In this document: in pieces, positions 1-64,000 of the stretch
How positions within the stretch are numbered: position 1 is the stretch's first letter
Layout of the letters: every line of letters starts with the position of its first letter
Origin: Jimgerdemannia flammicorona
Taxonomy: Eukaryota
Length of the DNA stretch: 64,000 nt
Direction: 5' to 3'
Assembly (NCBI GenBank): GCA_003990765.1
Contig: RBNJ01000005.1
Coordinates: 1-64,000, forward strand
Notes under the pieces: generated by a model
What the model saw: only the letters and a program-made list of their open reading frames with translations
Databases searched by the model: none
Told to the model about the DNA's origin: nothing
Made by a program: the position numbers and the translations under genes

Positions 1-330
1 CCATCTCAATCATCTGTCCATCTCATCTCAATCATCCATCCCATCCCAATCATCCATCCCATCCCAATCATCTGTCCATCTCATCTCAATTGTCCATCCC
101 ATCCCAATCATCCATCCCATCCCAATCATCTGTCTGTCTTGTCTCAATCATCCATCCTGTCCGAATCATCCATCCATCTCGTCTCAATCATCCATCCTGT
201 CCCAATCATCTGTCCATCTTGTCTCAATCATCCATCCTGTCCCAATTGTCTGTTCATCTCATCTCAATTGTCTATCCTGTCTCAATTGTCCATTCTGTCT
301 CAATCATCTATCCCATCCTAATCATCAGAT
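1..330. repeat. Degenerate minisatellite, ~20-24 bp unit (ccatctyrtctcaatcatc-like)
   Basis: Recurrent 'tctcaatcatccatc / cccaatcatctgtc' units; runs off the window start. Confidence 0.9.
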
Positions 331-479
331 CACAATTTTGACCTTACACTAAAGCCAGATTTGCTACCTCTATGATTTTAAAATTTATCAGGCCTGAAGA
401 GAAATTTGGTGAAAAACTAAATATATTTGATAGAGTTATTTATATAAATAGGCAGCTAACTCATGCCTTGGCTAAATAA

Positions 480-2355
480 TATTCTGAGAGACATAGTGAT
501 GTAAATGATATTTTTTAATATCATTTTCTGCATTGGCCAATACAAGTCCCTTTTGATATGCATTCATATATTTTTGTGAATGATATGCATATTTTCTAAT
601 TGTAATAAGATCAACAGAGGCCAAAGCTTTTGGAATATTCTGCTTTAGTCCAGTCTATGTATAATTGTAATGAGTTCCAAATATTATAATTATAATTTAA
701 TAATATATTACATACCTGCAATACTTTTTTACACTACTCCAAAAATATTCAATATAATTGAGTTCACAATGAAACTTAGGATAAAAAATGCATTTATGAT
801 CCAAGTTTTCAATGACTTCTTGAACAAGTGACTTCTGTGCTTTAAAATCTTCTTGAAGAGATAGAATTTGTACTGTACAACAATCTTCTGTCTTGCATTT
901 TTCTTTGCATTTTCTTCTTAAATCTTCTCTCCAAAGATTTCTTTCTTTAAGTACTTGTTTCAAGCCCTTTGCTTTACCATGCAGTTTAACAATTTCATAT
1001 TTTGATAAAAACATCATTTCTTGAGTGATATTGTTAAACTTTGTAGTTCTCATAAGTGGCTGTTTTCCACTAGGTCCAAGGTTCATCTTGTGAGCAAATA
1101 AAGCATCTGATGCATATATTGAATATCCTTGACTATGATCAAATGCAAATATTGCTACATAGTTAGGATAAATAGTATTGAAAATTGGAATAGCTTGGTC
1201 TTTAATCTAATAATATAATATTAATTTATATATTAAGTTTTTTTTTATTTAATCTATTTACTAAATTTAATTATTATTATAAATATACATATGTATCTAA
1301 TCTATTAGATCATTTTCAGTTCAATAACTTTTCTTAGCTTTTCCAATTTCGAGTAGACAATAAGCTTCTCTTGGAGGCTTTGGACTCTTCATATCTTTAT
1401 ATTGTTCTTCAGATATAGCCAACCTTCTAACAGTATTTAGTAGAAAGTCACTAACCATTATACTAGCACCTCTACTTTTTTTTCTTAGAGGAAATTGTCC
1501 TTTTGGTCCCCATCCATAGTTTAGATCATCATTAGAATTGAAAGAAGCCTCATAATGTGTCACCAGAATATATTGTTGTCCAAGAGGAATATTATGTTGT
1601 AATGGTTGAAAATCTTCATCATATTGAACCATAAATGGTTTCCAGTCAGCCATCTGCTTTAAAAATTGTTCACGAGATACTTTGACATCATCTCTTTCAT
1701 GACCATTAACATAAAGTCCTTTTCTATGCCTACTGTAAGTATAGCCCATCTTTAGCATCTATCTTCTTACTATATCTTCATGAATTTTTATAGATTCTAC
1801 TGATATTGACAAAATCTCTTCTTCTAAATGTTTTTTAAGAAATTTTGGAATAGTAGTAAACTTATTCTTTTCTAAATAAGTTTTAACTATAAGTTTAATG
1901 TTTTTATCTTTAAGACGACTTTTCTTCTTAGTATGTTTTCCTTACTGAGAGATAGGAAGAGTTCTGTTGTTAATCCAATCTTGTGTCCATCTTCTCAAAA
2001 ACTTTGTATAGTATAAGCCTTTGTTGATACTTTCTACAATTAGTTGACTAGCTTGAGAAGCACTCTTATTATTATTTCTAAATACTATATATTGTGATAT
2101 ATGATGATATTTTAGAATATAATTTAGAGATAAATTCTCTAAACTCTTCATGTGAACTTTAAGTGCAGTAATGTGAGGCTCCCAGCTACTATCAACTTTT
2201 TTATCTTTGTCTTTATCATCATCTTCATCATCTTCTTTATCATTATCTTCGTCATCATCACTATCTTCATCTTTATCTATATTCTCATCTTCTTCTTCCT
2301 TATTATCTTCATTATCTTCATTATCTTCATCTTCTCTCTTATTATCATTATCTAT
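480..2355 (-). pseudogene. Decayed fungal IS630-Tc1-mariner-type DDE transposase
   Basis: Collinear fragments GLYVNGHERDDV, LVTHYEASF, RGASIMVSDFL (1321-1758), FAFDHS (~1135-1152), KGLKQVLKER and FYPKFHCELNYIEYFW (697-1086); stops, AT-rich intron-like gaps, acidic low-complexity tract at 2190-2355; ends approximate, TIRs not found. Confidence 0.75.
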
Positions 2356-2959
2356 TGTGACGTTGGTTATGTATAATGAACTTCGACTGCATGGCTCAAT
2401 GGTGTCACTTGGTGAAGCACGCGATGTATAACTGAAGGCGTTGGTGACGTTCGCGGGTTGATGGTCACGTGACAGGTCGTTTGATTCATGCGATAATAGC
2501 GGGAAAATGGGTTTGATGGCTCACTCGTCCATCTTGACTTGTTAGGTGAATGACGACGGTGCTGGCTTTCCTAAGCTAAGTATCCTTGGGTTCCTTGTTC
2601 TGGTTCAATGCACGGCTCAGTCTTCTGGTGGCAGCTAACTTGGCGGCAAACTCAGCGATGACGGTCTTGACTTTAAACGGTTCGTGGCGCAGTAGGTCGG
2701 GAATCGGTCGACAGCTCGCTTGTCCGTTTTGTTTAGCTTGAAAGGGCGGGATAACTTGGGTCTTTGGCGGTCGTTCGGGTATCTTGGCGGGTCTTAGGCT
2801 ATGGTCTTGTTTGGCTGGGTATCCTTGGGTTTCCGGGTCTTGAATCTCGAATGGCGGTCGAATGCGGGGTCCGAATGGCGGTCCGAATGGCGGTCTGGTC
2901 TTGAATCCTTGGCTGGGTCTCAGGTCTCGAATGGCGGCGGTCAGGTAACGTTTTCTTTC

Positions 2960-3785
2960 CATGGCAAGAGAAAATTCTTTAACTCAAACTTCCGAGCAAT
3001 CCGTTGCTCTAGGTTGTTATCTTGTTCTCAGAATTTATCCGGTCTCTTGGAGGCAGTGTGTTTTCTCTGTAAAACTATCTGGCTGACTTGCGGGCGGTCC
3101 GTGGTCTTGAATCCTTTTCATGGCGGCAAAACTTGAAATTCAGGTGACAAGAGAAATTCCTTAACTCAAACTTTCGAGCGATCCGTTGCTCTAGTTATTT
3201 TGTTCTCGGAATTCCGTTCTCTTGGAGGCAGTGTGTTTTCTCTGTAAAACTGTCTGACTGACTTGCGGGCGGTCCATGGTCTTGAATCCTTTTCGTGGCG
3301 GCAAAACTTGAAATTCGGGCGGCAAGAGAAATCCCTTAACTCAAACTTTCGAGTGATCTGTTGCTCTAGTTATTTTGTTCTCGGAATTCCATTCTCTTGG
3401 AGGCAGTGTGTTTTCTCTGTAAAACTGTCTGACTGACTTGCGGGCGGTCTGTGGTCTTGAATCCTTTTCGTGGCGGCAAAACTTGAAATTCAGGTGGCAA
3501 GAGAAATTCCTTAACTCAAACTTTCGAGTGATCCGTTGCTCTAGTTATTTTGTTCTCGGAATTCCGTTCTCTTGGAGGCAGTGTGTTTTCTCTGTAAAAC
3601 TGTCTGACTGACTTGCGGGCGGTCCGTGGTCTTGAATCCTTTTCGTGGCGGCAAAACTTGAAATTCGGGCGGCAAGAGAAATTCCTTAACTCAAACTTTC
3701 GAGCGATCCGTTGCTCTAGTTATTTTGTTCTCGGAATTCCGTTCTCTTAGAGGCAGTGTGTTTTCTCTGTAAAACTGTCTGACTG
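2960..3785. repeat. Tandem array of ~4.7 x 175-bp units in the R/U5 part of the solo LTR
   Basis: 'aaacttgaaattc' recurs at ~3130, 3305, 3480, 3655; units nearly identical. Confidence 0.92.
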
Positions 3786-3820
3786 AGGTTTATTCACTCT
3801 AAGAATATGGGTTATTTATA
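3786..3820 (-). promoter_or_regulatory. TATA box and AATAAA poly(A) signal of the solo LTR
   Basis: Minus strand reads TATAAATAAC...AGAGTGAATAAACCTC; same arrangement in family B LTRs. Confidence 0.6.
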
Positions 3821-3944
3821 CAAGTTTGCTAGCTATGGGGAGAGGGGGCACAACTAAGGCTAAGGTATACTACATTGTGGTGAACTTATGCTATTGGTTT
3901 GCACGATGCGAGGTGCAGGCTATTGTTTACTACGGATTGGGTTG

Positions 3945-4160
3945 TAGGGGATAGCAATGCTGGATTCAGACCTGCTGACAAAATGCTGAAAACGGTGGTA
4001 CTGGGTAGCAATGCTGGATTCAGATGAGCTGACATGATACGATGATTGTTGCCAGAAATGGTTGTGGAGGGTGGTAACACTGAATTCAGACCTGCTGACA
4101 AAATGCTGAAAATGGTGGTACTGGGTAGCAATACTGGATTCGGATAAGCTGACATGAGCT
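3945..4160. repeat. Imperfect ~55-65 bp tandem repeats in U3 of the solo LTR
   Basis: 'tagcaatgctggattcaga..gctgaca' recurs about 4 times. Confidence 0.8.
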
Positions 4161-4187
4161 GGGTTCTCACAGCTGATGGGCGGTACT

Positions 4188-5249
4188 CTAGAGGAAATAG
4201 TACCCTTCGTCCGTGGCAGGCAAATCTTGCCGGGTTGTGATTTCTTCTTCATCATATCTCTCCTCAAAAGGGGGAAGCGCCGGCCAAGAGGTGAGGGGGT
4301 AGAAAAGTGGCCAGTCATCTTCAACAATATTCTCCAACCCTTGAACAGCTTGAATGTGGACAGAGGACTGGTAGACTCTCTGTTGCTCCTCTTCTTCTTC
4401 TGAAGGCTCGTCAGTTTCAGTGTCAGAGGGGGTTTCTTCAGGGGCAGGGTCTTGGAGTTCTTGGGCCTCCTCTTCAAAGACAGGAACTTCTTGGGCTTCT
4501 TCTTGATTCGGTTCCCAAATGATGAGGTGTGAATTGTGGCTAACAGGGTGGTGGGTGGTTGGGGTAGCTCCAACAGGTGTCTCTATAGTGATGGGCAGTC
4601 CTTCAAATATCTCCATAAGACTCATTAGGTGACCTTGATGGTTGCCTCGGAGCGGGGTGGTGTGGAAACCTGGCTGAGTAGGTTCGGTTTGTTGGCTTCC
4701 TACAGCGACGCGGTTGCTGCCAATAGCATTGGCTACTTCAGATTCTATCCAGTCAGCATCTTCAGTTGAAAGGTGGGAGAGGCTGCCAGCTGTTACTCCT
4801 TGCAAGTGTGCTATAGCCCAGGGAATATGGCGGAAGATTTGATGGACACGGAGGGCTCTCTTGATTAGCCGGCTAGTGGTTATCAATTCGGTAATGAGGC
4901 CTTCCCGGTCATCTTCTTGAGTCTCATTGCGAAGGCGGTGTCCGATTTCATAGTCATGCCAGAGGGTCATTCGTTCGGTAGTGTCTTTGAGCTGTTGGGT
5001 CATTATATACTGGTAGTTGATGAAGTGTCCAAGGTCCTCAGTGTAGAAGTTCAGGTGTTCAGAAGTATCTGGGCACCAGATGGCCTTCTTGATAGCTTCA
5101 AAGATCAGGGTCTTTGGGCCAGGCAAAGGGGTAGAGCGGCGGGAGGTCTGGTTGGATCGGCGAATAGGAGGCATTGTGTAGTGGGTACTTGGTTCTTTGG
5201 TGCTGATCCCTGAGATGGAGTATGGTTCCTTAAATAATGTGGTCTTCAT
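4188..5249 (-). CDS. Intact 353-aa accessory protein of unknown function inside the solo LTR (U3)
   Basis: ATG-to-stop uninterrupted ORF; core YEIGHRL...ALRVHQIF...IAHLQGVT and long acidic C-terminus. Confidence 0.75.
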   Translation of the reverse strand: MKTTLFKEPYSISGISTKEPSTHYTMPPIRRSNQTSRRSTPLPGPKTLIFEAIKKAIWCPDTSEHLNFYTEDLGHFINYQYIMTQQLKDTTERMTLWHDYEIGHRLRNETQEDDREGLITELITTSRLIKRALRVHQIFRHIPWAIAHLQGVTAGSLSHLSTEDADWIESEVANAIGSNRVAVGSQQTEPTQPGFHTTPLRGNHQGHLMSLMEIFEGLPITIETPVGATPTTHHPVSHNSHLIIWEPNQEEAQEVPVFEEEAQELQDPAPEETPSDTETDEPSEEEEEQQRVYQSSVHIQAVQGLENIVEDDWPLFYPLTSWPALPPFEERYDEEEITTRQDLPATDEGYYFL

Positions 5250-5569
5250 TTTGACTCAGATCATCTTGTCTTCTTTTGGGATGATCACCTAATGGGTCAG
5301 GCTGTCTATTTGATTGTCACGCCATTATGTCATCTGATCTTAGCAGTCACCGGTACTCCGTTGTCAATTGCTTATGTCACACTATATTATAATCATAATT
5401 AGAATTATAATTAATATATTATTAATATTATAAATATTTATATACCTATAATTTCTTCCTCAAGTTTATAATATCTTAAAACTTGTAAGTGTTGGTTTTA
5501 TTTAGCTAGTCTTGGTATTTTGTTATAACTAAAAAATATAAATTTAATAATTTAGTAAAATCTATAGAC

Positions 5570-5953
5570 CTATCTTATCTCAATCATCTATCCAGTCCCA
5601 TCTTGTCTCAATCATCCATCTCATCTCAATTGTCTGTCTTGTCTTGTCTCAATTGTCCATCCATCTTATCTCAATCATCCATCTGTCTTGTCTCAATCAT
5701 CTGTCTGTCTCATCTCAATTATCCATCAATCTTGCCTCAATTGTCTGTCCATCTCATCTCAATCATCCATCCATCTCACCTCAATCATCCATCTATCTTG
5801 TCCCAATTGTCCATCCATCTTGTCTCAATCATCCATCCATCTTGTCTCAATTGTCTGTCCATCTCATCTCAATCGTCCATCTGTCTTGCCTCAATTGTCT
5901 GTCTGTCTCATCTCAATTGTCCATCTATCTCATCTCAATCATCTGTCTGTCTG
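5570..5953. repeat. Second block of the same minisatellite as 1-330
   Basis: Same 'tctcaatcatccatc / tctcaattgtctgtc' units, same orientation; cut by the LTR at 5954. Confidence 0.9.
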
Positions 5954-7437
5954 TGTAAGAGGGTTGCTTTTTAGGGTAACTGTTACATAGTTCTGAAAGG
6001 GTTTTCTGGAAGTTCTGAATATTCTGGAAGACTGTTTTCTTATGGTCAAGATCAATTTTGTATGGAGTACATCCTCTACACTTATTGATTTCAAGATCGG
6101 GTTGATGTCTCAACCAAAGTCCTTTCTCAGACTAGTTCTGGATGTTCAGGATTTTCCATATTTCAGGAAGTTCAAGAAACTAAGACCAGCTTAGTTGAAT
6201 TGGCGTATCGCTGCAGACAATACCCAATTAGGAAATTTCGTGATGGGGTTAGGAGTGGGACCTAACAGGGAGTGGATTTACTTAAGAGTAGTTTGTGGGT
6301 TATTAAATAGGTTTATTTGCTATTCATGATATTGCTATACTAGGAGTATTTGTATGAAGAGATATTGTGGGGAAGTGCTCAGGAGTTGTGTTCAGATTGT
6401 TCAGGTCTGAGATTCTGAGGTCTGGGGGAGGGGGTATTTATACTAGTGAGGGGCTATCTGGGCTATGCTAGATATGGATGTAGCACTAAGTGCCTTGCTG
6501 AGTCGGAATACAGTCACATAGTATAAGTGTGATCTGACATATCAAGAGATCATCTGACTGCTGAGTCAGTTCACAGTCACATCATACAAGGCTAATCTAT
6601 CTATACTATGACTGCTAAGCTATTTATAGATTTAGGTGCTGTCTGGTTAGTCTTTAATGACATCACTATTGATGACATCATCGCTGGCAAAGTCTGAGCA
6701 GTTTTCTGACTTCTGATATCATCAGTTTCAAGATGTCGTCACTTCTATCTCTTGCAAGATTAAGGCTATCCTTGGTGGTGGTGGTTGTACAAGGATAACA
6801 GGTCTTGGTTCTCTTTTTTTTTGGTCTGCTGGTGTATTTGTGAGGACTGGCCATTCTCGTCTAGGGCGAGGGCTCCCAATGTTGCAGCTGGGGGTTCGAA
6901 TCTCTCAGAAATGATATTTTCTATAATCTGAGGCAATTTCTAGTAGTAATATCTATCACATGGATGGCTTGAGATTGGTTTCGATATTGTCGGCTTTCTT
7001 GAGTTCAGATGAAATGTCCATCACTCTCCAATGGAGGTAATACAGATAGAGCAAATGGAGTTGTTCAAATGTGTTTTGCTTCTGCTAAGTAATGAGGTCT
7101 TGTATAGCTGTGGTGTATCCTGGTCTTGAGTTGATAAGTACAGTTTGTGAACCTTTTGGTAGATGAGATAGGGTTCTTCTTATCTCAATTTGAGTTTGGT
7201 ACTTTCGGTTTCCCTTTGTAATAGTACAGTATACCAAACTAGTTATAGCAGTTCAGAGTCAGTTTTATCGTTATAGGACTTCTTCTAGTATTCTTGTATC
7301 TTGGTGGTGGGTTCTCGTGCTTGCTGGCATATTTCATATAACCAGATGATCTCTTGTTTTGTAGTCTCGCATATGGTTTTCGAATTAGTTCTGAGGATGC
7401 CATGCGATTTTGGTGGCTTGGAGGTTGTGCGCTTACA
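5954..7437 (-). repeat. 3' LTR of A1 (1,484 bp, short-U3 type)
   Basis: TGTAAG...CTTACA termini; reverse complement of 10661-12144. Confidence 0.95.
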
Positions 7438-9867
7438 ACTCTCCCCTTCTTAGCTTTTGACATCCTTGTTGGGGCCTTCTAATTTGTTCTGGTGTTGTTG
7501 TACCATTTGGATGGTTCTTGTGGCTGTATTTGTTGAGGATTTGTTCAACTTTGTATTCTTCTTGGTCATTAATGATGATAGGTGCAAGTGGTTCTGTAGT
7601 TCGGTTCAGAAATATGTCTTGGACCTTCTGGAGTAGTGGTCTGACATGGCTGTCAACTTTGGAAAAGTCTTCTTCAGAGTTCTCAGGTTCTCCTTTGGAT
7701 GGACAGATGGAGATAGCAAAGAGAGGGCATTTCTTGGCTAATTTCTTGAGTTGTAGCTTGTTGATGTGGGTGATCCTTGGTCCAGGGTCACTAGAGTTGA
7801 GTGGGTCCTTTTTGCCTTGCAGCTTGAAGTTGTGGCGTCCTTTCTTGATGGTCAGAGAATGATTTACCCAATCGATCATAGGGTTCTCTTGTTTTAACCA
7901 TGGAGTTCCAAGGATGATTTCATTGTCAGGGAGTGGTATGATCTGGAGAGTAACATGTACTCGATAGTCACCAATTCGGAAGGGTAGATTGTGGACTTCC
8001 TTGCTAATAACATGGGAGGTTCCATCAGCTGTAGCAACTGCTTGAGTTTGTTATACCAGAGAGGTGAAGACCTTGAGTCTATTGGCTATTTATTCATTGA
8101 TGAAGTTGCCTGAGGCACCACTGTCTATCATAATCTTGACAGGTGCTCAGTTGATAAAAGCCTTAAGTGTAAGCAGTTTGTCTGATCCAATGGTGGTGAT
8201 TTCGGTTGTAGGAACTTTCCTTCTGTTGGTTCTTTTTTGAGCCAGTTCATTGACACAAGAGAAGCAATTATCAATCATTCGGAAAGAGTACATTCCAATG
8301 CCATGGGGACATTGGCCACTTGGTACATATCCATCTTCGATTTTCTTATAGAATTGTTCTTCTTTATTCATGGTAGCTTGGGCTGGGGCCTTGTTTAATG
8401 AGCCAAATCCTTTGGATCCTCAGATGGTAGTAGCAGTTCAGAGACTTCCTTGACTGTCAGAGTTGACTCAATTTTCTCGAATAGGATCTGGGCAATGTAA
8501 AAACCTATGGGAATCTTGAAGGGTGTCCAACTATGATTTCGGATGAGGACAATAATTTCACCTGTGTAATCTTCGTCAATGACTCCTCCTTCTACTGAGA
8601 GTCCTTTCAATGCTAGGCTGCTGTGATAGCATATTCTTCCAATATGTCCTTTGGGGATTTGGATACTGATTCCTGTGTAGACTTGCTTGACTTCTCAGTT
8701 GGAAACTGTAGCTTCTTCGGCGGCATACAGGTCATATCCAGCTGCTTTTTGACTTCCTTTGGTTGAGGCCTTAGCAGTTTGTCTTAACTTGACAAAGTCC
8801 AGTATTCTGGTGGTCAGATTGTTGAGGTAGTGCAGAGTGGTAACAGTTGCTCGTGTTGCTGTTCGGGGTTTTTGGTTGGGGCAGGCACTGGCCATGTGTC
8901 CTGTCTTTTGGCAATAGAAGCATGCTCCGCTTCTTCGAAGTTCATTCCTTTCTCCTTCAGTGAGTTTCTTGAAGGTACTCGGCTGGGTGGGTTCATGATT
9001 TCGGGGTGTCCAAGAGGTGGATGTTGAGGGAGCTCGGGATGCTTCATGCTTGGGTTCTTCTTTTTTGGTCCAAGTCTTTTCCTTGTTGTTGAATTGTCTT
9101 CAGGGCAGAATTGGTCCAGCTGTTAGAATTTGTTTGACCATGGTCTTGATTCTTACCAGGCACCATTGTTGGTGATTGCAACCAACTGGGCGGCCTTGTT
9201 CACGGATTTTTCTGGTAAGCCATTCAGGTAGTGCATTGAATAGGTGGTCTGCTCTTGTACCATTTCGTGCTTCATCATTGGCAATGTATCCTAGGCCAAT
9301 GGTGTTCAGGAGTGACTCAAGTTTTGTACAGAAGGTTTCGAATTCTTCTTTGCCATGTATATCAAATTTGAGGTTGCAGAGTTTTACTCGAGATTCAGCA
9401 ATCATGGTTTCGCTGCGGTATTGAGCAATCATAAGTTGTTTGAGTCCAGGGGCTGCAGGATGGGCTCCATATCCTGGGGCATTATTTGCTGCATTCTGAG
9501 CAACTACTGCAGGTTGGGTGTCCCATGTGAGGAGTTTTTCAGGAAGGGTTCCCCACCATTCTTCGGCGGGTCCTCGGAAGAATGTAACAACTCGGCGGAC
9601 ATAGGCTATAGTGGTAGCAAAGAGTTGTTCCAGAGTGTGGTCTTGATTGTTTATCAGAACACGGTCAGTAACTCGCTCATTGGTCCATTGATTGGCTTCG
9701 AAGTTGGTGTCAACTTTACTAATGAAGCTTTGGACTTCTTGTGCAGTACTATTGAAGGTAGATAGGCTCAGATTTTTGGTAGGTTGGGTCTGTTCGGCTA
9801 AGGCAGTAATGGTTGCTGCCATTATGGCTACCTGGGCTGTAAGGTCTAGAATTTGTTGGTTCGCCAT
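7433..9867 (-). pseudogene. gag-dUTPase-protease-partial chromodomain of A1
   Basis: Gag MANQQILDL; CCHC knuckle; dUTPase AAGYDLYA and GVIDEDYTGEI; protease IDSGASGNF; EEYKVEQILNK; scattered stops. Confidence 0.9.
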
Positions 9868-10660
9868 ATTGTTTACTAGAGGCAGTTGGACTGCTGGTAG
9901 TGGTGTTACTGGTACTACTTGAGGTACTGGTGCAGAGTGTGAGGGTGTTCTTTGGGTCTATATAAGTTGCTGGAGTAGTATTTGTGGGTCTGGAGTAAGG
10001 GCTTGATAGATAACCATTTGTTGTTGTGTTGGTGTGTTCTGGCCTGATGGAGGTGCGTCTCCTTCAGTGGTGTATCCGGGATCGAATTCACTGAGATACT
10101 CCTCCTCTTCTTCGGTTTGGTCCCCATGTAATTGGGTTTGCTCGGCATCAAAGTAGACAGAGTCAGTTGTATATCTGATTTCGGAAGGACTTAATTCAAA
10201 GTCAAGTTCTGGTTCTGTATTAGTTTCAGATTCAGGTAGGGCAGTGGCAGGGCCTGCTTCTGGTTCAGGATCCGGTAGCTGGTGAAGGGTTTCTCTTGCT
10301 TCTTCTTTAAGAATATGGCGGGCCTTGCTATTCTGGAATTAGTAGTATAACGCGGTCTTGGTCCTGGTACAGTGAAAGTTGGTAGAGTTGAGCCACTTGG
10401 CTACAGAGGCTTGGGCTTCATGAGGAACTAAGACTAGAAAGACTGCTGCTGGTTGTCCTAGGTTGCTTGGATTTGTAGAGCTGACAAAACTCTTGTTGAG
10501 AAGAGTAAAGAAGGCTTCTATAAGACCTTCTTCATCTTGACTTGCTGGGTGTAGTGCAAGGAGTTTGGTGAATAGGGTTTCACCTATTTGCTGGTTTAAT
10601 TGGAGTACTTCTTTCTTCAAATGAAGTTTGTCCCACTTGTTGTAGGTATGGAGGTCAAAT

Positions 10661-12144
10661 TGTAAGCGCACAACCTCCAAGCCACCAAAATCGCATGGTA
10701 TCCTCAGAACTAATTTGGAAACCACATGCGAGACTACAAAACAAGAGATCATCTGGTTACACAAAATACACCAGCAAGTATGAGAACCCACCGCCAAGAT
10801 ACAAGAATACTAGAAGAAGTACTACAACCATAAGACTGACTCTGAACTGCTATAACTAGTTTGGTGTACTGTACTATTACAAAAGAAAACCGAAAGTACC
10901 AAACTCAAATCGAGACAAGAAGAACCCTATCTCATCTACCAAAAGGTTCACGAACTATACTTATCAACTCAAGACCAAGGTACACTGCAACTATACAAGA
11001 CCTCATTACTTAGCAGAAGCAAAATGCATTTGAACAACTCCATTCGCTCTATCTGTGTCACCTCCATTGGAGAGTGACGGACACTTCATCTGAACTCAAG
11101 AAAGCCGACAACGTCGAAACCAATCTCAAACCATCCATGTGACAGATATTACTACTAGAAATTACCTCAGATTACAGAAAATATCATTTCCGAGAGGTTC
11201 GAACCCCCAGCCGCGACATTGGGAGCCCTCGCCTTAGACGAGAATGGCCAGTCCTCGCAAATGCGTTAGCAGACCAAAAAAAAAGAGAACCAAGACCTGT
11301 TATCCTTGTACCACCACCACCACCAAAGACAGCCTTAATCTTGCAAGAGATAGAAGTGACGACACCTTGAAACTGATAATGTCAGAAGTCAGAAAACTGC
11401 TCAGACTTTGCTAGTGATGATGTCATCAATAGTGATGTCATCAAAGACTAACCAGACAGCACCTAAATCTATAAATAGCCTAGCAGTCATAGTATAGATA
11501 GATTAGCCTTGTACGACATGACTGTGAACTGACTCAGCAGTCAGACGATCTCTTGACATGTCAGATCACACTTGTACTATGTGACTGCATTCTGACTCAG
11601 CAAGGCACTAAGTGCTACATCCATATCTAGCATAGCCCAGATAGCCCCTCACTAGTATAAATACCCCCTCCCCCAGACCTCAGAATCTCAGACTTGAACA
11701 ATCTGAACACAACTCCTGAGTACTTTCCCACAATATCCCTTTATCCAACTACTCCTAGTATAGCAATATCATGAATAGCGAATAAACCTATTTAATAACC
11801 CACAAACCACTCTTAAGTAAATCTGCTCCCTGTTAGGTCCTACTCCTAACCCCATCACAAAATTTCCTAATTGGGTATTGTCTGCAGCGATATGCCAATT
11901 CAACTAAGCTGGTCTTAGTTTCTTGAACTTCCTGAAATATGGAAAATCCTGAACATCCAGAACTAGTCCGGAAAAGGACTTTGGTTGAGACATCAACCCG
12001 ATCTTGAAATCAATAAGCGTAGAGGACATACTCCATACGAAATTGATCTTGACCATAAGAAAACAGTCTTCTAGAATATCCAGAACTTCCAGAAAACCCT
12101 TCCAGAACTATGTAACAGTTATCCTAAAAAGCAACTCTCTTACA
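10661..12144 (+). repeat. 5' LTR of A2
   Basis: TGTAAGCG...CTTACA; TATAAATA at ~11657; AATAAA at 11781. Confidence 0.95.
10726..11370 (+). pseudogene. Possible decayed ~215-codon ORF in U3 of short family A LTRs
   Basis: ATG at 10726, frame unbroken to TGA at 11370; five internal stops, each one C>T from a sense codon, but largely shared between copies. Confidence 0.35.
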
Positions 12145-12147
12145 ACT

Positions 12148-12156
12148 TGGTAGCAG
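12148..12156 (+). promoter_or_regulatory. Primer-binding site, initiator tRNA-Met type
   Basis: TGGTAGCAG 3 nt after the LTR end; also at 17183-17191 (-), ~49445 (decayed) and 61659. Confidence 0.8.
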
Positions 12157-13106
12157 TGGTTTACAATCCAATTCCACTTCAAGATGCTTCCTCACCCTGC
12201 TACAAACCCCTCTGAGAATTCCTACAAGTTGGTACAAAGCCCAACCTCTGAACTGGAATTTATCCTGAACCATCTGACAATCTGGAGAGAATTGAACCTG
12301 ACGTATAAGGACAATTTGATCTCCACACCTACAACAAGTGGGACAAACTTCATTCAAAGAAAGAAGTACTCCGATTAAACCAGCAAATAGGCGAAACCCT
12401 ATTCACCGAACTCCTTGCACTACACCCAGTAAGTCAAGACGAAGAAGGTCTTATTGAAGCCTTCTTTACTCTTCTCAACAAGAGTTTTGTCAGCTCCACA
12501 AATCCGAGTGACCTAGGACAACCAGCAGCAGTCTTTCTAGCCTTAGTTCCTCACAAAGCCCAAGCCTCTATAGCCAAGTGGCTCAACTCTTCCGACTTTC
12601 ACCACACCAGGACCAAGACCGCATTATACTACCGATTCCAGAACAGCAAGGCCCACCATATTCTTAAAGAAGAAGCAAGAGAAACCCTTCATCAACTACC
12701 TGACCCAGAATCCGAAGCAGGCCCTGCTACAGCTCTACCCGAATCTGAAACCAATACCGAACCAGAACTTGACTTTGAATTAAGTCCTTCTGAAATCAGA
12801 TATACAACTGACTCTGTCTACTTTGATGCCGAGCAAACCCAATTACACAGGGACCAAATCAAAGAGGAGGAGGAGTATCTCAGTGAATTCGATCCCGGAT
12901 ACACCACTGAAGGAAATGCACCTCCATCAGGACAAAATACACCAACACAGCAACAGACAGTCATCTATCAAGCCCTTACTCTAGACTCACAACTACTACT
13001 CCAGCAACTTACACAGACCCAAAGAACACCCTCATACTCTGCACCAGTACCTCAAGTAGTACCAGTAACACCACTACCAGTAGTCCAATCGCCCCCAGTA
13101 AACAAC

Positions 13107-15541
13107 ATGGCGAACCAACAGATTCTAGACCTCACAGCCCAGATAGCCATAATGGCAGCAACCATTACTGCCTTAGCTGAACAGACCTGACCTACAAAAA
13201 ATCTGAGCCTACCTACCTTCAATGGTACTGCACAAGAAGTCCAAAGCTTCATTAGTGTAGTTGACACCAACTTCGAAGCCAATCAATGGACCAATGAGCG
13301 AGTTGCTGACCGTGTTCTGACAAACAATCAAGACCCTACTCTGGAACAACTCTTTGCTACCACTACAGCATATGTCCGCCAAGTTGTTACATTCTTCCGA
13401 GGACCTGCTGAAGAATGGTGGCGAACCCTTCCTGAAAAACCCCTCACATGGGACACCCGACCTGCAGTAGTTGCTCAGAATGCAGCAAACCATGCCCCAG
13501 GATATGGAGCCCATCCTGCAGCCCCTGGACTTAAACAACTCATGATTGCTCAATACCGCAGCAAAACCATGATTGCCGAATCTCGAGTAAAACTCCACAA
13601 CCTCAAATTTGATGACATGGCAAAGAAGAATTCGAAACCTTCTGTACAAAACTCAAGTCACTCCTGAATACTGTTGGCCTAGGATATATTGCCAATGATG
13701 AAGCATGAAATGGTACAAGAGCAGACCATTTATTCGATGCCCTACCTGAATGGCTTACTAGAAAAATCTGAGAACAAGGCCGCCCAGTTGGTTGTGATTA
13801 CCAACAATGGTGCCTGGCAAGAATCAAGACTATGGTCAAGCGAATCCTAACAGCTGGACCAATTCTGCCCCGAAGACAATTTAATAATAAGGAAAAGACT
13901 TGGACCAAGAAAGAAGAACCCAAGCATGAAGCATCCCGAGCTCCCTCCACATCCACCTCTTGGACACCCAGAAATCACAAACCCACCCAGCCGAGTACCT
14001 TCAAGAAACTCACTGAAGGAGAAAGGAATGAACTTCGAAGAAGCAGAGCATGCTTCTATTGCCGAAAGACATGACACATGGCCAGTGCCTGCCCTAACCG
14101 AAAACCCCGAACAGCAACATGAGCAACTGTTACCACTCTGCACCACCTCAACAACCTGACCACCAGAACACTAGACTTTGTCAAGTTAAGACAAACTGCT
14201 AAGGCCCCAACCAAAGGAAGTCAAAAAGCAGCTGGATATGACCTGTATGCAGCCAAAGAAGCTACAGTCTCTAACCGAGAAGTTAAGCAAGTCTACACAG
14301 GAATCAGCATCCAAATTCCTGAAGGACATGTTGGAAGAATATGCTGTCGCAGCAGCCTAGCATTGAAAGGACTCTCAGTAGAAGGAGGAGTCATTGACGA
14401 AGATTACACAGGCGAAATTATTGTCCTCATCCAGAACCACAGTTGGACACCCTTCAAAATTCCCATAGGTTTCTGCATTGCCCAGATCCTATTCGAGAAA
14501 ATCGAGTCAACCCTGACAGTCAAGGAAGTCCCTGAACTATTACCTACCATCTGAGGATCCAAAGGATTTGGCTCATCAAACAAGACCCCAGCCCAACCTA
14601 CCATGAACAAAGAAGAACAATTCTACAAGAAAATTGAAGATGGATATGTACCAAGTGGCCGATGTCCCCATGGCATTGGAATGTACTCTTCCCGAATGAT
14701 TGATGATTGCTTCTCTTGTGTCAATGAACTGGCTCAAAGAAGAACCAACAGAAGGAAAGCTCCTATAACCGAAATCACCACCATTGGATCAGACAAACTG
14801 CTTACACTTAAGGCTTTTGTCAACAGAGCACCTGTCAGGATTATGATAGACAGTGGGGCCTCAGGCAACTTCATCAATGAAGAAACAGCCAACAGACTCA
14901 AGGTCTTCACCTCTCTAGTACAACAGACTCAAGCAGTCGCCACAGCTGATGGAACCTCACATGTCATTAGCAAAGAAGTCCGCAACCTACCCTTCCAAAT
15001 TGGTGACTACCGAATACATGTTACCTTCCAAATCATACCACTTCCTGACAACGAAATCATCCTTGGGACTCCATGGTTAAAACAAGAGAACCCTATGATC
15101 GATTGGATAAACCATTCTCTGACCATCAAGAAAGGATGCCACAACTTCAAACTGTAAGGTGAAAAGGACCCACTCAACTCTGGCGATCCTGGACTAAAGA
15201 TCACTCACATCAACAAGCTACAACTCAAGAAATTGGCCAAGAAATATCCTCTTTTTGCCATCTCCATCCGCCCATCCAAAGGAGAACCCGAGAACTCTGA
15301 AGAAGACTTTTCCAAAGTTGACAGCTATGTCAGACCACTACTCCAAAAGATCCGAGACACATTTCCAAACCGAACCACAAAACCACCTGTACCTGTCATT
15401 ATTAATGACTAAGAAGAGTATGAAGTTAAACAAATTCTCAACAAACACAGCCACAAGAACCATCCAAATGGTACAACAGCACCAGAACAAATTAGAAGGC
15501 CCCGACGAGAACGTCGAAAGCTAAGAAGGGGAGAGTTGTAA
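13107..15541 (+). pseudogene. gag-dUTPase-protease-partial chromodomain of A2
   Basis: MANQQILDL; CFYCRKT..H..C knuckle; dUTPase ~14175-14580; CPHG..CFSC; IMIDSGASGNF, ILGTPWL; frame ends at TTG TAA across the LTR start. Confidence 0.9.
15523..15535 (+). promoter_or_regulatory. Polypurine tract of A2
   Basis: AAGAAGGGGAGAG immediately before the 3' LTR. Confidence 0.9.
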
Positions 15542-17020
15542 GCGCACAACCTCCAAGCCACCAAAATCGCATGACATCCTCAGAACTAATTTGGAAACCA
15601 CATGCGAGACTACTAAACAAGAGATCATCTGGTTACACAAAATACACCAGCAAGTACAAGAACCCACCGCCAAGATACAAGAATACTAGAAGAAGTACTA
15701 CAACTATAAGACTGACTCTGAACCGCTATAACTAGTTTGGTATACTGTACTATTACAAAAGGAAACCGAAAGTACCAAACTCAAATCGAGACAAGAAGAA
15801 CCCTATCTCATCTACCAAAAGGTTTATGAACTATACTTATCAACTCAAGACCAAGGTACACTGCAACTATACAAGACCTCATTACTTAGCAGAAGCAAAA
15901 CGCATTTGAACAACTCTGTTCGCTCTATCTATGTCACCTCCATTGGAGAGTGACGGACACTTCATCTGAACTTAAGAAAGCCAACAACGTCGAAACCAAT
16001 CTCAAGCCATTCATGTGACAGATATTACTACTAGAAATTGTCTCGGATTACAGAAAATATCATTTCCGAGAGATTTGAACCCCCAGCCGCGACATTGGGA
16101 GCTCTCGCCCTAGACGAGAATGGCCAGTCCTCGCAAATGTGCCAGCAGACCAAAAAAAAAGAGAACCAAGACCTGTTATCCTTGTACCACCACCACCACC
16201 AAAGACAGCCTTAATCTTGCAAGAGATAGAAGTGACGACACCTTGAAACTGATGATATCAGAAGTCAGAAAACTGCTCAGACTTTGCTAGCGATGATGTC
16301 ATCAATAGTGATGTCATCAAAGACTAACCAGACAGCACCTAAATCTATAAATAGCCTAGCAGTCATAGTATAGATAGATTAGCCTTGTATGACGTGACTG
16401 TGAACTGACTCAGCAGTCAGATAATCTCTTGATATATCAGATCACACTTGTACTATGTGACTGCATTCCAACTCAGCAAGGCACTAAGTGCTACATCCAT
16501 ATCTAGCATAGCCCAGATAGCCCCTCGCTAGTATAAATACCCCCTCCCACAGACCTCAGAATCTCAGACTTGAACAATCTGAACACAACTTCTGAGCACT
16601 TCCCCACAATATCCCTTTACCCAACTACTCCTAGTATAGCAATATCATGAATAGCAAATAAACCTATTTAATAACCCACAAACCACTCTTAAGTAAATCT
16701 GCTCCCCGTTAGGTCCTACTCCTAACCCTGTCACGAAATTTCCTAATTGGGTATTGTCTGCAGTGATACGCCAATTCAACTAAGCTGGTCTTAGTTTCTT
16801 GAACTTCCTGAAATACGGAAAATCCTGAACATCCAGAACTAGTCTGGAAAAGGACTTTGGTTGAGACATCAACCCGATCTTGAAATCAATAAGTGTAGAG
16901 GATGTACTCCATATGAAATTGATCTTGACCATAAGAAAACGGTCTTCCAGAATATCCAGAACTTCCAGAAAATCCTTCTAGAACTACGTAATGGTTACTC
17001 TTAAAAGCAACCCTCTTATA
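15537..17020 (+). repeat. 3' LTR of A2
   Basis: Direct repeat of 10661-12144; terminal CA mutated to TA. Confidence 0.95.
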
Positions 17021-17194
17021 CAAATTATCCTTGTACATCAGGTTCAATTCTCTCCAGATTGTCAGATGGTTCAGGATAAATTCCAGTTCAGAGGTTGGGC
17101 TTTATACCAACTTGTAGGAATTCTCAGAAGGGTGTGTAGCAGGGTGAGGAAGTGTCTTGAAGCAGAATTGGATTGTAAACCGCTGCTACCAAGT

Positions 17195-18595
17195 TGTAAG
17201 AGGGTTGCTTTTTAGGATAACTGTTACATAGTTCTGAAAGGGTTTTCTGGAAGTTTTGGATATTCTGGAAGACCGTTTTCTTATGATCAAGATCAATTTC
17301 GTATGGAGTACGTCCTCTACGCTTATTGATTTCAAGATCAGGTTGACATCTCAACCAAAGTTCTTTCTCAGACTAGTTCTGGATATTCAGGATTTTCCAT
17401 ATTTCAGGAAGTTCAAGAAACTAAGACCAGCTTAGTTGAATTGGCGTATCGTTGCAGACAATACCCAATTAGGAAATTTCGTGATGGGGTTAGGAGTGGG
17501 ACCTAACAGGGAGTGGATTTACTTAAGAGTGGTTTGTGGGTTATTAAATTGGTTTATTTGCTATTCATGATATTACTATACTAGGAGTATTTGTGTGAAG
17601 AGATATTGTGGGGAAGTGCTCAGGAGTTGTGTTCAGATTGTTCAGGTCTGAGATTCTGAGGTCTGGGAGAGGGGGTATTTATACTAGTGAGGGGCTATCT
17701 GGGCTATGCTAGATATGGATGTAGCACTTAGTGCCTTGCTGAGTCAGAATGCAGTCATGTAGTACAAGTGTGTTCTGACATATCAAGAGATCATCTGACT
17801 GCTGAGTCAGTTCACAGTCACATCATACAAGGCTAATCTATCTATACTATGACTGCTAAGCTATTTATAGATTTAGGTGCTGTCTGGTTAGTCTTTGATG
17901 ACATCACTATTGATGGCATAATTACTGGCAAAGTCTGAGCAGTTTTCTGACTTCTGACATCATCAGTTTCAAGATGTTGTCACTTTTATCTCTTGCAAGA
18001 TTAAGGCTATCCTTGGTGGCAGTGGTTGTACAAGGATAACAGGTCTTGGTTCTCTTTTTTTTTGGTCTGCTGGTGCATTTGCGAGGACTGGCCATTCTCG
18101 TCTAGGGCGAGGGCTCTCAATGTTGCGGCTGGGGGTTCAAACCTCTCGGAAATGATATTTTCTGTAATCTGAGGCAATTTCTAGTAGTAATATCTGTCAT
18201 ATGGATGGCTTGAGATTGGTTTCGACGTTGTCGGCTTTCTTGAGTTCAGATGAAACATCCGTCACTCTCCAATGGAGGTGACACAGATAGAGTGAACAGA
18301 GTTGTTTAAATGCATTTTGCTTCTGCTAAGTAATGAGGTCTTGTATAGCTGCAGTGTATCCTGGTCTTGAGTTGATAAGTGCAGTTTGTGAACCTTTTGG
18401 TAGATGAGATAGGGTTCTTCTTATCTCAATTTGAGTTTGGTACTTTCGGTTTCCTTTTGTAATAGTACAGTATACCAAACTAGTTATAGTGGTTCAGAGT
18501 CAGTTTTATAGTTGTAGTACTTCTTCTAGTATTCTTGTATCTTGGCAGTGGGTTCTCATGCTTGCTGGCGTATTTCGTGTAACCAGATGATCTCT
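17195..18595 (-). repeat. 5' LTR of A1, truncated at its U3 end
   Basis: Direct repeat of 5954-7353; homology stops abruptly at LINE sequence. Confidence 0.92.
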
Positions 18596-21148
18596 GGGAC
18601 CACCTTTCAGCCCAAATCCAATCTCTAGCTAGCTTTAGCAATTTCTTCACCACTCAAGCTAGAAAGTCCAAGTGATAGACAATATACTATAGCTTAGGGA
18701 ACCAGTAGACATTCAGAATCATTACTCAGTCTACCAGAGAGATATGGTGACCTCCCTAGCCTCAAAGTGCCTCCCCCCCAGATGGCCACCCTCCTCTCCC
18801 ACTATACCTATGATAAGACTGATCCATACACTGAAAAGAAGATGCCCAGATATCTCACTATCTCTCCTGCTGGGACAATTGTTCCAATGATATCTCCTAA
18901 TAATCCATTCTCCAGCACTATCATCTCACACTTATACTAGTTGAGTTTTGCTCCAGAGTGTACCTTATACTATTCTACAGTCTCCTTAAGAGCCTCAACA
19001 TCTGCCACTGATCCAAGTCCAACCACCATGTCATCTGCAAAGGCCCCCACCTTCCACACCATACTATAGATAGTGAGCTCTGCTATCTTCTGCTGAATCC
19101 TATCTATTAAAGGTTCTAATGAAAGGGCATATAGAATAGGAGACAGTGGATCCCTCTGAGGAACTCCTCTCTCCAAGGGAAATACCATACCCTGGTGACC
19201 ATTATACATCAGTGCTGCCCTACTACCCTCCAACAGATTCATCATAAAAGCTCGAAATAGTGAGAGAACTTCAATTCTGTTCAGCACCTTGCCCAGCCAC
19301 ATCTACCAAACATGGTTGTAGGCTTTCTCCTGGTCCAAAAAGACCAGTCTTCCATCCAATCCACTAGCCCTTGCCTCTTCAATGATGCCATGAACCCAGG
19401 CCATCCCATCTTTAATAAGTCTGCCCCCAATGAAGCCCCACTGCTCCTCACCCAACACTTGCTGGGCAACTCTCTGTAATCTCACTATAATCACCTTAGT
19501 TACCATCTTCCTATCTATATCCAGAAGCATGATCAGCCTCCAGTTCTTCCAATCCTCCCTCCTCTCTTTATCCTTATACAATGGGCCACCAGTCCTAGGT
19601 TCTGCTCTCCCACCTACCTACCCATTAAAAGAACAAAATCACAGAGGGCTGCCATCTCTCCTAACACCCCAGGGACTCTCACTATCTTCTTCCAAAAGTC
19701 TCAAGGTAGACTATCCTCTCCCAGTGCCATACCAATCTCAGTTACCACAAGGACCCTCTGGATCTCCTTCTCTTGGACTGGAAGGATCAGATCCCCCAGG
19801 CCCTCTACTTGTGGCAGCTTCCAGTTCTCCAGAGTGTCTCCAATTGTCTCTGCATCAGCACCCCCTTCTTTCTCACTTCACAGACCACTCTACCACTCCT
19901 TCAGCAACTCTAAGATCTATTGCATACTATGTACCATTTCCCTCTCAACATTAAGGATGCTATCTCACTGATATCTCACCCTTCTCGCCTGGAGGAGCCT
20001 TGACAAGTACCTAGTTGGCCTCTTCCCCTCCTCAAGCCTCTGCCATCTCAACCTAGCTGCCATTCCTTTCATCCATGTCTCCTCCTCCTCTCTTAGTACC
20101 TATTGCAACTCCATTACTTCCAGTCTAGCTCACAATAACCTCCAATCATCCACCTCATCAGAGTTTATCAAATCAGCCCAATCATCTGTAATCTGAGTAA
20201 TCTATTGGAAGCACACCTTACTCTTTTCCTTTGTTGCCTCCCAGTATCCCTACCAACTTCTCCCCAGTAGACCCTTATAGCCTCTTTTAACTTCATTTAC
20301 TGGACATCTACTGGCAAGCCCTCATGTACCCAGCCTATGATTCTCATCTGAATGCCCTCTGCCCAAAGGTCCTACAACATCTTCTTAGCCAGCAGAGAGG
20401 AGTTAAGGCACTAATATCTGGGTCCATCTCCACTCTCTCCAAACTGCCCCTGCCCTAACAGTTCTCAGTGATCTGACCATAGACACCACTCTACCTCCAG
20501 AGTCCTCCAATCATCCAGGCCCCAGCATTCAGCCATCAGGATCTAGTCAATCCTTGTACCAAGGCCATTTACCCAATGCATGTAAATCCTTTTTTCTCTC
20601 CCCTTTATCCTGCCCATATCTCCTAAGAAGCTAAGGTTCTCCACCTCCTCTCATACATTCAGACCATCACTCCTTCTACCTGCACTCCTCCCTCCATCAG
20701 TTCTATCTAACTGAAGATTCCACACCATATTGAAGTCATCTCCCAGAACATCCACCCCATCCTCTAAGAATGTACTCTCCTCCAGAAGACCCTTTATCTA
20801 TGTAATCTGCTCACCCCTAACTGCCAGGCAGTAGCAAGAGCCAACTCTCACTGGCTCCCACCCAGGTCAACACCATTCCCTCTATATCAGATGATCACCC
20901 TAACTTCTGATTCCATCTAGATCCCCTTTACCTCTCTGCCCAAAAATTGCAACTTTGCCAATCCAAGCTATAGCTCCTCCCCATTCTCTAGTCTACTCTA
21001 TGTGATTGATATCATTCTCACATCATATATCCTACAGCAAAAAAAGATCAGCCTCCAATCCCTTAAACTAAGTGAAAATGTTCTTCCACCACCCAGATCT
21101 CTGTAACACATTTACATTCAGAGAAAAAATATTAGTTGTACTGTTCAT
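18596..21148 (-). pseudogene. LINE ORF2 (AP endonuclease + reverse transcriptase)
   Basis: FSLNVN, LGDDFN, TRID, SDH; NWRLIMLLDIDRK, LDQEKAYNHV, GVPQRDPLSPILY, FADD, YLG. Confidence 0.88.
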
Positions 21149-23290
21149 AGAGAATAATGTTTAGAAGTAGGGCCTTGTGCATCATCTATAAATCCACACC
21201 CCTCCTCTCTTGTGCTATGTCTAAGTTATATTCAGCAGCCAATCCCTCCTCTTCAGCCTCCTTTGTCTCCAATCCAACCAGCAGTTCTGTCATCTCCCCA
21301 TCCTCCTTTTCTTCAAATTCCTCACAATACTCCAGACAGGCCTTCTGTTAGAGTTTCAGACCATGACACTCTACCCAACAGAAGGTGACCTGCTCACCAG
21401 CAACAACTGCCAGCTCGGCCTCCCTCTCCTTATCAACCTCATACCCCTCCTCCTCCAGAAGAATTGCAAGCACCTCCACCTTCAGTATCTTCACTACCCC
21501 ATCACTATGCAGGATCTGTGCCCAATGCTCCTCACTCATCACTCTCAGGTCCACTTCTTCCAACTCTTCAGCTGCAAAGTTGTTCATCATCTGGCATATC
21601 TACAGTAGGTTTCCCACCTCCTTCCCTCCTGGCATTGCTGGCCTCCCAGTATCCAGCATTGTGATATCAACCCCTACACTCACAGTCTCATCCCACCTCT
21701 CCTCCAGGACATCCACCAGCTCATTCTCACCAACTACCACCACCTGTCCCCCATTTGCTATATCAGGAACTCCAAAGTGAACTCACTGGACATCACTAAT
21801 CAGCACATCCTCTGCCACCTTACTCCTCTCAGCTAGACCCCTTCTGATAAGAGGAGGAGTATCATCCAATTTCTCTTCCCAGATTTTAAACATACTATCT
21901 GCATATGGCTCATTGCATAGTGCCTTCCTGGCCTCATCCAGGCTCTCCTCCCCATTCCCTCCTCTCTTACTAGCCCAGACACTTGCTTTGGCACCTTCAG
22001 ACTCCTTAGCTTCACTAGTATTCTTCTTCTCCCCTCCTTTCATACTCACCAACAACTCTCTCTGTCACTTGCACTCTTGAGCCCTCTCCCACTGCCCCTT
22101 GTCAGTGCAAATACATTTCCCTCCCATAATTTCCAAATGCATAGACTCTTCATATATCTTCCAGGCCTTTGTCCTTTGCTCTACTACTACAATCATCTCC
22201 TCCAGGGCCTCCAACAGATCCTCCTCCTCCTCCTTACTCTCTTTTACCCTTGATACTTTACAGATGAAGCCCCCCCACAACATAACTGAAGGCCAGTTGC
22301 TTGTCTTCCCTGTGGCCTCTTTCTCTGCCAGTCTAATCCTGACATCAATATCACCAGTCCTAAAAGTGGTCCCCTCTCACATCTGGAACCCAATATTGAC
22401 CACATCACTATACTCCACCATCACCTCCTCCACCCTCCTCCTAGTCTCAACTTTCATTACTGTAGGCACCCCCTTTACTAGTAACTGAACCACTCTGGAG
22501 TCCCACCTCAAACACTATACTATAGAAACCACTATCTCTCCTACTGCCATACTAGTCTTCAAAGCTTCCTCCAGTAGACCTGTCTTCTTGAAACCCACCT
22601 CAACCCCCTCCAATCTCTTTAGAAACTTCACTGAGGCAGCTCCAGCCACTTGCTCCAAGATAATCCCCAGAACCATCCTTGCTGTTACTGCCAAGCCCCA
22701 GAAGTACAAAGTCATAGCAAACTTCAAGATCAACTTCTTGAGTAATAGTGCTATCACCAGCACTGTCATACCATCAGCCAGGTCTCCCTTCCTCTTTGGG
22801 TCCATCTGCCCAGCTTTACTATCAATAGTCACATCTGGATTTTTTTTCAGATTCCCAGTCATGCCACTATCAGCAGTCCCCCCCCTACTCCCAGCTACTG
22901 CTCCACTAGCCCTTTCATCCACTGGCTGAGGTCCAGTACCTCCCACTTCTCCTTCCCTCTGCTTTCTCTTCCCTTCTGCCTGCCCACTATGAGCACCAAT
23001 AGGCCATCCTCCAGCCTTTAGCATATCTGCAAAGCTCCTCCCCCTCTGTCTATCTATCCCTCCTCCAGTACCACTACTACTGTCTGAACTGCTCTACCCA
23101 CTCAGACTACCAAAAGACCCCATCCCAAGTCCATACTCTTGTATGATATATTGCCAGTCAAAGGCCCCAGGTCTACCTGACCTACTATGTATGTCAGCTT
23201 ACTTGTTAGTTACCATAACCTTAGTATCTTTCTCCAATAAATAGTTCAAAAGTATGTTTTGAAGTTTGTGTTATGTGAATGGTTGTAGAG
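18596..23290 (-). mobile_element. Decayed L1/Tx1-like LINE, 3' end lost
   Basis: ORF1 fragments ~21150-23215; ORF2 from ATG 21148 with APE and RT motifs; 5' boundary approximate. Confidence 0.88.
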
Positions 23291-23299
23291 AAAGATGGG

Positions 23300-26200
23300 C
23301 CACAGCACTAATTCTTGTATACCCCAATCTACAGAAGCCATTCATCTTATATACAGATGCTTCCAAAGATGGCCTAGGAGTAGTTCTAGCCCAAAAAGGA
23401 CCTAACCAACAATACTATGTGAATAGCTTATGCAAGCTAAGCTACTAATTAGCAGCAGATAAACTATAGTAGCACTAAGCTGGAATACCTTGCAGTTATA
23501 TGGGCAGTCACTCTATTCAAGCATTATCTCATTGAAAAAGGTTCACCCTGATCACAGACCATACAGCCCTCAAATGGCTATTCAACTGCAAGGAATCTAT
23601 CAGATCTTAGCCTGCTGGATTTCTATCCTTCAGGATTACAAAATCACTATCATCCACAAAGCAGAGAAAGCTCACAACAATGTTGATGTACTTTCTCATC
23701 AGCTCTAATGAACTAGAAGAAGAGTGTTCTGAGGAACTATACTATAAAGGAAGCTCTTCAAACCATCAAGGCACAAGAAGATCTCATCTGAAAAGAATAT
23801 CAGAAAGACCACTAAGGACAGGCGAACATAGAAGAAAAGTTACAAACAATATACCAACATTGGTCCAACCTTAGAACACAAGTCTGGGATTTACTTAAGA
23901 AATGTGATACCTGCCAGAAGTACCAAGGAAAGAAGAACCATCAAGCACTACTACAACCAATCATACTACCAGACAACATCCTTTAGAGATAGGGAGTAGA
24001 TGTAATTGGACCCCTACCAGTTATACTAAGAAGAAATAAGTATATCCTCATATTTGTGGAATATCTAACCAAGTGGCCTGAGGCTTTTTCAATGGAAATT
24101 GCAGATGCCTTAACTATTGTTGACCTTCTCTATAGACTTACACTCAGATATAGACCCCCAGAAGAACTCATCTCTGACTGAGGCACAGAATTCATCAATA
24201 ATATAATCATAAGTTATATCCAAATTCACAAGATCCACCTCAAATGAACCACATCATACCACCTCCAGATCAATGATATGATAGAAAGAATAAACCAGAC
24301 CATCAAGAAAGAACTTGCTCAAGTCAATTCTACTAACTGGGATCTCTGCTTACCTGAGATCCTATGGGAAATTCAGAATATCTCTACTGCCTCCACCAAA
24401 CAAAAGCCATTTGAAATGATATTTGTTAAGAAAACTAGAACTGCTAACCACAAGGATCTCAGAGACCTCCACAAGAAGACAGAATAGTTATATAATCAGG
24501 CCTGAGTTCAGATTATCAAAGTGCAGAAAAGACAAAAGAAGTACTATAACTAGAAGTAGAAGGATCAGGAGATCAAGATTGGAGATCAAGTACTAGTTTA
24601 GAGAAGTATGATTAAAATAAATTTTACCACCAAACTGGAGCCCAAGTGGGAAGGACCTTATCTTGTACATAATATCAGAGGAACCAGCATTTATTTAAGA
24701 ACCATGGATGGGTGAACCCTGAGGATACCAGTATACATCAATCATCTCAAGATATATCTCTCTCTATATCATGAATCAGTGAGTTGACAACTATCTTCAG
24801 ACCCTTATTCTCAGCTCATTTCAATCACTGCCAGTTCCCCTACCCCAATTCCAAGAAGTCAATGGGAATGCTCTTCAGAAAATTTGGATTTATCAAGAGA
24901 ACCTTGTTCTGGCCAGATAATTGCTACAGGTCCATTAACTTTAGGCCTATTATGCAATTGGAGAACAATTGCAGAATCTTCCAGCCCCAGAATAACATAT
25001 ATTAGAAATACCACAGGACTATCAAGGAGAGATGTCACCACCACAGACAGACTCTATACTCTTTACAAATGAAACCCCACAGCTCTGATACAGATACAAT
25101 TCTCCTGATATGATATATAAGGAATGAATCTAGCCACCTACCTGCATAGTATTAATACTGTTGAAATTCTATTCCCAGAAGAAGAAGAAGAACCCCTGGA
25201 GTAGAGTAACTATGGTACAGATGATGAAGATGATGAAACAGGTATTGATACAGAAGATGCATATCCACACTGGAATGATGACTAAAGAACAGTCTGAGGA
25301 CAGATCATCCTTTAGCAACAAACTAAAATATACTATCTGAATTATAACTTAGTCAAGATGATATGAATATATAGCATAGTAACTAGTAACCATTGCTGCA
25401 GAAAACTTATAAATAACTAGACTACCAGATAAGGTACACTTGTGCTGATCCAGTATATCTGTACTGAACCAGCACACCTGTGCCAAACCAACACACTTGC
25501 CATAGATAGCAATCTATAATTAGCAACATAGTAACCAGGTAGCAACCATAATATATAAAATACCCTAGAGACAAGAATAAATAAACCTTAGTCCAAAATT
25601 GAATCCAAAAGCAAAAGACAAGTCTGCCTCTCATATTTTGAGAGAAACTCTATAGCTACTGTTAGGAGATTATGAGCATTGGTCCCCTTTTCTACTCTGG
25701 TCCACTTTCTGATATAAAGTCTTAGTTCACTTGCCAGATAAGTCTGAAGATTTGCCACCAAAGTTCAAGGAAGAACTTTGCCACCTTTGAGTTATTTACC
25801 ATATTTCCAGAGAGCCTTAAGGAATCTTACCACAAGCCAGTCTCTTGACATAACTTTACAGTGACACATTCATATAAGTAAAGCTAGTCTTTGACATAAC
25901 TTTGCCAAGAATCTGAGTTATTATTTGAGAAGCCCACTGATTCAGGAAGAATCCATGTCATCCAAGTTATTCAAATTATCTGTATCTGAGTTATTTCCCA
26001 GGAGAACCCTGCCAATTCAGAAAGAATCTGTAATATCTAAGTTATCTGAGTTATTTGAGTTATCTGCATCATCTGAGTAATCCAAGTTATTTGAGTTATT
26101 TACATCATCCAAGTTATCTAAGCTATATATACCATCTGAGTTATTCATTTGTTCCCAGTGAACTGATACAGAAGAATCTACCACCAGTATAATTCCCAGT

Positions 26201-26584
26201 ACTAAATCAAGTTCTCCACTAAATACAGAATACTGCCAAGATTGTCATGCTATACAAGATTTTCCTATAGAAATTACACACTTTTGGAGATCATCATACT
26301 ATACTGAGATCACCATACTATACAGAGATCATCACACTGAAATTATATAAAGAAAACAGCTAAATTACTAGATTATCACTTATACACAAATCGCTGCTAT
26401 ACTCAGAGAACCTATCTCAATAAGGAAATTGATATACAAATTGCTCACAGATATCCAGCTTTGACTATTATACTACTAAATACTAAGAATATTTTGTTGC
26501 TTTTAACAAAGTAACTGGGGATTTAAGCCAAACTACACCAATCTCCAACCTTATAATTTACCTCTATTGAGCCTGATATATTAA
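23300..26584 (+). mobile_element. 3' fragment of a family B-related Ty3/Gypsy (RNase H, integrase, ORF3, decayed LTR)
   Basis: KPFILYTDASKDGLG, YHLQINDMIERINQT, KWEGPY; ORF3 remnant 24771-25285; LTR ~25330-26584 resembles the reverse complement of 35123-36482. Confidence 0.88.
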
Positions 26585-26909
26585 GTAAAGCAACTACCAG
26601 AAGTCACATAATATAGATACTCAAAGCTTTCTCAACTAGCTTTTTCTCACTTACTAGAATAGAGAAATCAATAGAAATAATAGGACTGCAAAATTATAAT
26701 TATTTTTTTTATTTTTATTTTTTAAAAAAAAAAACTAATAAATAAATACATAAAAATCTATAATGTAGAAAAAATATCAAGTTGATCAGAGAATATCTCC
26801 CAGTTTTGCCCTTACTCAAGGGCTTAACAGTTTGCGTTAGGAGTAGTTAAGACCAATATAGAGGTCTTGCGAAAGATAATGAAAAGTATTTTAGCTTTCA
26901 GTTTGTATA

Positions 26910-29900
26910 TATTGAGATAGCAACTCAATATACTAGTATATGACCTTATACTATTCTATCAGATTTATGTCATTTATCAGTAACATAGAGAAATATATAA
27001 CTTATGCAACTTCAACAAAACACTTCTCTTTACAACAAAGGTTATGAGTCCTGCTAGCACTAAGTGGCTATAGCAAACACCTCTTTAAATATACTATATA
27101 TATACTAGAAATGTTAGATGACTAGCTTAGCAATGTAAGTATGTAAATAGATATGCCAATTACAGGTATTCCTCCTATGAGTGTAATCTCAATAAGTATA
27201 GAAAATATAGTCTTGGTTGTTAGCATAAATATAGCCAAGTGGTCCATCCCAATCTTTGATGGGAAAGACTATACCATTTGGGTGTTTTATATAATAAATC
27301 TCTTTGATGAATATAGTCTGGCAGTATATATAAAGCCACAAGTACTAATTCAAGCTTATGACTCTATAAATGATTGCCAAGTATTATGTAAGATTGCATT
27401 TATATTATTGAACTTACAAACAAAGCTCATAATATATACTATGATGGCTCACAAGGTGTAGAAAGCTCTATGTAAGTATTATATATAAGTATTTATGTCA
27501 AATTGATTCCACCTGAAATCTCAGCTATTCAATCTTTGAATAAAGCCAAAGAAGAGTATCAAAAAATATGTCAGTTGCATTGATGATCTGGTGAATCAAG
27601 TGAATTCTCTCAGTACATCTGCAGATTGCATTGGTAATGAAGATAAGGTTATAGTACTCACCAGAGGACTTCTAGATCTATATAATATTGTTATTATAGT
27701 CATACACAAAAGTGTCAGTCTCTCAGATTATATCTATATAATAATGAGTCTTATAAATAAGAAAATATACTAAGGAAATATTACTGATGATGATAAGAAC
27801 ACATTCTATGGATCTTATGGACATGGTAGCAAATGAGGTCAAAAGTGCAGTCTATAAGGCCAATATACCCAAACTTAAAATCAATATAACAACTAGTCTA
27901 GCCAATCAACCAAGTATGATGGTTACTGTGAATATTGCAATAAGTATAGATATAGAAAGTAGTAATACTATATTTGGGAAAATGACAAGAAGAGCAGTAA
28001 AAATAAGCAATAATATAGAAAAAGCCAGCATTAGCAATATGGATGCAGGAACTATTGAGAGAAGCATGGCAATACAAATACTGCTGAAACTGATGAAAGC
28101 AGTAATCTATTTTTTGTACAAGCTGGCAGCTCTACCACTAATTCTACTAGTAGTGCCAGTTCTTCCAGTACAAGATCTACTGCCAAATTCACCAATCTGT
28201 CATCTATGAATTCCAGTTAGTGAAATACTTTTCACTTAGCAAAAAGTAGTGATGTTAATACTATTAATAACCATAAATCCACCAGTAGTAAATTCATCAA
28301 TATAGTTGATGATAATGATGTCTGGTTAATAGATTCTGGAGTTATATAATATATAATACTATATAGAAAATAGTTCTCTATATATGAGCCTTTTGAATAC
28401 TCTATATCTATTAAGTTAGGAGATAAAAATATCATCTATACTCAAGGAAAGAGAAATGTAGGGATATATCTATATGAAAATGTCATCAAGCCTGCTGCCA
28501 CTCTTGGGGACATGCTGTATGCTCTAGAGATAGAAAAGAACCTCTTCTCTATGGGAAAAATGATATTCCATAACAATAAAGAAATACACATATATGTGAA
28601 AGGCACCACCATATATGATTCATATGATAACAAAAGGTTAATGATAGCTTCAAAGTATGGAAATCTTTATATGATCAATGGTATGCCAAATAGTATGAAA
28701 ACCTCAGCATATGCAACAACTATATCTGATAGATCTAATATAAGGCATCAATACTTAGGACATATCAGCAAGACAAGCCTAGAATATATGATTAGAAGTG
28801 GCTTAGTGAAAGAATTACTGGTATATATACATCTGGAAGATAGCTTTTGTAAGATATATATAGAAAATAAAGCTTTCTGAAGACTGTTTGAAGAATGGTT
28901 AAAGCATGCCTTGGAGATCCTTAATCTATATATAGCCCAATGTATATACTTTCACATTCCAGCAAGAGATATTTTCTGATATTTATCAATGATCATATAT
29001 ACAAGGTATATGTATATTACTTATTAGTAAAGAGCAAAGTCTTGGAGAAATTTAAAGAATTCAAGGTAATCACTAAGAACAAAACAGGATGTAGAATACA
29101 CATTATACACTCAGATAATATATGTGAATATATAAACAATATATTCAGGAAATTCCTGATGAAATATAGTATAAGCCATCAAATAATGGCTCTTTATACA
29201 CCTCAACAAAATGACATGGCTGAGCGACTTAACTATATAGCTGTTGAAATGGTACAGATGATGATCAATATTACTGGATTAGAATATTCCTATTAGGTCA
29301 AAGCCATCATTATAGTGATATATATCTGCAATCAGTATGTATCTCAATCACTAAGCAAGGAAGCTAGTACATAACAACAATAAGTATAAGGATGATGATC
29401 TTACTTCTGAAGAGTTATGGAGTAGAACAAAGTCTGATGTATCACATCTATATATATATATTTAGATATGATGCATATATCCTCAACAAAAGCAATATTA
29501 ACAGATACAAATTCAAGCCAAAGGTAGTTAAGTATATACTTCTTGAATATAGCAGAAAATCATAGGCTTCAGAATCTGTATGAAATATGTGGTGATTTTG
29601 TATAATATATAATTTAATGAAAAAGGAAACAATAAGGAGATTTACATAAAAATATCTGTGGAAACCTCTATATTCCAGCCAGTACAACAACTAGTACCAC
29701 CAACATCCACCTGTCCAACAGTTAATCAAAACTATTTCCAACTAATATATGTCTAAGCAAGAGTTACCCAAGTCAAGGATCACTAAGATCAAAGATAAAA
29801 ATGACAGTAAATCCTCCAATGATAAAGAATCTCTACAAAGAGTAAATAAATATAAAAATGATTCAACATATGCCAAGAGATGCATTCAGCCAGTGAGCTC

Positions 29901-32040
29901 TAGAAGGCAGTAACGTCAAGACCATGGCCTATACTGAAGCATATGAATACACATATATCATGACATCTGATAAGCTAAACATATATGATAAAGCTATAAG
30001 CAATGCTGACAACAAAAAATGAGAACACACTATGAATGAGGAATATGATTCACTCATTGAAAATAGCATGTAAGATCTAGTACCTCTTCCACCAAACTGT
30101 CAAGCAATAGGATCCAAGCAGGTATATAAGATAAAGTGCAATGCCAATAGTAATGTAGAACAGTATAAATCTCATTTTGTTGCTAAGGGTTATTTGCAGG
30201 ATTATGGTATAGACTATGATGAGACATTTTTGCTAGTATTCAAACTTACTTCACTTAGAATACTCCTTGTGATCAGTGTGATATATGATCTCAAAATCCA
30301 TCAAATAGATGTAAAGATAGTATTTCTAAATAGTGAGATAGACACCAAACTATATATCTATCAACCACAAGGATATGTATGAACTATATGATAGCCCAAA
30401 TGGTGAGCTTATATACAAATTATACAAAGGACTATATGGCATCAAACAAGTGGCATGATTATGGAATAAAAGGATTGATAAATATCTTCTTGACAATGGA
30501 TTCACATATTGCAAAGTAGATAATTATATATATATCAAATATTATGATGATGGTATAGTATTCATTAGTATATATGTAGATGATATCATCAAAGAACAGG
30601 CTTAATGAAGTAAAGAAAACCCTATGCTGAGAATTCAAGATGACTAATATAGGTGACATATCCTTCCTTTTGGGAATATCAATTACATATGATAGGAACA
30701 CACATACTATACATCTCTTGCAAGAAATATATACCAAAGCTATCTTCAAACAATTCAATATAAGTGAATATAAACCAGTTAGCACTCCTATGGATACTTT
30801 TATGAAGTTAAGGAAGTCAAACACTACACTTGAGGATAATGACAACAAAAACATTTCCTATTAATAAGCAGTCAGCTCTCTTATATATCTCATACTAAGA
30901 ATGAGATCCAATATATATATCATATACTGTAAATAAGGTGGTACAATATTCCTTCTGCTACTATTATTCACATTGGAGCACTATTAAGAGGATTTTCCAA
31001 TACTTAAAGAGATCAGTATACTATATGCTTATATTGGATAGTAATATTAGATTAAGCAGAAGCAACAGTAAGAGCAATGGCAAGAGCAATGATATCTGGC
31101 TATCTGATACATGTGATGCTGATTGGGCTGGAGACTTAGATGATCATAAATCTATAACTGGGTACCTCTTCCACATTAGTGATCAAGGATCCATCATCTC
31201 ATAGCAAATACATAAGCAATTCTCTATTGTAATTTCATCTATATAAGCTAAATATCAGGCTTATCATTGGCAATAAAGGAAGCCTTATAGCTTTACAAAC
31301 TATTAAAGAAGCTTGGCTTTCTGCAAGAAAGTACTACACTATACCAAGATAATCAGTCTATGATTACACTCACTAAGAATCTGATACATTATAGCAGAAT
31401 GAAATATATGTATTGATATATAGTATTATTTAATATGCAAATATATAGAAACTGGTACTATATATCTCCACAGAGTATATTATTGTAGACTCATTGACTA
31501 AAGCTTTTCCAAAACCAAAGTTTGAGCAATATACTAAAGGAATGGGTCTTATGAGCTATATGCTAGCATTTGATTAGCTATGGGATAATTTTTAGATTAT
31601 CAAAAGTCTCTTATACTGTCAATACATCCCTCATCTACAAGTGGATTATATACATTACATTCTTTATATTCTTTACCTATGGGTATTTTCAGAACACTTT
31701 TCAACCCATGAAAATTCATACATTACTAGTCTTTTACTATATTCTTTACCTATTTTCATACTTATAAGCAGGGAATTTTGACCTTCTGTGGTTATCTAGA
31801 TAGCATCTCATTGGTCATATTTAGTTTACTCTAGTTTGCTTCTATTCTAGTTTGTATTCTTTTTGGGTATATATTGTATTCTTTTTGGATTACATATCTC
31901 ATTGAGTGAGAGTGTTGGGATAGCAACTTGATATGCCAGCACATGACCTTATATCATTCCATCAGATCTACATCATTCATCAGTAACATAGAAAAATATG
32001 TGACCTATGCAACTTCTATATAATGCCTCTCTTTACAACA
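26910..32040 (+). mobile_element. Full-length decayed Ty1/Copia retrotransposon
   Basis: 128-bp LTRs 26910-27037 and 31913-32040; PBS GGTTATGAGTCC; PPT; WLIDSG protease, TPQQNDMAERLN integrase, YGIDYDETF/YVDD RT, DADWAGDLDDHKS RNase H in Copia order; TSD GTATA/GTGTG. Confidence 0.93.
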
Positions 32041-32448
32041 GTGTGAACAATGCTTGAAGAAAACCAATGAGTGCAAATAAGCAAAAAAGGTAAAGTGTTA
32101 GCCAACTGCTATATCGAGGGGCCGCAAGTATATATTTCCACAATTTTAACAGGAGGTTGCTGCATTTGAAGCTTGAGCCTGTGGAAAATTCCGAAATTTC
32201 CAATCACATGCAGGGTGATGTCAATCAAACCTCTGGAAAAAATAAAAGCATGAACCAATGAACAATAGCGCCAATGAAGAAAGGATGACGGATTTGGGTA
32301 CGCCATTGCATCACTCACTAGCCACATTGTGCGAATTTGGCATTACGCCAGATTCTCACTCGTGATTGCTGATGTTGAAGCTTTGAGGCTGAACCACATC
32401 TTGCCCACTTTAATACTTCCCTTTGAACCCTTCACTTCCACCGAAAAA

Positions 32449-33682
32449 ATGCCCACTCCAACACTTCCCTTCGATATCCTCACTTCCATCTTCAAGGTCC
32501 TTTACCAGTGGTCAATGCACTCTACCATTGAAAATCATATCTTTCACACTGACCTCTTCAACTGCTCACTTGTCTCGCATGACTGGCGTGCTGCTGCTCT
32601 CCCGCTACTCTGGATGACATTGAGGATATACCAATTTATCGATAAAGGGTGGCAGAGGCTTGCCGACTCGTTGGTGGCCGAATGTGCAAGTACAATACAG
32701 GGCAAGATAAACCGTGCCAGCTACATCACGAACATCAAGATGTACACATATCAGAATCTCCGGAGCGACAGCTACGCGCCAATAATACGTATCCTGAATC
32801 TCCTTCAAGCATCTCAGCTTCGCAACATCGAGGTCGAAACTCCATTACCTGACAACATTTTGCAGACTATCTTTCCGGCGTTGTCTCATAGTCTAGAATC
32901 CCTCTCATTTGTGGATTCCAACGAACAATTCCGCACCTGCACTCCCTATTCTGACATCGTATTACAAAACTTTCCCAAATCGCTTCGAAAACTAAAATAT
33001 TTTGCATCTGATCGCACTGTCATCAATTCAAAAAACACTTTTGCACTGCCGAAACTGCGTATACTCTATCTTTCAAACCTTGAAATGACAGCTGATGCAC
33101 TAGATCAAGGCTTGCGAACCTGGCATCCAAATTTCAAAGATCTCAATATAACCGACAGCCCCAAATTCTTTCAAAGCTCCGTTATGCATGCGCTCGCTGA
33201 ATGTTATCCAAATTTGAGGTGCTTGACATTACACAACTATTCGCGTTCGTCTTTCGCTGACATCTCTGATGAGCCACTTTGCTGCCTCATCGACTCTTGC
33301 CTTCACCTATGCTACCTTGACCTTCACTGTGTCACGAATCTCTCGAATTTGTTCCTGATCCATTGCGCCCACCATGCTCGCAATCTTCAAGAATTGTATA
33401 TCATGCAAAATGGTTTCCAGCTCACAGGTAAAGGTGTTGTGGAAATGATTGGATGGAAACAACGTCTGAAGTACATTAAAATTCAGGTGGGCGGTGATGA
33501 AATGGACGAGGAGTTTGTAAAGGCTATTGTGAGTAATTGCAAACATTTGTGGTTATATAAGATAGGTAAGAATCGTCATTCTTGCAATTGCCCTCTTAGA
33601 TGTGAAATTTGTTATATAAGATGTCTATATACATATTATCTGAACTTAATTTATTTCATCCACAGGTATATTTCGTAATTAG
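32449..33682 (+). CDS. Host F-box / leucine-rich-repeat (RNI-like) protein; exons 32449-33565 and 33666-33682
   Basis: F-box LPFDILTSIF...LFNCSLVSHDW...ALPLLW; LRRs LRILYL, LRCLTL, LCYLDL, LQELYI; GTAAGA...CACAG intron 33566-33665; CpG not depleted. Confidence 0.85.
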
Positions 33683-35122
33683 CAGAGTAAGTGAGAGATA
33701 ATTGTCAATATAGTAATATGTAACTGAAATATTGTTCTGAAACTGAAATGTAATTTTTTTTCGTAAGTCTCAATAGTAAATATAATGAAATATAATATAA
33801 TTGAAAAATTGAAATATTAATATAGAGTAGAATAAAATAAAATAATAATAAAAGTAGATATATATATAATAGTTCATTACATAGCAGCAAAGTTATTAGA
33901 AATTTTAATAGAATTTCCAACATAGTAGTTACAGTTACTATATATTATATAACTATAAATAGATATATTCAGTACACTATATTGAGCCATAGTTTTCAAT
34001 CTGTATATATAAATACTCTCTATACTGAGTATATTGTAACCTCAGCTCTGTTTTCTCTAAATATAAGAATAAAGTAGTATTTTTATCAAAACTCTCAGAT
34101 CTGATTTGTTAATAATTCTAAGCCTGATCAACTTAGAATACAAGCACAGTATCTCTACTAGTATAAGAATCTGAAAGTAATACTTAGACTATACTATAAC
34201 AACAGATAATTGAAACTTAATACTTTTTTGCAAAACTCAGAACTTAGAACTGATAGTTATTTTTTATTATTTATAATATATTAATTTTATCAGTATATAG
34301 TTTTATTACAATTTAATAGTAGTAAAAGTTACTCTTATCTACAAGTGAGCTTTTCTCAAGAAACCCACTATGAATATAAACAACTCTACAGAGAACCCAG
34401 TTAGTATTACTAATATTATTAGTAATAACCAAAGAATACTCTCACTCTAGCTACTCTTTAGAACTAAGCTAAAAAAGTGAGTAGACTAAAATCTATACCA
34501 ACTAAGAAAAATTTGATAACTTTAATAATAAAACTATATAAAAGTATTCAACATATATATTTATCATACTCAATAAAGAAGTTATGCATATCCAAGATAT
34601 CAGAAAGGAATTTAAAAAGTTAATTAGTAGTTACTTCTATAAGAAATATACAAGAGAATCTATCAAAACTATAAGTAAATATTTTCTAAATTTTCTCTCT
34701 AACAATTGCTACTATAAGCCAAGAACTTTCTGAACTATAAGAGATATTATACTAACTAAAGAAAATCCTATCTCTACTTCTGAGTCCTCTGTATATAAAC
34801 AAAGATATATAATTCAACAGTATAGACTACAAACTACTGGATCTAATAAAGTCTTTACTATATTATCTTGATCTAGGAGAATAGTTTAAAAAATACCTAA
34901 ATTTGATATTAGTGATTTCAGTACTACTATAAACCTACCACTAAGAATATCAAGTCTACTAAAAATTACTACAGAAGACCTAGTAATAATTATATCAAAA
35001 CTATCAATCTATAGACTGATCATCAAGTTTATCTATCTTGATAATATTATAGAAAAAATAACTGAATATTACACTACTCCTAAGTAACAATACCTAAAGA
35101 TAGATCACTATCCTCCTACTAT

Positions 35123-36482
35123 TGTAACATGCTGGCTCAATGGAGGCAAATTACAAGGTTGGGGGTTGATGTAGTTTAGCTTGAGCCCCCAGTTACTTTG
35201 TCAAAAAGCAACAAAATGTTCTAAGATTCCTGAGGTCCTTGGTGTTTGGTGGTATAATAGTCAAAACTAGATATCTGCGAGCAGTTTCCTTATTGGGACT
35301 GTTCTCTGGGTATAGCAGCGATTTGTATCTTTCCTTCTTAGGTCAACTGGGAATGGCGGAATTTGTGTAGCGTGACAATCTTGTATGTGACAGTCTGGCA
35401 ATTTAGCAGTTCTCCTTATGCGATTTCTGCATGACGATCTCTGTGTAGCGTGGCAATTTCTGTATAGCACAGCGGATTCCTTATGCAGGATGATCTTGGC
35501 GAGATTCCTTATGCAGGATGATCTTGGCGAGATTCCTTATGCAGGATGATCTTGGCGAGATTCCTTATGCAGATTTGGCGGACAACTCGATTTAGCTCAC
35601 TGGGAATTATACTGACATGGTTTCTTCTGTACCAGGCTCACTGGGAATAACAAATAATTCGAAGGTTGCAGATTCTTCCTGAATCAGTTGGCTTCTGAGA
35701 ATAATAACTCAGGTGGCGAGGATCGGGTTCTTCTGGGAATGTGGATAACTCGAAAACGGCGGGTGATGCGGATTCTTCCTGAATCGACTTCAACTGGGAA
35801 TACTACTCAGATTCTTGACAAGTTACATCAAAGACTGGCTTCGTTTGTGCGGGATTATGTCATAAACTGGCTCCACTGCGAAGTTGCATCAGAAAGACTG
35901 GCTTGTGGCAAGAAAGGCGGGCTCTCTGGGAATATGGCAGAATGGCGAAAATCTTCAGGCTTATCTGGCAAGCGAACCAATAACGTGGCTTATTCCTTAA
36001 GCGGCGGGTTTCTCAAAAGGCAGCGAAGTTCTCCTTGAACTAGGTGGCAAATCTTCAGGCTTTGTATCAGAAAGTGGACCAGAGTGGAAAAGAGGACCAA
36101 TGCTCACAATCTCCTAACAGTGGCTGTAGAGTTCCTCTTGAAGTGTGGTAGGCAGACTTGTCTTTTACTTTTGGATTCAATTTCGGACTGAGGTTTATTC
36201 ACTCTTGTCTCTGGGGTAATTTATACATTGTGGTTGCTATCTGGTTGCTATCTGACTAACTATAGAATGCTATTTATGGGGTGACATTCACTGTCAGGGT
36301 GATAGCTGCTATCAGGGTGACAGCTACTATCAGGGTGACAGCCACTGTTCACATTATTTCCTTCTTTGGCTATCTAGTTATTTATACATTTTCCGCAGCA
36401 ATGGTTGCTGGTTACTATGCTGTACTAATGTTCATGTCACCTGGTTGGGTTTTGAGATTGCTACATTTTGTGGTTCATCACA
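35123..36482 (-). repeat. 3' LTR of family B element (1,360 bp)
   Basis: TGTAAC...ATCACA; 28-bp tandem at ~35475-35572; 18-bp tandem at ~36290-36345. Confidence 0.95.
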
Positions 36483-36521
36483 TCAGCCCCCACTAAAGGG
36501 TAGTCTGTCTCAGACTATCCT

Positions 36522-37028
36522 TTAGTCATCATTCCAATGAGCATAGGCATCTTCTGCATCTATGTCTATTCCATCATCTTCATTGTCTGTACTGGGGTCA
36601 CTCCATTCTAACTCTGAATCTTCCTCTTGTTCCTCAGGAAACAGGATGTCTACTTGTTGAAGGATACTCTGGAAGGTGGTCTCATTCATCTGATGGATAT
36701 CATTGAGGTGGAAGTGGGACTGCACCAGGGCTCCAATGTTTCGTTTATATAGAGTGTAGATTCATTTGGCAGTTCTTGCTTCTCTGAGAGTAATTCCAGC
36801 TGGGCTCCTTATGTAAGGTTGTTCTGTCAATAGCTGTCCAATGTTGTAGAAGGCTTATAGATGGTGGATCTGAAGCAACCTTTGGGCAATGGCAAGGTTC
36901 TCTTGATGCTTCTGGATCAATTGTATGGGGGTTCCTTCAAGTTGGTGAAACTGGGGCAGGGGAATTGGCAGGGCTTGGAAGGAGCTGAGGATGAGGGTCT
37001 GGAGGCGTTGATCTATCCTCTGAGTCAT
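36522..37028 (-). pseudogene. Accessory ORF3 (169 codons) between integrase and PPT
   Basis: MTQRIDQRLQTLILSSFQ...AFYNIGQLL...IYTLY...DAYAHWNDD with two internal stops; homolog at 24771-25285. Confidence 0.75.
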
Positions 37029-40000
37029 GGTTTGTGCAGGTATATCTTGAGGTGATTGATGTGGACTGGTGTCCTCAGGGTTCATCCATCCATGCTTCTT
37101 AAATAGATGCTGGTTCCTCTGATGTTGTGTACAAGATAAGGTCCTTCCCATTTTGGTTTCAGTTTGGCAGCAAAGTTTATTTCTATCATGCTTCTCCAAA
37201 CTAGTACTTGGTCTCCAATCTTGATCTCCTGATCCTTTTGTTTCTGGTTATAATATTTCTTTTGTCTTTCTTGGGCTTTGATAATCTGACCTCGGGCTTG
37301 ATTAAGTAACTGTTCTGCCATTTTGAGGAGGTCTTCGAGGTTCTCATGGTCAGTAGCTCTGGTTTTCTTAGCAAACATTATTTCAAATGGCTTTTGTTTG
37401 GTGGAGGCAGCAGGGGTGTTCCGAATTTCCCATAGGATTTCAGATAAGCAGAGGTCCCAATCAGTAGGATTGACTCGGGTAAGTCCTCTCTTGATGGTCT
37501 GGTTCATCCTTTCTGTCATGCCATTGGTCTGAGAGTGGTATGATGTGGTCCGTTTGAGGTGGATCTTGTAAATTTGGACATAACTTGTGATTATATTGTT
37601 GATGAATTCTGTGCCTCAGTCAGAGATGAGTTCTTCTGGGGGTCCATATCTGAGTGTGAGTCCATGAAGGAGGCCTACAATGGTTAAGGCATCTGCGATT
37701 TCTATTGAAAAAGCCTTGGGCCACTTGGTCAGATATTCCACAAATATAAGGATATATTTGTTTCTTCTTGGTATAACTGGTAGAGGTCCAATTACATCTA
37801 CTCCCTCCCCATCTCTGAAAGATGTTGCTTGGTGGTATGATTGGTTGCAGTGGTGCTTGATAGTTCTTCTTTCCTTGGTATTTCTGGCATATGTTACATT
37901 TCTTGAGTATGTCCTGGACTTGTGTTCTGAGTTTGGGCCAATGTTGGTATGTTGTTCACAGCTTCTCTTCTATATTCGCCTGTCCCTGGTGGGCTTTCTG
38001 ATGTTCTTTTCGAATGAGATCTTCTTGTGCCTTGATGGTCTGAGGAGCTTCCTTTAGGGTGTAGTTCCTCAGGACACCCTTCTTCTGGTTCATTGGGACT
38101 GCCAGGAAAGTACATCAACATTGTTGTGAGCTTTCCCTGCTTTGTGGATGATGGTGATTTTGTAATCCTACAGAATAAGGATCCAGCAGGCTAGGATTTC
38201 AGTGGGTTCCTTGTGGTTGAATAACCATTTGAGGGCTGCATGGTCTGTGATCAGAGTGAACCTTTTTCTGATGAGGTAATGCTTGAACAGGGTGACTGCC
38301 CATATGACTGCAAGGTATTCCAGTTTGGTGCTACCATAGTTCATCTGTTGCTGATTGGTAGCTCTGCTTGCATAAGCTATCATATAGTGCTGTTGGTCAG
38401 GTCCTTCTTGGGCTAGAACTGCTCCGAGGCCATCTTTAGAAGCATCTGTATATAAGATGAATGGCTTCTGTAGATTGGGGTGCACAAGGATTGGTGCTGT
38501 AGTCATGTGGTTCTTGAGTTCTTTGAAGGCTTTTTCTTGTGATTCTGTCCATTTGAATGGTACCCCTTTCTTAAGAAGGATTCAGATTGGGGCAGCGATT
38601 TGGGCAAAGTCCTTGATAAACCTTCTGTAGTAGGATACTAGCATCAGGAATGATAGTATTTCCTTCAGGGTCTTGGGTACTGGCCAATTGTTGATCTTCT
38701 CAGTTTTCTTTGGGTCTGCATGAGTTCCTTCTTTTGAGACTATGAATCTAAGGAATTCAAGTTTCTGTTTCCCAAAGTAGCATTTCTTTGCATTTAGTCT
38801 CAGGTGGTTTTTGTGGGTGAGCTTGAAGAATTTCTCTAGATAGTGCAGGTGTTCTTTGAAATTTGCTGAATAGATGTTGGAATCATCCATATATACAATC
38901 AGGCAGTGGTGGATCAAGGGGGTATAGACTGAATTCATCATCCTCTGAAAGGTGGGGGGTACATTGCAAAGTCCAAAGGGCATTCGGAGGTACTCAAACA
39001 GTTTTCCTAGAGCAAGGAAGGCTGTCTTTTGAATATCTTTGGGGTCCATGGGGATCTCATGGAATCCTGCAAAGAGGTCTATACTGCTGAAGTACCTGGT
39101 GTCTTATAACTGATCCAAAAGGTCATCAATTCTGGGCAGAGGATAGGCATCCTTTTCAGTGACTGAATTGAGTTTCCTGTAATCCACACAGAGTCTCCAT
39201 CCTCCTTTCTTTGGTACAATAAGTATAGGACTGGCCCAGGGGCTGGTAGAGGGTCGGATGACTCCATTGTCTAAGAGTTCTTGAATATGCTCCTTTTCGA
39301 ATGTTTTCAAGTGATTGGGTATTCTATAGGGTTTCTGCTGGATGGGTGTTGCATTTCCTGTATTTATGCTGTGGTGATATGATGGGTTGTATGGTAGGTT
39401 GCCATAATCGGTGGTGAAGATATCTTGATATTTGTTGAGAAGTTCTACTAGTAGTTACTGTTGTTGGGGTGTCAGTTCTTCTCCAATGTTGGTGGAAGGC
39501 TTCACTGTCTCCTGGGTCGCAGAGGGGCCTTTCCTTTCTTCTGGGACCTTTTTCCATTTCCTGATAGGTTTAATTCATAAACTTCCCTATGAGTTCGGTT
39601 GAGAAAAGGCACCAGATGTCCTATGATGGTTCCTTTCGGCAAGATGATAGTTTCCCAACTTTGGTTGGTTCCTTGGAAGTGTACTGGATTCATCTTGTCA
39701 GGGAATGTGTGTCCTTCTATATCCAGGTGTGGGATATCTTCCTTGGGTTCAAAGAAAAGGTTTCTGGGATTGGGTGGTGCAAAGATTTCGAAGGTGGTTT
39801 GTTCTCCAGGCTCCAGGATAAGGTTCTTGTGCTGTCTGACTGGTTGGCAGTATACTTGCTGGGGGGCATTCTTCTTGAGGTGGTTGACTTGAAGGAGATG
39901 TACTTCCTTCTTGTCTGAGCTTTAAAATCCCTTGGCTTGTCTTGTTCCTTCAGTCAGTTCGGACACTTCTTGCAATTGTGGAGTTCTGGCCTTCATGAAG

Positions 40001-43000
40001 ATTGCTTGGGCAATCTTCTGTCCTCTAATGATTCAGTGCCATTCTGTACTGCTGTTGTGTAAGATAACCTTGATTTCGCCTGTATATCCTGGGTCAATGG
40101 TTCCTTCTTCTACCGTTATTCCCTGTCTGGTAAGTCCAGACCTTGAGGTCAGTTGGATGTAAGTTCCTTGAGGTGGCTACATGGCTAGTCTGGTTCTGAT
40201 CATGAATGTTTTTCTGGGCTTGATGGACTCATCTTCCAGACTATGAAGATCATACCCTACATCCTCTAGGTGGGCTTTGGTCGGGAGTTTGGCCATGGGA
40301 TGCAATAGGGCATACTGGGCAATGTCCTTACTGAGTTCCGACTTTCCTAAGGCTGAGGCTCCACTAGCAGAGAGCCTCCAGGCTCTGAGGTTGAGATATG
40401 GCCATCTGGCTCCAGTAGAGGGGTCTCAGAGATAGTTGATTCCTCTTCTTCCTGTAGGGTCTAGAGCTTCTATGAAGTTGGTGGCATCTTCTGCCCATCC
40501 TTGGCAGGTTGCATATCTGATGAGAGCTAGGATATCTTCTCCCAAATCATAGATCTTGAGGATTCTTCTTCCTGGCTTCTTGGTCTGGCTTTTTCAGATC
40601 TGGCCTCTGTTATCTTCTTTCTTCAAGGTGTGGACTGCAACATCATGACTGAGATGGATCTTCTGATGCCTGCAGTCTCGGCAGTCTGGGTGTCTTCCAT
40701 GGTTGCAATATCCCATTGCTTGGAAATGATGTTCCCAGTTATTGATCTCTTATTGTCTTGGGAATCAGTACCCATCTTGATCGTAGGTTGGGGGAAGGGT
40801 AGATAAGGGGTATATGTCTGTTTGGGTGAAGAAGCCTTGTCCTCTAAATCGACTTTGTAGCCTTGTGGTAACTTCTTGAAAAGTGGTTGACTGTGCAAGT
40901 GTAGTTGATAGTTCTGGTCTCTGGGGTCTCTGTCTTTCTTATTGGTCCAACAGGTGATACTGGTAGCAGTAGTCTCGGGGAGAGTGGAAGACCATTTGGT
41001 GTGGACATCTTCCTAATTGAAAAGCTTTTTCCTGATGAGTTTCTTTCTTGGGGATAATGGTGATTGTACTGGGTCCCTCTTCGGTATTCCAAGGATCATT
41101 GTCTTCAGGTGGTGTCCAGCAAAAGTCATCCCAGGGGATGAGTTCAGGGACCTCTTCTTCTTCAGGTGCTTCCTGTTCAGGAACTTCTTGGTCAGAAGTT
41201 TCTTCTTCCTCGGATGATTCTTGACCCCAAATTGCTTGTACTTCTGCAGCTTCGGTTGCAGGTGTTTCTGGAACAGGTCTGCATTTCTTCTTCTTCTTTC
41301 TACACTCTGGGCAGGCTGCGCCAGGTGATTTCCTTGTTCCCATGATCTTGGAGGAATGCTCAGGACACTTATGTCTCTTGAGGTAGGTGGGGCATCCCTT
41401 GATTTCTCCTGCAATGGCTCCAATGGTGATGGGAATGGTGTTCTTGGCCCACACATTGTCTTCTGGTCTGTTATCCACCATATTAATTTGGGGACTGAGT
41501 CTGGGATCATTTCCATCTTCCAATTCCTCTTCCTCCTCTGTGGTAGACTCTTCACTACTGGCATATTCCTCCTGAATAGTAACCTTCTTCTTCTTCTTTG
41601 ATTGCTCATAGCTGGTCACCTTAATACTGTACTTCTTGCCTCGATAGTCAAACTTGAGTACTTGTTGAATGATGTCAACAACTGCATTCATTTCCTTCAT
41701 CCAGTTGGTGCCAAGGATCATGTCATAGGTGACAGCTTCAGTGACAATGGCTTTGGGAATAGAAAACTGAATATGTCCCAGGGAAATGGTGATGTTTCGT
41801 ACTTCTCCAAGGGGTTGAGTTCGGGCTCCATCTGCTACTATGATGCTGAGGTTGGATGGTCCATCAATGGGCCATTGGAGGGTGTTCAGGAATCATTTGG
41901 CAATAACACACACAGCTGCTCCCGTATTGATGAGGATTTTCACCTTTTGTCCTCCAATATCTCCATGTAGGTAGGTGCTGACATGTCTTTCAGCTGCTTG
42001 GACAGAGATGGGGGCTGGTTCTTGCTGTGGGATTGGGACCTGGCCAGTGCTAGACCTTGTTGTTCTCAACAATTTGTTTCGAACTCCAGCTGGTGTCAGT
42101 TGCAGGAACTGTAGGAGAGGGACTTCCATCTTGGCCTCTGAATCTTCTGCCAGGCTTCATTGTAGATGTCTCTGGGTATAGTCTTTGGAGAGTACTTTTT
42201 CTTGGGCTTCAGGGGTATAGGTTCCTGTTCTTCTTGTTCCATTTCTTCATCTTCTGGTGGCAGCTCATTTGTTTCAGGCACAAATAGTGAGGGAGTTTGG
42301 GGAGGTATTTCTACCTGTTCCTCCTCATGCTCTTCGTCTTCTTCCGGGATCATTCTTCTGCTGACATTTCTGGATGGTCTTCCTATAGGTCTCTTCCTTT
42401 TCTCTGCTGGATAGACTGTTTTTCGGGTAGTAACCTTGGTAGGGTACAAGTCTAGGTCACTATAGTCTTCACTGTTGCTTGCTTCCTCGAAATCTTCAAC
42501 AGGATGGGCTTCAGTCTTCTTATACTGGGTATCACTTCTTCGGTTTGGTAGTTCTGAGTCCCTTCGGTCACTTCTTTTGTTGTCACTTTCAGTGGCATAG
42601 TATCTGAATTGTCCACAGTGGAAATATTGGACCTGTGCTCTGTCTTGGACAGGGTACCTTCTTTCTTCTTGGTGGTAATTCCTGTTATCTCTTGGTGAAT
42701 AACCTTGGCTCCTCTGTGGTGGGTATCCTCTGTTATCTTGATAGCTCTGGTTTTTGCATGTGGTGAGTTTTTCAATCTGTCCAACCAATTGGTCCAACTT
42801 AGAGCTAAGGTCTTGGATCTCGCTTCTGTCCTTCTTTCCTTCCTTGGCTGGCCTTCTTTCTTTGGATCTTTCTTGTCCTTGAAGGAGTCCTTGTAGGGCT
42901 TTGACCAGGATGTCTTCTTTATCTTCTTTCTTGTCATGATCACTCTAAGTAGTTCCTTGTCTGACATCGAAGAATCCTTGGGCTGCATCTACTTGCTCTT

Positions 43001-43487
43001 CAGACCTTCTGATATCCAGGGTGCAGACATACTGGGCAATGTTTGGGGGAATTCCATTCATGAAGGTTATTGGACCTATGATGTCCTGGTTGGTGGCATT
43101 GAATCCAACAGCATGCATTCTCTTCTGGATTCTTGTGAAGAAGGCTCTGGGTGATTCTCTGAGATTCATCTTCATCCCCATGATGGATTCTTGGGCCTTG
43201 TGGCGGGTTTCATTTCCTGCATACTTTTCAATAAGCCAGTGAACCATGGCCTCATATTCTAGCTCATCAGACATTGCTGCTTGTATCTGTCTTGCCAGTT
43301 CTGAATCTCAGTCATTTGCTGTTTGGTGGAAAATTCCTCTGGCTGGTTCTCTGAGCTGAGCCTTGTAAATGGCGATTTTTCTTTCATCTGAGAGATTCCT
43401 CAGGGCTGCGATTCCTTTGATTCTGTCAAGGAACTCTCTGGGGTCTTCTCCTGAGTATCCTGCAAAGGTTGGCAATGAGGTGGCCAT
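37025..43487 (-). pseudogene. gag-pol of family B
   Basis: Gag LPTFAGYSGEDP; protease ILINTGAAV/ILGTNW; dUTPase; [50 protein letters not shown]; no chromodomain. Confidence 0.93.
39925..40320 (-). pseudogene. dUTPase domain of family B pol
   Basis: DVGYDL, SRSGL, GTIDPGYTGEIKV, KIAQAI, RQAKGF: the five trimeric dUTPase motifs. Confidence 0.9.
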
Positions 43488-44024
43488 TTCATTATCACTT
43501 TCTTCTGATTCTGGTTCTGGTTCAGATTCTGATTCCAATTCTCTTTCTGAACTATCACTAGAGATGAGAGCACTTGGGTATCTTGAGGATGGTGTTCTGG
43601 ACCTTAGATGAAGTGGAATAGGCCTGGGTATTCTTGTAGGAGCTACTTCTGACTCTGCAAGAGGTTGTGGTAAGGGTTCTATTAGAGAGATTGGTGGGAC
43701 TGGTATGGAGTGTCTGGCTGTAAGGTCTTGGGTTCATATGATAAGATCTTCTAGTTCTTGTGCAAGTTCTGTGAAATCTCTAGTAGGGCTGCCTGTATTT
43801 CTGGTTGATCTGGTTCAAAATTTCAGGCTGTACTGCCTTCTGGTTCTGGTTGGGATCCTTCTGATGCTGGGTAGTTGGTGAGTCTTGAGGTGATTACTTC
43901 TCTTCCTGTCCAGATACTAGTAATAACTAGTTCTCCTGTAGTAGCAGAGATTGATGTTGTATCAAATGTATCCAGTTTGACTGTGGGTTCTTGTAAGTTG
44001 AAAAGTCATGTCAATTTTGAAATC

Positions 44025-44042
44025 TTCTCAGTTGAGCCCCCA
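44025..44042 (-). promoter_or_regulatory. Primer-binding site, tRNA-Pro type
   Basis: TGGGGGCTCAACTGAGA after the 5' LTR; matches the tRNA-Pro PBS start TGGGGGCTC. Confidence 0.75.
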
Positions 44043-44044
44043 AA

Positions 44045-45348
44045 TGTAATGTGCTGGCTCAATGGAGGCAAATTACAAGGTTGGGGGTTGATATAGTTTG
44101 GCTTGAGCCCCCAGTTACTTTGTCAAAAAGCAACAAAATGTTCTAAGATTCCTGAGGTCCTTGGTGTTTGGTGGTATAATAGTCAAAACTGGATATCTGC
44201 AAGTGGTTTTCTTATTGGGACTATTCTCTGGGTGTAGCAGCAATTTGTATTTTTCCTTCTTGGGTCAACTGGGAATGGTGGAATTTGTGTAGCATGATGA
44301 TCTTGTATTTGACAGTCTGGTAATTTAGCAGTTCTCCTTATACGATTTCGGCATGACGATCTCTGTATAGCATGGCAATTTCTGTGTAGCATGGCAGATC
44401 CCTTATGCAGGACGATCTTGGCGAGATTCCTTATACGGATTTGGTGGACAACTCAATTTTGCTCACTGGGAATTATACTGGCATGGTTTCTTCTCTATTG
44501 GGCTCACTGGGAATAACAAATAATTCGAAGGTTGTGGATTCTTCCTAAATCAGCGGGCTTCTGGGAATAATAACTCGGGCGGTGAGGATCGGGTTCTTCT
44601 GAGAATGCAGATAACTCGAAAACAGCAGGTGACGTGGATTCTTCCTGAATTGGCTTCAACTAGGAATACTACTTGGATTCTTGGCAAGTTACATCAAAGA
44701 CTGGCTTCATTTGTGCGGGGTTACATCGTAGACTGGCTCCACTATGAAGTTATATCAGAAAGACTGGCTTGTGGCAAGAAAGGCGGGCTCTCTGGGAATA
44801 TGGCGGAAGGGTGAAAATCTTCAGGCTTATCTGGCAAGCAAACCAATAATGCAGCTTATTCCTTAAGTGGTGGGTTTCTCAAAAGGTGGCGAAGTTCTCC
44901 TTGAACTTGGTGGCAAATCTTCAGGCTTTGTATTGGAAAGTGGACCAGAGTGGAAAAGGAGACCAATGCTCACAATCTCCTAACAGTGGATGTAGAGTTC
45001 CTCTCAAAGTAAGGTAGGCAGACTTGTCTTTTGCTTTTGGATTCAATTTCGGACTGAGGTTTATTCACTCTTATCTCTGGGGTAATTTATACATTGTGGT
45101 TGCTATCTGATTGCTATCTGACTAACTATAGAATGCTATTTATGGGGTGACATTCACTGTCAGGGTGACAGCCGCTGTTAGGGTGACAGCTACTATCAGG
45201 GTGACAGCCACTGTTCACATTATTTCCTTCTTTGGCTATCTGGTTATTTATACATTTTTCACAGCAATGGTTGTTGGTTACTATGCTATACTAATGTTCA
45301 TGTCACCTGGTTGGGTTTTGAGATTGCTATGTTTTGTGGTTCGTCACA
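44045..45348 (-). repeat. 5' LTR of family B element (1,304 bp)
   Basis: Direct repeat of 35123-36482 minus two 28-bp units. Confidence 0.95.
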
Positions 45349-47479
45349 CTATATAAGTAATGAGAATACTAGAAATATATATATTAGTAGATGAAAAGAT
45401 AGCAGTCCTGGCTGACCAAGTTACTATATTAATCCAGCTCTTTATCTCAGAATTAAAACAAATAAACTTATAAAAGGCCTCTGACTTATACCATTTAAAG
45501 ACAAGTAGACTAAGTAATAATATTTATCAGATAAGTAGATATTAATTATTATACTAATAAATAGAATAATAATCAGAACTCAGACAGCATTCTTATCAAC
45601 AATGAGTACTATGAGATTAAAGATCTCTATGTAACTATAGGCTCACAAGTAGAGAAAGTTACTACCCATTTTACAGACATAGCTATCCAGTAATGATACA
45701 ACCTTCTAGTATACCTCTCACTTGGGAAATATATATAAAAATTGAGACATGTGATAGAGATAATGATTACTCTGACTATAAAGTCTACTCAGCTATCATG
45801 AGGCTAAAGAAGCTGATTATCCAATAGTTCTATAGCTCTACCCACATTACTAAAGCCAAAACTAAGCTCAAAAACCTCCAATTCTATAATAATAAAAAAA
45901 AAGATCTAGATGCATTTGCAACAAGATTAAAACCTTTCCTGAATACTATAAGAGTAGAGTATAATCAATGAGAACAGACTGTGAATAAACTCAGAGTAAT
46001 ATACTTCATTGATACCAACTTTGGATAGTTATTGAAAAAGATTCAAGAACAGGAACAATTCTATAATTATCTATAGAAATAATAGTATCTAGAATAAGCT
46101 ATCACTAAAGCATATACTATCCTAGTAGCTCAAAGACTAAGAGATAATAGAAACAACAATAAAGAGAACAAGTAACATCAATTCAAAAGAAGTATAAATC
46201 CTAGAATAACTCCTCAAGACTATAAGATAGATATAAGAGAATATCTAATAAGGAATTTGAAGAACTCAAGAAGAAAGGAGTATATTTCTACTGCAAGAAG
46301 ACTGAATACATATCTTATAAATATTCTAAGAAAAAGACCAATATGAACAAAAGATTACCTTCTCCCTTATATACTGTCAATATAATAGAAGATGATCTCA
46401 AAGAAACTCCTGAGAAGATCAAAGTCAAGAGAATCTATATTACTGTAAAAATCTCAGATAAAGTATACAAATCTGATGCTGACTATAACCTCTACTCAAG
46501 TATAGAGATAATCATTGAACTAGATAAGTAAGTAATTATTAGCACAGATATTAGAATAGAAGTTCCCAAAGAAACCTATATTTGTCTTATAGAAAGAAGT
46601 AGTCTGACTAAGGAAGAAAGACTCTGTATAGCTGGAGAAGTTATAGGTCAAGGATTCAAAGATGAAATCAAGATCCTGCTATATAATACTGAACAAAAAC
46701 TAGTCAAAATTATATGTGGAAAATAAATTGTCCAAGCCATTATTAAGATAATATATAATTATCTCAAAGTATAAGAAATGAATGAAGTATTATTCTCTAA
46801 TAGAAGAGAAAAGGCTTTTGAATTAATAGAAAATTACTCTGTAAAGACCAAGATACAAAGATCATTTATATTAAAGAATCTCAAGATGGAGATTAGATAT
46901 AGTACTAGTACATTATAGATAGATATATTCTAGCTAGATAATGCTTCTACAGAATTAAGATATACTATTTTGAGTATATAGATAAATATATTACATATAT
47001 TCCCAAATTCAAGAAGTATAAGTAAACTATTTCTGAATATTAGAATGAAGAAATTAAGAATATCAATAATGAAGATAAAGAAGTATAAGATTGGAAACAA
47101 GTTACTCTAGAAACAATTGCCATCTAATAAGAAGGTAATCTTGAATACATCTGCCTATAAGAGAAAATTAGTTATAGTTCTTATTGACAGTAGAGCAAAC
47201 AAGTGTTATCTTGATAAGAAAACTTCTAATAAATTCAACCTTAAGATATAAAGAAACCCAGAAGAAAACATTGCTATATTTGATAATAATATAATTTAGA
47301 AACTCTCAAAAATCTGTAAAATACACTTCTATAACTAGAAGACTATACTACAAAGTAGATCTTTCATATTACATACCTTCTAAGATATAATCTCATTCTG
47401 GGAAAAATCTTACTCATATAAGAGAATCTGTATATTAACTGGCAAACTAATACAATCTCTCTAAGATATATTAAGCTAT

Positions 47480-50400
47480 TATAAGAACACAATCTCTAAG
47501 TTATAGAAATCTACATCACCCTCAAAACAAATCTAGAAATTGTATATAAGATCATAAAGCTGAGTCAAACTATAGTCATAAATCATAAAGCTGAGTTAGC
47601 TTTAAGTTACAGAATATAAGACTTATAAAAACAGAATCTTACCAATCAAGATTGAGGATATATATATCAGATATATAGTATACCAAAACAGAGAACTATA
47701 ATAAAAAATAACTATAAATTCTCAAATATATATTCAGCTATGACTACTGAAGTCTATAACTATATCTGTACAGACATTTGGAATACTATTGTCAACTATA
47801 CTACAGTACTCTTGTCTCTTATCAATATCTATAGTTTATACTCCTCTATTTTATAAAAGTCTTATAGAATACTCTAAACATACTTAGCAAAGTTCACTAA
47901 ATTAGACAAATCTCAAGCTATTATTAAATCAGCTATTCTCTCAAAAATATAATTAACTACTATTATGATATAGATATTACTAAAATATCTCAATACTAGA
48001 AACTCATTATATGTAAATACTGAGAACTCTTTTACAAATATAGCATCTTTATTTTCTGTCTTCAAGCTACTACTACTGAAATGTTCATCACTCTGATCTA
48101 TGGCCAAATTAACAATATGGTGCAAGAACTCAACCAGAAATATATCAAGTATGTCTGAATCACTGACAGACTTTTCTTACATCCAGATGACTATATTTTG
48201 CAAATATCTTAAGTTAGATATTCCATGAAGGATATCTACAATATAATCTAATTTGACAATAATGAAGTAGAAGATAATGATCTCTCTACTAACTCTATCA
48301 ATGAACTTACAACAGTTTATATCTATTTATAAGATCTATTACATAAGATAATAACCACTAGTATGAGTATTAACCCATATTCATATCTAACTATTTTAAC
48401 TATAATAAAGAAATAGGAGAACACAATCTGTATCTCTAGACAATTCTTAAGATAGAATTAACAACCTTACCTTCTAAGTATAAGTGATATGAAGAACAAC
48501 TTCCAGTATACTACAACTCTGTAACATATAGTACTGTAACCTATCAAAGATATATTAATAGCAAATTCAATAAAAGCAAAGATAAAGTACCTTCACTATC
48601 TACCAATACCATACTCAGTATATGAGATAGATGATGCTATTCTATGAGATAATCAGTTTATTTCAATATATTACTATATAAATGAACAGAGAGATATAAT
48701 CCAAGAACTACTCTTTCTAGATAACTACTTTATTAGAGATGATATCATATGATGATCTCATCAACCTATACTCAGACAATATATAAGTCTATAAATAGCT
48801 TAGCAGCTATTAGTATAGTTAGATTAGTAAGTACTATATAATTATATTCTGACTCATTAGTTAGTAAATCTCTTAATATATCAGTTTATAACTTATACTA
48901 TAAAACTTAATTCTGACTCATCAAGTACTAAAAGTACTAATTCATATTTAGTCTAGTCTAGATAGTCTCTCATTAGTATAAATACTCTCTCTTCCAGATC
49001 TCAGAAAATTAGATAAAAAATACAAACAATCTGAGTATAAACAATCTCTTATACAAATAATCCTTCACATACTACTCCTAGTATTTACTAATAGCAATAT
49101 TATGAATAGTGAATAAATCTATTTAATAACTCTCAAACCACAATTAAGTAAATCTATACTATATTAGATCTCACTCCTAACTACTCTAGAAATTTTCTAA
49201 TTAAATATTATTTATAGTAATATACTAATTCAACTAAACTGGTCTTAGTTTCTTGAACTTTCTGAAATAATAGAAATTCTGAACATCTAAAACAAGTTCA
49301 AGAAAAGGACTTTAATTGAGATGTTAACCTAATCTTGAAATCAATAATTATAGAGAATGTACTCTATATAAAATTGATCTTGATCTAAAAAAAATAGTCT
49401 TCTAGAATATTCAGAGTAATTTAACAAAGTACTCTCTTATAACTTAGTAGCAGTAGTTTACAATTCAATTCTACTTTAAGATACTTTCTTATATAGCTAT
49501 AAATCTTCTCAAAAATTTCTACAAGTTAGTATAAAGCCTAACTACTGAACTAGAATTTATCCTGAACTATCTGACAATCTGGAGTAAATTGAACCTAATA
49601 TATAAGGACAATTAGATCTCTACACCTGTAACAGATAAGATAAGCTTTATATAAATAATATAGTACTCTAGTTAAACTAACTAATAAGAGAAAATCTATT
49701 TATTAAACTTCTTACTCTACATTCTATAAGTCAAGATGAAGAAGGTTTTATATAAGCCTTCTTTACTCTTTTCAATAAGAGTTTTATAAGCACCAAGAAC
49801 CCAAGTGATCTAGGATAACTAGTAGCTATCTTTCTAGCCTTAGTATTATATAAAACCCAAGTATCAGTAGTCTAGTGGCTTAACTCTACTAATTATTACT
49901 AAACCAGAACAAAGACTATCCTATATTACTATTTTTAAAATTATAAGATCTATCATATTTTTAAAGAAGAGATCAGAGAAACTCTTTATCAATAATCAAT
50001 AACTGAGCTAGAAGTAGGTCTAGCCAGAACTCTTCCTGAATCCAAAACTGAATCTGAAGCTAAACTAGACCTTAAGGAGCTTTTGATTTAAGCTCATCTG
50101 AACTCTATTATACAATAATACTATCTACTTTAATGCAGAACAAACTCAGCTACAATAAGACTAAAATAAAGAAAAGGAGAAGTATCTCACTAAATTCAAT
50201 ATAGAAATTCAGGACAAAACATATCTACAGAACAGCAGATAGTTATCTATCAGACCCTTATACCAGATTTATATCAGTCACTCTAGCAACTCATACAAAC
50301 TCAAAAAATATCTTTATACTTGCACTTTAAATTATATCAATAACTCCACTATTAGTAGTATAACTATCTTTAGTAAACAATATGACAAATTATCAAATTC

Positions 50401-53400
50401 AGAATCTCATAGCCCAAATAGCTATAATGGCAGCAACTATTACTGCCTTAGTTAAACAGACTAGATTAACTAAAAGTCTGAGTCTACTTATCCTCAATAG
50501 TACTATATAAGAAGTTCAAAGCTTTATTAGAGTAGTAGATATCAATTTTGAAGCCAATCAATAGACTAATATATAAGTAAGTTACTGATCACCTTCTGAC
50601 AAACTGAGATCACAATATTAAACAACTTTTTGCTACTACTATGACTTATATCTACAGAGTTATTACATTTTTCTGAAGACCTGCTGAAGAATAGTAGTGA
50701 ATACTTCCTAAGAACCTCTAATATAAGACACCCAATCTGCTGTTTTTACTCAAAATATAGCAAATAATTCCCCTAGATATAAAGACCACTCTATAGCTCC
50801 TGAGCTTAAATAACCCATAATTACTTGATATCTAAGTAAAATCCTAATAGCTGAATCTTGAGTTAAACTCTATAATTTTTAATTTAATATATATAAAAAA
50901 GAAGAATTTAAAACCTTCTATATAAAACTCAAGTTACTTCTGAATACTGTTAGCTTAGAATATATCACCAATGATGAAGCACAAAATAGTATAAGAGCAG
51001 ACCACTTATTCAATATACTACCAGAATAGCTTACTAGAAAAATCTAAGAATAAGATGACTCTATTGGTTATAATTACCAAAAATAATACCTGAGTAGAAT
51101 TAAGATCATAGTTAAGTAAATTCTAACTGCTGAACCAATTCTATCTCAAAAAAAAATTCTATAGATATAATAAAGAAAAACCATAAACCAAGAAAGAGAA
51201 ACTCAAACATAAACTATCCCAAGCTCTCTCTATATCCACATCCTAGATATCTAGAAATTCTGAACCTATCTTACTAAGTACCTTCAAAAAGCTCACTGAA
51301 GGAGAGTGAAATAAACTCAAAAGAAGTAGAGTATACTTCTATTGCTGAAAGACAGAATACATAGCTAGTGCTTGTTCTAATAGAAAACTCTAAACTATAA
51401 TATAGGCAACTTCACCACTCTGTACCATCTCAATAATCTGACTACCAAAATACTAAACTTTATCAAGTTAAGGATAACAGCTACTGCCCCTACTAAATAA
51501 AGCTAAAAAGTAGCAGATATAATCTATATATTACTAAAGAAGATATAGTATCCAACTATAAAATCAAGTAAGTCTATATAGAAATCAGTATACAAATTCC
51601 AAAAGAATATATTGGATAGATATATTCTTATAGCAGTCTAGCATTGGAAGAACTCTCAGTAGAAAGGGGAGTTATTGATGAAGATTACATAGATAAAATT
51701 ATTGTCCTCATCTGGAACCATAGTTGGATACTCTTCAATATCTCTATTGATTACTATATTGCCTAGATCCTATTTCAGAAAATTGAGTCTACTCTAATAA
51801 TTAAGAAAGTTCCTAAACTACTATCTACTATCTGAGGTTTAAAAGAATTTGACTCATCAAACAAAGCCTCAGTCTAATTTACAGCAAATAAGAAAGAATA
51901 ATTCTATGGAAAAATTGAAGAAGAATTTATATCTAGTAGTTAATACTCTTATAGTATTAAAATATACTCTTCTTAAATAAATAACAATTACTTCTCATAT
52001 ATTAATAAATCAGTCAAATAAAGGACTAACAGAAAAAAGCCACCAAAATATATAGTTACTATTATAGATCAGACAAACTGCTTATCTTGTAAGCTTTTAT
52101 CAATTGAGTCCCTGTCAAGATCATAATAGACAGTACTATTTCTGGCAACTTTACTAATAAATAGAAAACCAAAAGACTTAAAGACTGACCTTCTCAGTAT
52201 AACAAATACAAGCAGTTGTCACTGCTGATAAACCTCACATATTATTAAAAAGGAAGTCTGCAATCTACTCTTCAGAATTAGTAACTACTGAGTATATATT
52301 ACTCTCCAAATTATATTACTCCCAGATAATAAGATTATTCTTAGAATATCTTAGTTAAAATAAAAAACTCTATAATAGATTAAGTAAACCATTCTCTGGC
52401 TATAAAGAAGAGACAATATAGTTTTAAGCTATAAGATGAAAAGGTTTATCAATTCTAGTGAATCTGACTAAAGATCATTTGTATCAATAAACTCTAACTT
52501 AAGAAATTAGTAAAAAAAAAATGCTCTTTCTTTGTTATTTCCATATGCTCATCTAAAGGAGAACTAAGAAATCTTAAGAAAGACTTCTCTAAAGTTGACA
52601 ATTAAGTCAGACCCATGCTCCAGAGATTTTGAGACATATTTTCAAAGAAACTATTTAAGAGACTACTATCTATTTAAGTAGTAGATCATACAATCAAGAC
52701 TATATCAAGTGTTAAACTAGTCTTTAAGTCTATCTACTATATATCTTCTAGAGAAATTGATACTCTTAAAAAAGAGATTGATGAACTTCTAGAATAAGAA
52801 TTCATTAGGCCTAATATATTATTATATAGTATATAAGTCTTCTTTATTATCAAAAAAGGAGGAGATCTCTGTATATATATTGATTATTAAGATCTCAATA
52901 AACAGATTATTAAGAACTGTTGCCCTCTACTTTGAATTGATGAAGTCTTTGACAGACTTATCAACTTACAATTTATGAGTTCTTTTAACCTCTAAAATAG
53001 ATACTGGTAAATTGCTATAAAGGGAGACATCTACAAAACTACCTTCTGAACCTACTCTAGATACTTTGAATTTTAAGTTATATTCTTTGACTTAACTAAT
53101 ACTTCTACAATATTCCAGATCTTGATGAATACTCTTCTATATCTATATCTAAATAAATTTATTATTATCTATATTGATGATATTTTAATCTTTAGCAAAA
53201 CCCTAAAGAAATATCTTAAACATCTTAAACTAGTACTACACAAACTCTGAGAAAACCAACTCTTTATAAAACTTAGTAAATAAAAATTTCTTTTGAAAGA
53301 AATTCAATTTCTTAGAAATATAGTTACACTTAATGGAATTAAAGTAGATTTTAGCAAAATCTCTGTAATTAAGAAATGGCCCAGACTCAAGAAGCTAAAA

Positions 53401-56400
53401 GACCTTTAGTTATTTTTAGAATTAATAAACTATTATATGTAATTTATTATAAACTTTGGCAAAATCACCACTACTCTTATCTAACCAACTAAATATAGTA
53501 AAAAAGAAGAATAACTCTAGACTATAAAGTAAGAAAAAGACTTCAACAATCTTATTAATTAGAGATCTGAATAAGATATAGTGTTTCAAGTCTTGAAAGA
53601 TACTCTGATAACTACTCCAGTACTTTAAGCAATAAATCCTACTATGTTATATAAAGTTACCACTGATGCCTCTGAGCTAGCTCTTAGAGTAGTACTTATA
53701 CAAGAAGAATACCCTGTGGCCTATCATTTCAGTAAGTTCAATGATACTAAATTAACTATACTATCTATGAGAAAGAGATGTTAGCCATTATAAATACTCT
53801 GATTAAATAGCATCTATACTTTAAAGGAGTACACTTCACTATTTTGATAGACTACAAATTATTGATCAATATCAAGACCCAGGCTATTCTTTTCCAAAAG
53901 TAAACTAGATAGATGAAAATTCTTACCAACTTTGACTATGATATCTAGTACTACTCTTATAAGAAAAGTATTATTACTGATATTATCTCTATATTACTCA
54001 TTGATGAAGTAATCCAAACTCTTATCTTAGTTACTAATTCTATTATAGAATAAGTTATCACAGCATATATTGATGATAAAAAAGCTCAACCATGTTAAAA
54101 AATCTTGAGTAATGATAATATCAGTATATAATCTCAATACTATCACTACTAATTAAAAGATAATACTATTTATTATAAGGATAAATTGAATATTTCTAAC
54201 AACTGCAATCTCTAAAGAACTATCTTCTTTAAATATCATAATACTCCTATAGTTAGATATATATTTAGAATTTGATAAATATTATAATTTTATCTCCTAA
54301 AACTTCTATTAGCTCTAAATAGTAAACTAGTTAAAGATCTATATTACTTCTTAAGATATCTGCTAGCAAAACAAGTTCTCAACTTTAGCAAAACTAAAAC
54401 TACTCAACTCTATCTCAGTACTCTCTGTTAATTGGAAATAAATCACAATAGACTTTATTATATAACAACTTTAAACCAATAATGAGAAGGATATAATTGT
54501 TGTCTTTATAGATTATTTCAACAAATAAGCCCACTTTATATCTACTACTATAACTACAATAGTATCTGAAATTACTACTCTTTTATTTAACAATATCTTC
54601 TACTATCTTGGTCTCTCTAAAATCATTATTAGTAACTGAGATCCAAAATTCACTATTTATTTTTGAAATGCTCTATACTTATACCTTGGAACAAAACTAG
54701 TACTATCTACTGTCTTTTACCCTAAAACTGATAGCCAAACTGAAAGAATGACCTAAATTCTTGAGCAAATACTAAGGAACTATATTTCTTATAAGTAAGA
54801 TAATTGGCATAAATATCTCACTATAGTTAAGTTTGCCTACAATAATAGTAAATAAGCCTCTCTTAAAATAACTCTATTTTTTTTAATAATATAGAATAAA
54901 ACCCAAACACTCTCCTGACTCTTATCAGATCTACAGATGAGCTCTCTACTGTTGAAGCTATTGAAGAATTTCTACTCTAAATATACAACTTAACCCAAGA
55001 ATCTATCTCAAGTCCAAAACTAATAATCTCAGTATATCAACTGATACTATTGAGAAGAATTTTTTGATATTAGTGAAAACATCTTACTAGATATCCAAGA
55101 ATACTAAATTGATAACCTCAAGTACAAACCTTCTACAAAACTAAACAGTAAGTTCATCAGACTATTTAAAATTATTATATAAGTTTCTCTAATATCCTAT
55201 AAGCTAGCTTCATCAGATATGTACTATCAAGATTTCTCTGGTCTTCAATGTTCAACATCTCAAGCAATATAATGAAAATGGTGATGTCTTGTTTCTGAAC
55301 TAAACTATAAAACCACCAGTACCTATTATTATTAATAACTATGAGAAATATAAAGTTGAACAAATTTTCAATAAATATAGATATAAGAACCACCCAGAAT
55401 ATCTTGTTAAATAGAAAGGTTATCTGATCTACAATACTATATAAGAACTCAGAACAAATCTCTCAAATGCTACTAATTTAGTTTAAGAATATAATTCTTT
55501 GAATAACTAGTTAAAATACTCTAATATCAACTATTACTATTGCTTCTTTCTCTACTACCTTATTAGTTATAAGATTTGATAGGTATCCTTCCAAGTCTCC
55601 TTTCCTCTATTATTACTCCCTCTATCTTGGATTGATTTGCTGTACCTGTAAGAGCATAGTGGGTGGGAGGTAATGGTGTTGAGGTGCTCCTTTATCAGTA
55701 TAAGATCAGTGTCTTCTCCACTTTTTCATAGTTTCTAGAACCTTTGACTGTATCTGGGTATACCTATTTTGATGTGGTGTTTTCTTTCTTTTACTATCAT
55801 CAATGAGGTATCATCTTGGTATATCATAGACTATATATAATATCAGCCAATATTGGGTATTAAGTACTAGTAAATGTTATCTGCAGGTCTCTGATACCTG
55901 TGGTAGGACTCTCTGAGCTTTAGTGAGCTTCCCAGTAAGTATAGTTCTGATATAGGTGACTGCTTTTCAGATTGAGTTAAGATGAGAGGGGAGATGGTCA
56001 TCATAAATAAGAGAAAGAGTAATTATAGTAGATCAGTAAGATGCTAGACTAGAAGTAGTCATTGGGGCTGGGGCAGATACTATATCAGTAGGATCTTTTG
56101 ATTGATATAGAGAGGTTAGGTGGTAGGTATTACTCTCAGCTACTTTTGGCAAGTTATGAAGTTAGGCCCTGGTCATTAGAGATGATTGGGAGACCTAAGG
56201 CTATCTGGGTCAGGTATCTTGGCTGCACTCAACTTTGCCCTATTGTATTTGATATGGTTGAGCTACTAGACAATAGCTAGCCTAAGTTTAATAAGGGTAT
56301 AGTGCTTGGGGGGTGGTAGGGGAGGATTTTGGCCTATATAGTCGAGGTTCTCTTTTAATAAAATCTGTAGGACTTCAGGTTCATTAAACAAAAAAAAAAA

Positions 56401-57170
56401 AAAAAAAAAAAATCAACTATCACCATACTATATATATTATTCTTCCAAACATTATTAGCTCTCTTATAATTATTATGAAAACTCAGTCAAAATCTTAGCA
56501 AAATTAAGATAAAAGAATATCTACTATTTAGAAAATAGCAAAACTAAAAGTCAGTCTATTCTCCCTATACTATTAGTGAGAAATGAGATATAGATATTTA
56601 AGAAGATTTCTTAGAGAAAATTCTCTAATAATGAATAATGTCAGAATTACTTCTAGTATACAGCATCAAATATATAATTCTTTAATATATAATTTAATAT
56701 ATTAGACAACTATACTATAAGTATATCACTTTCTAAAAAAAATGAATATTTTCAGACTTTTGTCTATCCAAATAGTATAATAACACTAAACTTAAATTAT
56801 AAGAACTCAATGAAGATGTAAAAAACTAAGGAGAGAGTTGTAAATATATAATCTCTAAGCTATAGAAATCTACATTACTCTCAGATCAAATTCAGAAATT
56901 ATATATAAGATTATAAAGCTGAGTTAACTCAAAGTTATAGAATATAAAACTCATGAAAACAGAACCTTATCAATCAAGATTGAAGATATATATATTAGAT
57001 ATATAGTATACCAAAACAGAGAACTACAATAAACAATAACTATAAATTCTCAAATATATATCCAGCCATGATCACTGAAGTCTACAACTGTATCTATACT
57101 AATATTTGAAATACTATTGTCAACTGTGCTATAGAACTCTTATCTCTTATAAATATCTATAGCTTAGTAC
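47480..57170 (+). mobile_element. Old, once-autonomous family A chromovirus (long-U3 LTR), heavily AT-shifted
   Basis: LTR 47480-49441; Gag ~50382; dUTPase ~51460-51860; PR ~52120; RT YIDDILIFS ~53170; RH TTDAS ~53660; IN ~54240-55250; chromodomain ~55340-55500; PPT and partial 3' LTR from 56839. Confidence 0.88.
55541..56411 (+). mobile_element. 5'-truncated non-LTR retroposon insertion with poly(A) tail
   Basis: ~22-nt A tail; 15-bp TSD ATCAACTATTACTAT (55526-55540) / ATCAACTATCACCAT (56412-56426). Confidence 0.8.
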
Positions 57171-59614
57171 TAATATAAACTCTCACCTTAGTTATTAACT
57201 CTATTATAGAATAAATTATCACAGTATATACTGATGATAAAGAAGCTCAAGTATTCTGAGAAATCTTGAGCAATGATGATATTGACAAGTACTCTCAGTA
57301 TCACTAGTATTAATTGAAGAACAATATTATCTACTATAAGGAAAGATTGTATATTTCTAACAATCAAGACCTCTGAAGGACTATTCTATTCAAATATTAT
57401 AATACTCCTATAGCCAGATATTTAGGATTTGACAAATACTATAAAGTTATTTTTTGATACTTCTATTGGCCCTATATAGCAAATTGGTTAAAGACCTACA
57501 TCACTTCCTGTAATGTTTGCCAATACAACAAGTCCTCAATACTAGCAAAACCTGATCTACTCTACCCTATTCCAGTACTATCTGCTAATTGGGAATAAAT
57601 ATCTATAGACTTTATTGTACAACTACTCTAAACCAATAATGAGAAAGATGTAATTGTTGTCTTCATAAACTATCTTAGCAAAAAAGTCTATTTAATACTT
57701 ATGGCTACAATAGCAATAGTATCTGAAATTACTTTACTCTTATTTGATAATATCTTCTACTATCATAGTCTTCTCAAGATTATTATTAGTGACTGAGATC
57801 CAAAATTCACAAGCTACTTTTAAAAAGCTCTACATATATACCTTGGAATGAAACTTGTACTATTTATAGCCTTTTATCTCACAACTGATGACCAAACTGA
57901 AAGGATGAATCAAACACTAGAACAAATGCTAAGGAACTATATTTCCTATAGGCAAGATGATTGACATAAATACCTTACTACAGTTGAGTTTACCTATAAC
58001 AACAGCAAACAAACTTCTCTTAAAATGACTCTATTTTTTGCCAATATAGGATAAAACCTGAACACCTCTCTGACTCTTAGCAGAACTATAAATGAACCCT
58101 CTACTGTTGAAGCTATGTATTGAAGAATTTCTACTCTGAATGTATAATATAAGCCAGATTGAAATTGAGAATTTTTCCTAAGCTCAAGGACAATAATTAT
58201 AGTATTTCAACCAATACTACTAAGAAGAAATATTTGACATCAGAGAAAAAGTTCTACTAGATATCTAAGGATACTGAGTTGACAACCTCAAGCACAGACT
58301 CTCTATAAAGCTAAATAGTAAATTTATTAGTCTATTCAAAGTTATTATACAAGTCTCTCCTACTTCTTACAAATTAGTACTACCAGATATCATCAAGATT
58401 CACTCTGTCTTTAATGTCCAACATCTCAAGTGATATAATGAAAATAATAATAAGCTATTCTCAAATCAAACTACAAAACCACCAGCACCTATCATTATTA
58501 ATGACCAGGAAGAATATGTAGTTGAACAAATCCTCAACAAATGTAGCCACAAGAACTATTTATAATATCTTATCAAATGGAAAGGTTATCCAATCTATAA
58601 AGTAATATGAGAACCCAAAACCAATCTCCAGAATACTACTAACTTAGTTCAAGAATATGATTCTTTGAACAACTAAACCTGAATACTCCAATACCTATTA
58701 GTCTTATACTATATATTACTTCTCTCAAATATTGTTAATACTATCCTTATAATTATCATAAATAAAATCAGAAACTCAGCAAGTCAAGATAAAAGAAATA
58801 CTGATTCTTTAGAAAAATAGCAAAACTGAAAGATAGTTTATTCTCTCTTTACTACTAGTGGAAAATGAGACATAGATATTAAGAAGATTTCTTAAAGAAA
58901 ATTCTCTAGCAGTAATGATATCAGAATCACTTCCAGTGCATAGTATCAAACACATGACCCTTTAATATATAAATTTAACATTTTAGGCAACTGTACTATA
59001 AGTATACCACTTTCTGAGAAAAATGAACATTATTAAACTTTTGACCATCCAAATAGTATAACAAACACTAGACCAAATTAGAAGACCTTGATGAGAACAT
59101 CAAAAGCTAAGAAGGGGAGAGTTGTAAGTACACAACCTCTAAGCCACCAAAATTGCATATTACCCTCAGAACAAATTCAGAAATCACATACAAGATTTTG
59201 AAGCTAAGTTAAACTAAAGTCACAGATCACAAAGCTAAGTTAAACTGAAGTTACAGATTACAAAGCTGAGTCAACTTGAAGTTATGGAATACAAGATTTA
59301 CATAAATAGAATCTTACTAATCAGGACTGAAAGTATATATACTAAATATGCAGATACATCAAAATGAAAAACTACAACAAACTAAACAAACAACTACAAC
59401 TCTTAAATATATCCCAAACATAATCACTGAAATCTACAACTATATCTATACTGATATTTGGAATATTATTATCAACTGAGCTACAACTCTTCTGCTCCTC
59501 ATAAATATCTATAGCCTAGCACTCCTCTATTTTGTAGAAGCCTGATGGAATGCCCTGAACATATATAGCAAAGCTCACTGAATCAGACAAATCTCAAGTT
59601 ACTACCAGATTAGT
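57171..59614 (+). mobile_element. 3' fragment of another old family A copy (integrase, chromodomain, PPT, partial LTR)
   Basis: Duplicates ~54020-57170; QTERMNQTLEQMLR; EEYVVEQILNK..YLIKWKGY; PPT then LTR from 59123. Confidence 0.88.
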
Positions 59615-62600
59615 TATAAGTGCACAACCTCCAAGCCACTGAAATCACATGCAATCTCTGAACAAATCTGGAAATCACCTACATGATCACAAAGCTGAGT
59701 CAAACTGAAGTCACAGTGCACAAAGCTGAGTCAACATGAAGTCACGGAATACAAGATTCACACAAATGGAATCTTACCAATCAGGACCAAATGCATATAT
59801 ACTGAGCACCAAGATGTGTCGAAACAAAGAACCAAAACAAACAATAACCACAACTTCTGAACATATACAAATATGACCACTGAGATCTACAACTGCATCC
59901 ATGCTGACATTTGGAATGCCATTGTCAACTGAGCCACCCCCTCTGCCCCTCATGAATATCTATAGCTTAGCACCTCTCTACTTCATGGAAGCCTGATGGA
60001 ATGCCCTGAATATACTTAGTGAGGCCCACTGAATTAGACAAATCTCAAGTTACTATCAGATCAGTCACCTCCTAGAAGACATGGTCGAACACCACCACGA
60101 TACAGACATCACTCAGATGTCTCAACATCAGAAACTCATTTCCTGCAAACATCAAGAACTCTTCTATGAGTATAGCACTGTTATTCTCTGCCTCCAAGTT
60201 ACTACCACCGAAATGGTTGCTACCCTGTCCTATGGCCAAATCAACAACATGATACAAGAACTCAATCACAAGTACCTTGAGTATGTTGAGACTACAGACA
60301 GAACCTTTCCACACCCCAATGACCATATCCTGCAAATGCCTCAAGTCGGATATGCCATGAAGGATGTCTATGATATAATCTGATTTGATAAAGATGAAGT
60401 AGAAGACAATGATCCCTCTGATGCTGATATGACCTCAAGCCAAGGATCCCTGCCAACCCTGATCACACCACCAACCTTACCGATGAACTTACAATAGTTC
60501 ATAACTACATATGAGACTTATTGGGACAATGATCACTGGTATGAATACCAACCCACATTTATTCTCGATTACTTTAATTATAATGAAGAGACTGGAGAAC
60601 ACAACCTGTATCTTCAGACAACTCTCAAGATCAAACCAACAACTCTGCCACCCAAGTACAAGTGATTTGAACCACAGCCACCAGCTTACTACAACCCTGC
60701 AACTCATAGTGCTATAACCTATAGAAGGTATACAGATAGTGAATCTGATGAAAGTAAAGATGATACACCACTCCTTTACCCACCAATACCTTATCCAGTA
60801 TACAAGACAGAAGACGCGATCCTGTGGGACAGTGATGAAGTTCCAATGTATTATTACCTCAGCGAATAAGGAGAAGTAATCTGCAAACTACTCTTCCTAG
60901 ATGACTATGTTATCAGAGATGATGTATTGATGGTAATGTTATTGAAGACTACCCAGACAGTGTCTAAATCTATAAATAGCTTAGCAGTCATAGTATAGTT
61001 AGATTAGCCTTATACAATATGACTGTGAACTGACTCAGCAGTCAGATGATCTCTAGATATGTCAGATCACACCTGTACTATGTAACTACATTCTGACTTA
61101 GCAAGACACTAAGTGCTACATCCATATCTAGCATAGTCCAGATAGCCCCTCACTAGTATAAATACCCCCTCCCCCAGATCTCAGAATCTCAGACTCGAAC
61201 ACACCAGAACAATCTGAACACAACTTCTGAGCACTTCTCCACAATATCTCTTCACATAACTACTCCTAGTATAGTAGTATTATAAATAGCAAATAAACCT
61301 ATTTAATAACCCACAAACCACTCTTAAGTAAATCTGCTCCCTGTTAGGTCCCACTCCTAACCCCATCACAAAATTTCCTAATTGGGTATTGTCTGCAGCG
61401 ATATGCCAATTCAACTAAGCTGGTCTTAGTTTCTTGAGCTTCCTGAAATACAGAAAATCCTGAACATCTAGAACTAGTCCGAAAAAAAACTTTAGTTGAG
61501 ACATCAACCTGATCTTGAAATCAATAAGTGTAGAGGATATACTCTATATGAAATTGATCTTGACCAGAAGAAAACAGTCTTCCAGAATATCCAGAACTTC
61601 CAGAAAACTCTTCCAGAACTATGTAATGGTTACTGTAAAAAGCAACCCTCTTACAACTTGGTAGCAGTGGTTTACAATCCAATTCTGCTTCAAGATGCTT
61701 CCTCACTCCACTATAAACCCTTCTGAGAATTCCTACAAGTTGGTATAAAGCCCAACCTCTGAGCTGGAATTTATCCTGAACCATCTGACAATCTGGAGAG
61801 AATTGAATCTGACATATAAGGACAATTTGACCTCTACACCTGTAACAAGTGGGACAAACTTCACTTAAAGAAAGAAGTACTCTGATTAAATCAGCAAATA
61901 GGTGAAACCCTATTCACCAAACTCCTTGCCCTACACCCAGCAAGTTAAGATGAAGAAGGTCTTATAGAAGCCTTCTTTATCCTTCTCAATAAGAGTTTTA
62001 TCAGCTCTATAAATCTGAGCGACCTAGAACAACCAGCAGCAGTCTTTCTAGCCTTAGTCTCTCACGAAGCCCAAGCCTCTGTAGCCAAGTGGCTCAACTC
62101 TACCAACTTTCACCATACTAGGACCAAGACTGCATTATACTACCAATTCCAGAACAGCAAGGCCTGCCATATTCTTAAGGAAGAAGCAAGAGAAACCCTT
62201 CATCAACTATCTGACCCCAAACCAGAAGCAGGCCCTACTACTGCTCTACCTGAATCTGAGACCAACACTGAACCAGAACTTGACTTTGAACTAAGTCCAT
62301 CTGAAATCAGATATATAACTGATTCTGTCTACTTTGATACTGAGCAAACCCAATTACATAGGGACCAAACCAAAGAAGAGGAGGAGTATCTCAGTAAATT
62401 TGATCCCAGATATATCACTGAAGGAGACACACCTCCATCAGGACAGAATACACTGACACAGCAACAGATAGCTATCTATTGAGCCCTCACTCCAGACCCA
62501 CAACTACTACTCCAGCAACTTACACAGACCCAAAGAACTCCATCACACTCTGTACCAGTACCTCAAGTAGTACCAGTAACACCACTACCAGCAGTCCAAC

Positions 62601-64000
62601 TGCCTCCAGTAAACAATATGGCAAACCAACAGATTCTAGACCTTACAGCCCAGGTAGCAATAATGGCAGCAACCATTACTGCCTTAGCCAAACAGACCCG
62701 ACCTACCAAAAATCTGAGCCTACCTACCTTCAATGGTACTGCACAAGAAGTCCAAAGCTTCATTAGTATAGTTGACACCAACTTTGAAGCCAATCAACGG
62801 ACCAATGAGTGAGTTGCTGACTGCATTCTGATAAACAATCAAGACCACACTCTGGAACAACTCTTTACTACAACTACAGCCTATGTCCACCAAGTTGTTA
62901 CATTCTTCCAAGGACCTGCCAAAGAATGGTAGTGAACCCTTCCTGAAAAACCCCTCACATGGGACACCCAACCTGCAGTAATTGCTCAGAATGTAGCAAA
63001 TAATACCCCAGGATATAGAGCCCATCCTGTAGCCCCTGGACTCAAATAACTCATGATTGCTCAATACTGCAGTGAAACCATGATTGCTGAATCTCGAGTA
63101 AAACTCTACAATCTCAAATTTGATGTATATGACAAAGAAGAATTTGAAACCTTCTGTACAAAACTTGAGTCACTCCTGAACACTGTTGGTCTAGGATATA
63201 TTGCCAATGATGAAGTATGAAATGGTACAAGAGCAGACCATTTATTTGATGCTCTGCCTGAATGGCTTACTAGAAAAATCCGAGAACAAGACCACCCAGT
63301 TGGTTGTGATCACCAACAATGGTGCTTGGTAAGAATCAAGACTATGGTTAAGCGAATTCTAACAGCTGGACCAATTCTGCCCCGAAGACAATTCAATAAC
63401 AAGGAAAAGACTTGGACTAAGTGAGAAGAACCCAAGCATGAAGCATCCCAAGCTCCCTCCACATCCACCTCATGGACACCCAGAAATAATAAACTCACCT
63501 AGCTGAGTACCTTCAAGAAACTCACCAAAGAAGAAAGGAATGAACTTTGAAGAAGCAGAGCATGCTTTTATTGCCAAAAGACAGGACGACATATGGCCAG
63601 TGCCTGCCCTAACCAAAAACTCCAAACAGCAATATGAGCAACTATTACTACTCTGCACCACCTCAATAATCTAACTACCAGAACACTGGACTTTGTCAAG
63701 TTAAGATAAACTGCTGAGGCCCCAACTAAAGGAAGTCAAAAGGCAGCTGGATATGACCTGTATGCAGTTGAAGAAGCTACAGTTTCCAACTGAGAAGTTA
63801 AGTAAGTCTACACAGGAATCAGTATCCAAATCCCCGAAGGATATATTGGAAGAATATATTGTTGCAGCAGCCTAGCATTGAAAGGACTCTCAGTAGAAGG
63901 AGGAGTCATTGATGAAGATTATACAGGCGAAATTATTGTCCTCATCTGAAACCATAGTTGGACACCCTTCAAGATTCCCATTGATTTCTGCATTGCACAG
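59615..64000 (+). mobile_element. Family A copy A3 with long (2,041-bp) 5' LTR; runs off the window
   Basis: LTR 59615-61655, PBS TGGTAGCAG, Gag ATG 62618, dUTPase from ~63690. Confidence 0.92.
59873..60998 (+). pseudogene. Decayed ~370-codon ORF in U3 of the long family A LTR
   Basis: MTTEIYNCIHADIWNAIV, one frameshift near 59940, then one frame through ORF 60081-60383 to ~60998 with few stops, each one C>T from a sense codon; remnants at ~47740, ~57070, ~59420. Confidence 0.6.

Follow-up and report, generated by a model that had tools for sequence, protein, structure and literature searches.

A probable Ty3/gypsy-type solo LTR of Jimgerdemannia flammicorona with a gene for a new protein family that probably lies within its U3

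The window analyzed here is the whole 64,000-nucleotide stretch of Jimgerdemannia flammicorona DNA (contig RBNJ01000005.1 of assembly GCA_003990765.1, positions 1 to 64,000 of the forward strand). Near its left end lies a solo LTR with an uninterrupted gene, and farther along there is a related retrotransposon with both LTRs; the features of the locus are collected in Table 1. The ends of the LTR, TGTGAC at positions 2356–2361 and GTCACA at positions 5376–5381, form a perfect 6-bp inverted repeat, the seventh base of the termini being unpaired, and the tetranucleotide CTAT is duplicated identically at either side, so that the first-pass annotation, which had described both features, is confirmed in this respect. 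Neither a second copy of the unit nor an internal region beside it was found within the 64-kb window, and its flanks consist of AT-rich repeats with no PBS, PPT or gag-pol.

Table 1. Features of the solo LTR and of the related element in the 64-kb window.
Feature	Position	Strand	Remarks
Target-site duplication CTAT, left copy	2352..2355		
Solo LTR	2356..5381 (3026 bp)	-	Element-sense 5′ end at 5381, 3′ end at 2356
3′ part of LTR, CpG-rich	2356..2962	-	12-bp × 4 repeat at 2848-2895; CCATTGAGCCA motif
175-bp tandem array × 4.7, 94% matches	2963..3786	-	Downstream of core block; putative U5
Conserved core block	3778..3836	-	Putative U3/R/U5 junction
54-bp repeats × 3.5	3952..4154	-	Between stop codon and TATA box; possibly enhancer-like position
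Gene for 328-aa protein (MPPIRR...YYFL + TAG)	4188..5174	-	Family alignment, homologues
5′ end of U3 with six sense TGAC motifs	5250..5381 (132 nt)	-	Candidate promoter/regulatory array
Target-site duplication CTAT, right copy	5382..5385		
Related Ty3/gypsy element ("family B")	35123..45348	-	LTR pair, 4-bp TSD, PBS, pol domain order

Relatives of the unit were found in contigs of two sequencing runs, X1 and X2, which belong to one study and are labelled soil metagenome. Loose ends of these contigs begin exactly at position 2356 (three in X1 and one, of 245 letters, in X2) and exactly at position 5381 (five in X1 and one in X2), with a consensus agreement of 1 at both termini. In the minus sense, TTT followed by the PBS-like TGGGGGCTCAACTGGGAAAG stands directly after the LTR 3′ end of the relatives, and the polypurine-like GCAAGGGGCAGA stands directly before the LTR 5′ end; the orientation of the element follows from the sides on which these two sequences stand. 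We take this PBS to resemble the 3′ end of tRNA-Pro, going by the PBS of murine leukaemia virus; there are no tRNA genes within the 64-kb window. At both termini, then, the contigs of the relatives leave the LTR and enter PBS-like or PPT-like sequence, which bears out the first-pass reading of a solo LTR. The unit is a true LTR, and we regard its identity, orientation and boundaries as shown. Signs of a paired-LTR parent come from the contigs of the relatives only, where the internal flanks can be followed for 24–30 letters.

A single X2 contig (contig 15) holds the N-terminus of the ORF (5076–5249) together with the LTR 5′ end and the PPT flank, and a 792-nt X2 contig spans positions 4219–5010 gap-free with 18 differences. 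Loose ends were also seen, at high depth, at positions 3783 and 3837/3840, near the core block, and joints in the 175-bp array of the relatives' contigs give other copy numbers; parts of the stretch that have no contig cover, mainly inside this array, were left uninterpreted. Contigs over the ORF from run X4, which we guessed to be RNA, are 85–95% alike and of low depth; none of the runs listed as containing the stretch is on record as RNA. Our scan of viral and genome contig collections found no relative of the unit, and the scan of metagenome contigs returned a single match, locus L001.

The second element has LTRs of 1360 and 1304 nt (35123–36482 and 44045–45348, 88% identity) with ends TGTGA...TTACA, a 4-bp target-site duplication ATAG, and, in minus-strand order, the domains RVT_1, RT_RNaseH_2, Integrase_H2C2 and a weak rve_3 (E = 7e-4, below the Pfam cutoff). 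Its RT is broken, and a translation read through the break runs into a second stop codon. The PBS pattern of the relatives matched the window once, with three mismatches, at 44042→44023, which is the PBS of this element, 2 nt past its 5′ LTR; no match occurred in 100 shuffles. The PPT pattern of the relatives had no match in the window with up to three mismatches allowed; the PPT of the second element, GTGGGGGCTGA/TGTGATG, is similar to it.

The unit and this element thus have in common the TGTGA start, a 4-bp target-site duplication, the PBS (TGGGGGCTCAACTG...), a similar PPT, the CCATTGAGCCA motif near the LTR 3′ end and a TATA/AATAAA block. The last of these had been proposed as common to the two by the first-pass annotation and is indeed present in both LTRs of the second element, each with a 20-nt exact match and 76–78% identity over 59–60 nt (positions 1546–1604 of 3026 aligned with 243–300 of 1304). 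Apart from the termini, it is the sole similarity between the two LTR types, and the remainder cannot be aligned. Unlike the unit, the second element has LTRs of 1.3 kb with the block 243–300 nt from the start and without an ORF, and a tblastn search of it with the family proteins described below gave no match at E ≤ 1e-3. The assignment of the unit to a Ty3/gypsy-type retrotransposon is a probable one drawn from these likenesses, the pol order being read in the second element and the parent of the unit seen for 24–30 nt only.

A different reading of the same stretch would make it a DNA transposon with TIRs or an element with an internal deletion, or else put both its arrangement and its ORF down to chance. 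It could appeal to the single copy in the window and to a terminal inverted repeat of only 6 bp, and the first-pass annotation had itself named the first two of these possibilities as fatal to an LTR. However, PBS-like and PPT-like sequences adjoin the exact ends in the relatives and match the gypsy element of the window, which decides for an LTR; in addition, the unit has tandem arrays only, with no terminal direct repeats, Pfam detected no transposase domain, and the ORF is longer than chance would allow and has homologues. We consider this reading very improbable.

Because the element sense of the unit is the minus strand, the ORF that runs from 5249 to 4188 is in sense. It comprises 353 aa from its first ATG and 355 codons from stop to stop. 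The uninterrupted frame of 353 aa reported in the first-pass annotation stands, and its start probably does not: the 25 extra codons contributed by the in-frame ATG at 5249 are missing from homologues, and by the family alignment the second ATG, at 5174, is likely to be the true start, giving 328 aa. A length of 355 codons was reached by none of 1000 sequences in each of two first-order Markov simulation sets (3026 nt; maxima 297 and 309). Among the 24 stop-to-stop frames of at least 150 aa in the window, only one exceeds the ORF in length, a 466-aa frame at 32278–33678 that resembles a host gene. The remaining TE frames reach 317 aa or less, with the pol genes in pieces, and the earlier description of the ORF as the only intact long TE ORF in the window is therefore roughly right.

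Homologues of the protein were found by word search (two, among 1191 candidates), by exhaustive search (eight, among 1.84 billion representatives) and by profile search (twelve). All 23 relatives come from JGI/ENA metagenome sources and none from an annotated genome source. Two of them, P0012 and P0004, lie on contigs of 19,434 and 4,848 nt, respectively. Intact homologues of full or nearly full length fall into five subfamilies, down to 25–36% identity, and retain the motifs WH[DE]YEIGH, HQ[IV]FRH.P and F[EQ]GP. Fused or longer forms of the protein did not score among 6838 candidates, in a search that we rate as weak. Since homologues persist, some of them at only 25–36% identity, we take the ORF to be a real coding gene of an unnamed, new protein family. 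Neutral evolution of the ORF had been raised in the first-pass annotation as an argument against its significance; with intact homologues this distant and the motifs kept, the ORF does not look neutral.

At closer range, the signal of constraint is weaker. Among the variants listed inside the ORF, a selected subset beside 136 more across the whole stretch that are unlisted, 14 of 26 are synonymous; from codon 26 on, the fraction is 13 of 22 listed variants, where transitions would be expected to give about 33%. In the close group, substitutions tend to avoid columns conserved in distant members, as a trend only (odds ratio 0.54, p = 0.064). Recent purifying selection on the ORF is thus weakly indicated. 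Several close homologues are short fragments with R>C/H/W changes and are evidently decayed copies, among them P0005, P0007, P0008 and P0019 with R>C/W changes.

These decayed copies, together with the nonsignificant constraint test, would suit a passenger gene: the unit would still be a solo LTR, and its ORF would be host sequence acquired by capture or transduction, or else a former internal ORF from the 3′ region that U3 has engulfed. Such an ORF would have ceased to serve the element, would be drifting, and would have stayed intact in this copy through youth alone. The protein identity of about 80% among close copies could also suit near-neutral divergence, as judged at the protein level only, and CpG retention, claimed in the first-pass annotation, is real (observed/expected 0.72 for the unit, with 0.42 in its ORF and 1.16 in its 3′ part, vs. 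0.00–0.52 in other repeat segments of the window and about 0.1 in the flanks), so the unit may simply be recent. However, a neutral sequence would not stay open and alignable across five subfamilies that keep both the motifs and the architecture with an acidic tail, and the excess of synonymous changes among the listed variants points the same way. The absence of an annotated genome source among the relatives would also be easier to square with a gene carried by a repeat than with a gene of the host. A drifting passenger is therefore, in our estimate, unlikely.

The position of the gene within the LTR was judged from the core block. In the minus sense, this block contains TATAAATA at 3820→3813 and AATAAA at 3794→3789; the end of the ORF is 368 nt upstream of TATAAATA, and the stop codon is about 400 nt upstream of AATAAA. 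The U3/R/U5 borders drawn from this one conserved block are thus putative, and they would assign about 1.59 kb to U3 and about 1.43 kb to U5, most of the latter being the 175-bp tandem array, with a very short R between them at the block (TATAAATA, 26 nt, AATAAA). An implied U5 of 1.43 kb is unusually long, and this counts against the border assignment. The ORF would lie inside U3, because it stands upstream of a TATA/AATAAA block that is common to the LTRs of element 35123–45348. From the 5′ end of U3, the 132-nt TGAC stretch would come first and the gene next; the 54-bp repeats would follow, ahead of the TATA box and poly(A) signal that belong to the LTR itself. The sense TGAC motifs start at 5379, 5366, 5349, 5332, 5319 and 5299, and the first 132 nt of the LTR contain seven TGAC/GTCA tetranucleotides where 0.9 are expected. 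The same 132 nt hold a two-codon uORF (ATG ATC TGA), and no TATA box is recognizable upstream of the ORF.

The concentration of TGAC at the very start of the LTR also lends itself to another layout. Here element transcripts would begin at this array, near the LTR 5′ end, so that the ORF would belong to R or to the leader and form the first cistron of the genomic RNA, and the TATA/AATAAA block would be mainly a poly(A) site. An AATAAA about 400 nt past the stop codon would make a natural mRNA end in that case. Against it, the block of the second element stands 243–300 nt from the LTR start, which is a normal U3 length, and TATAAATA precedes AATAAA by 26 nt in those LTRs too; a leader ORF would moreover need an R of about 1.4 kb and a poly(A) site that is skipped in its 5′ copy. 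We regard this layout as quite unlikely, and the arrangement with the gene in U3 is retained below.

The protein combines a helical N-terminal part with a very acidic tail, whose net charge is −30 over residues 221–328 and from −13 to −25 in the five homologues examined (residues from 201 on). Conserved hydrophobic-acidic motifs of the DLISF type and P[LMW][VI]LNF recur in this tail. No Pfam-A family matched the ORF protein or six homologues at E up to 1, no PDB sequence profile matched at E up to 10, and NCBIfam gave no match; the best PHROGs hits had E = 0.09 and 0.15 only, both to families of unknown function. AlphaFold2 models were poor, with a mean pLDDT of 42.3 (12 sequences) and 52.8 (17 sequences, residues 26–275), and the fold search with the latter was uninformative either way (Foldseek best E 1.3; wide VIA-align search best Z 3.7). 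Foamy-virus transactivators of the Tas/Bel1 type have about 300 aa, a gene at the 3′ end that overlaps U3, and an acidic C-terminal activation region, and they act on the LTR. They serve as our working analogy for function, with no sequence or fold similarity found (the fold model being poor). Most likely the protein works in trans on the element's behalf, whether as a regulator or as an adaptor that recruits host factors, this function being a guess; within it, a transactivator of the LTR is the leading candidate, held with low confidence.

Overall, we consider it probable that the unit is a Ty3/gypsy-type solo LTR whose U3 holds the complete 328-aa gene, expressed from the LTR. Recombination between two LTRs would have left the solo LTR with its 4-bp target duplication kept. 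Reverse transcription copies U3 to both ends of an element, so a provirus would carry the gene twice and the solo LTR once. The promoter of the gene would lie in the first 130–200 nt of U3 and polyadenylation would take place at the AATAAA of the LTR, giving an mRNA of roughly 1.4–1.5 kb, so that the solo LTR would be a self-contained expression unit. In the full element, the 3′ end of genomic or spliced RNA could be a further source of the protein, as it is for sag and nef.

A gene housed in the LTR upstream of its own promoter block is an unusual arrangement, otherwise known from a few retroviruses: sag of MMTV lies in U3, nef of primate lentiviruses extends into it, and bovine foamy virus has a long ORF in its LTR (PMC2664473). 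Like them, the unit devotes the 5′ portion of its LTR to a long ORF in sense, ahead of the TATA/poly(A) core, and this ORF is duplicated with U3. It differs from sag and nef, which belong to vertebrate retroviruses, in that the protein is unrelated (no Pfam family), the gene lies wholly inside a Ty3/gypsy-type LTR, and it persists in a solo LTR. Pfam-A (E up to 1) and PDB sequences (E up to 10) showed no homology to Sag or Nef.

Additional ORFs (aORFs) of LTR retrotransposons, such as those of plants and the CERV 3′ ORF of Cer1 in C. elegans, are likewise extra genes of unknown or regulatory function beside gag-pol. They are commonly positioned 3′ of pol and are known from the internal region of their elements. 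The plant review (PMC7264820) contains none of the phrases "in the LTR", "within the LTR" and "inside the LTR", and the passage on Cer1 mentions 3′ ORFs at the CERV position only (PMC10309623). As the 3′ position is common, the LTR gene may derive from a 3′ ORF that became part of U3 when the polypurine tract shifted; likeness of its protein to aORF proteins was judged by Pfam only. Three other candidate precedents were set aside: the passages on the crapaud LTR variants (PMC10787394) and on the Salpingoeca TEs (PMC6875170) describe no LTR-housed gene, and in Candida Tca5 the LTR holds no more than the start of gag (PMC4139406). In the literature outside subscription journals, we found no LTR-housed gene reported for a fungal or other non-retroviral LTR retrotransposon.

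On this reading, the sag/nef design of a few vertebrate retroviruses would extend to a Ty3/gypsy-type element, and an unnamed protein family would be added that genome annotation has probably missed because repeats are masked. LTRs are usually regarded as non-coding promoter/terminator modules, and a solo LTR tends to be seen as an inert scar or a stray enhancer; the unit raises the idea that solo LTRs can go on producing an element-encoded factor. More tentatively, and with considerable doubt, we propose that a Ty3/gypsy-type lineage moved a whole accessory gene into U3 and thereby turned every LTR, solo LTRs among them, into a unit that expresses a trans-acting factor on its own. If this is true, the factor may, for example, activate the LTR in trans or counteract silencing by the host, and the family would retain a dispersed, multi-copy supply of its regulator once the coding interiors are lost. 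At the distant locus L001, a 94-nt segment about 270 nt upstream of the homologous ORF is 65–70% identical to a segment of the other LTR family of the window; if the proposal holds, such distant homologues in other LTR-like DNA would make it an old, recurrent strategy and no one-off capture.

The first-pass annotation had read a 3026-bp unit of the window as a solo LTR, and the evidence from its relatives agrees well with this reading. The unit begins with TGTGAC (2356–2361) and ends with GTCACA (5376–5381) on the plus strand, and CTAT stands directly outside both ends; the proposed 6-bp terminal inverted repeat and target site duplication (TSD) are thus both present. Words in common with the unit occur in 12 public runs of 7 studies (best share 0.34), its relatives being present in runs labelled soil metagenome, and contigs of four runs were aligned to 2000–5800 at a likeness of at least 85%. 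The relatives' contigs span the unit and break exactly at 2356 and 5381, with a consensus agreement of 1 for the loose letters at each break: ...TTGAAAACTTTCCCAGTTGAGCCCCCAAAA at 2356 (three contigs of X1 and one of X2, two runs of one study, the X2 contig extending 245 letters) and TCTGCCCCTTGCAAAATTAGAGCC at 5381 (five contigs of X1 and one of X2). On the minus strand, the relatives pass from the LTR end through TTT into TGGGGGCTCAACTGGGAAAG, and from GCAAGGGGCAGA into the LTR start.

The sequence TGGGGGCTCAACTGGGAAAG has a single match in the window, 44042→44023, with 3 mismatches (shuffles with a match, 0/100). This match lies two bases past the 5' LTR of the 35–45 kb element, a related Ty3/gypsy element with LTRs of 1360 and 1304 nt (88% identity), ends TGTGA...TTACA, a 4-bp TSD (ATAG), a PPT of GTGGGGGCTGA followed by TGTGATG, and the Pfam order RVT_1, RT_RNaseH_2, Integrase_H2C2 and a weak rve_3 (E = 7e-4, below cutoff). 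Their likeness to this element indicates that the flanks in the relatives are the PBS and PPT of a Ty3/gypsy-type element; judged from these sequences, PPT and PBS enclose the full 3026 bp, and the minus strand is the element sense. The PBS seems to resemble that of murine leukaemia virus, which is of the tRNA-Pro type; no tRNA genes were found in the window. Since neither PBS nor PPT adjoins the unit in the window and the TSD is kept, the unit is very probably a solo LTR. One X2 contig (record 15) joins the N-terminal part of the ORF, the LTR 5' end and the PPT flank in one piece, and therefore the ORF-bearing LTR is the 3' LTR in a relative.

Coordinates of the unit, its repeats and open frame, and the related element
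Feature	Positions	Strand	Size or copies
Unit	2356–5381		3026 bp
12-bp repeat	2848–2895		4 copies
175-bp tandem array	2963–3786		4.7 copies
54-bp repeats	3952–4154		3.5 copies
ORF	5249→4188	minus	353 aa from first ATG; 355 codons stop to stop
35–45 kb element	35123–45348	minus	10.2 kb

Three repeat arrays lie in the unit. Its CpG observed/expected ratio is 0.72, in line with the CpG retention described before; other repeat segments of the window have 0.00–0.52, and the flanks about 0.1. Neither the unit nor the ORF recurs in the window: blastn of the unit returned the self-match alone, and 24 family proteins all matched the unit alone in tblastn, the next-best match outside it having E = 0.006 over 36 aa. 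Related 18–22-bp tandem repeats (about 71% alike) occur at 4–344 and 5572–5993, on either side of the solo LTR neighbourhood, and the left flank holds a below-cutoff Tc1/mariner-like DDE_3 remnant (700–1206, minus).

Besides the termini, one block alone is common to the unit (positions 1546–1604 of 3026; window 3836–3778) and the LTRs of the 35–45 kb element (243–300 of 1304), with 76–78% identity and a 20-nt exact core. It contains TATAAATA (3820→3813) and, 26 nt later, AATAAA (3794→3789), that is, the TATA/AATAAA block that had been described as shared. In the aligned runs, depth is highest over the block and contigs have loose ends at both its edges (3783 and 3837/3840), indicating that numerous further LTR families of these samples share it. 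The U3/R/U5 junction is most naturally placed where a TATA box and a poly(A) signal are conserved together; U3 would then measure about 1.59 kb in the unit and, in the related LTRs, about 0.27 kb. The ORF and its surroundings would account for the difference, R would be very short and U5 about 1.43 kb. As to the claim that the ORF lies inside U3, its position upstream of the common block stands, while the U3 border itself is deduced from that block, and we regard the placement as fairly probable. We think it improbable that transcription instead begins at the LTR 5' end, which would make the ORF a leader cistron. The first 132 nt of the LTR contain six sense TGAC motifs spaced 13–20 nt apart (TGAC/GTCA, 7 observed vs. 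0.9 expected), and the 54-bp repeats follow the gene, ahead of the TATA box; either set may act in control.

The ORF is uninterrupted, as first annotated, and no frame of 355 codons arose when 3026-nt sequences were simulated under a first-order Markov model (two sets of 1000; maxima 297 and 309). A word-indexed search gave 2 relatives among 1191 candidates, an exhaustive HMMER search of 1.84 billion representatives gave 8 (E ≤ 0.001), and a profile search gave 12 (E ≤ 0.01) among 4796 candidates; with cluster members, the family comprises 23 proteins besides the window's own. All 23 come from JGI or ENA metagenome sources, where the sole name carried is 'hypothetical protein'. There is a close group (72–83% identity), including some short, decayed fragments, and several distant groups (25–36%), which have in common the MPP..R start, the WH[DE]YEIGH, HQ[IV]FRH.P and F[EQ]GP motifs, and a tail that is acidic and contains DLISF-type and P[LMW][VI]LNF motifs. 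The common start points to 5174 as the real initiation codon (328 aa); the 25 codons upstream are missing in homologues and have 3 non-synonymous and 1 synonymous among the best-supported variants listed.

Selection on the protein is argued chiefly from the persistence of open, alignable frames at 25–36% identity. Among the best-supported variants listed from run contigs, 14 of 26 in the ORF are synonymous, and 13 of 22 from codon 26 on, versus about 33% expected for transitions; this excess is weak evidence, since only the best-supported variants were counted. A 792-nt X2 contig over 4219–5010 has 18 differences and is gap-free. Close-group substitutions avoid the columns conserved in distant members as a trend only (16/62 vs. 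66/168; OR 0.54, p = 0.064). Overall, the ORF is likely a real, selected gene.

Searches of the protein against Pfam, PHROGs, NCBIfam and PDB sequences gave no match, and no longer fused form was found. AlphaFold2 yielded poor models (mean pLDDT 42.3 and 52.8); for the 328-aa form they predict helices as far as about residue 190, one small sheet and disorder in the tail. Fold searches gave chance-level rows only (best Foldseek E = 1.3, best VIA Z = 3.7). The protein is basic over residues 1–40 (pI 10.3); the net charge is −30 in its tail (residues 221–328) and −13 to −25 in those of the five homologues examined. Because this acidic tail carries bulky hydrophobic residues behind a folded domain, the sequence suggests a transactivator or host-factor adaptor; the analogy with a transactivator of the foamy-virus Tas type is a working guess only.

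One distant-homologue DNA locus was examined, the metagenome contig L001 (1535 nt; ORF homologue at 35% identity). About 270 nt upstream of its ORF lies a 94-nt segment (10–103) that is 65–70% identical (E = 5e-9) to the window at 11225–11317, 16102–16193, 6781–6873 and 18022–18114, within each of the four LTRs of the gypsy family that carries a dUTPase. The ORF of L001 also has an imperfect direct repeat of 33 nt on either side (170–202 and 1481–1513). In this single case, the sequence hints that the distant homologue is also in LTR-like DNA.

Gypsy and copia-type remnants are nested in the window; it also holds one Tc1/mariner-like remnant, and its old repeat copies show heavy C-to-T hypermutation. 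Hypermutated copies of the dUTPase-bearing family make up the AT-rich stretches of 45349–59000 (GC 0.28, CpG observed/expected 0.00); between 48727–52646 and 11405–15369, C>T or G>A accounts for 653 of the 1004 differences, and the C>T rates in hypermutated copies are 62% in CpG, 50% in CpA, 40% in CpC and 20% in CpT. This is a RIP-like or methylation-driven process, which the solo LTR escaped. The dUTPase domain (14123–14551, plus, E = 2e-32), another accessory domain in these elements, lies directly upstream of an aspartic protease (14555–15154) in this other gypsy family. The head-to-head region 5952–18595, in which 5952–10663 is an inverted copy of 12311–17022 (92.4% identity) and a 1.4–1.5-kb LTR occurs four times (5954–7438, 10660–12142, 15536–17018 and 17021–18595), resembles a pair of truncated elements that were rearranged or joined by their tails. 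At 28374–29293 (plus), where the sequence is AT-rich and devoid of CpG, there are remnants of the copia type, with matches to Pol_BBD, gag_pre-integrs and, weakly, rve. The longest frame of the window (32278–33678, plus; 466 aa; CpG observed/expected 0.84), with a weak F-box-like match (E = 2.7e-4, below cutoff), is probably a host gene amid repeats. The PBS-to-RT span of the 35–45 kb element, about 4.5 kb (39500–44022, minus), holds several open frames of 120–317 aa without a Pfam match (e.g., 40942–41892 and 42099–42944); it is larger than a usual gag, and further unknown genes may be hidden there.

Among retroviruses, MMTV (sag), primate lentiviruses (nef) and bovine foamy virus have long sense ORFs in their LTRs (PMC2664473). 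Where LTR retrotransposons have additional ORFs, these have been described from the internal region, whereas here the ORF is inside the LTR. The phrases 'in the LTR', 'within the LTR' and 'inside the LTR' are absent from a plant aORF review (PMC7264820), and PMC10309623 names Cer1 CERV and 'many 3' ORFs of unknown function'. Full-text literature searches, which reach few subscription journals, gave no case of a gene housed in the LTR of a retrotransposon outside the retroviruses, fungal or other. It is conceivable, if rather doubtful, that such solo LTRs would give self-contained expression.

Follow-up and report, generated by a model that had tools for sequence, protein, structure and literature searches.

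Background

The U3 regions that define subfamilies of Tnt1, Retrolyc1 and Retrosol evolve modularly against a conserved pol (PMC1838419). In MMTV, the accessory gene sag overlaps the U3 of a long LTR, and a U3 deletion in TBLV truncates sag (PMC9147501). Additional sense ORFs of LTR retrotransposons are located in the interval from pol to the 3′ LTR or else ahead of gag (PMC7264820), and the ORF3s of rotifer elements are common to different lineages (PMC5408684). Fungal chromoviruses occur in autonomous/non-autonomous pairs (PMC3248453). As far as the available portions of these sources go, U3-modular subfamilies, additional ORFs, MMTV sag, chromovirus parasites and nesting (PMC6911290) are each known already. 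The main text of PMC3601003 contains no word beginning with "ORF". Within the part of the literature covered, no title or opening of an abstract on a gene inside a fungal Gypsy LTR was found, nor any on a U3 patch between families, and no earlier description of such a patch was found.

The window analysed here is a stretch of 64,000 nucleotides from Jimgerdemannia flammicorona, part of a 231-Mb assembly. Three loci with matches to the chitin synthase family PF01644 agree with a host that is most likely fungal. Its family A elements resemble Tnt1, Retrolyc1 and Retrosol in carrying distinct U3 regions on a single backbone. Unlike the Tnt1 group, whose U3 variants are described as regulatory in the available text (PMC1838419), family A has in its U3 either a protein gene or a piece from the integrase end of another family, S. 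As with MMTV sag, the long LTR of family A holds an accessory gene in U3, and a variant has lost it. Unlike family A, MMTV is a retrovirus, and Sag is a membrane protein with an immune function (PMC9147501, available text). The family A protein is soluble-looking and acidic and comes from a fungal Gypsy element; no sequence relation to Sag was found or expected.

Like the additional ORFs, the extra gene lies 3′ of pol, is kept in most copies and occurs across distant lineages, and in family C it stands exactly at that site (PMC7264820, PMC5408684). Unlike the additional ORFs described in the accessible part of PMC7264820, the genes of families A and S lie wholly inside the LTR and gave no match to an env, esterase or nuclease family in Pfam or PHROGs. 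A chromodomain Gypsy element and a pol-less parasite in one genome recall the pairs of PMC3248453. Unlike in the pairs described there, the family A parasite also has a chimeric LTR, part of which comes from a lineage with about 35% RT identity.

Elements in the window

Self-comparison showed that LTR elements are nested in the window. The main elements are as follows.

2403–5381, minus strand: stand-alone LTR of family S, the same family as the donor of the captured piece
5954–18595, minus strand: element A1, short type, without pol; A2 sits inside it
10661–12144, plus strand: short-type 5′ LTR of element A2, 1,484 bp, with a chimeric U3 (self-comparison)
12145–15536, plus strand: A2 internal region with a PBS-like motif, gag, protease, partial chromodomain and PPT; RT-RH-IN deleted
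15537–17020, plus strand: short-type 3′ LTR of A2, differing from the 5′ LTR by 4.6% transitions and 0.2% transversions
36522–37028, minus strand: accessory gene of family C between integrase and 3′ LTR, assigned the same protein domain as the A and S U3 proteins
47479–49440, plus strand: copy B, an old, heavily mutated long-type LTR with about 70% identity to A3
59614–61655, plus strand: long-type 5′ LTR of element A3, 2,042 bp, adjoining the partial 3′ LTR of older copy B
61656–64000, plus strand: A3 leader and gag; beyond the window follow PR-RT-RH-IN-chromodomain-PPT and then the start of a long LTR

The LTR pair of A2 has TG..CA ends, a purine tract before the 3′ LTR and a target-site duplication, CAAAT, at 10656–10660 and 17021–17025; this 3′ LTR ends in TA. 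A target-site duplication was looked for around the stand-alone S LTR (2403–5381), and none was found. A1 and A2 are alike, with 1.48-kb LTRs, gag, protease and a partial chromodomain, and both are without RT-RH-IN.

The continuation of A3 showed the pol order PR-RT-RH-IN, with RVT_1, RT_RNaseH and SH3_Tf2-1 following the protease in that order. The C-terminus of its integrase is a chromodomain (PF00385, E 2.5e-15). Family A is therefore a chromodomain-bearing fungal Ty3/Gypsy chromovirus. The internal regions of A2 and A3 had been described from the sequence alone as near-identical. This did not hold: their identity is about 90% over leader, gag and PR, which is the family average in a comparison that included a single long-type element, and the RT-RH-IN-chromodomain stretch of A3 is missing from A2.

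Two LTR types and the borders of the U3 module

A 30-mer taken from the part common to both LTR types had at least 406 exact matches. From the 100 matches listed, 92 distinct places were examined, 3 of them in the window. The script labelled 48 of these LTRs as long, 32 as short, 11 as other and 1 as too short. On reading, the 11 other rows comprised 7 long and 2 short LTRs with indels or insertions and 2 unresolved LTRs. The final tally was 55 long, 34 short and 3 unresolved, and no third U3 type was present among the 92 sampled family A LTRs.

The two types are 78–83% alike over the first 65–80 bp or so and about 91% alike over the final 700 bp. No homology between their middles was detected by DNA alignment or by protein profile. 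The layout proposed from the sequence alone, with shared ends around unrelated middles, was confirmed, and so was its breakpoint near 11445, as the last type-separating column is 11443. Type-separating columns run from +28 to +77 and as far as 11443 (+783). None was found from −71 to +27 or in 11444–12144. Two parts of the short LTR are of family A type.

10661–10741, plus strand: family-A U3 start in A2; +1 to +27 long-like, +28 to +77 with 14 type-separating columns
11444–12144, plus strand: shared 3′ LTR part; zero columns separate short from long

The shared 3′ part has TATA-like motifs at 11470 and 11656 and an AATAAA at 11781, from which the putative U3/R/U5 borders of the short LTR were placed. 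Over 11444–12144, the distance between types was 0.092/0.016, and the distances within types were 0.097/0.019 and 0.085/0.013. Since diagnostic columns are confined to the module and the between-type distance equals the within-type distance, an old module appears to sit between current LTR ends.

The short form might instead have diverged in place, without any movement of an old module, if U3 drifted neutrally and constraint acted on the 3′ LTR and gag. Beside the patch, the A-type flanks show roughly the divergence of the patch, and the 3′ LTR tree is too poorly resolved to count swaps, both of which agree with divergence in place. However, constraint alone would hardly produce 700 bp with zero diagnostic columns and equal distances next to a patch with about 23% fixed change (106/456 columns), and we consider divergence in place unlikely. 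In the 3′ LTR tree, bootstrap support was unsettled and transitions were homoplastic. The tree forces at least three type changes, which we did not rely on, and it leaves single and repeated exchange of the module both tenable.

The long-type U3 contains a gene under selection

59873–60967, plus strand: family A U3 gene, 365 aa in intact copies; broken in the A3 copy of the window

The long ORF starts with ATG at 59873 and stops at 60965–60967, within the shared LTR part. A frame free of stops was found in 41 of 112 scored genomic matches (hand count). Across 47 copies, no codon of this frame is a stop in 80% of the copies, and the five other frames have 4–18 such codons. Column diversity by codon position was 0.144/0.077/0.212 (p = 0.0002), in the same order with transversions alone. 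For this frame, pN/pS was 0.25, or 0.30 with transversions only; the shifted frames gave 0.84 and 1.38. The U3 ORF of the long LTR is a real gene under selection, wholly inside the LTR. The sequence-only reading, which had seen a frame of about 370 codons here, was right that a real ORF lies here (365 aa in the intact natural copies), although six stops and two small indels interrupt the frame of the window copy.

The family A protein has a helical N-domain of about 145 aa, followed by an acidic C half rich in Pro and aromatic residues. The N-domains of the A and S proteins carry a YxIGxxL motif, and the C halves of both are acidic (D+E 22–23%, Pro 12%). Standard pipelines annotate LTRs as non-coding and so overlook this gene of 365 aa, which is under selection in a fungal LTR of high copy number.

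The short-type middle is a captured piece of family S

The short LTR had been credited with a coding cassette of 215 codons. In the A2 copy, this frame (10726–11370) has five internal stops, which are common to 28/28 copies picked by similarity and are present in 28–31 of 30–31 copies picked by motif. Shared stops were found in all six frames of the short middle, and 10726–11370 does not exceed the two remaining plus-strand frames in openness. Codon-position bias was absent (p = 0.60), and the pN/pS of 0.65 is no lower than that of the other frames (0.45, 0.52). The 215-codon frame is not a gene. Stops kept across copies and missing codon-position bias are also what the sequence-only reading itself had named as evidence against coding.

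A sensitive blastn search with 10746–11400 against 893 kb of genome sequence gave matches at 7 distinct places, six of them with 69–71% identity over about 520 nt (best E 3e-74). All 7 map to the integrase end of family S, a short distance before an S LTR. The stretch derived from S spans approximately 10742–11364 (about 620 bp), with the integrase stop at about 11031, and is followed by the remnant of the family A gene.

10742–11032, plus strand: captured 3′ end of the family-S integrase gene, frameshifted (blastn 71%, E 3e-74; alignment and tblastx; the donor frame has rve)
11033–11364, plus strand: captured from family S: 3′ UTR, decayed PPT starting at about 11341, and some 9 bases from the beginning of the S LTR
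11405–11466, plus strand: remnant of the family-A U3 gene, its last 18 or so codons and stop (11/18 residues identical)

At the left junction, the 6-mer GAGTCA is present in both parents. About 20–40 bp (11365–11405) are assignable to neither parent. The left junction is also covered by a contig from a different public run (10661–10979, 12 differences) and is therefore no assembly artefact. The short LTR still has the final ~18 codons of the family A gene, and the short type is therefore the derived form. The short U3 was also considered as a decayed homologue of the long gene, an idea prompted by the earlier frame ending in the shared tail. This was rejected because the donor match explains the region and because, on 31 short copies, the profile of the long protein did not exceed 7.1 bits and that of the domain 4.4 bits.

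Deletions of 10 bp and 24 bp relative to the donor were found in 31/31 short copies. The near-fixed differences from the donor showed no codon bias (18/12/16 transitions), and differences between donor and short copies lean to C>T/G>A (59 vs 24). Given the fixed deletions and the lack of codon bias, the founder of the short type already carried a dead S piece. The transversion distance between donor and short copies is 1–10% by site class, compared with 0–1% within either group, so the capture predates both expansions. RT identity between families A and S is 34–35%. The donor match is just about 71%, and the true donor may thus be a sister of S outside the sample. In the short LTR, Gypsy lineages that are very distant from each other have clearly exchanged DNA within U3, and the product has been heavily amplified.

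Short LTRs and loss of pol

All 15 of 15 long 3′ LTRs with a preceding internal region follow an integrase. Among 16 such short 3′ LTRs, 13 stand behind a pol deletion of the A2 type, 1 behind another deletion, 1 behind an integrase and 1 behind only a 3′ UTR, the last being counted as pol-bearing. Short LTRs were therefore behind a pol deletion in 14/16 cases and long LTRs in 0/15 (Fisher p = 5e-7). The link is not absolute, as two short LTRs (L128 and L011) stand behind integrase. The short elements are multi-copy and non-autonomous: they keep the LTR ends and lack RT-RH-IN (14/16; A1 and A2 in the window). This natural pair with and without the gene shows that elements can do without the U3 gene in cis and that the gene goes with autonomy, and it opens the function of the gene to testing.

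The S piece could have been retained because its DNA or RNA serves as an enhancer, a packaging or dimerisation signal or a spacer, with the short form exploiting S or out-competing the long form. The abundance of the short type (34/89 classified LTRs) would suit such a role. So would the end of the piece exactly at the donor PPT/LTR border, the few indels in its 3′ UTR half and its stable length across copies. Yet its integrase and UTR halves have diverged from the donor to a similar degree, mostly by transitions, and its PPT and TG start are altered. The short elements have kept A-type ends, PPT and gag, which points to A as the helper. We regard retention for such a role as improbable.

A probable accessory protein family shared by several Gypsy families

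The U3 gene of the S LTR is an open frame of about 353 codons (4188–5249, minus strand), and it is real and high-copy. In family C, an ORF of about 170 codons lies between integrase and 3′ LTR; sister copies are stop-free, and the protein tail is short and acidic. A fourth Gypsy family was reached through a search with the S protein.

Homology was tested with small profiles, under strict family assignment and with the target family A held out of the profile. Copies of A scored a median of 18.6 bits against the profile made without family A, compared with a maximum of 3.9 for reversed sequences; among 547 real-ORF decoys, the highest score was 6.9. Results for the remaining three families were like those for A. 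Pairwise homology among A, S and C is weak (BLASTP E 2e-4; 35/2000 shuffles), and hhalign of the shallow family alignments gave probabilities of 0.2–2.6%. The held-out scores make it very likely that the A, S and C proteins are distant homologues. They probably represent one old accessory family common to at least four Gypsy families, rather than three unrelated cargos. The frame in the solo LTR was thus correctly recognized as coding, and its supposed lack of relation to the long protein is what probably fails.

Searches for homologues outside the families gave 1 of 467 candidates, 3 matches (one a repeat artefact) and 2 matches, none with an informative name. A mixed-profile search gave 12 outside matches and a metagenome search one locus, again none with an informative name. 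Against Pfam and PHROGs, the U3 proteins had nothing above the cut-off and no env, esterase or nuclease match. In the Atlas comparison, their best scores were 0.78 and 0.83, below the lead threshold. Foldseek with models at pLDDT 51 and 67 gave no match at E ≤ 0.001. The best structural match of the pLDDT-67 model (Z 5.4) reflects common helical arrangements. A putative likeness of the YxIGxxL motif to DUF1016 N-terminal domains had no support from Pfam. No RNA holding the stretch was found among the runs on record as RNA; contigs of three runs show its presence.

The sequence-only reading had proposed a modular cargo slot, in which U3 takes up different coding cassettes and the genes in the short, long and solo LTRs are three and unrelated to one another. 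Two unrelated middles do lie between shared ends, the long and S LTRs bear real ORFs, and the module borders resemble recombination points. However, the short middle, a relic of integrase and 3′ UTR, is closed by fixed stops in each of the six frames and lacks codon bias. The 92 LTRs hold two types, of which one is non-coding, and the two real proteins appear to share a domain, so three different U3 ORFs in one slot are not supported. A cargo slot is therefore very improbable. The short LTR represents gene loss by patching with a foreign fragment rather than a slot for swappable genes.

Proposed history and function

The explanation that we favour, with considerable confidence, is that autonomous A elements carry a selected U3 gene and that the short form was derived from them by a patch from S, mostly without RT-RH-IN. 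The patch would have arisen once, long ago. In one route, which has a little better than an even chance, an S element inserted into the U3 of A and deletions then trimmed both sides. In plants, LTRs are the rarest targets of nesting and nested pairs were not seen moving together, according to the available part of PMC6911290, and this weakens the nested-insertion route. In the other route, which we hold to be somewhat less probable, reverse transcriptase switched templates twice, from RNA of one family to that of the other and back. At a later stage, the old module (+28 to +783) would have been recombined onto the current A backbone or kept homogenised with it, possibly via template switching with the autonomous partner. 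The short form would spread as a parasite, with pol, and probably also the U3 protein, supplied in trans.

The U3 protein is predicted to be made from a subgenomic or U3-initiated RNA. We speculate that it may be a trans-acting booster of the element's own transcription, a tentative guess prompted by the conserved helical domain and by the composition of the acidic, aromatic tail. Acidic, aromatic tails fit activation domains. It may alternatively be a silencing antagonist or a structural helper, which we rank behind the activator and consider rather unlikely. The C>T/G>A decay of the copies, perhaps a trace of methylation pressure, would accord with antagonism of silencing, as would the chromodomain of pol and the dispensability of the gene in cis. 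Nevertheless, no family, profile or fold match points to such an activity, and a tail with D+E of 22–23% is more in line with an activation domain.

A wider scenario, which is doubtful, is that an old and so far undescribed family of accessory proteins, acting in trans, moves between the post-integrase site and the LTR, that cheaters drop pol and the gene, and that the patch, from a lineage with only ~35% RT identity, now acts as an enhancer or packaging signal. If this scenario is true, every solo LTR would be a copy of the accessory gene. A shift of the PPT to a position upstream of the gene would turn a post-integrase gene into part of U3.

Short LTRs and patch variants

At three loci (L128, L011 and L142), the internal region ahead of the family-A short LTR was integrase-bearing or deleted differently. 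These internal regions suggest that the short LTR is older than the common pol deletion (loss of RT-RH-IN typical of short-type elements) or recombines with autonomous elements. Some short copies (L101 and record 1 of the public run X1) have retained 9 additional donor-like bases at the left junction of the family-S patch, and constitute a patch sub-variant.

Other copies of the accessory gene

Two elements in the window carried the accessory gene outside the LTR, not within it, between the integrase and the 3' LTR:

35123-45348, minus strand, family C Gypsy element
23302-26573, plus strand, decayed relative

The domain encoded by this gene also occurred in a fourth, high-copy family (L180:251-769, L187 and L189), where it was stop-free in many copies.

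Other features of the window

1-326 and 5570-5952, two related arrays of degenerate simple tandem repeats
697-2520, minus strand, DDE_3 transposase-like element remnants, interrupted by the S LTR
2403-5381, minus strand, stand-alone family-S LTR, open U3 gene of ~353 codons
28374-28880, plus strand, Copia-type pol remnants (Pol_BBD, gag_pre-integrase)
32278-33678, plus strand, open frame of 466 codons, weak F-box-like match
47479-59613, copy B of family A, an old element with a heavy load of mutations

The stand-alone family-S LTR contained four tandem repeats of ~175 bp each (2962-3786), and no matching target-site duplication was found flanking it. The second simple-repeat array adjoins the end of family-A copy A1. 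The 466-codon frame is probably a host gene amid repeats. Copy B contained a duplicated block (57171-59613) of integrase, chromodomain, PPT and partial LTR, and the end of its second partial LTR is the start of copy A3.
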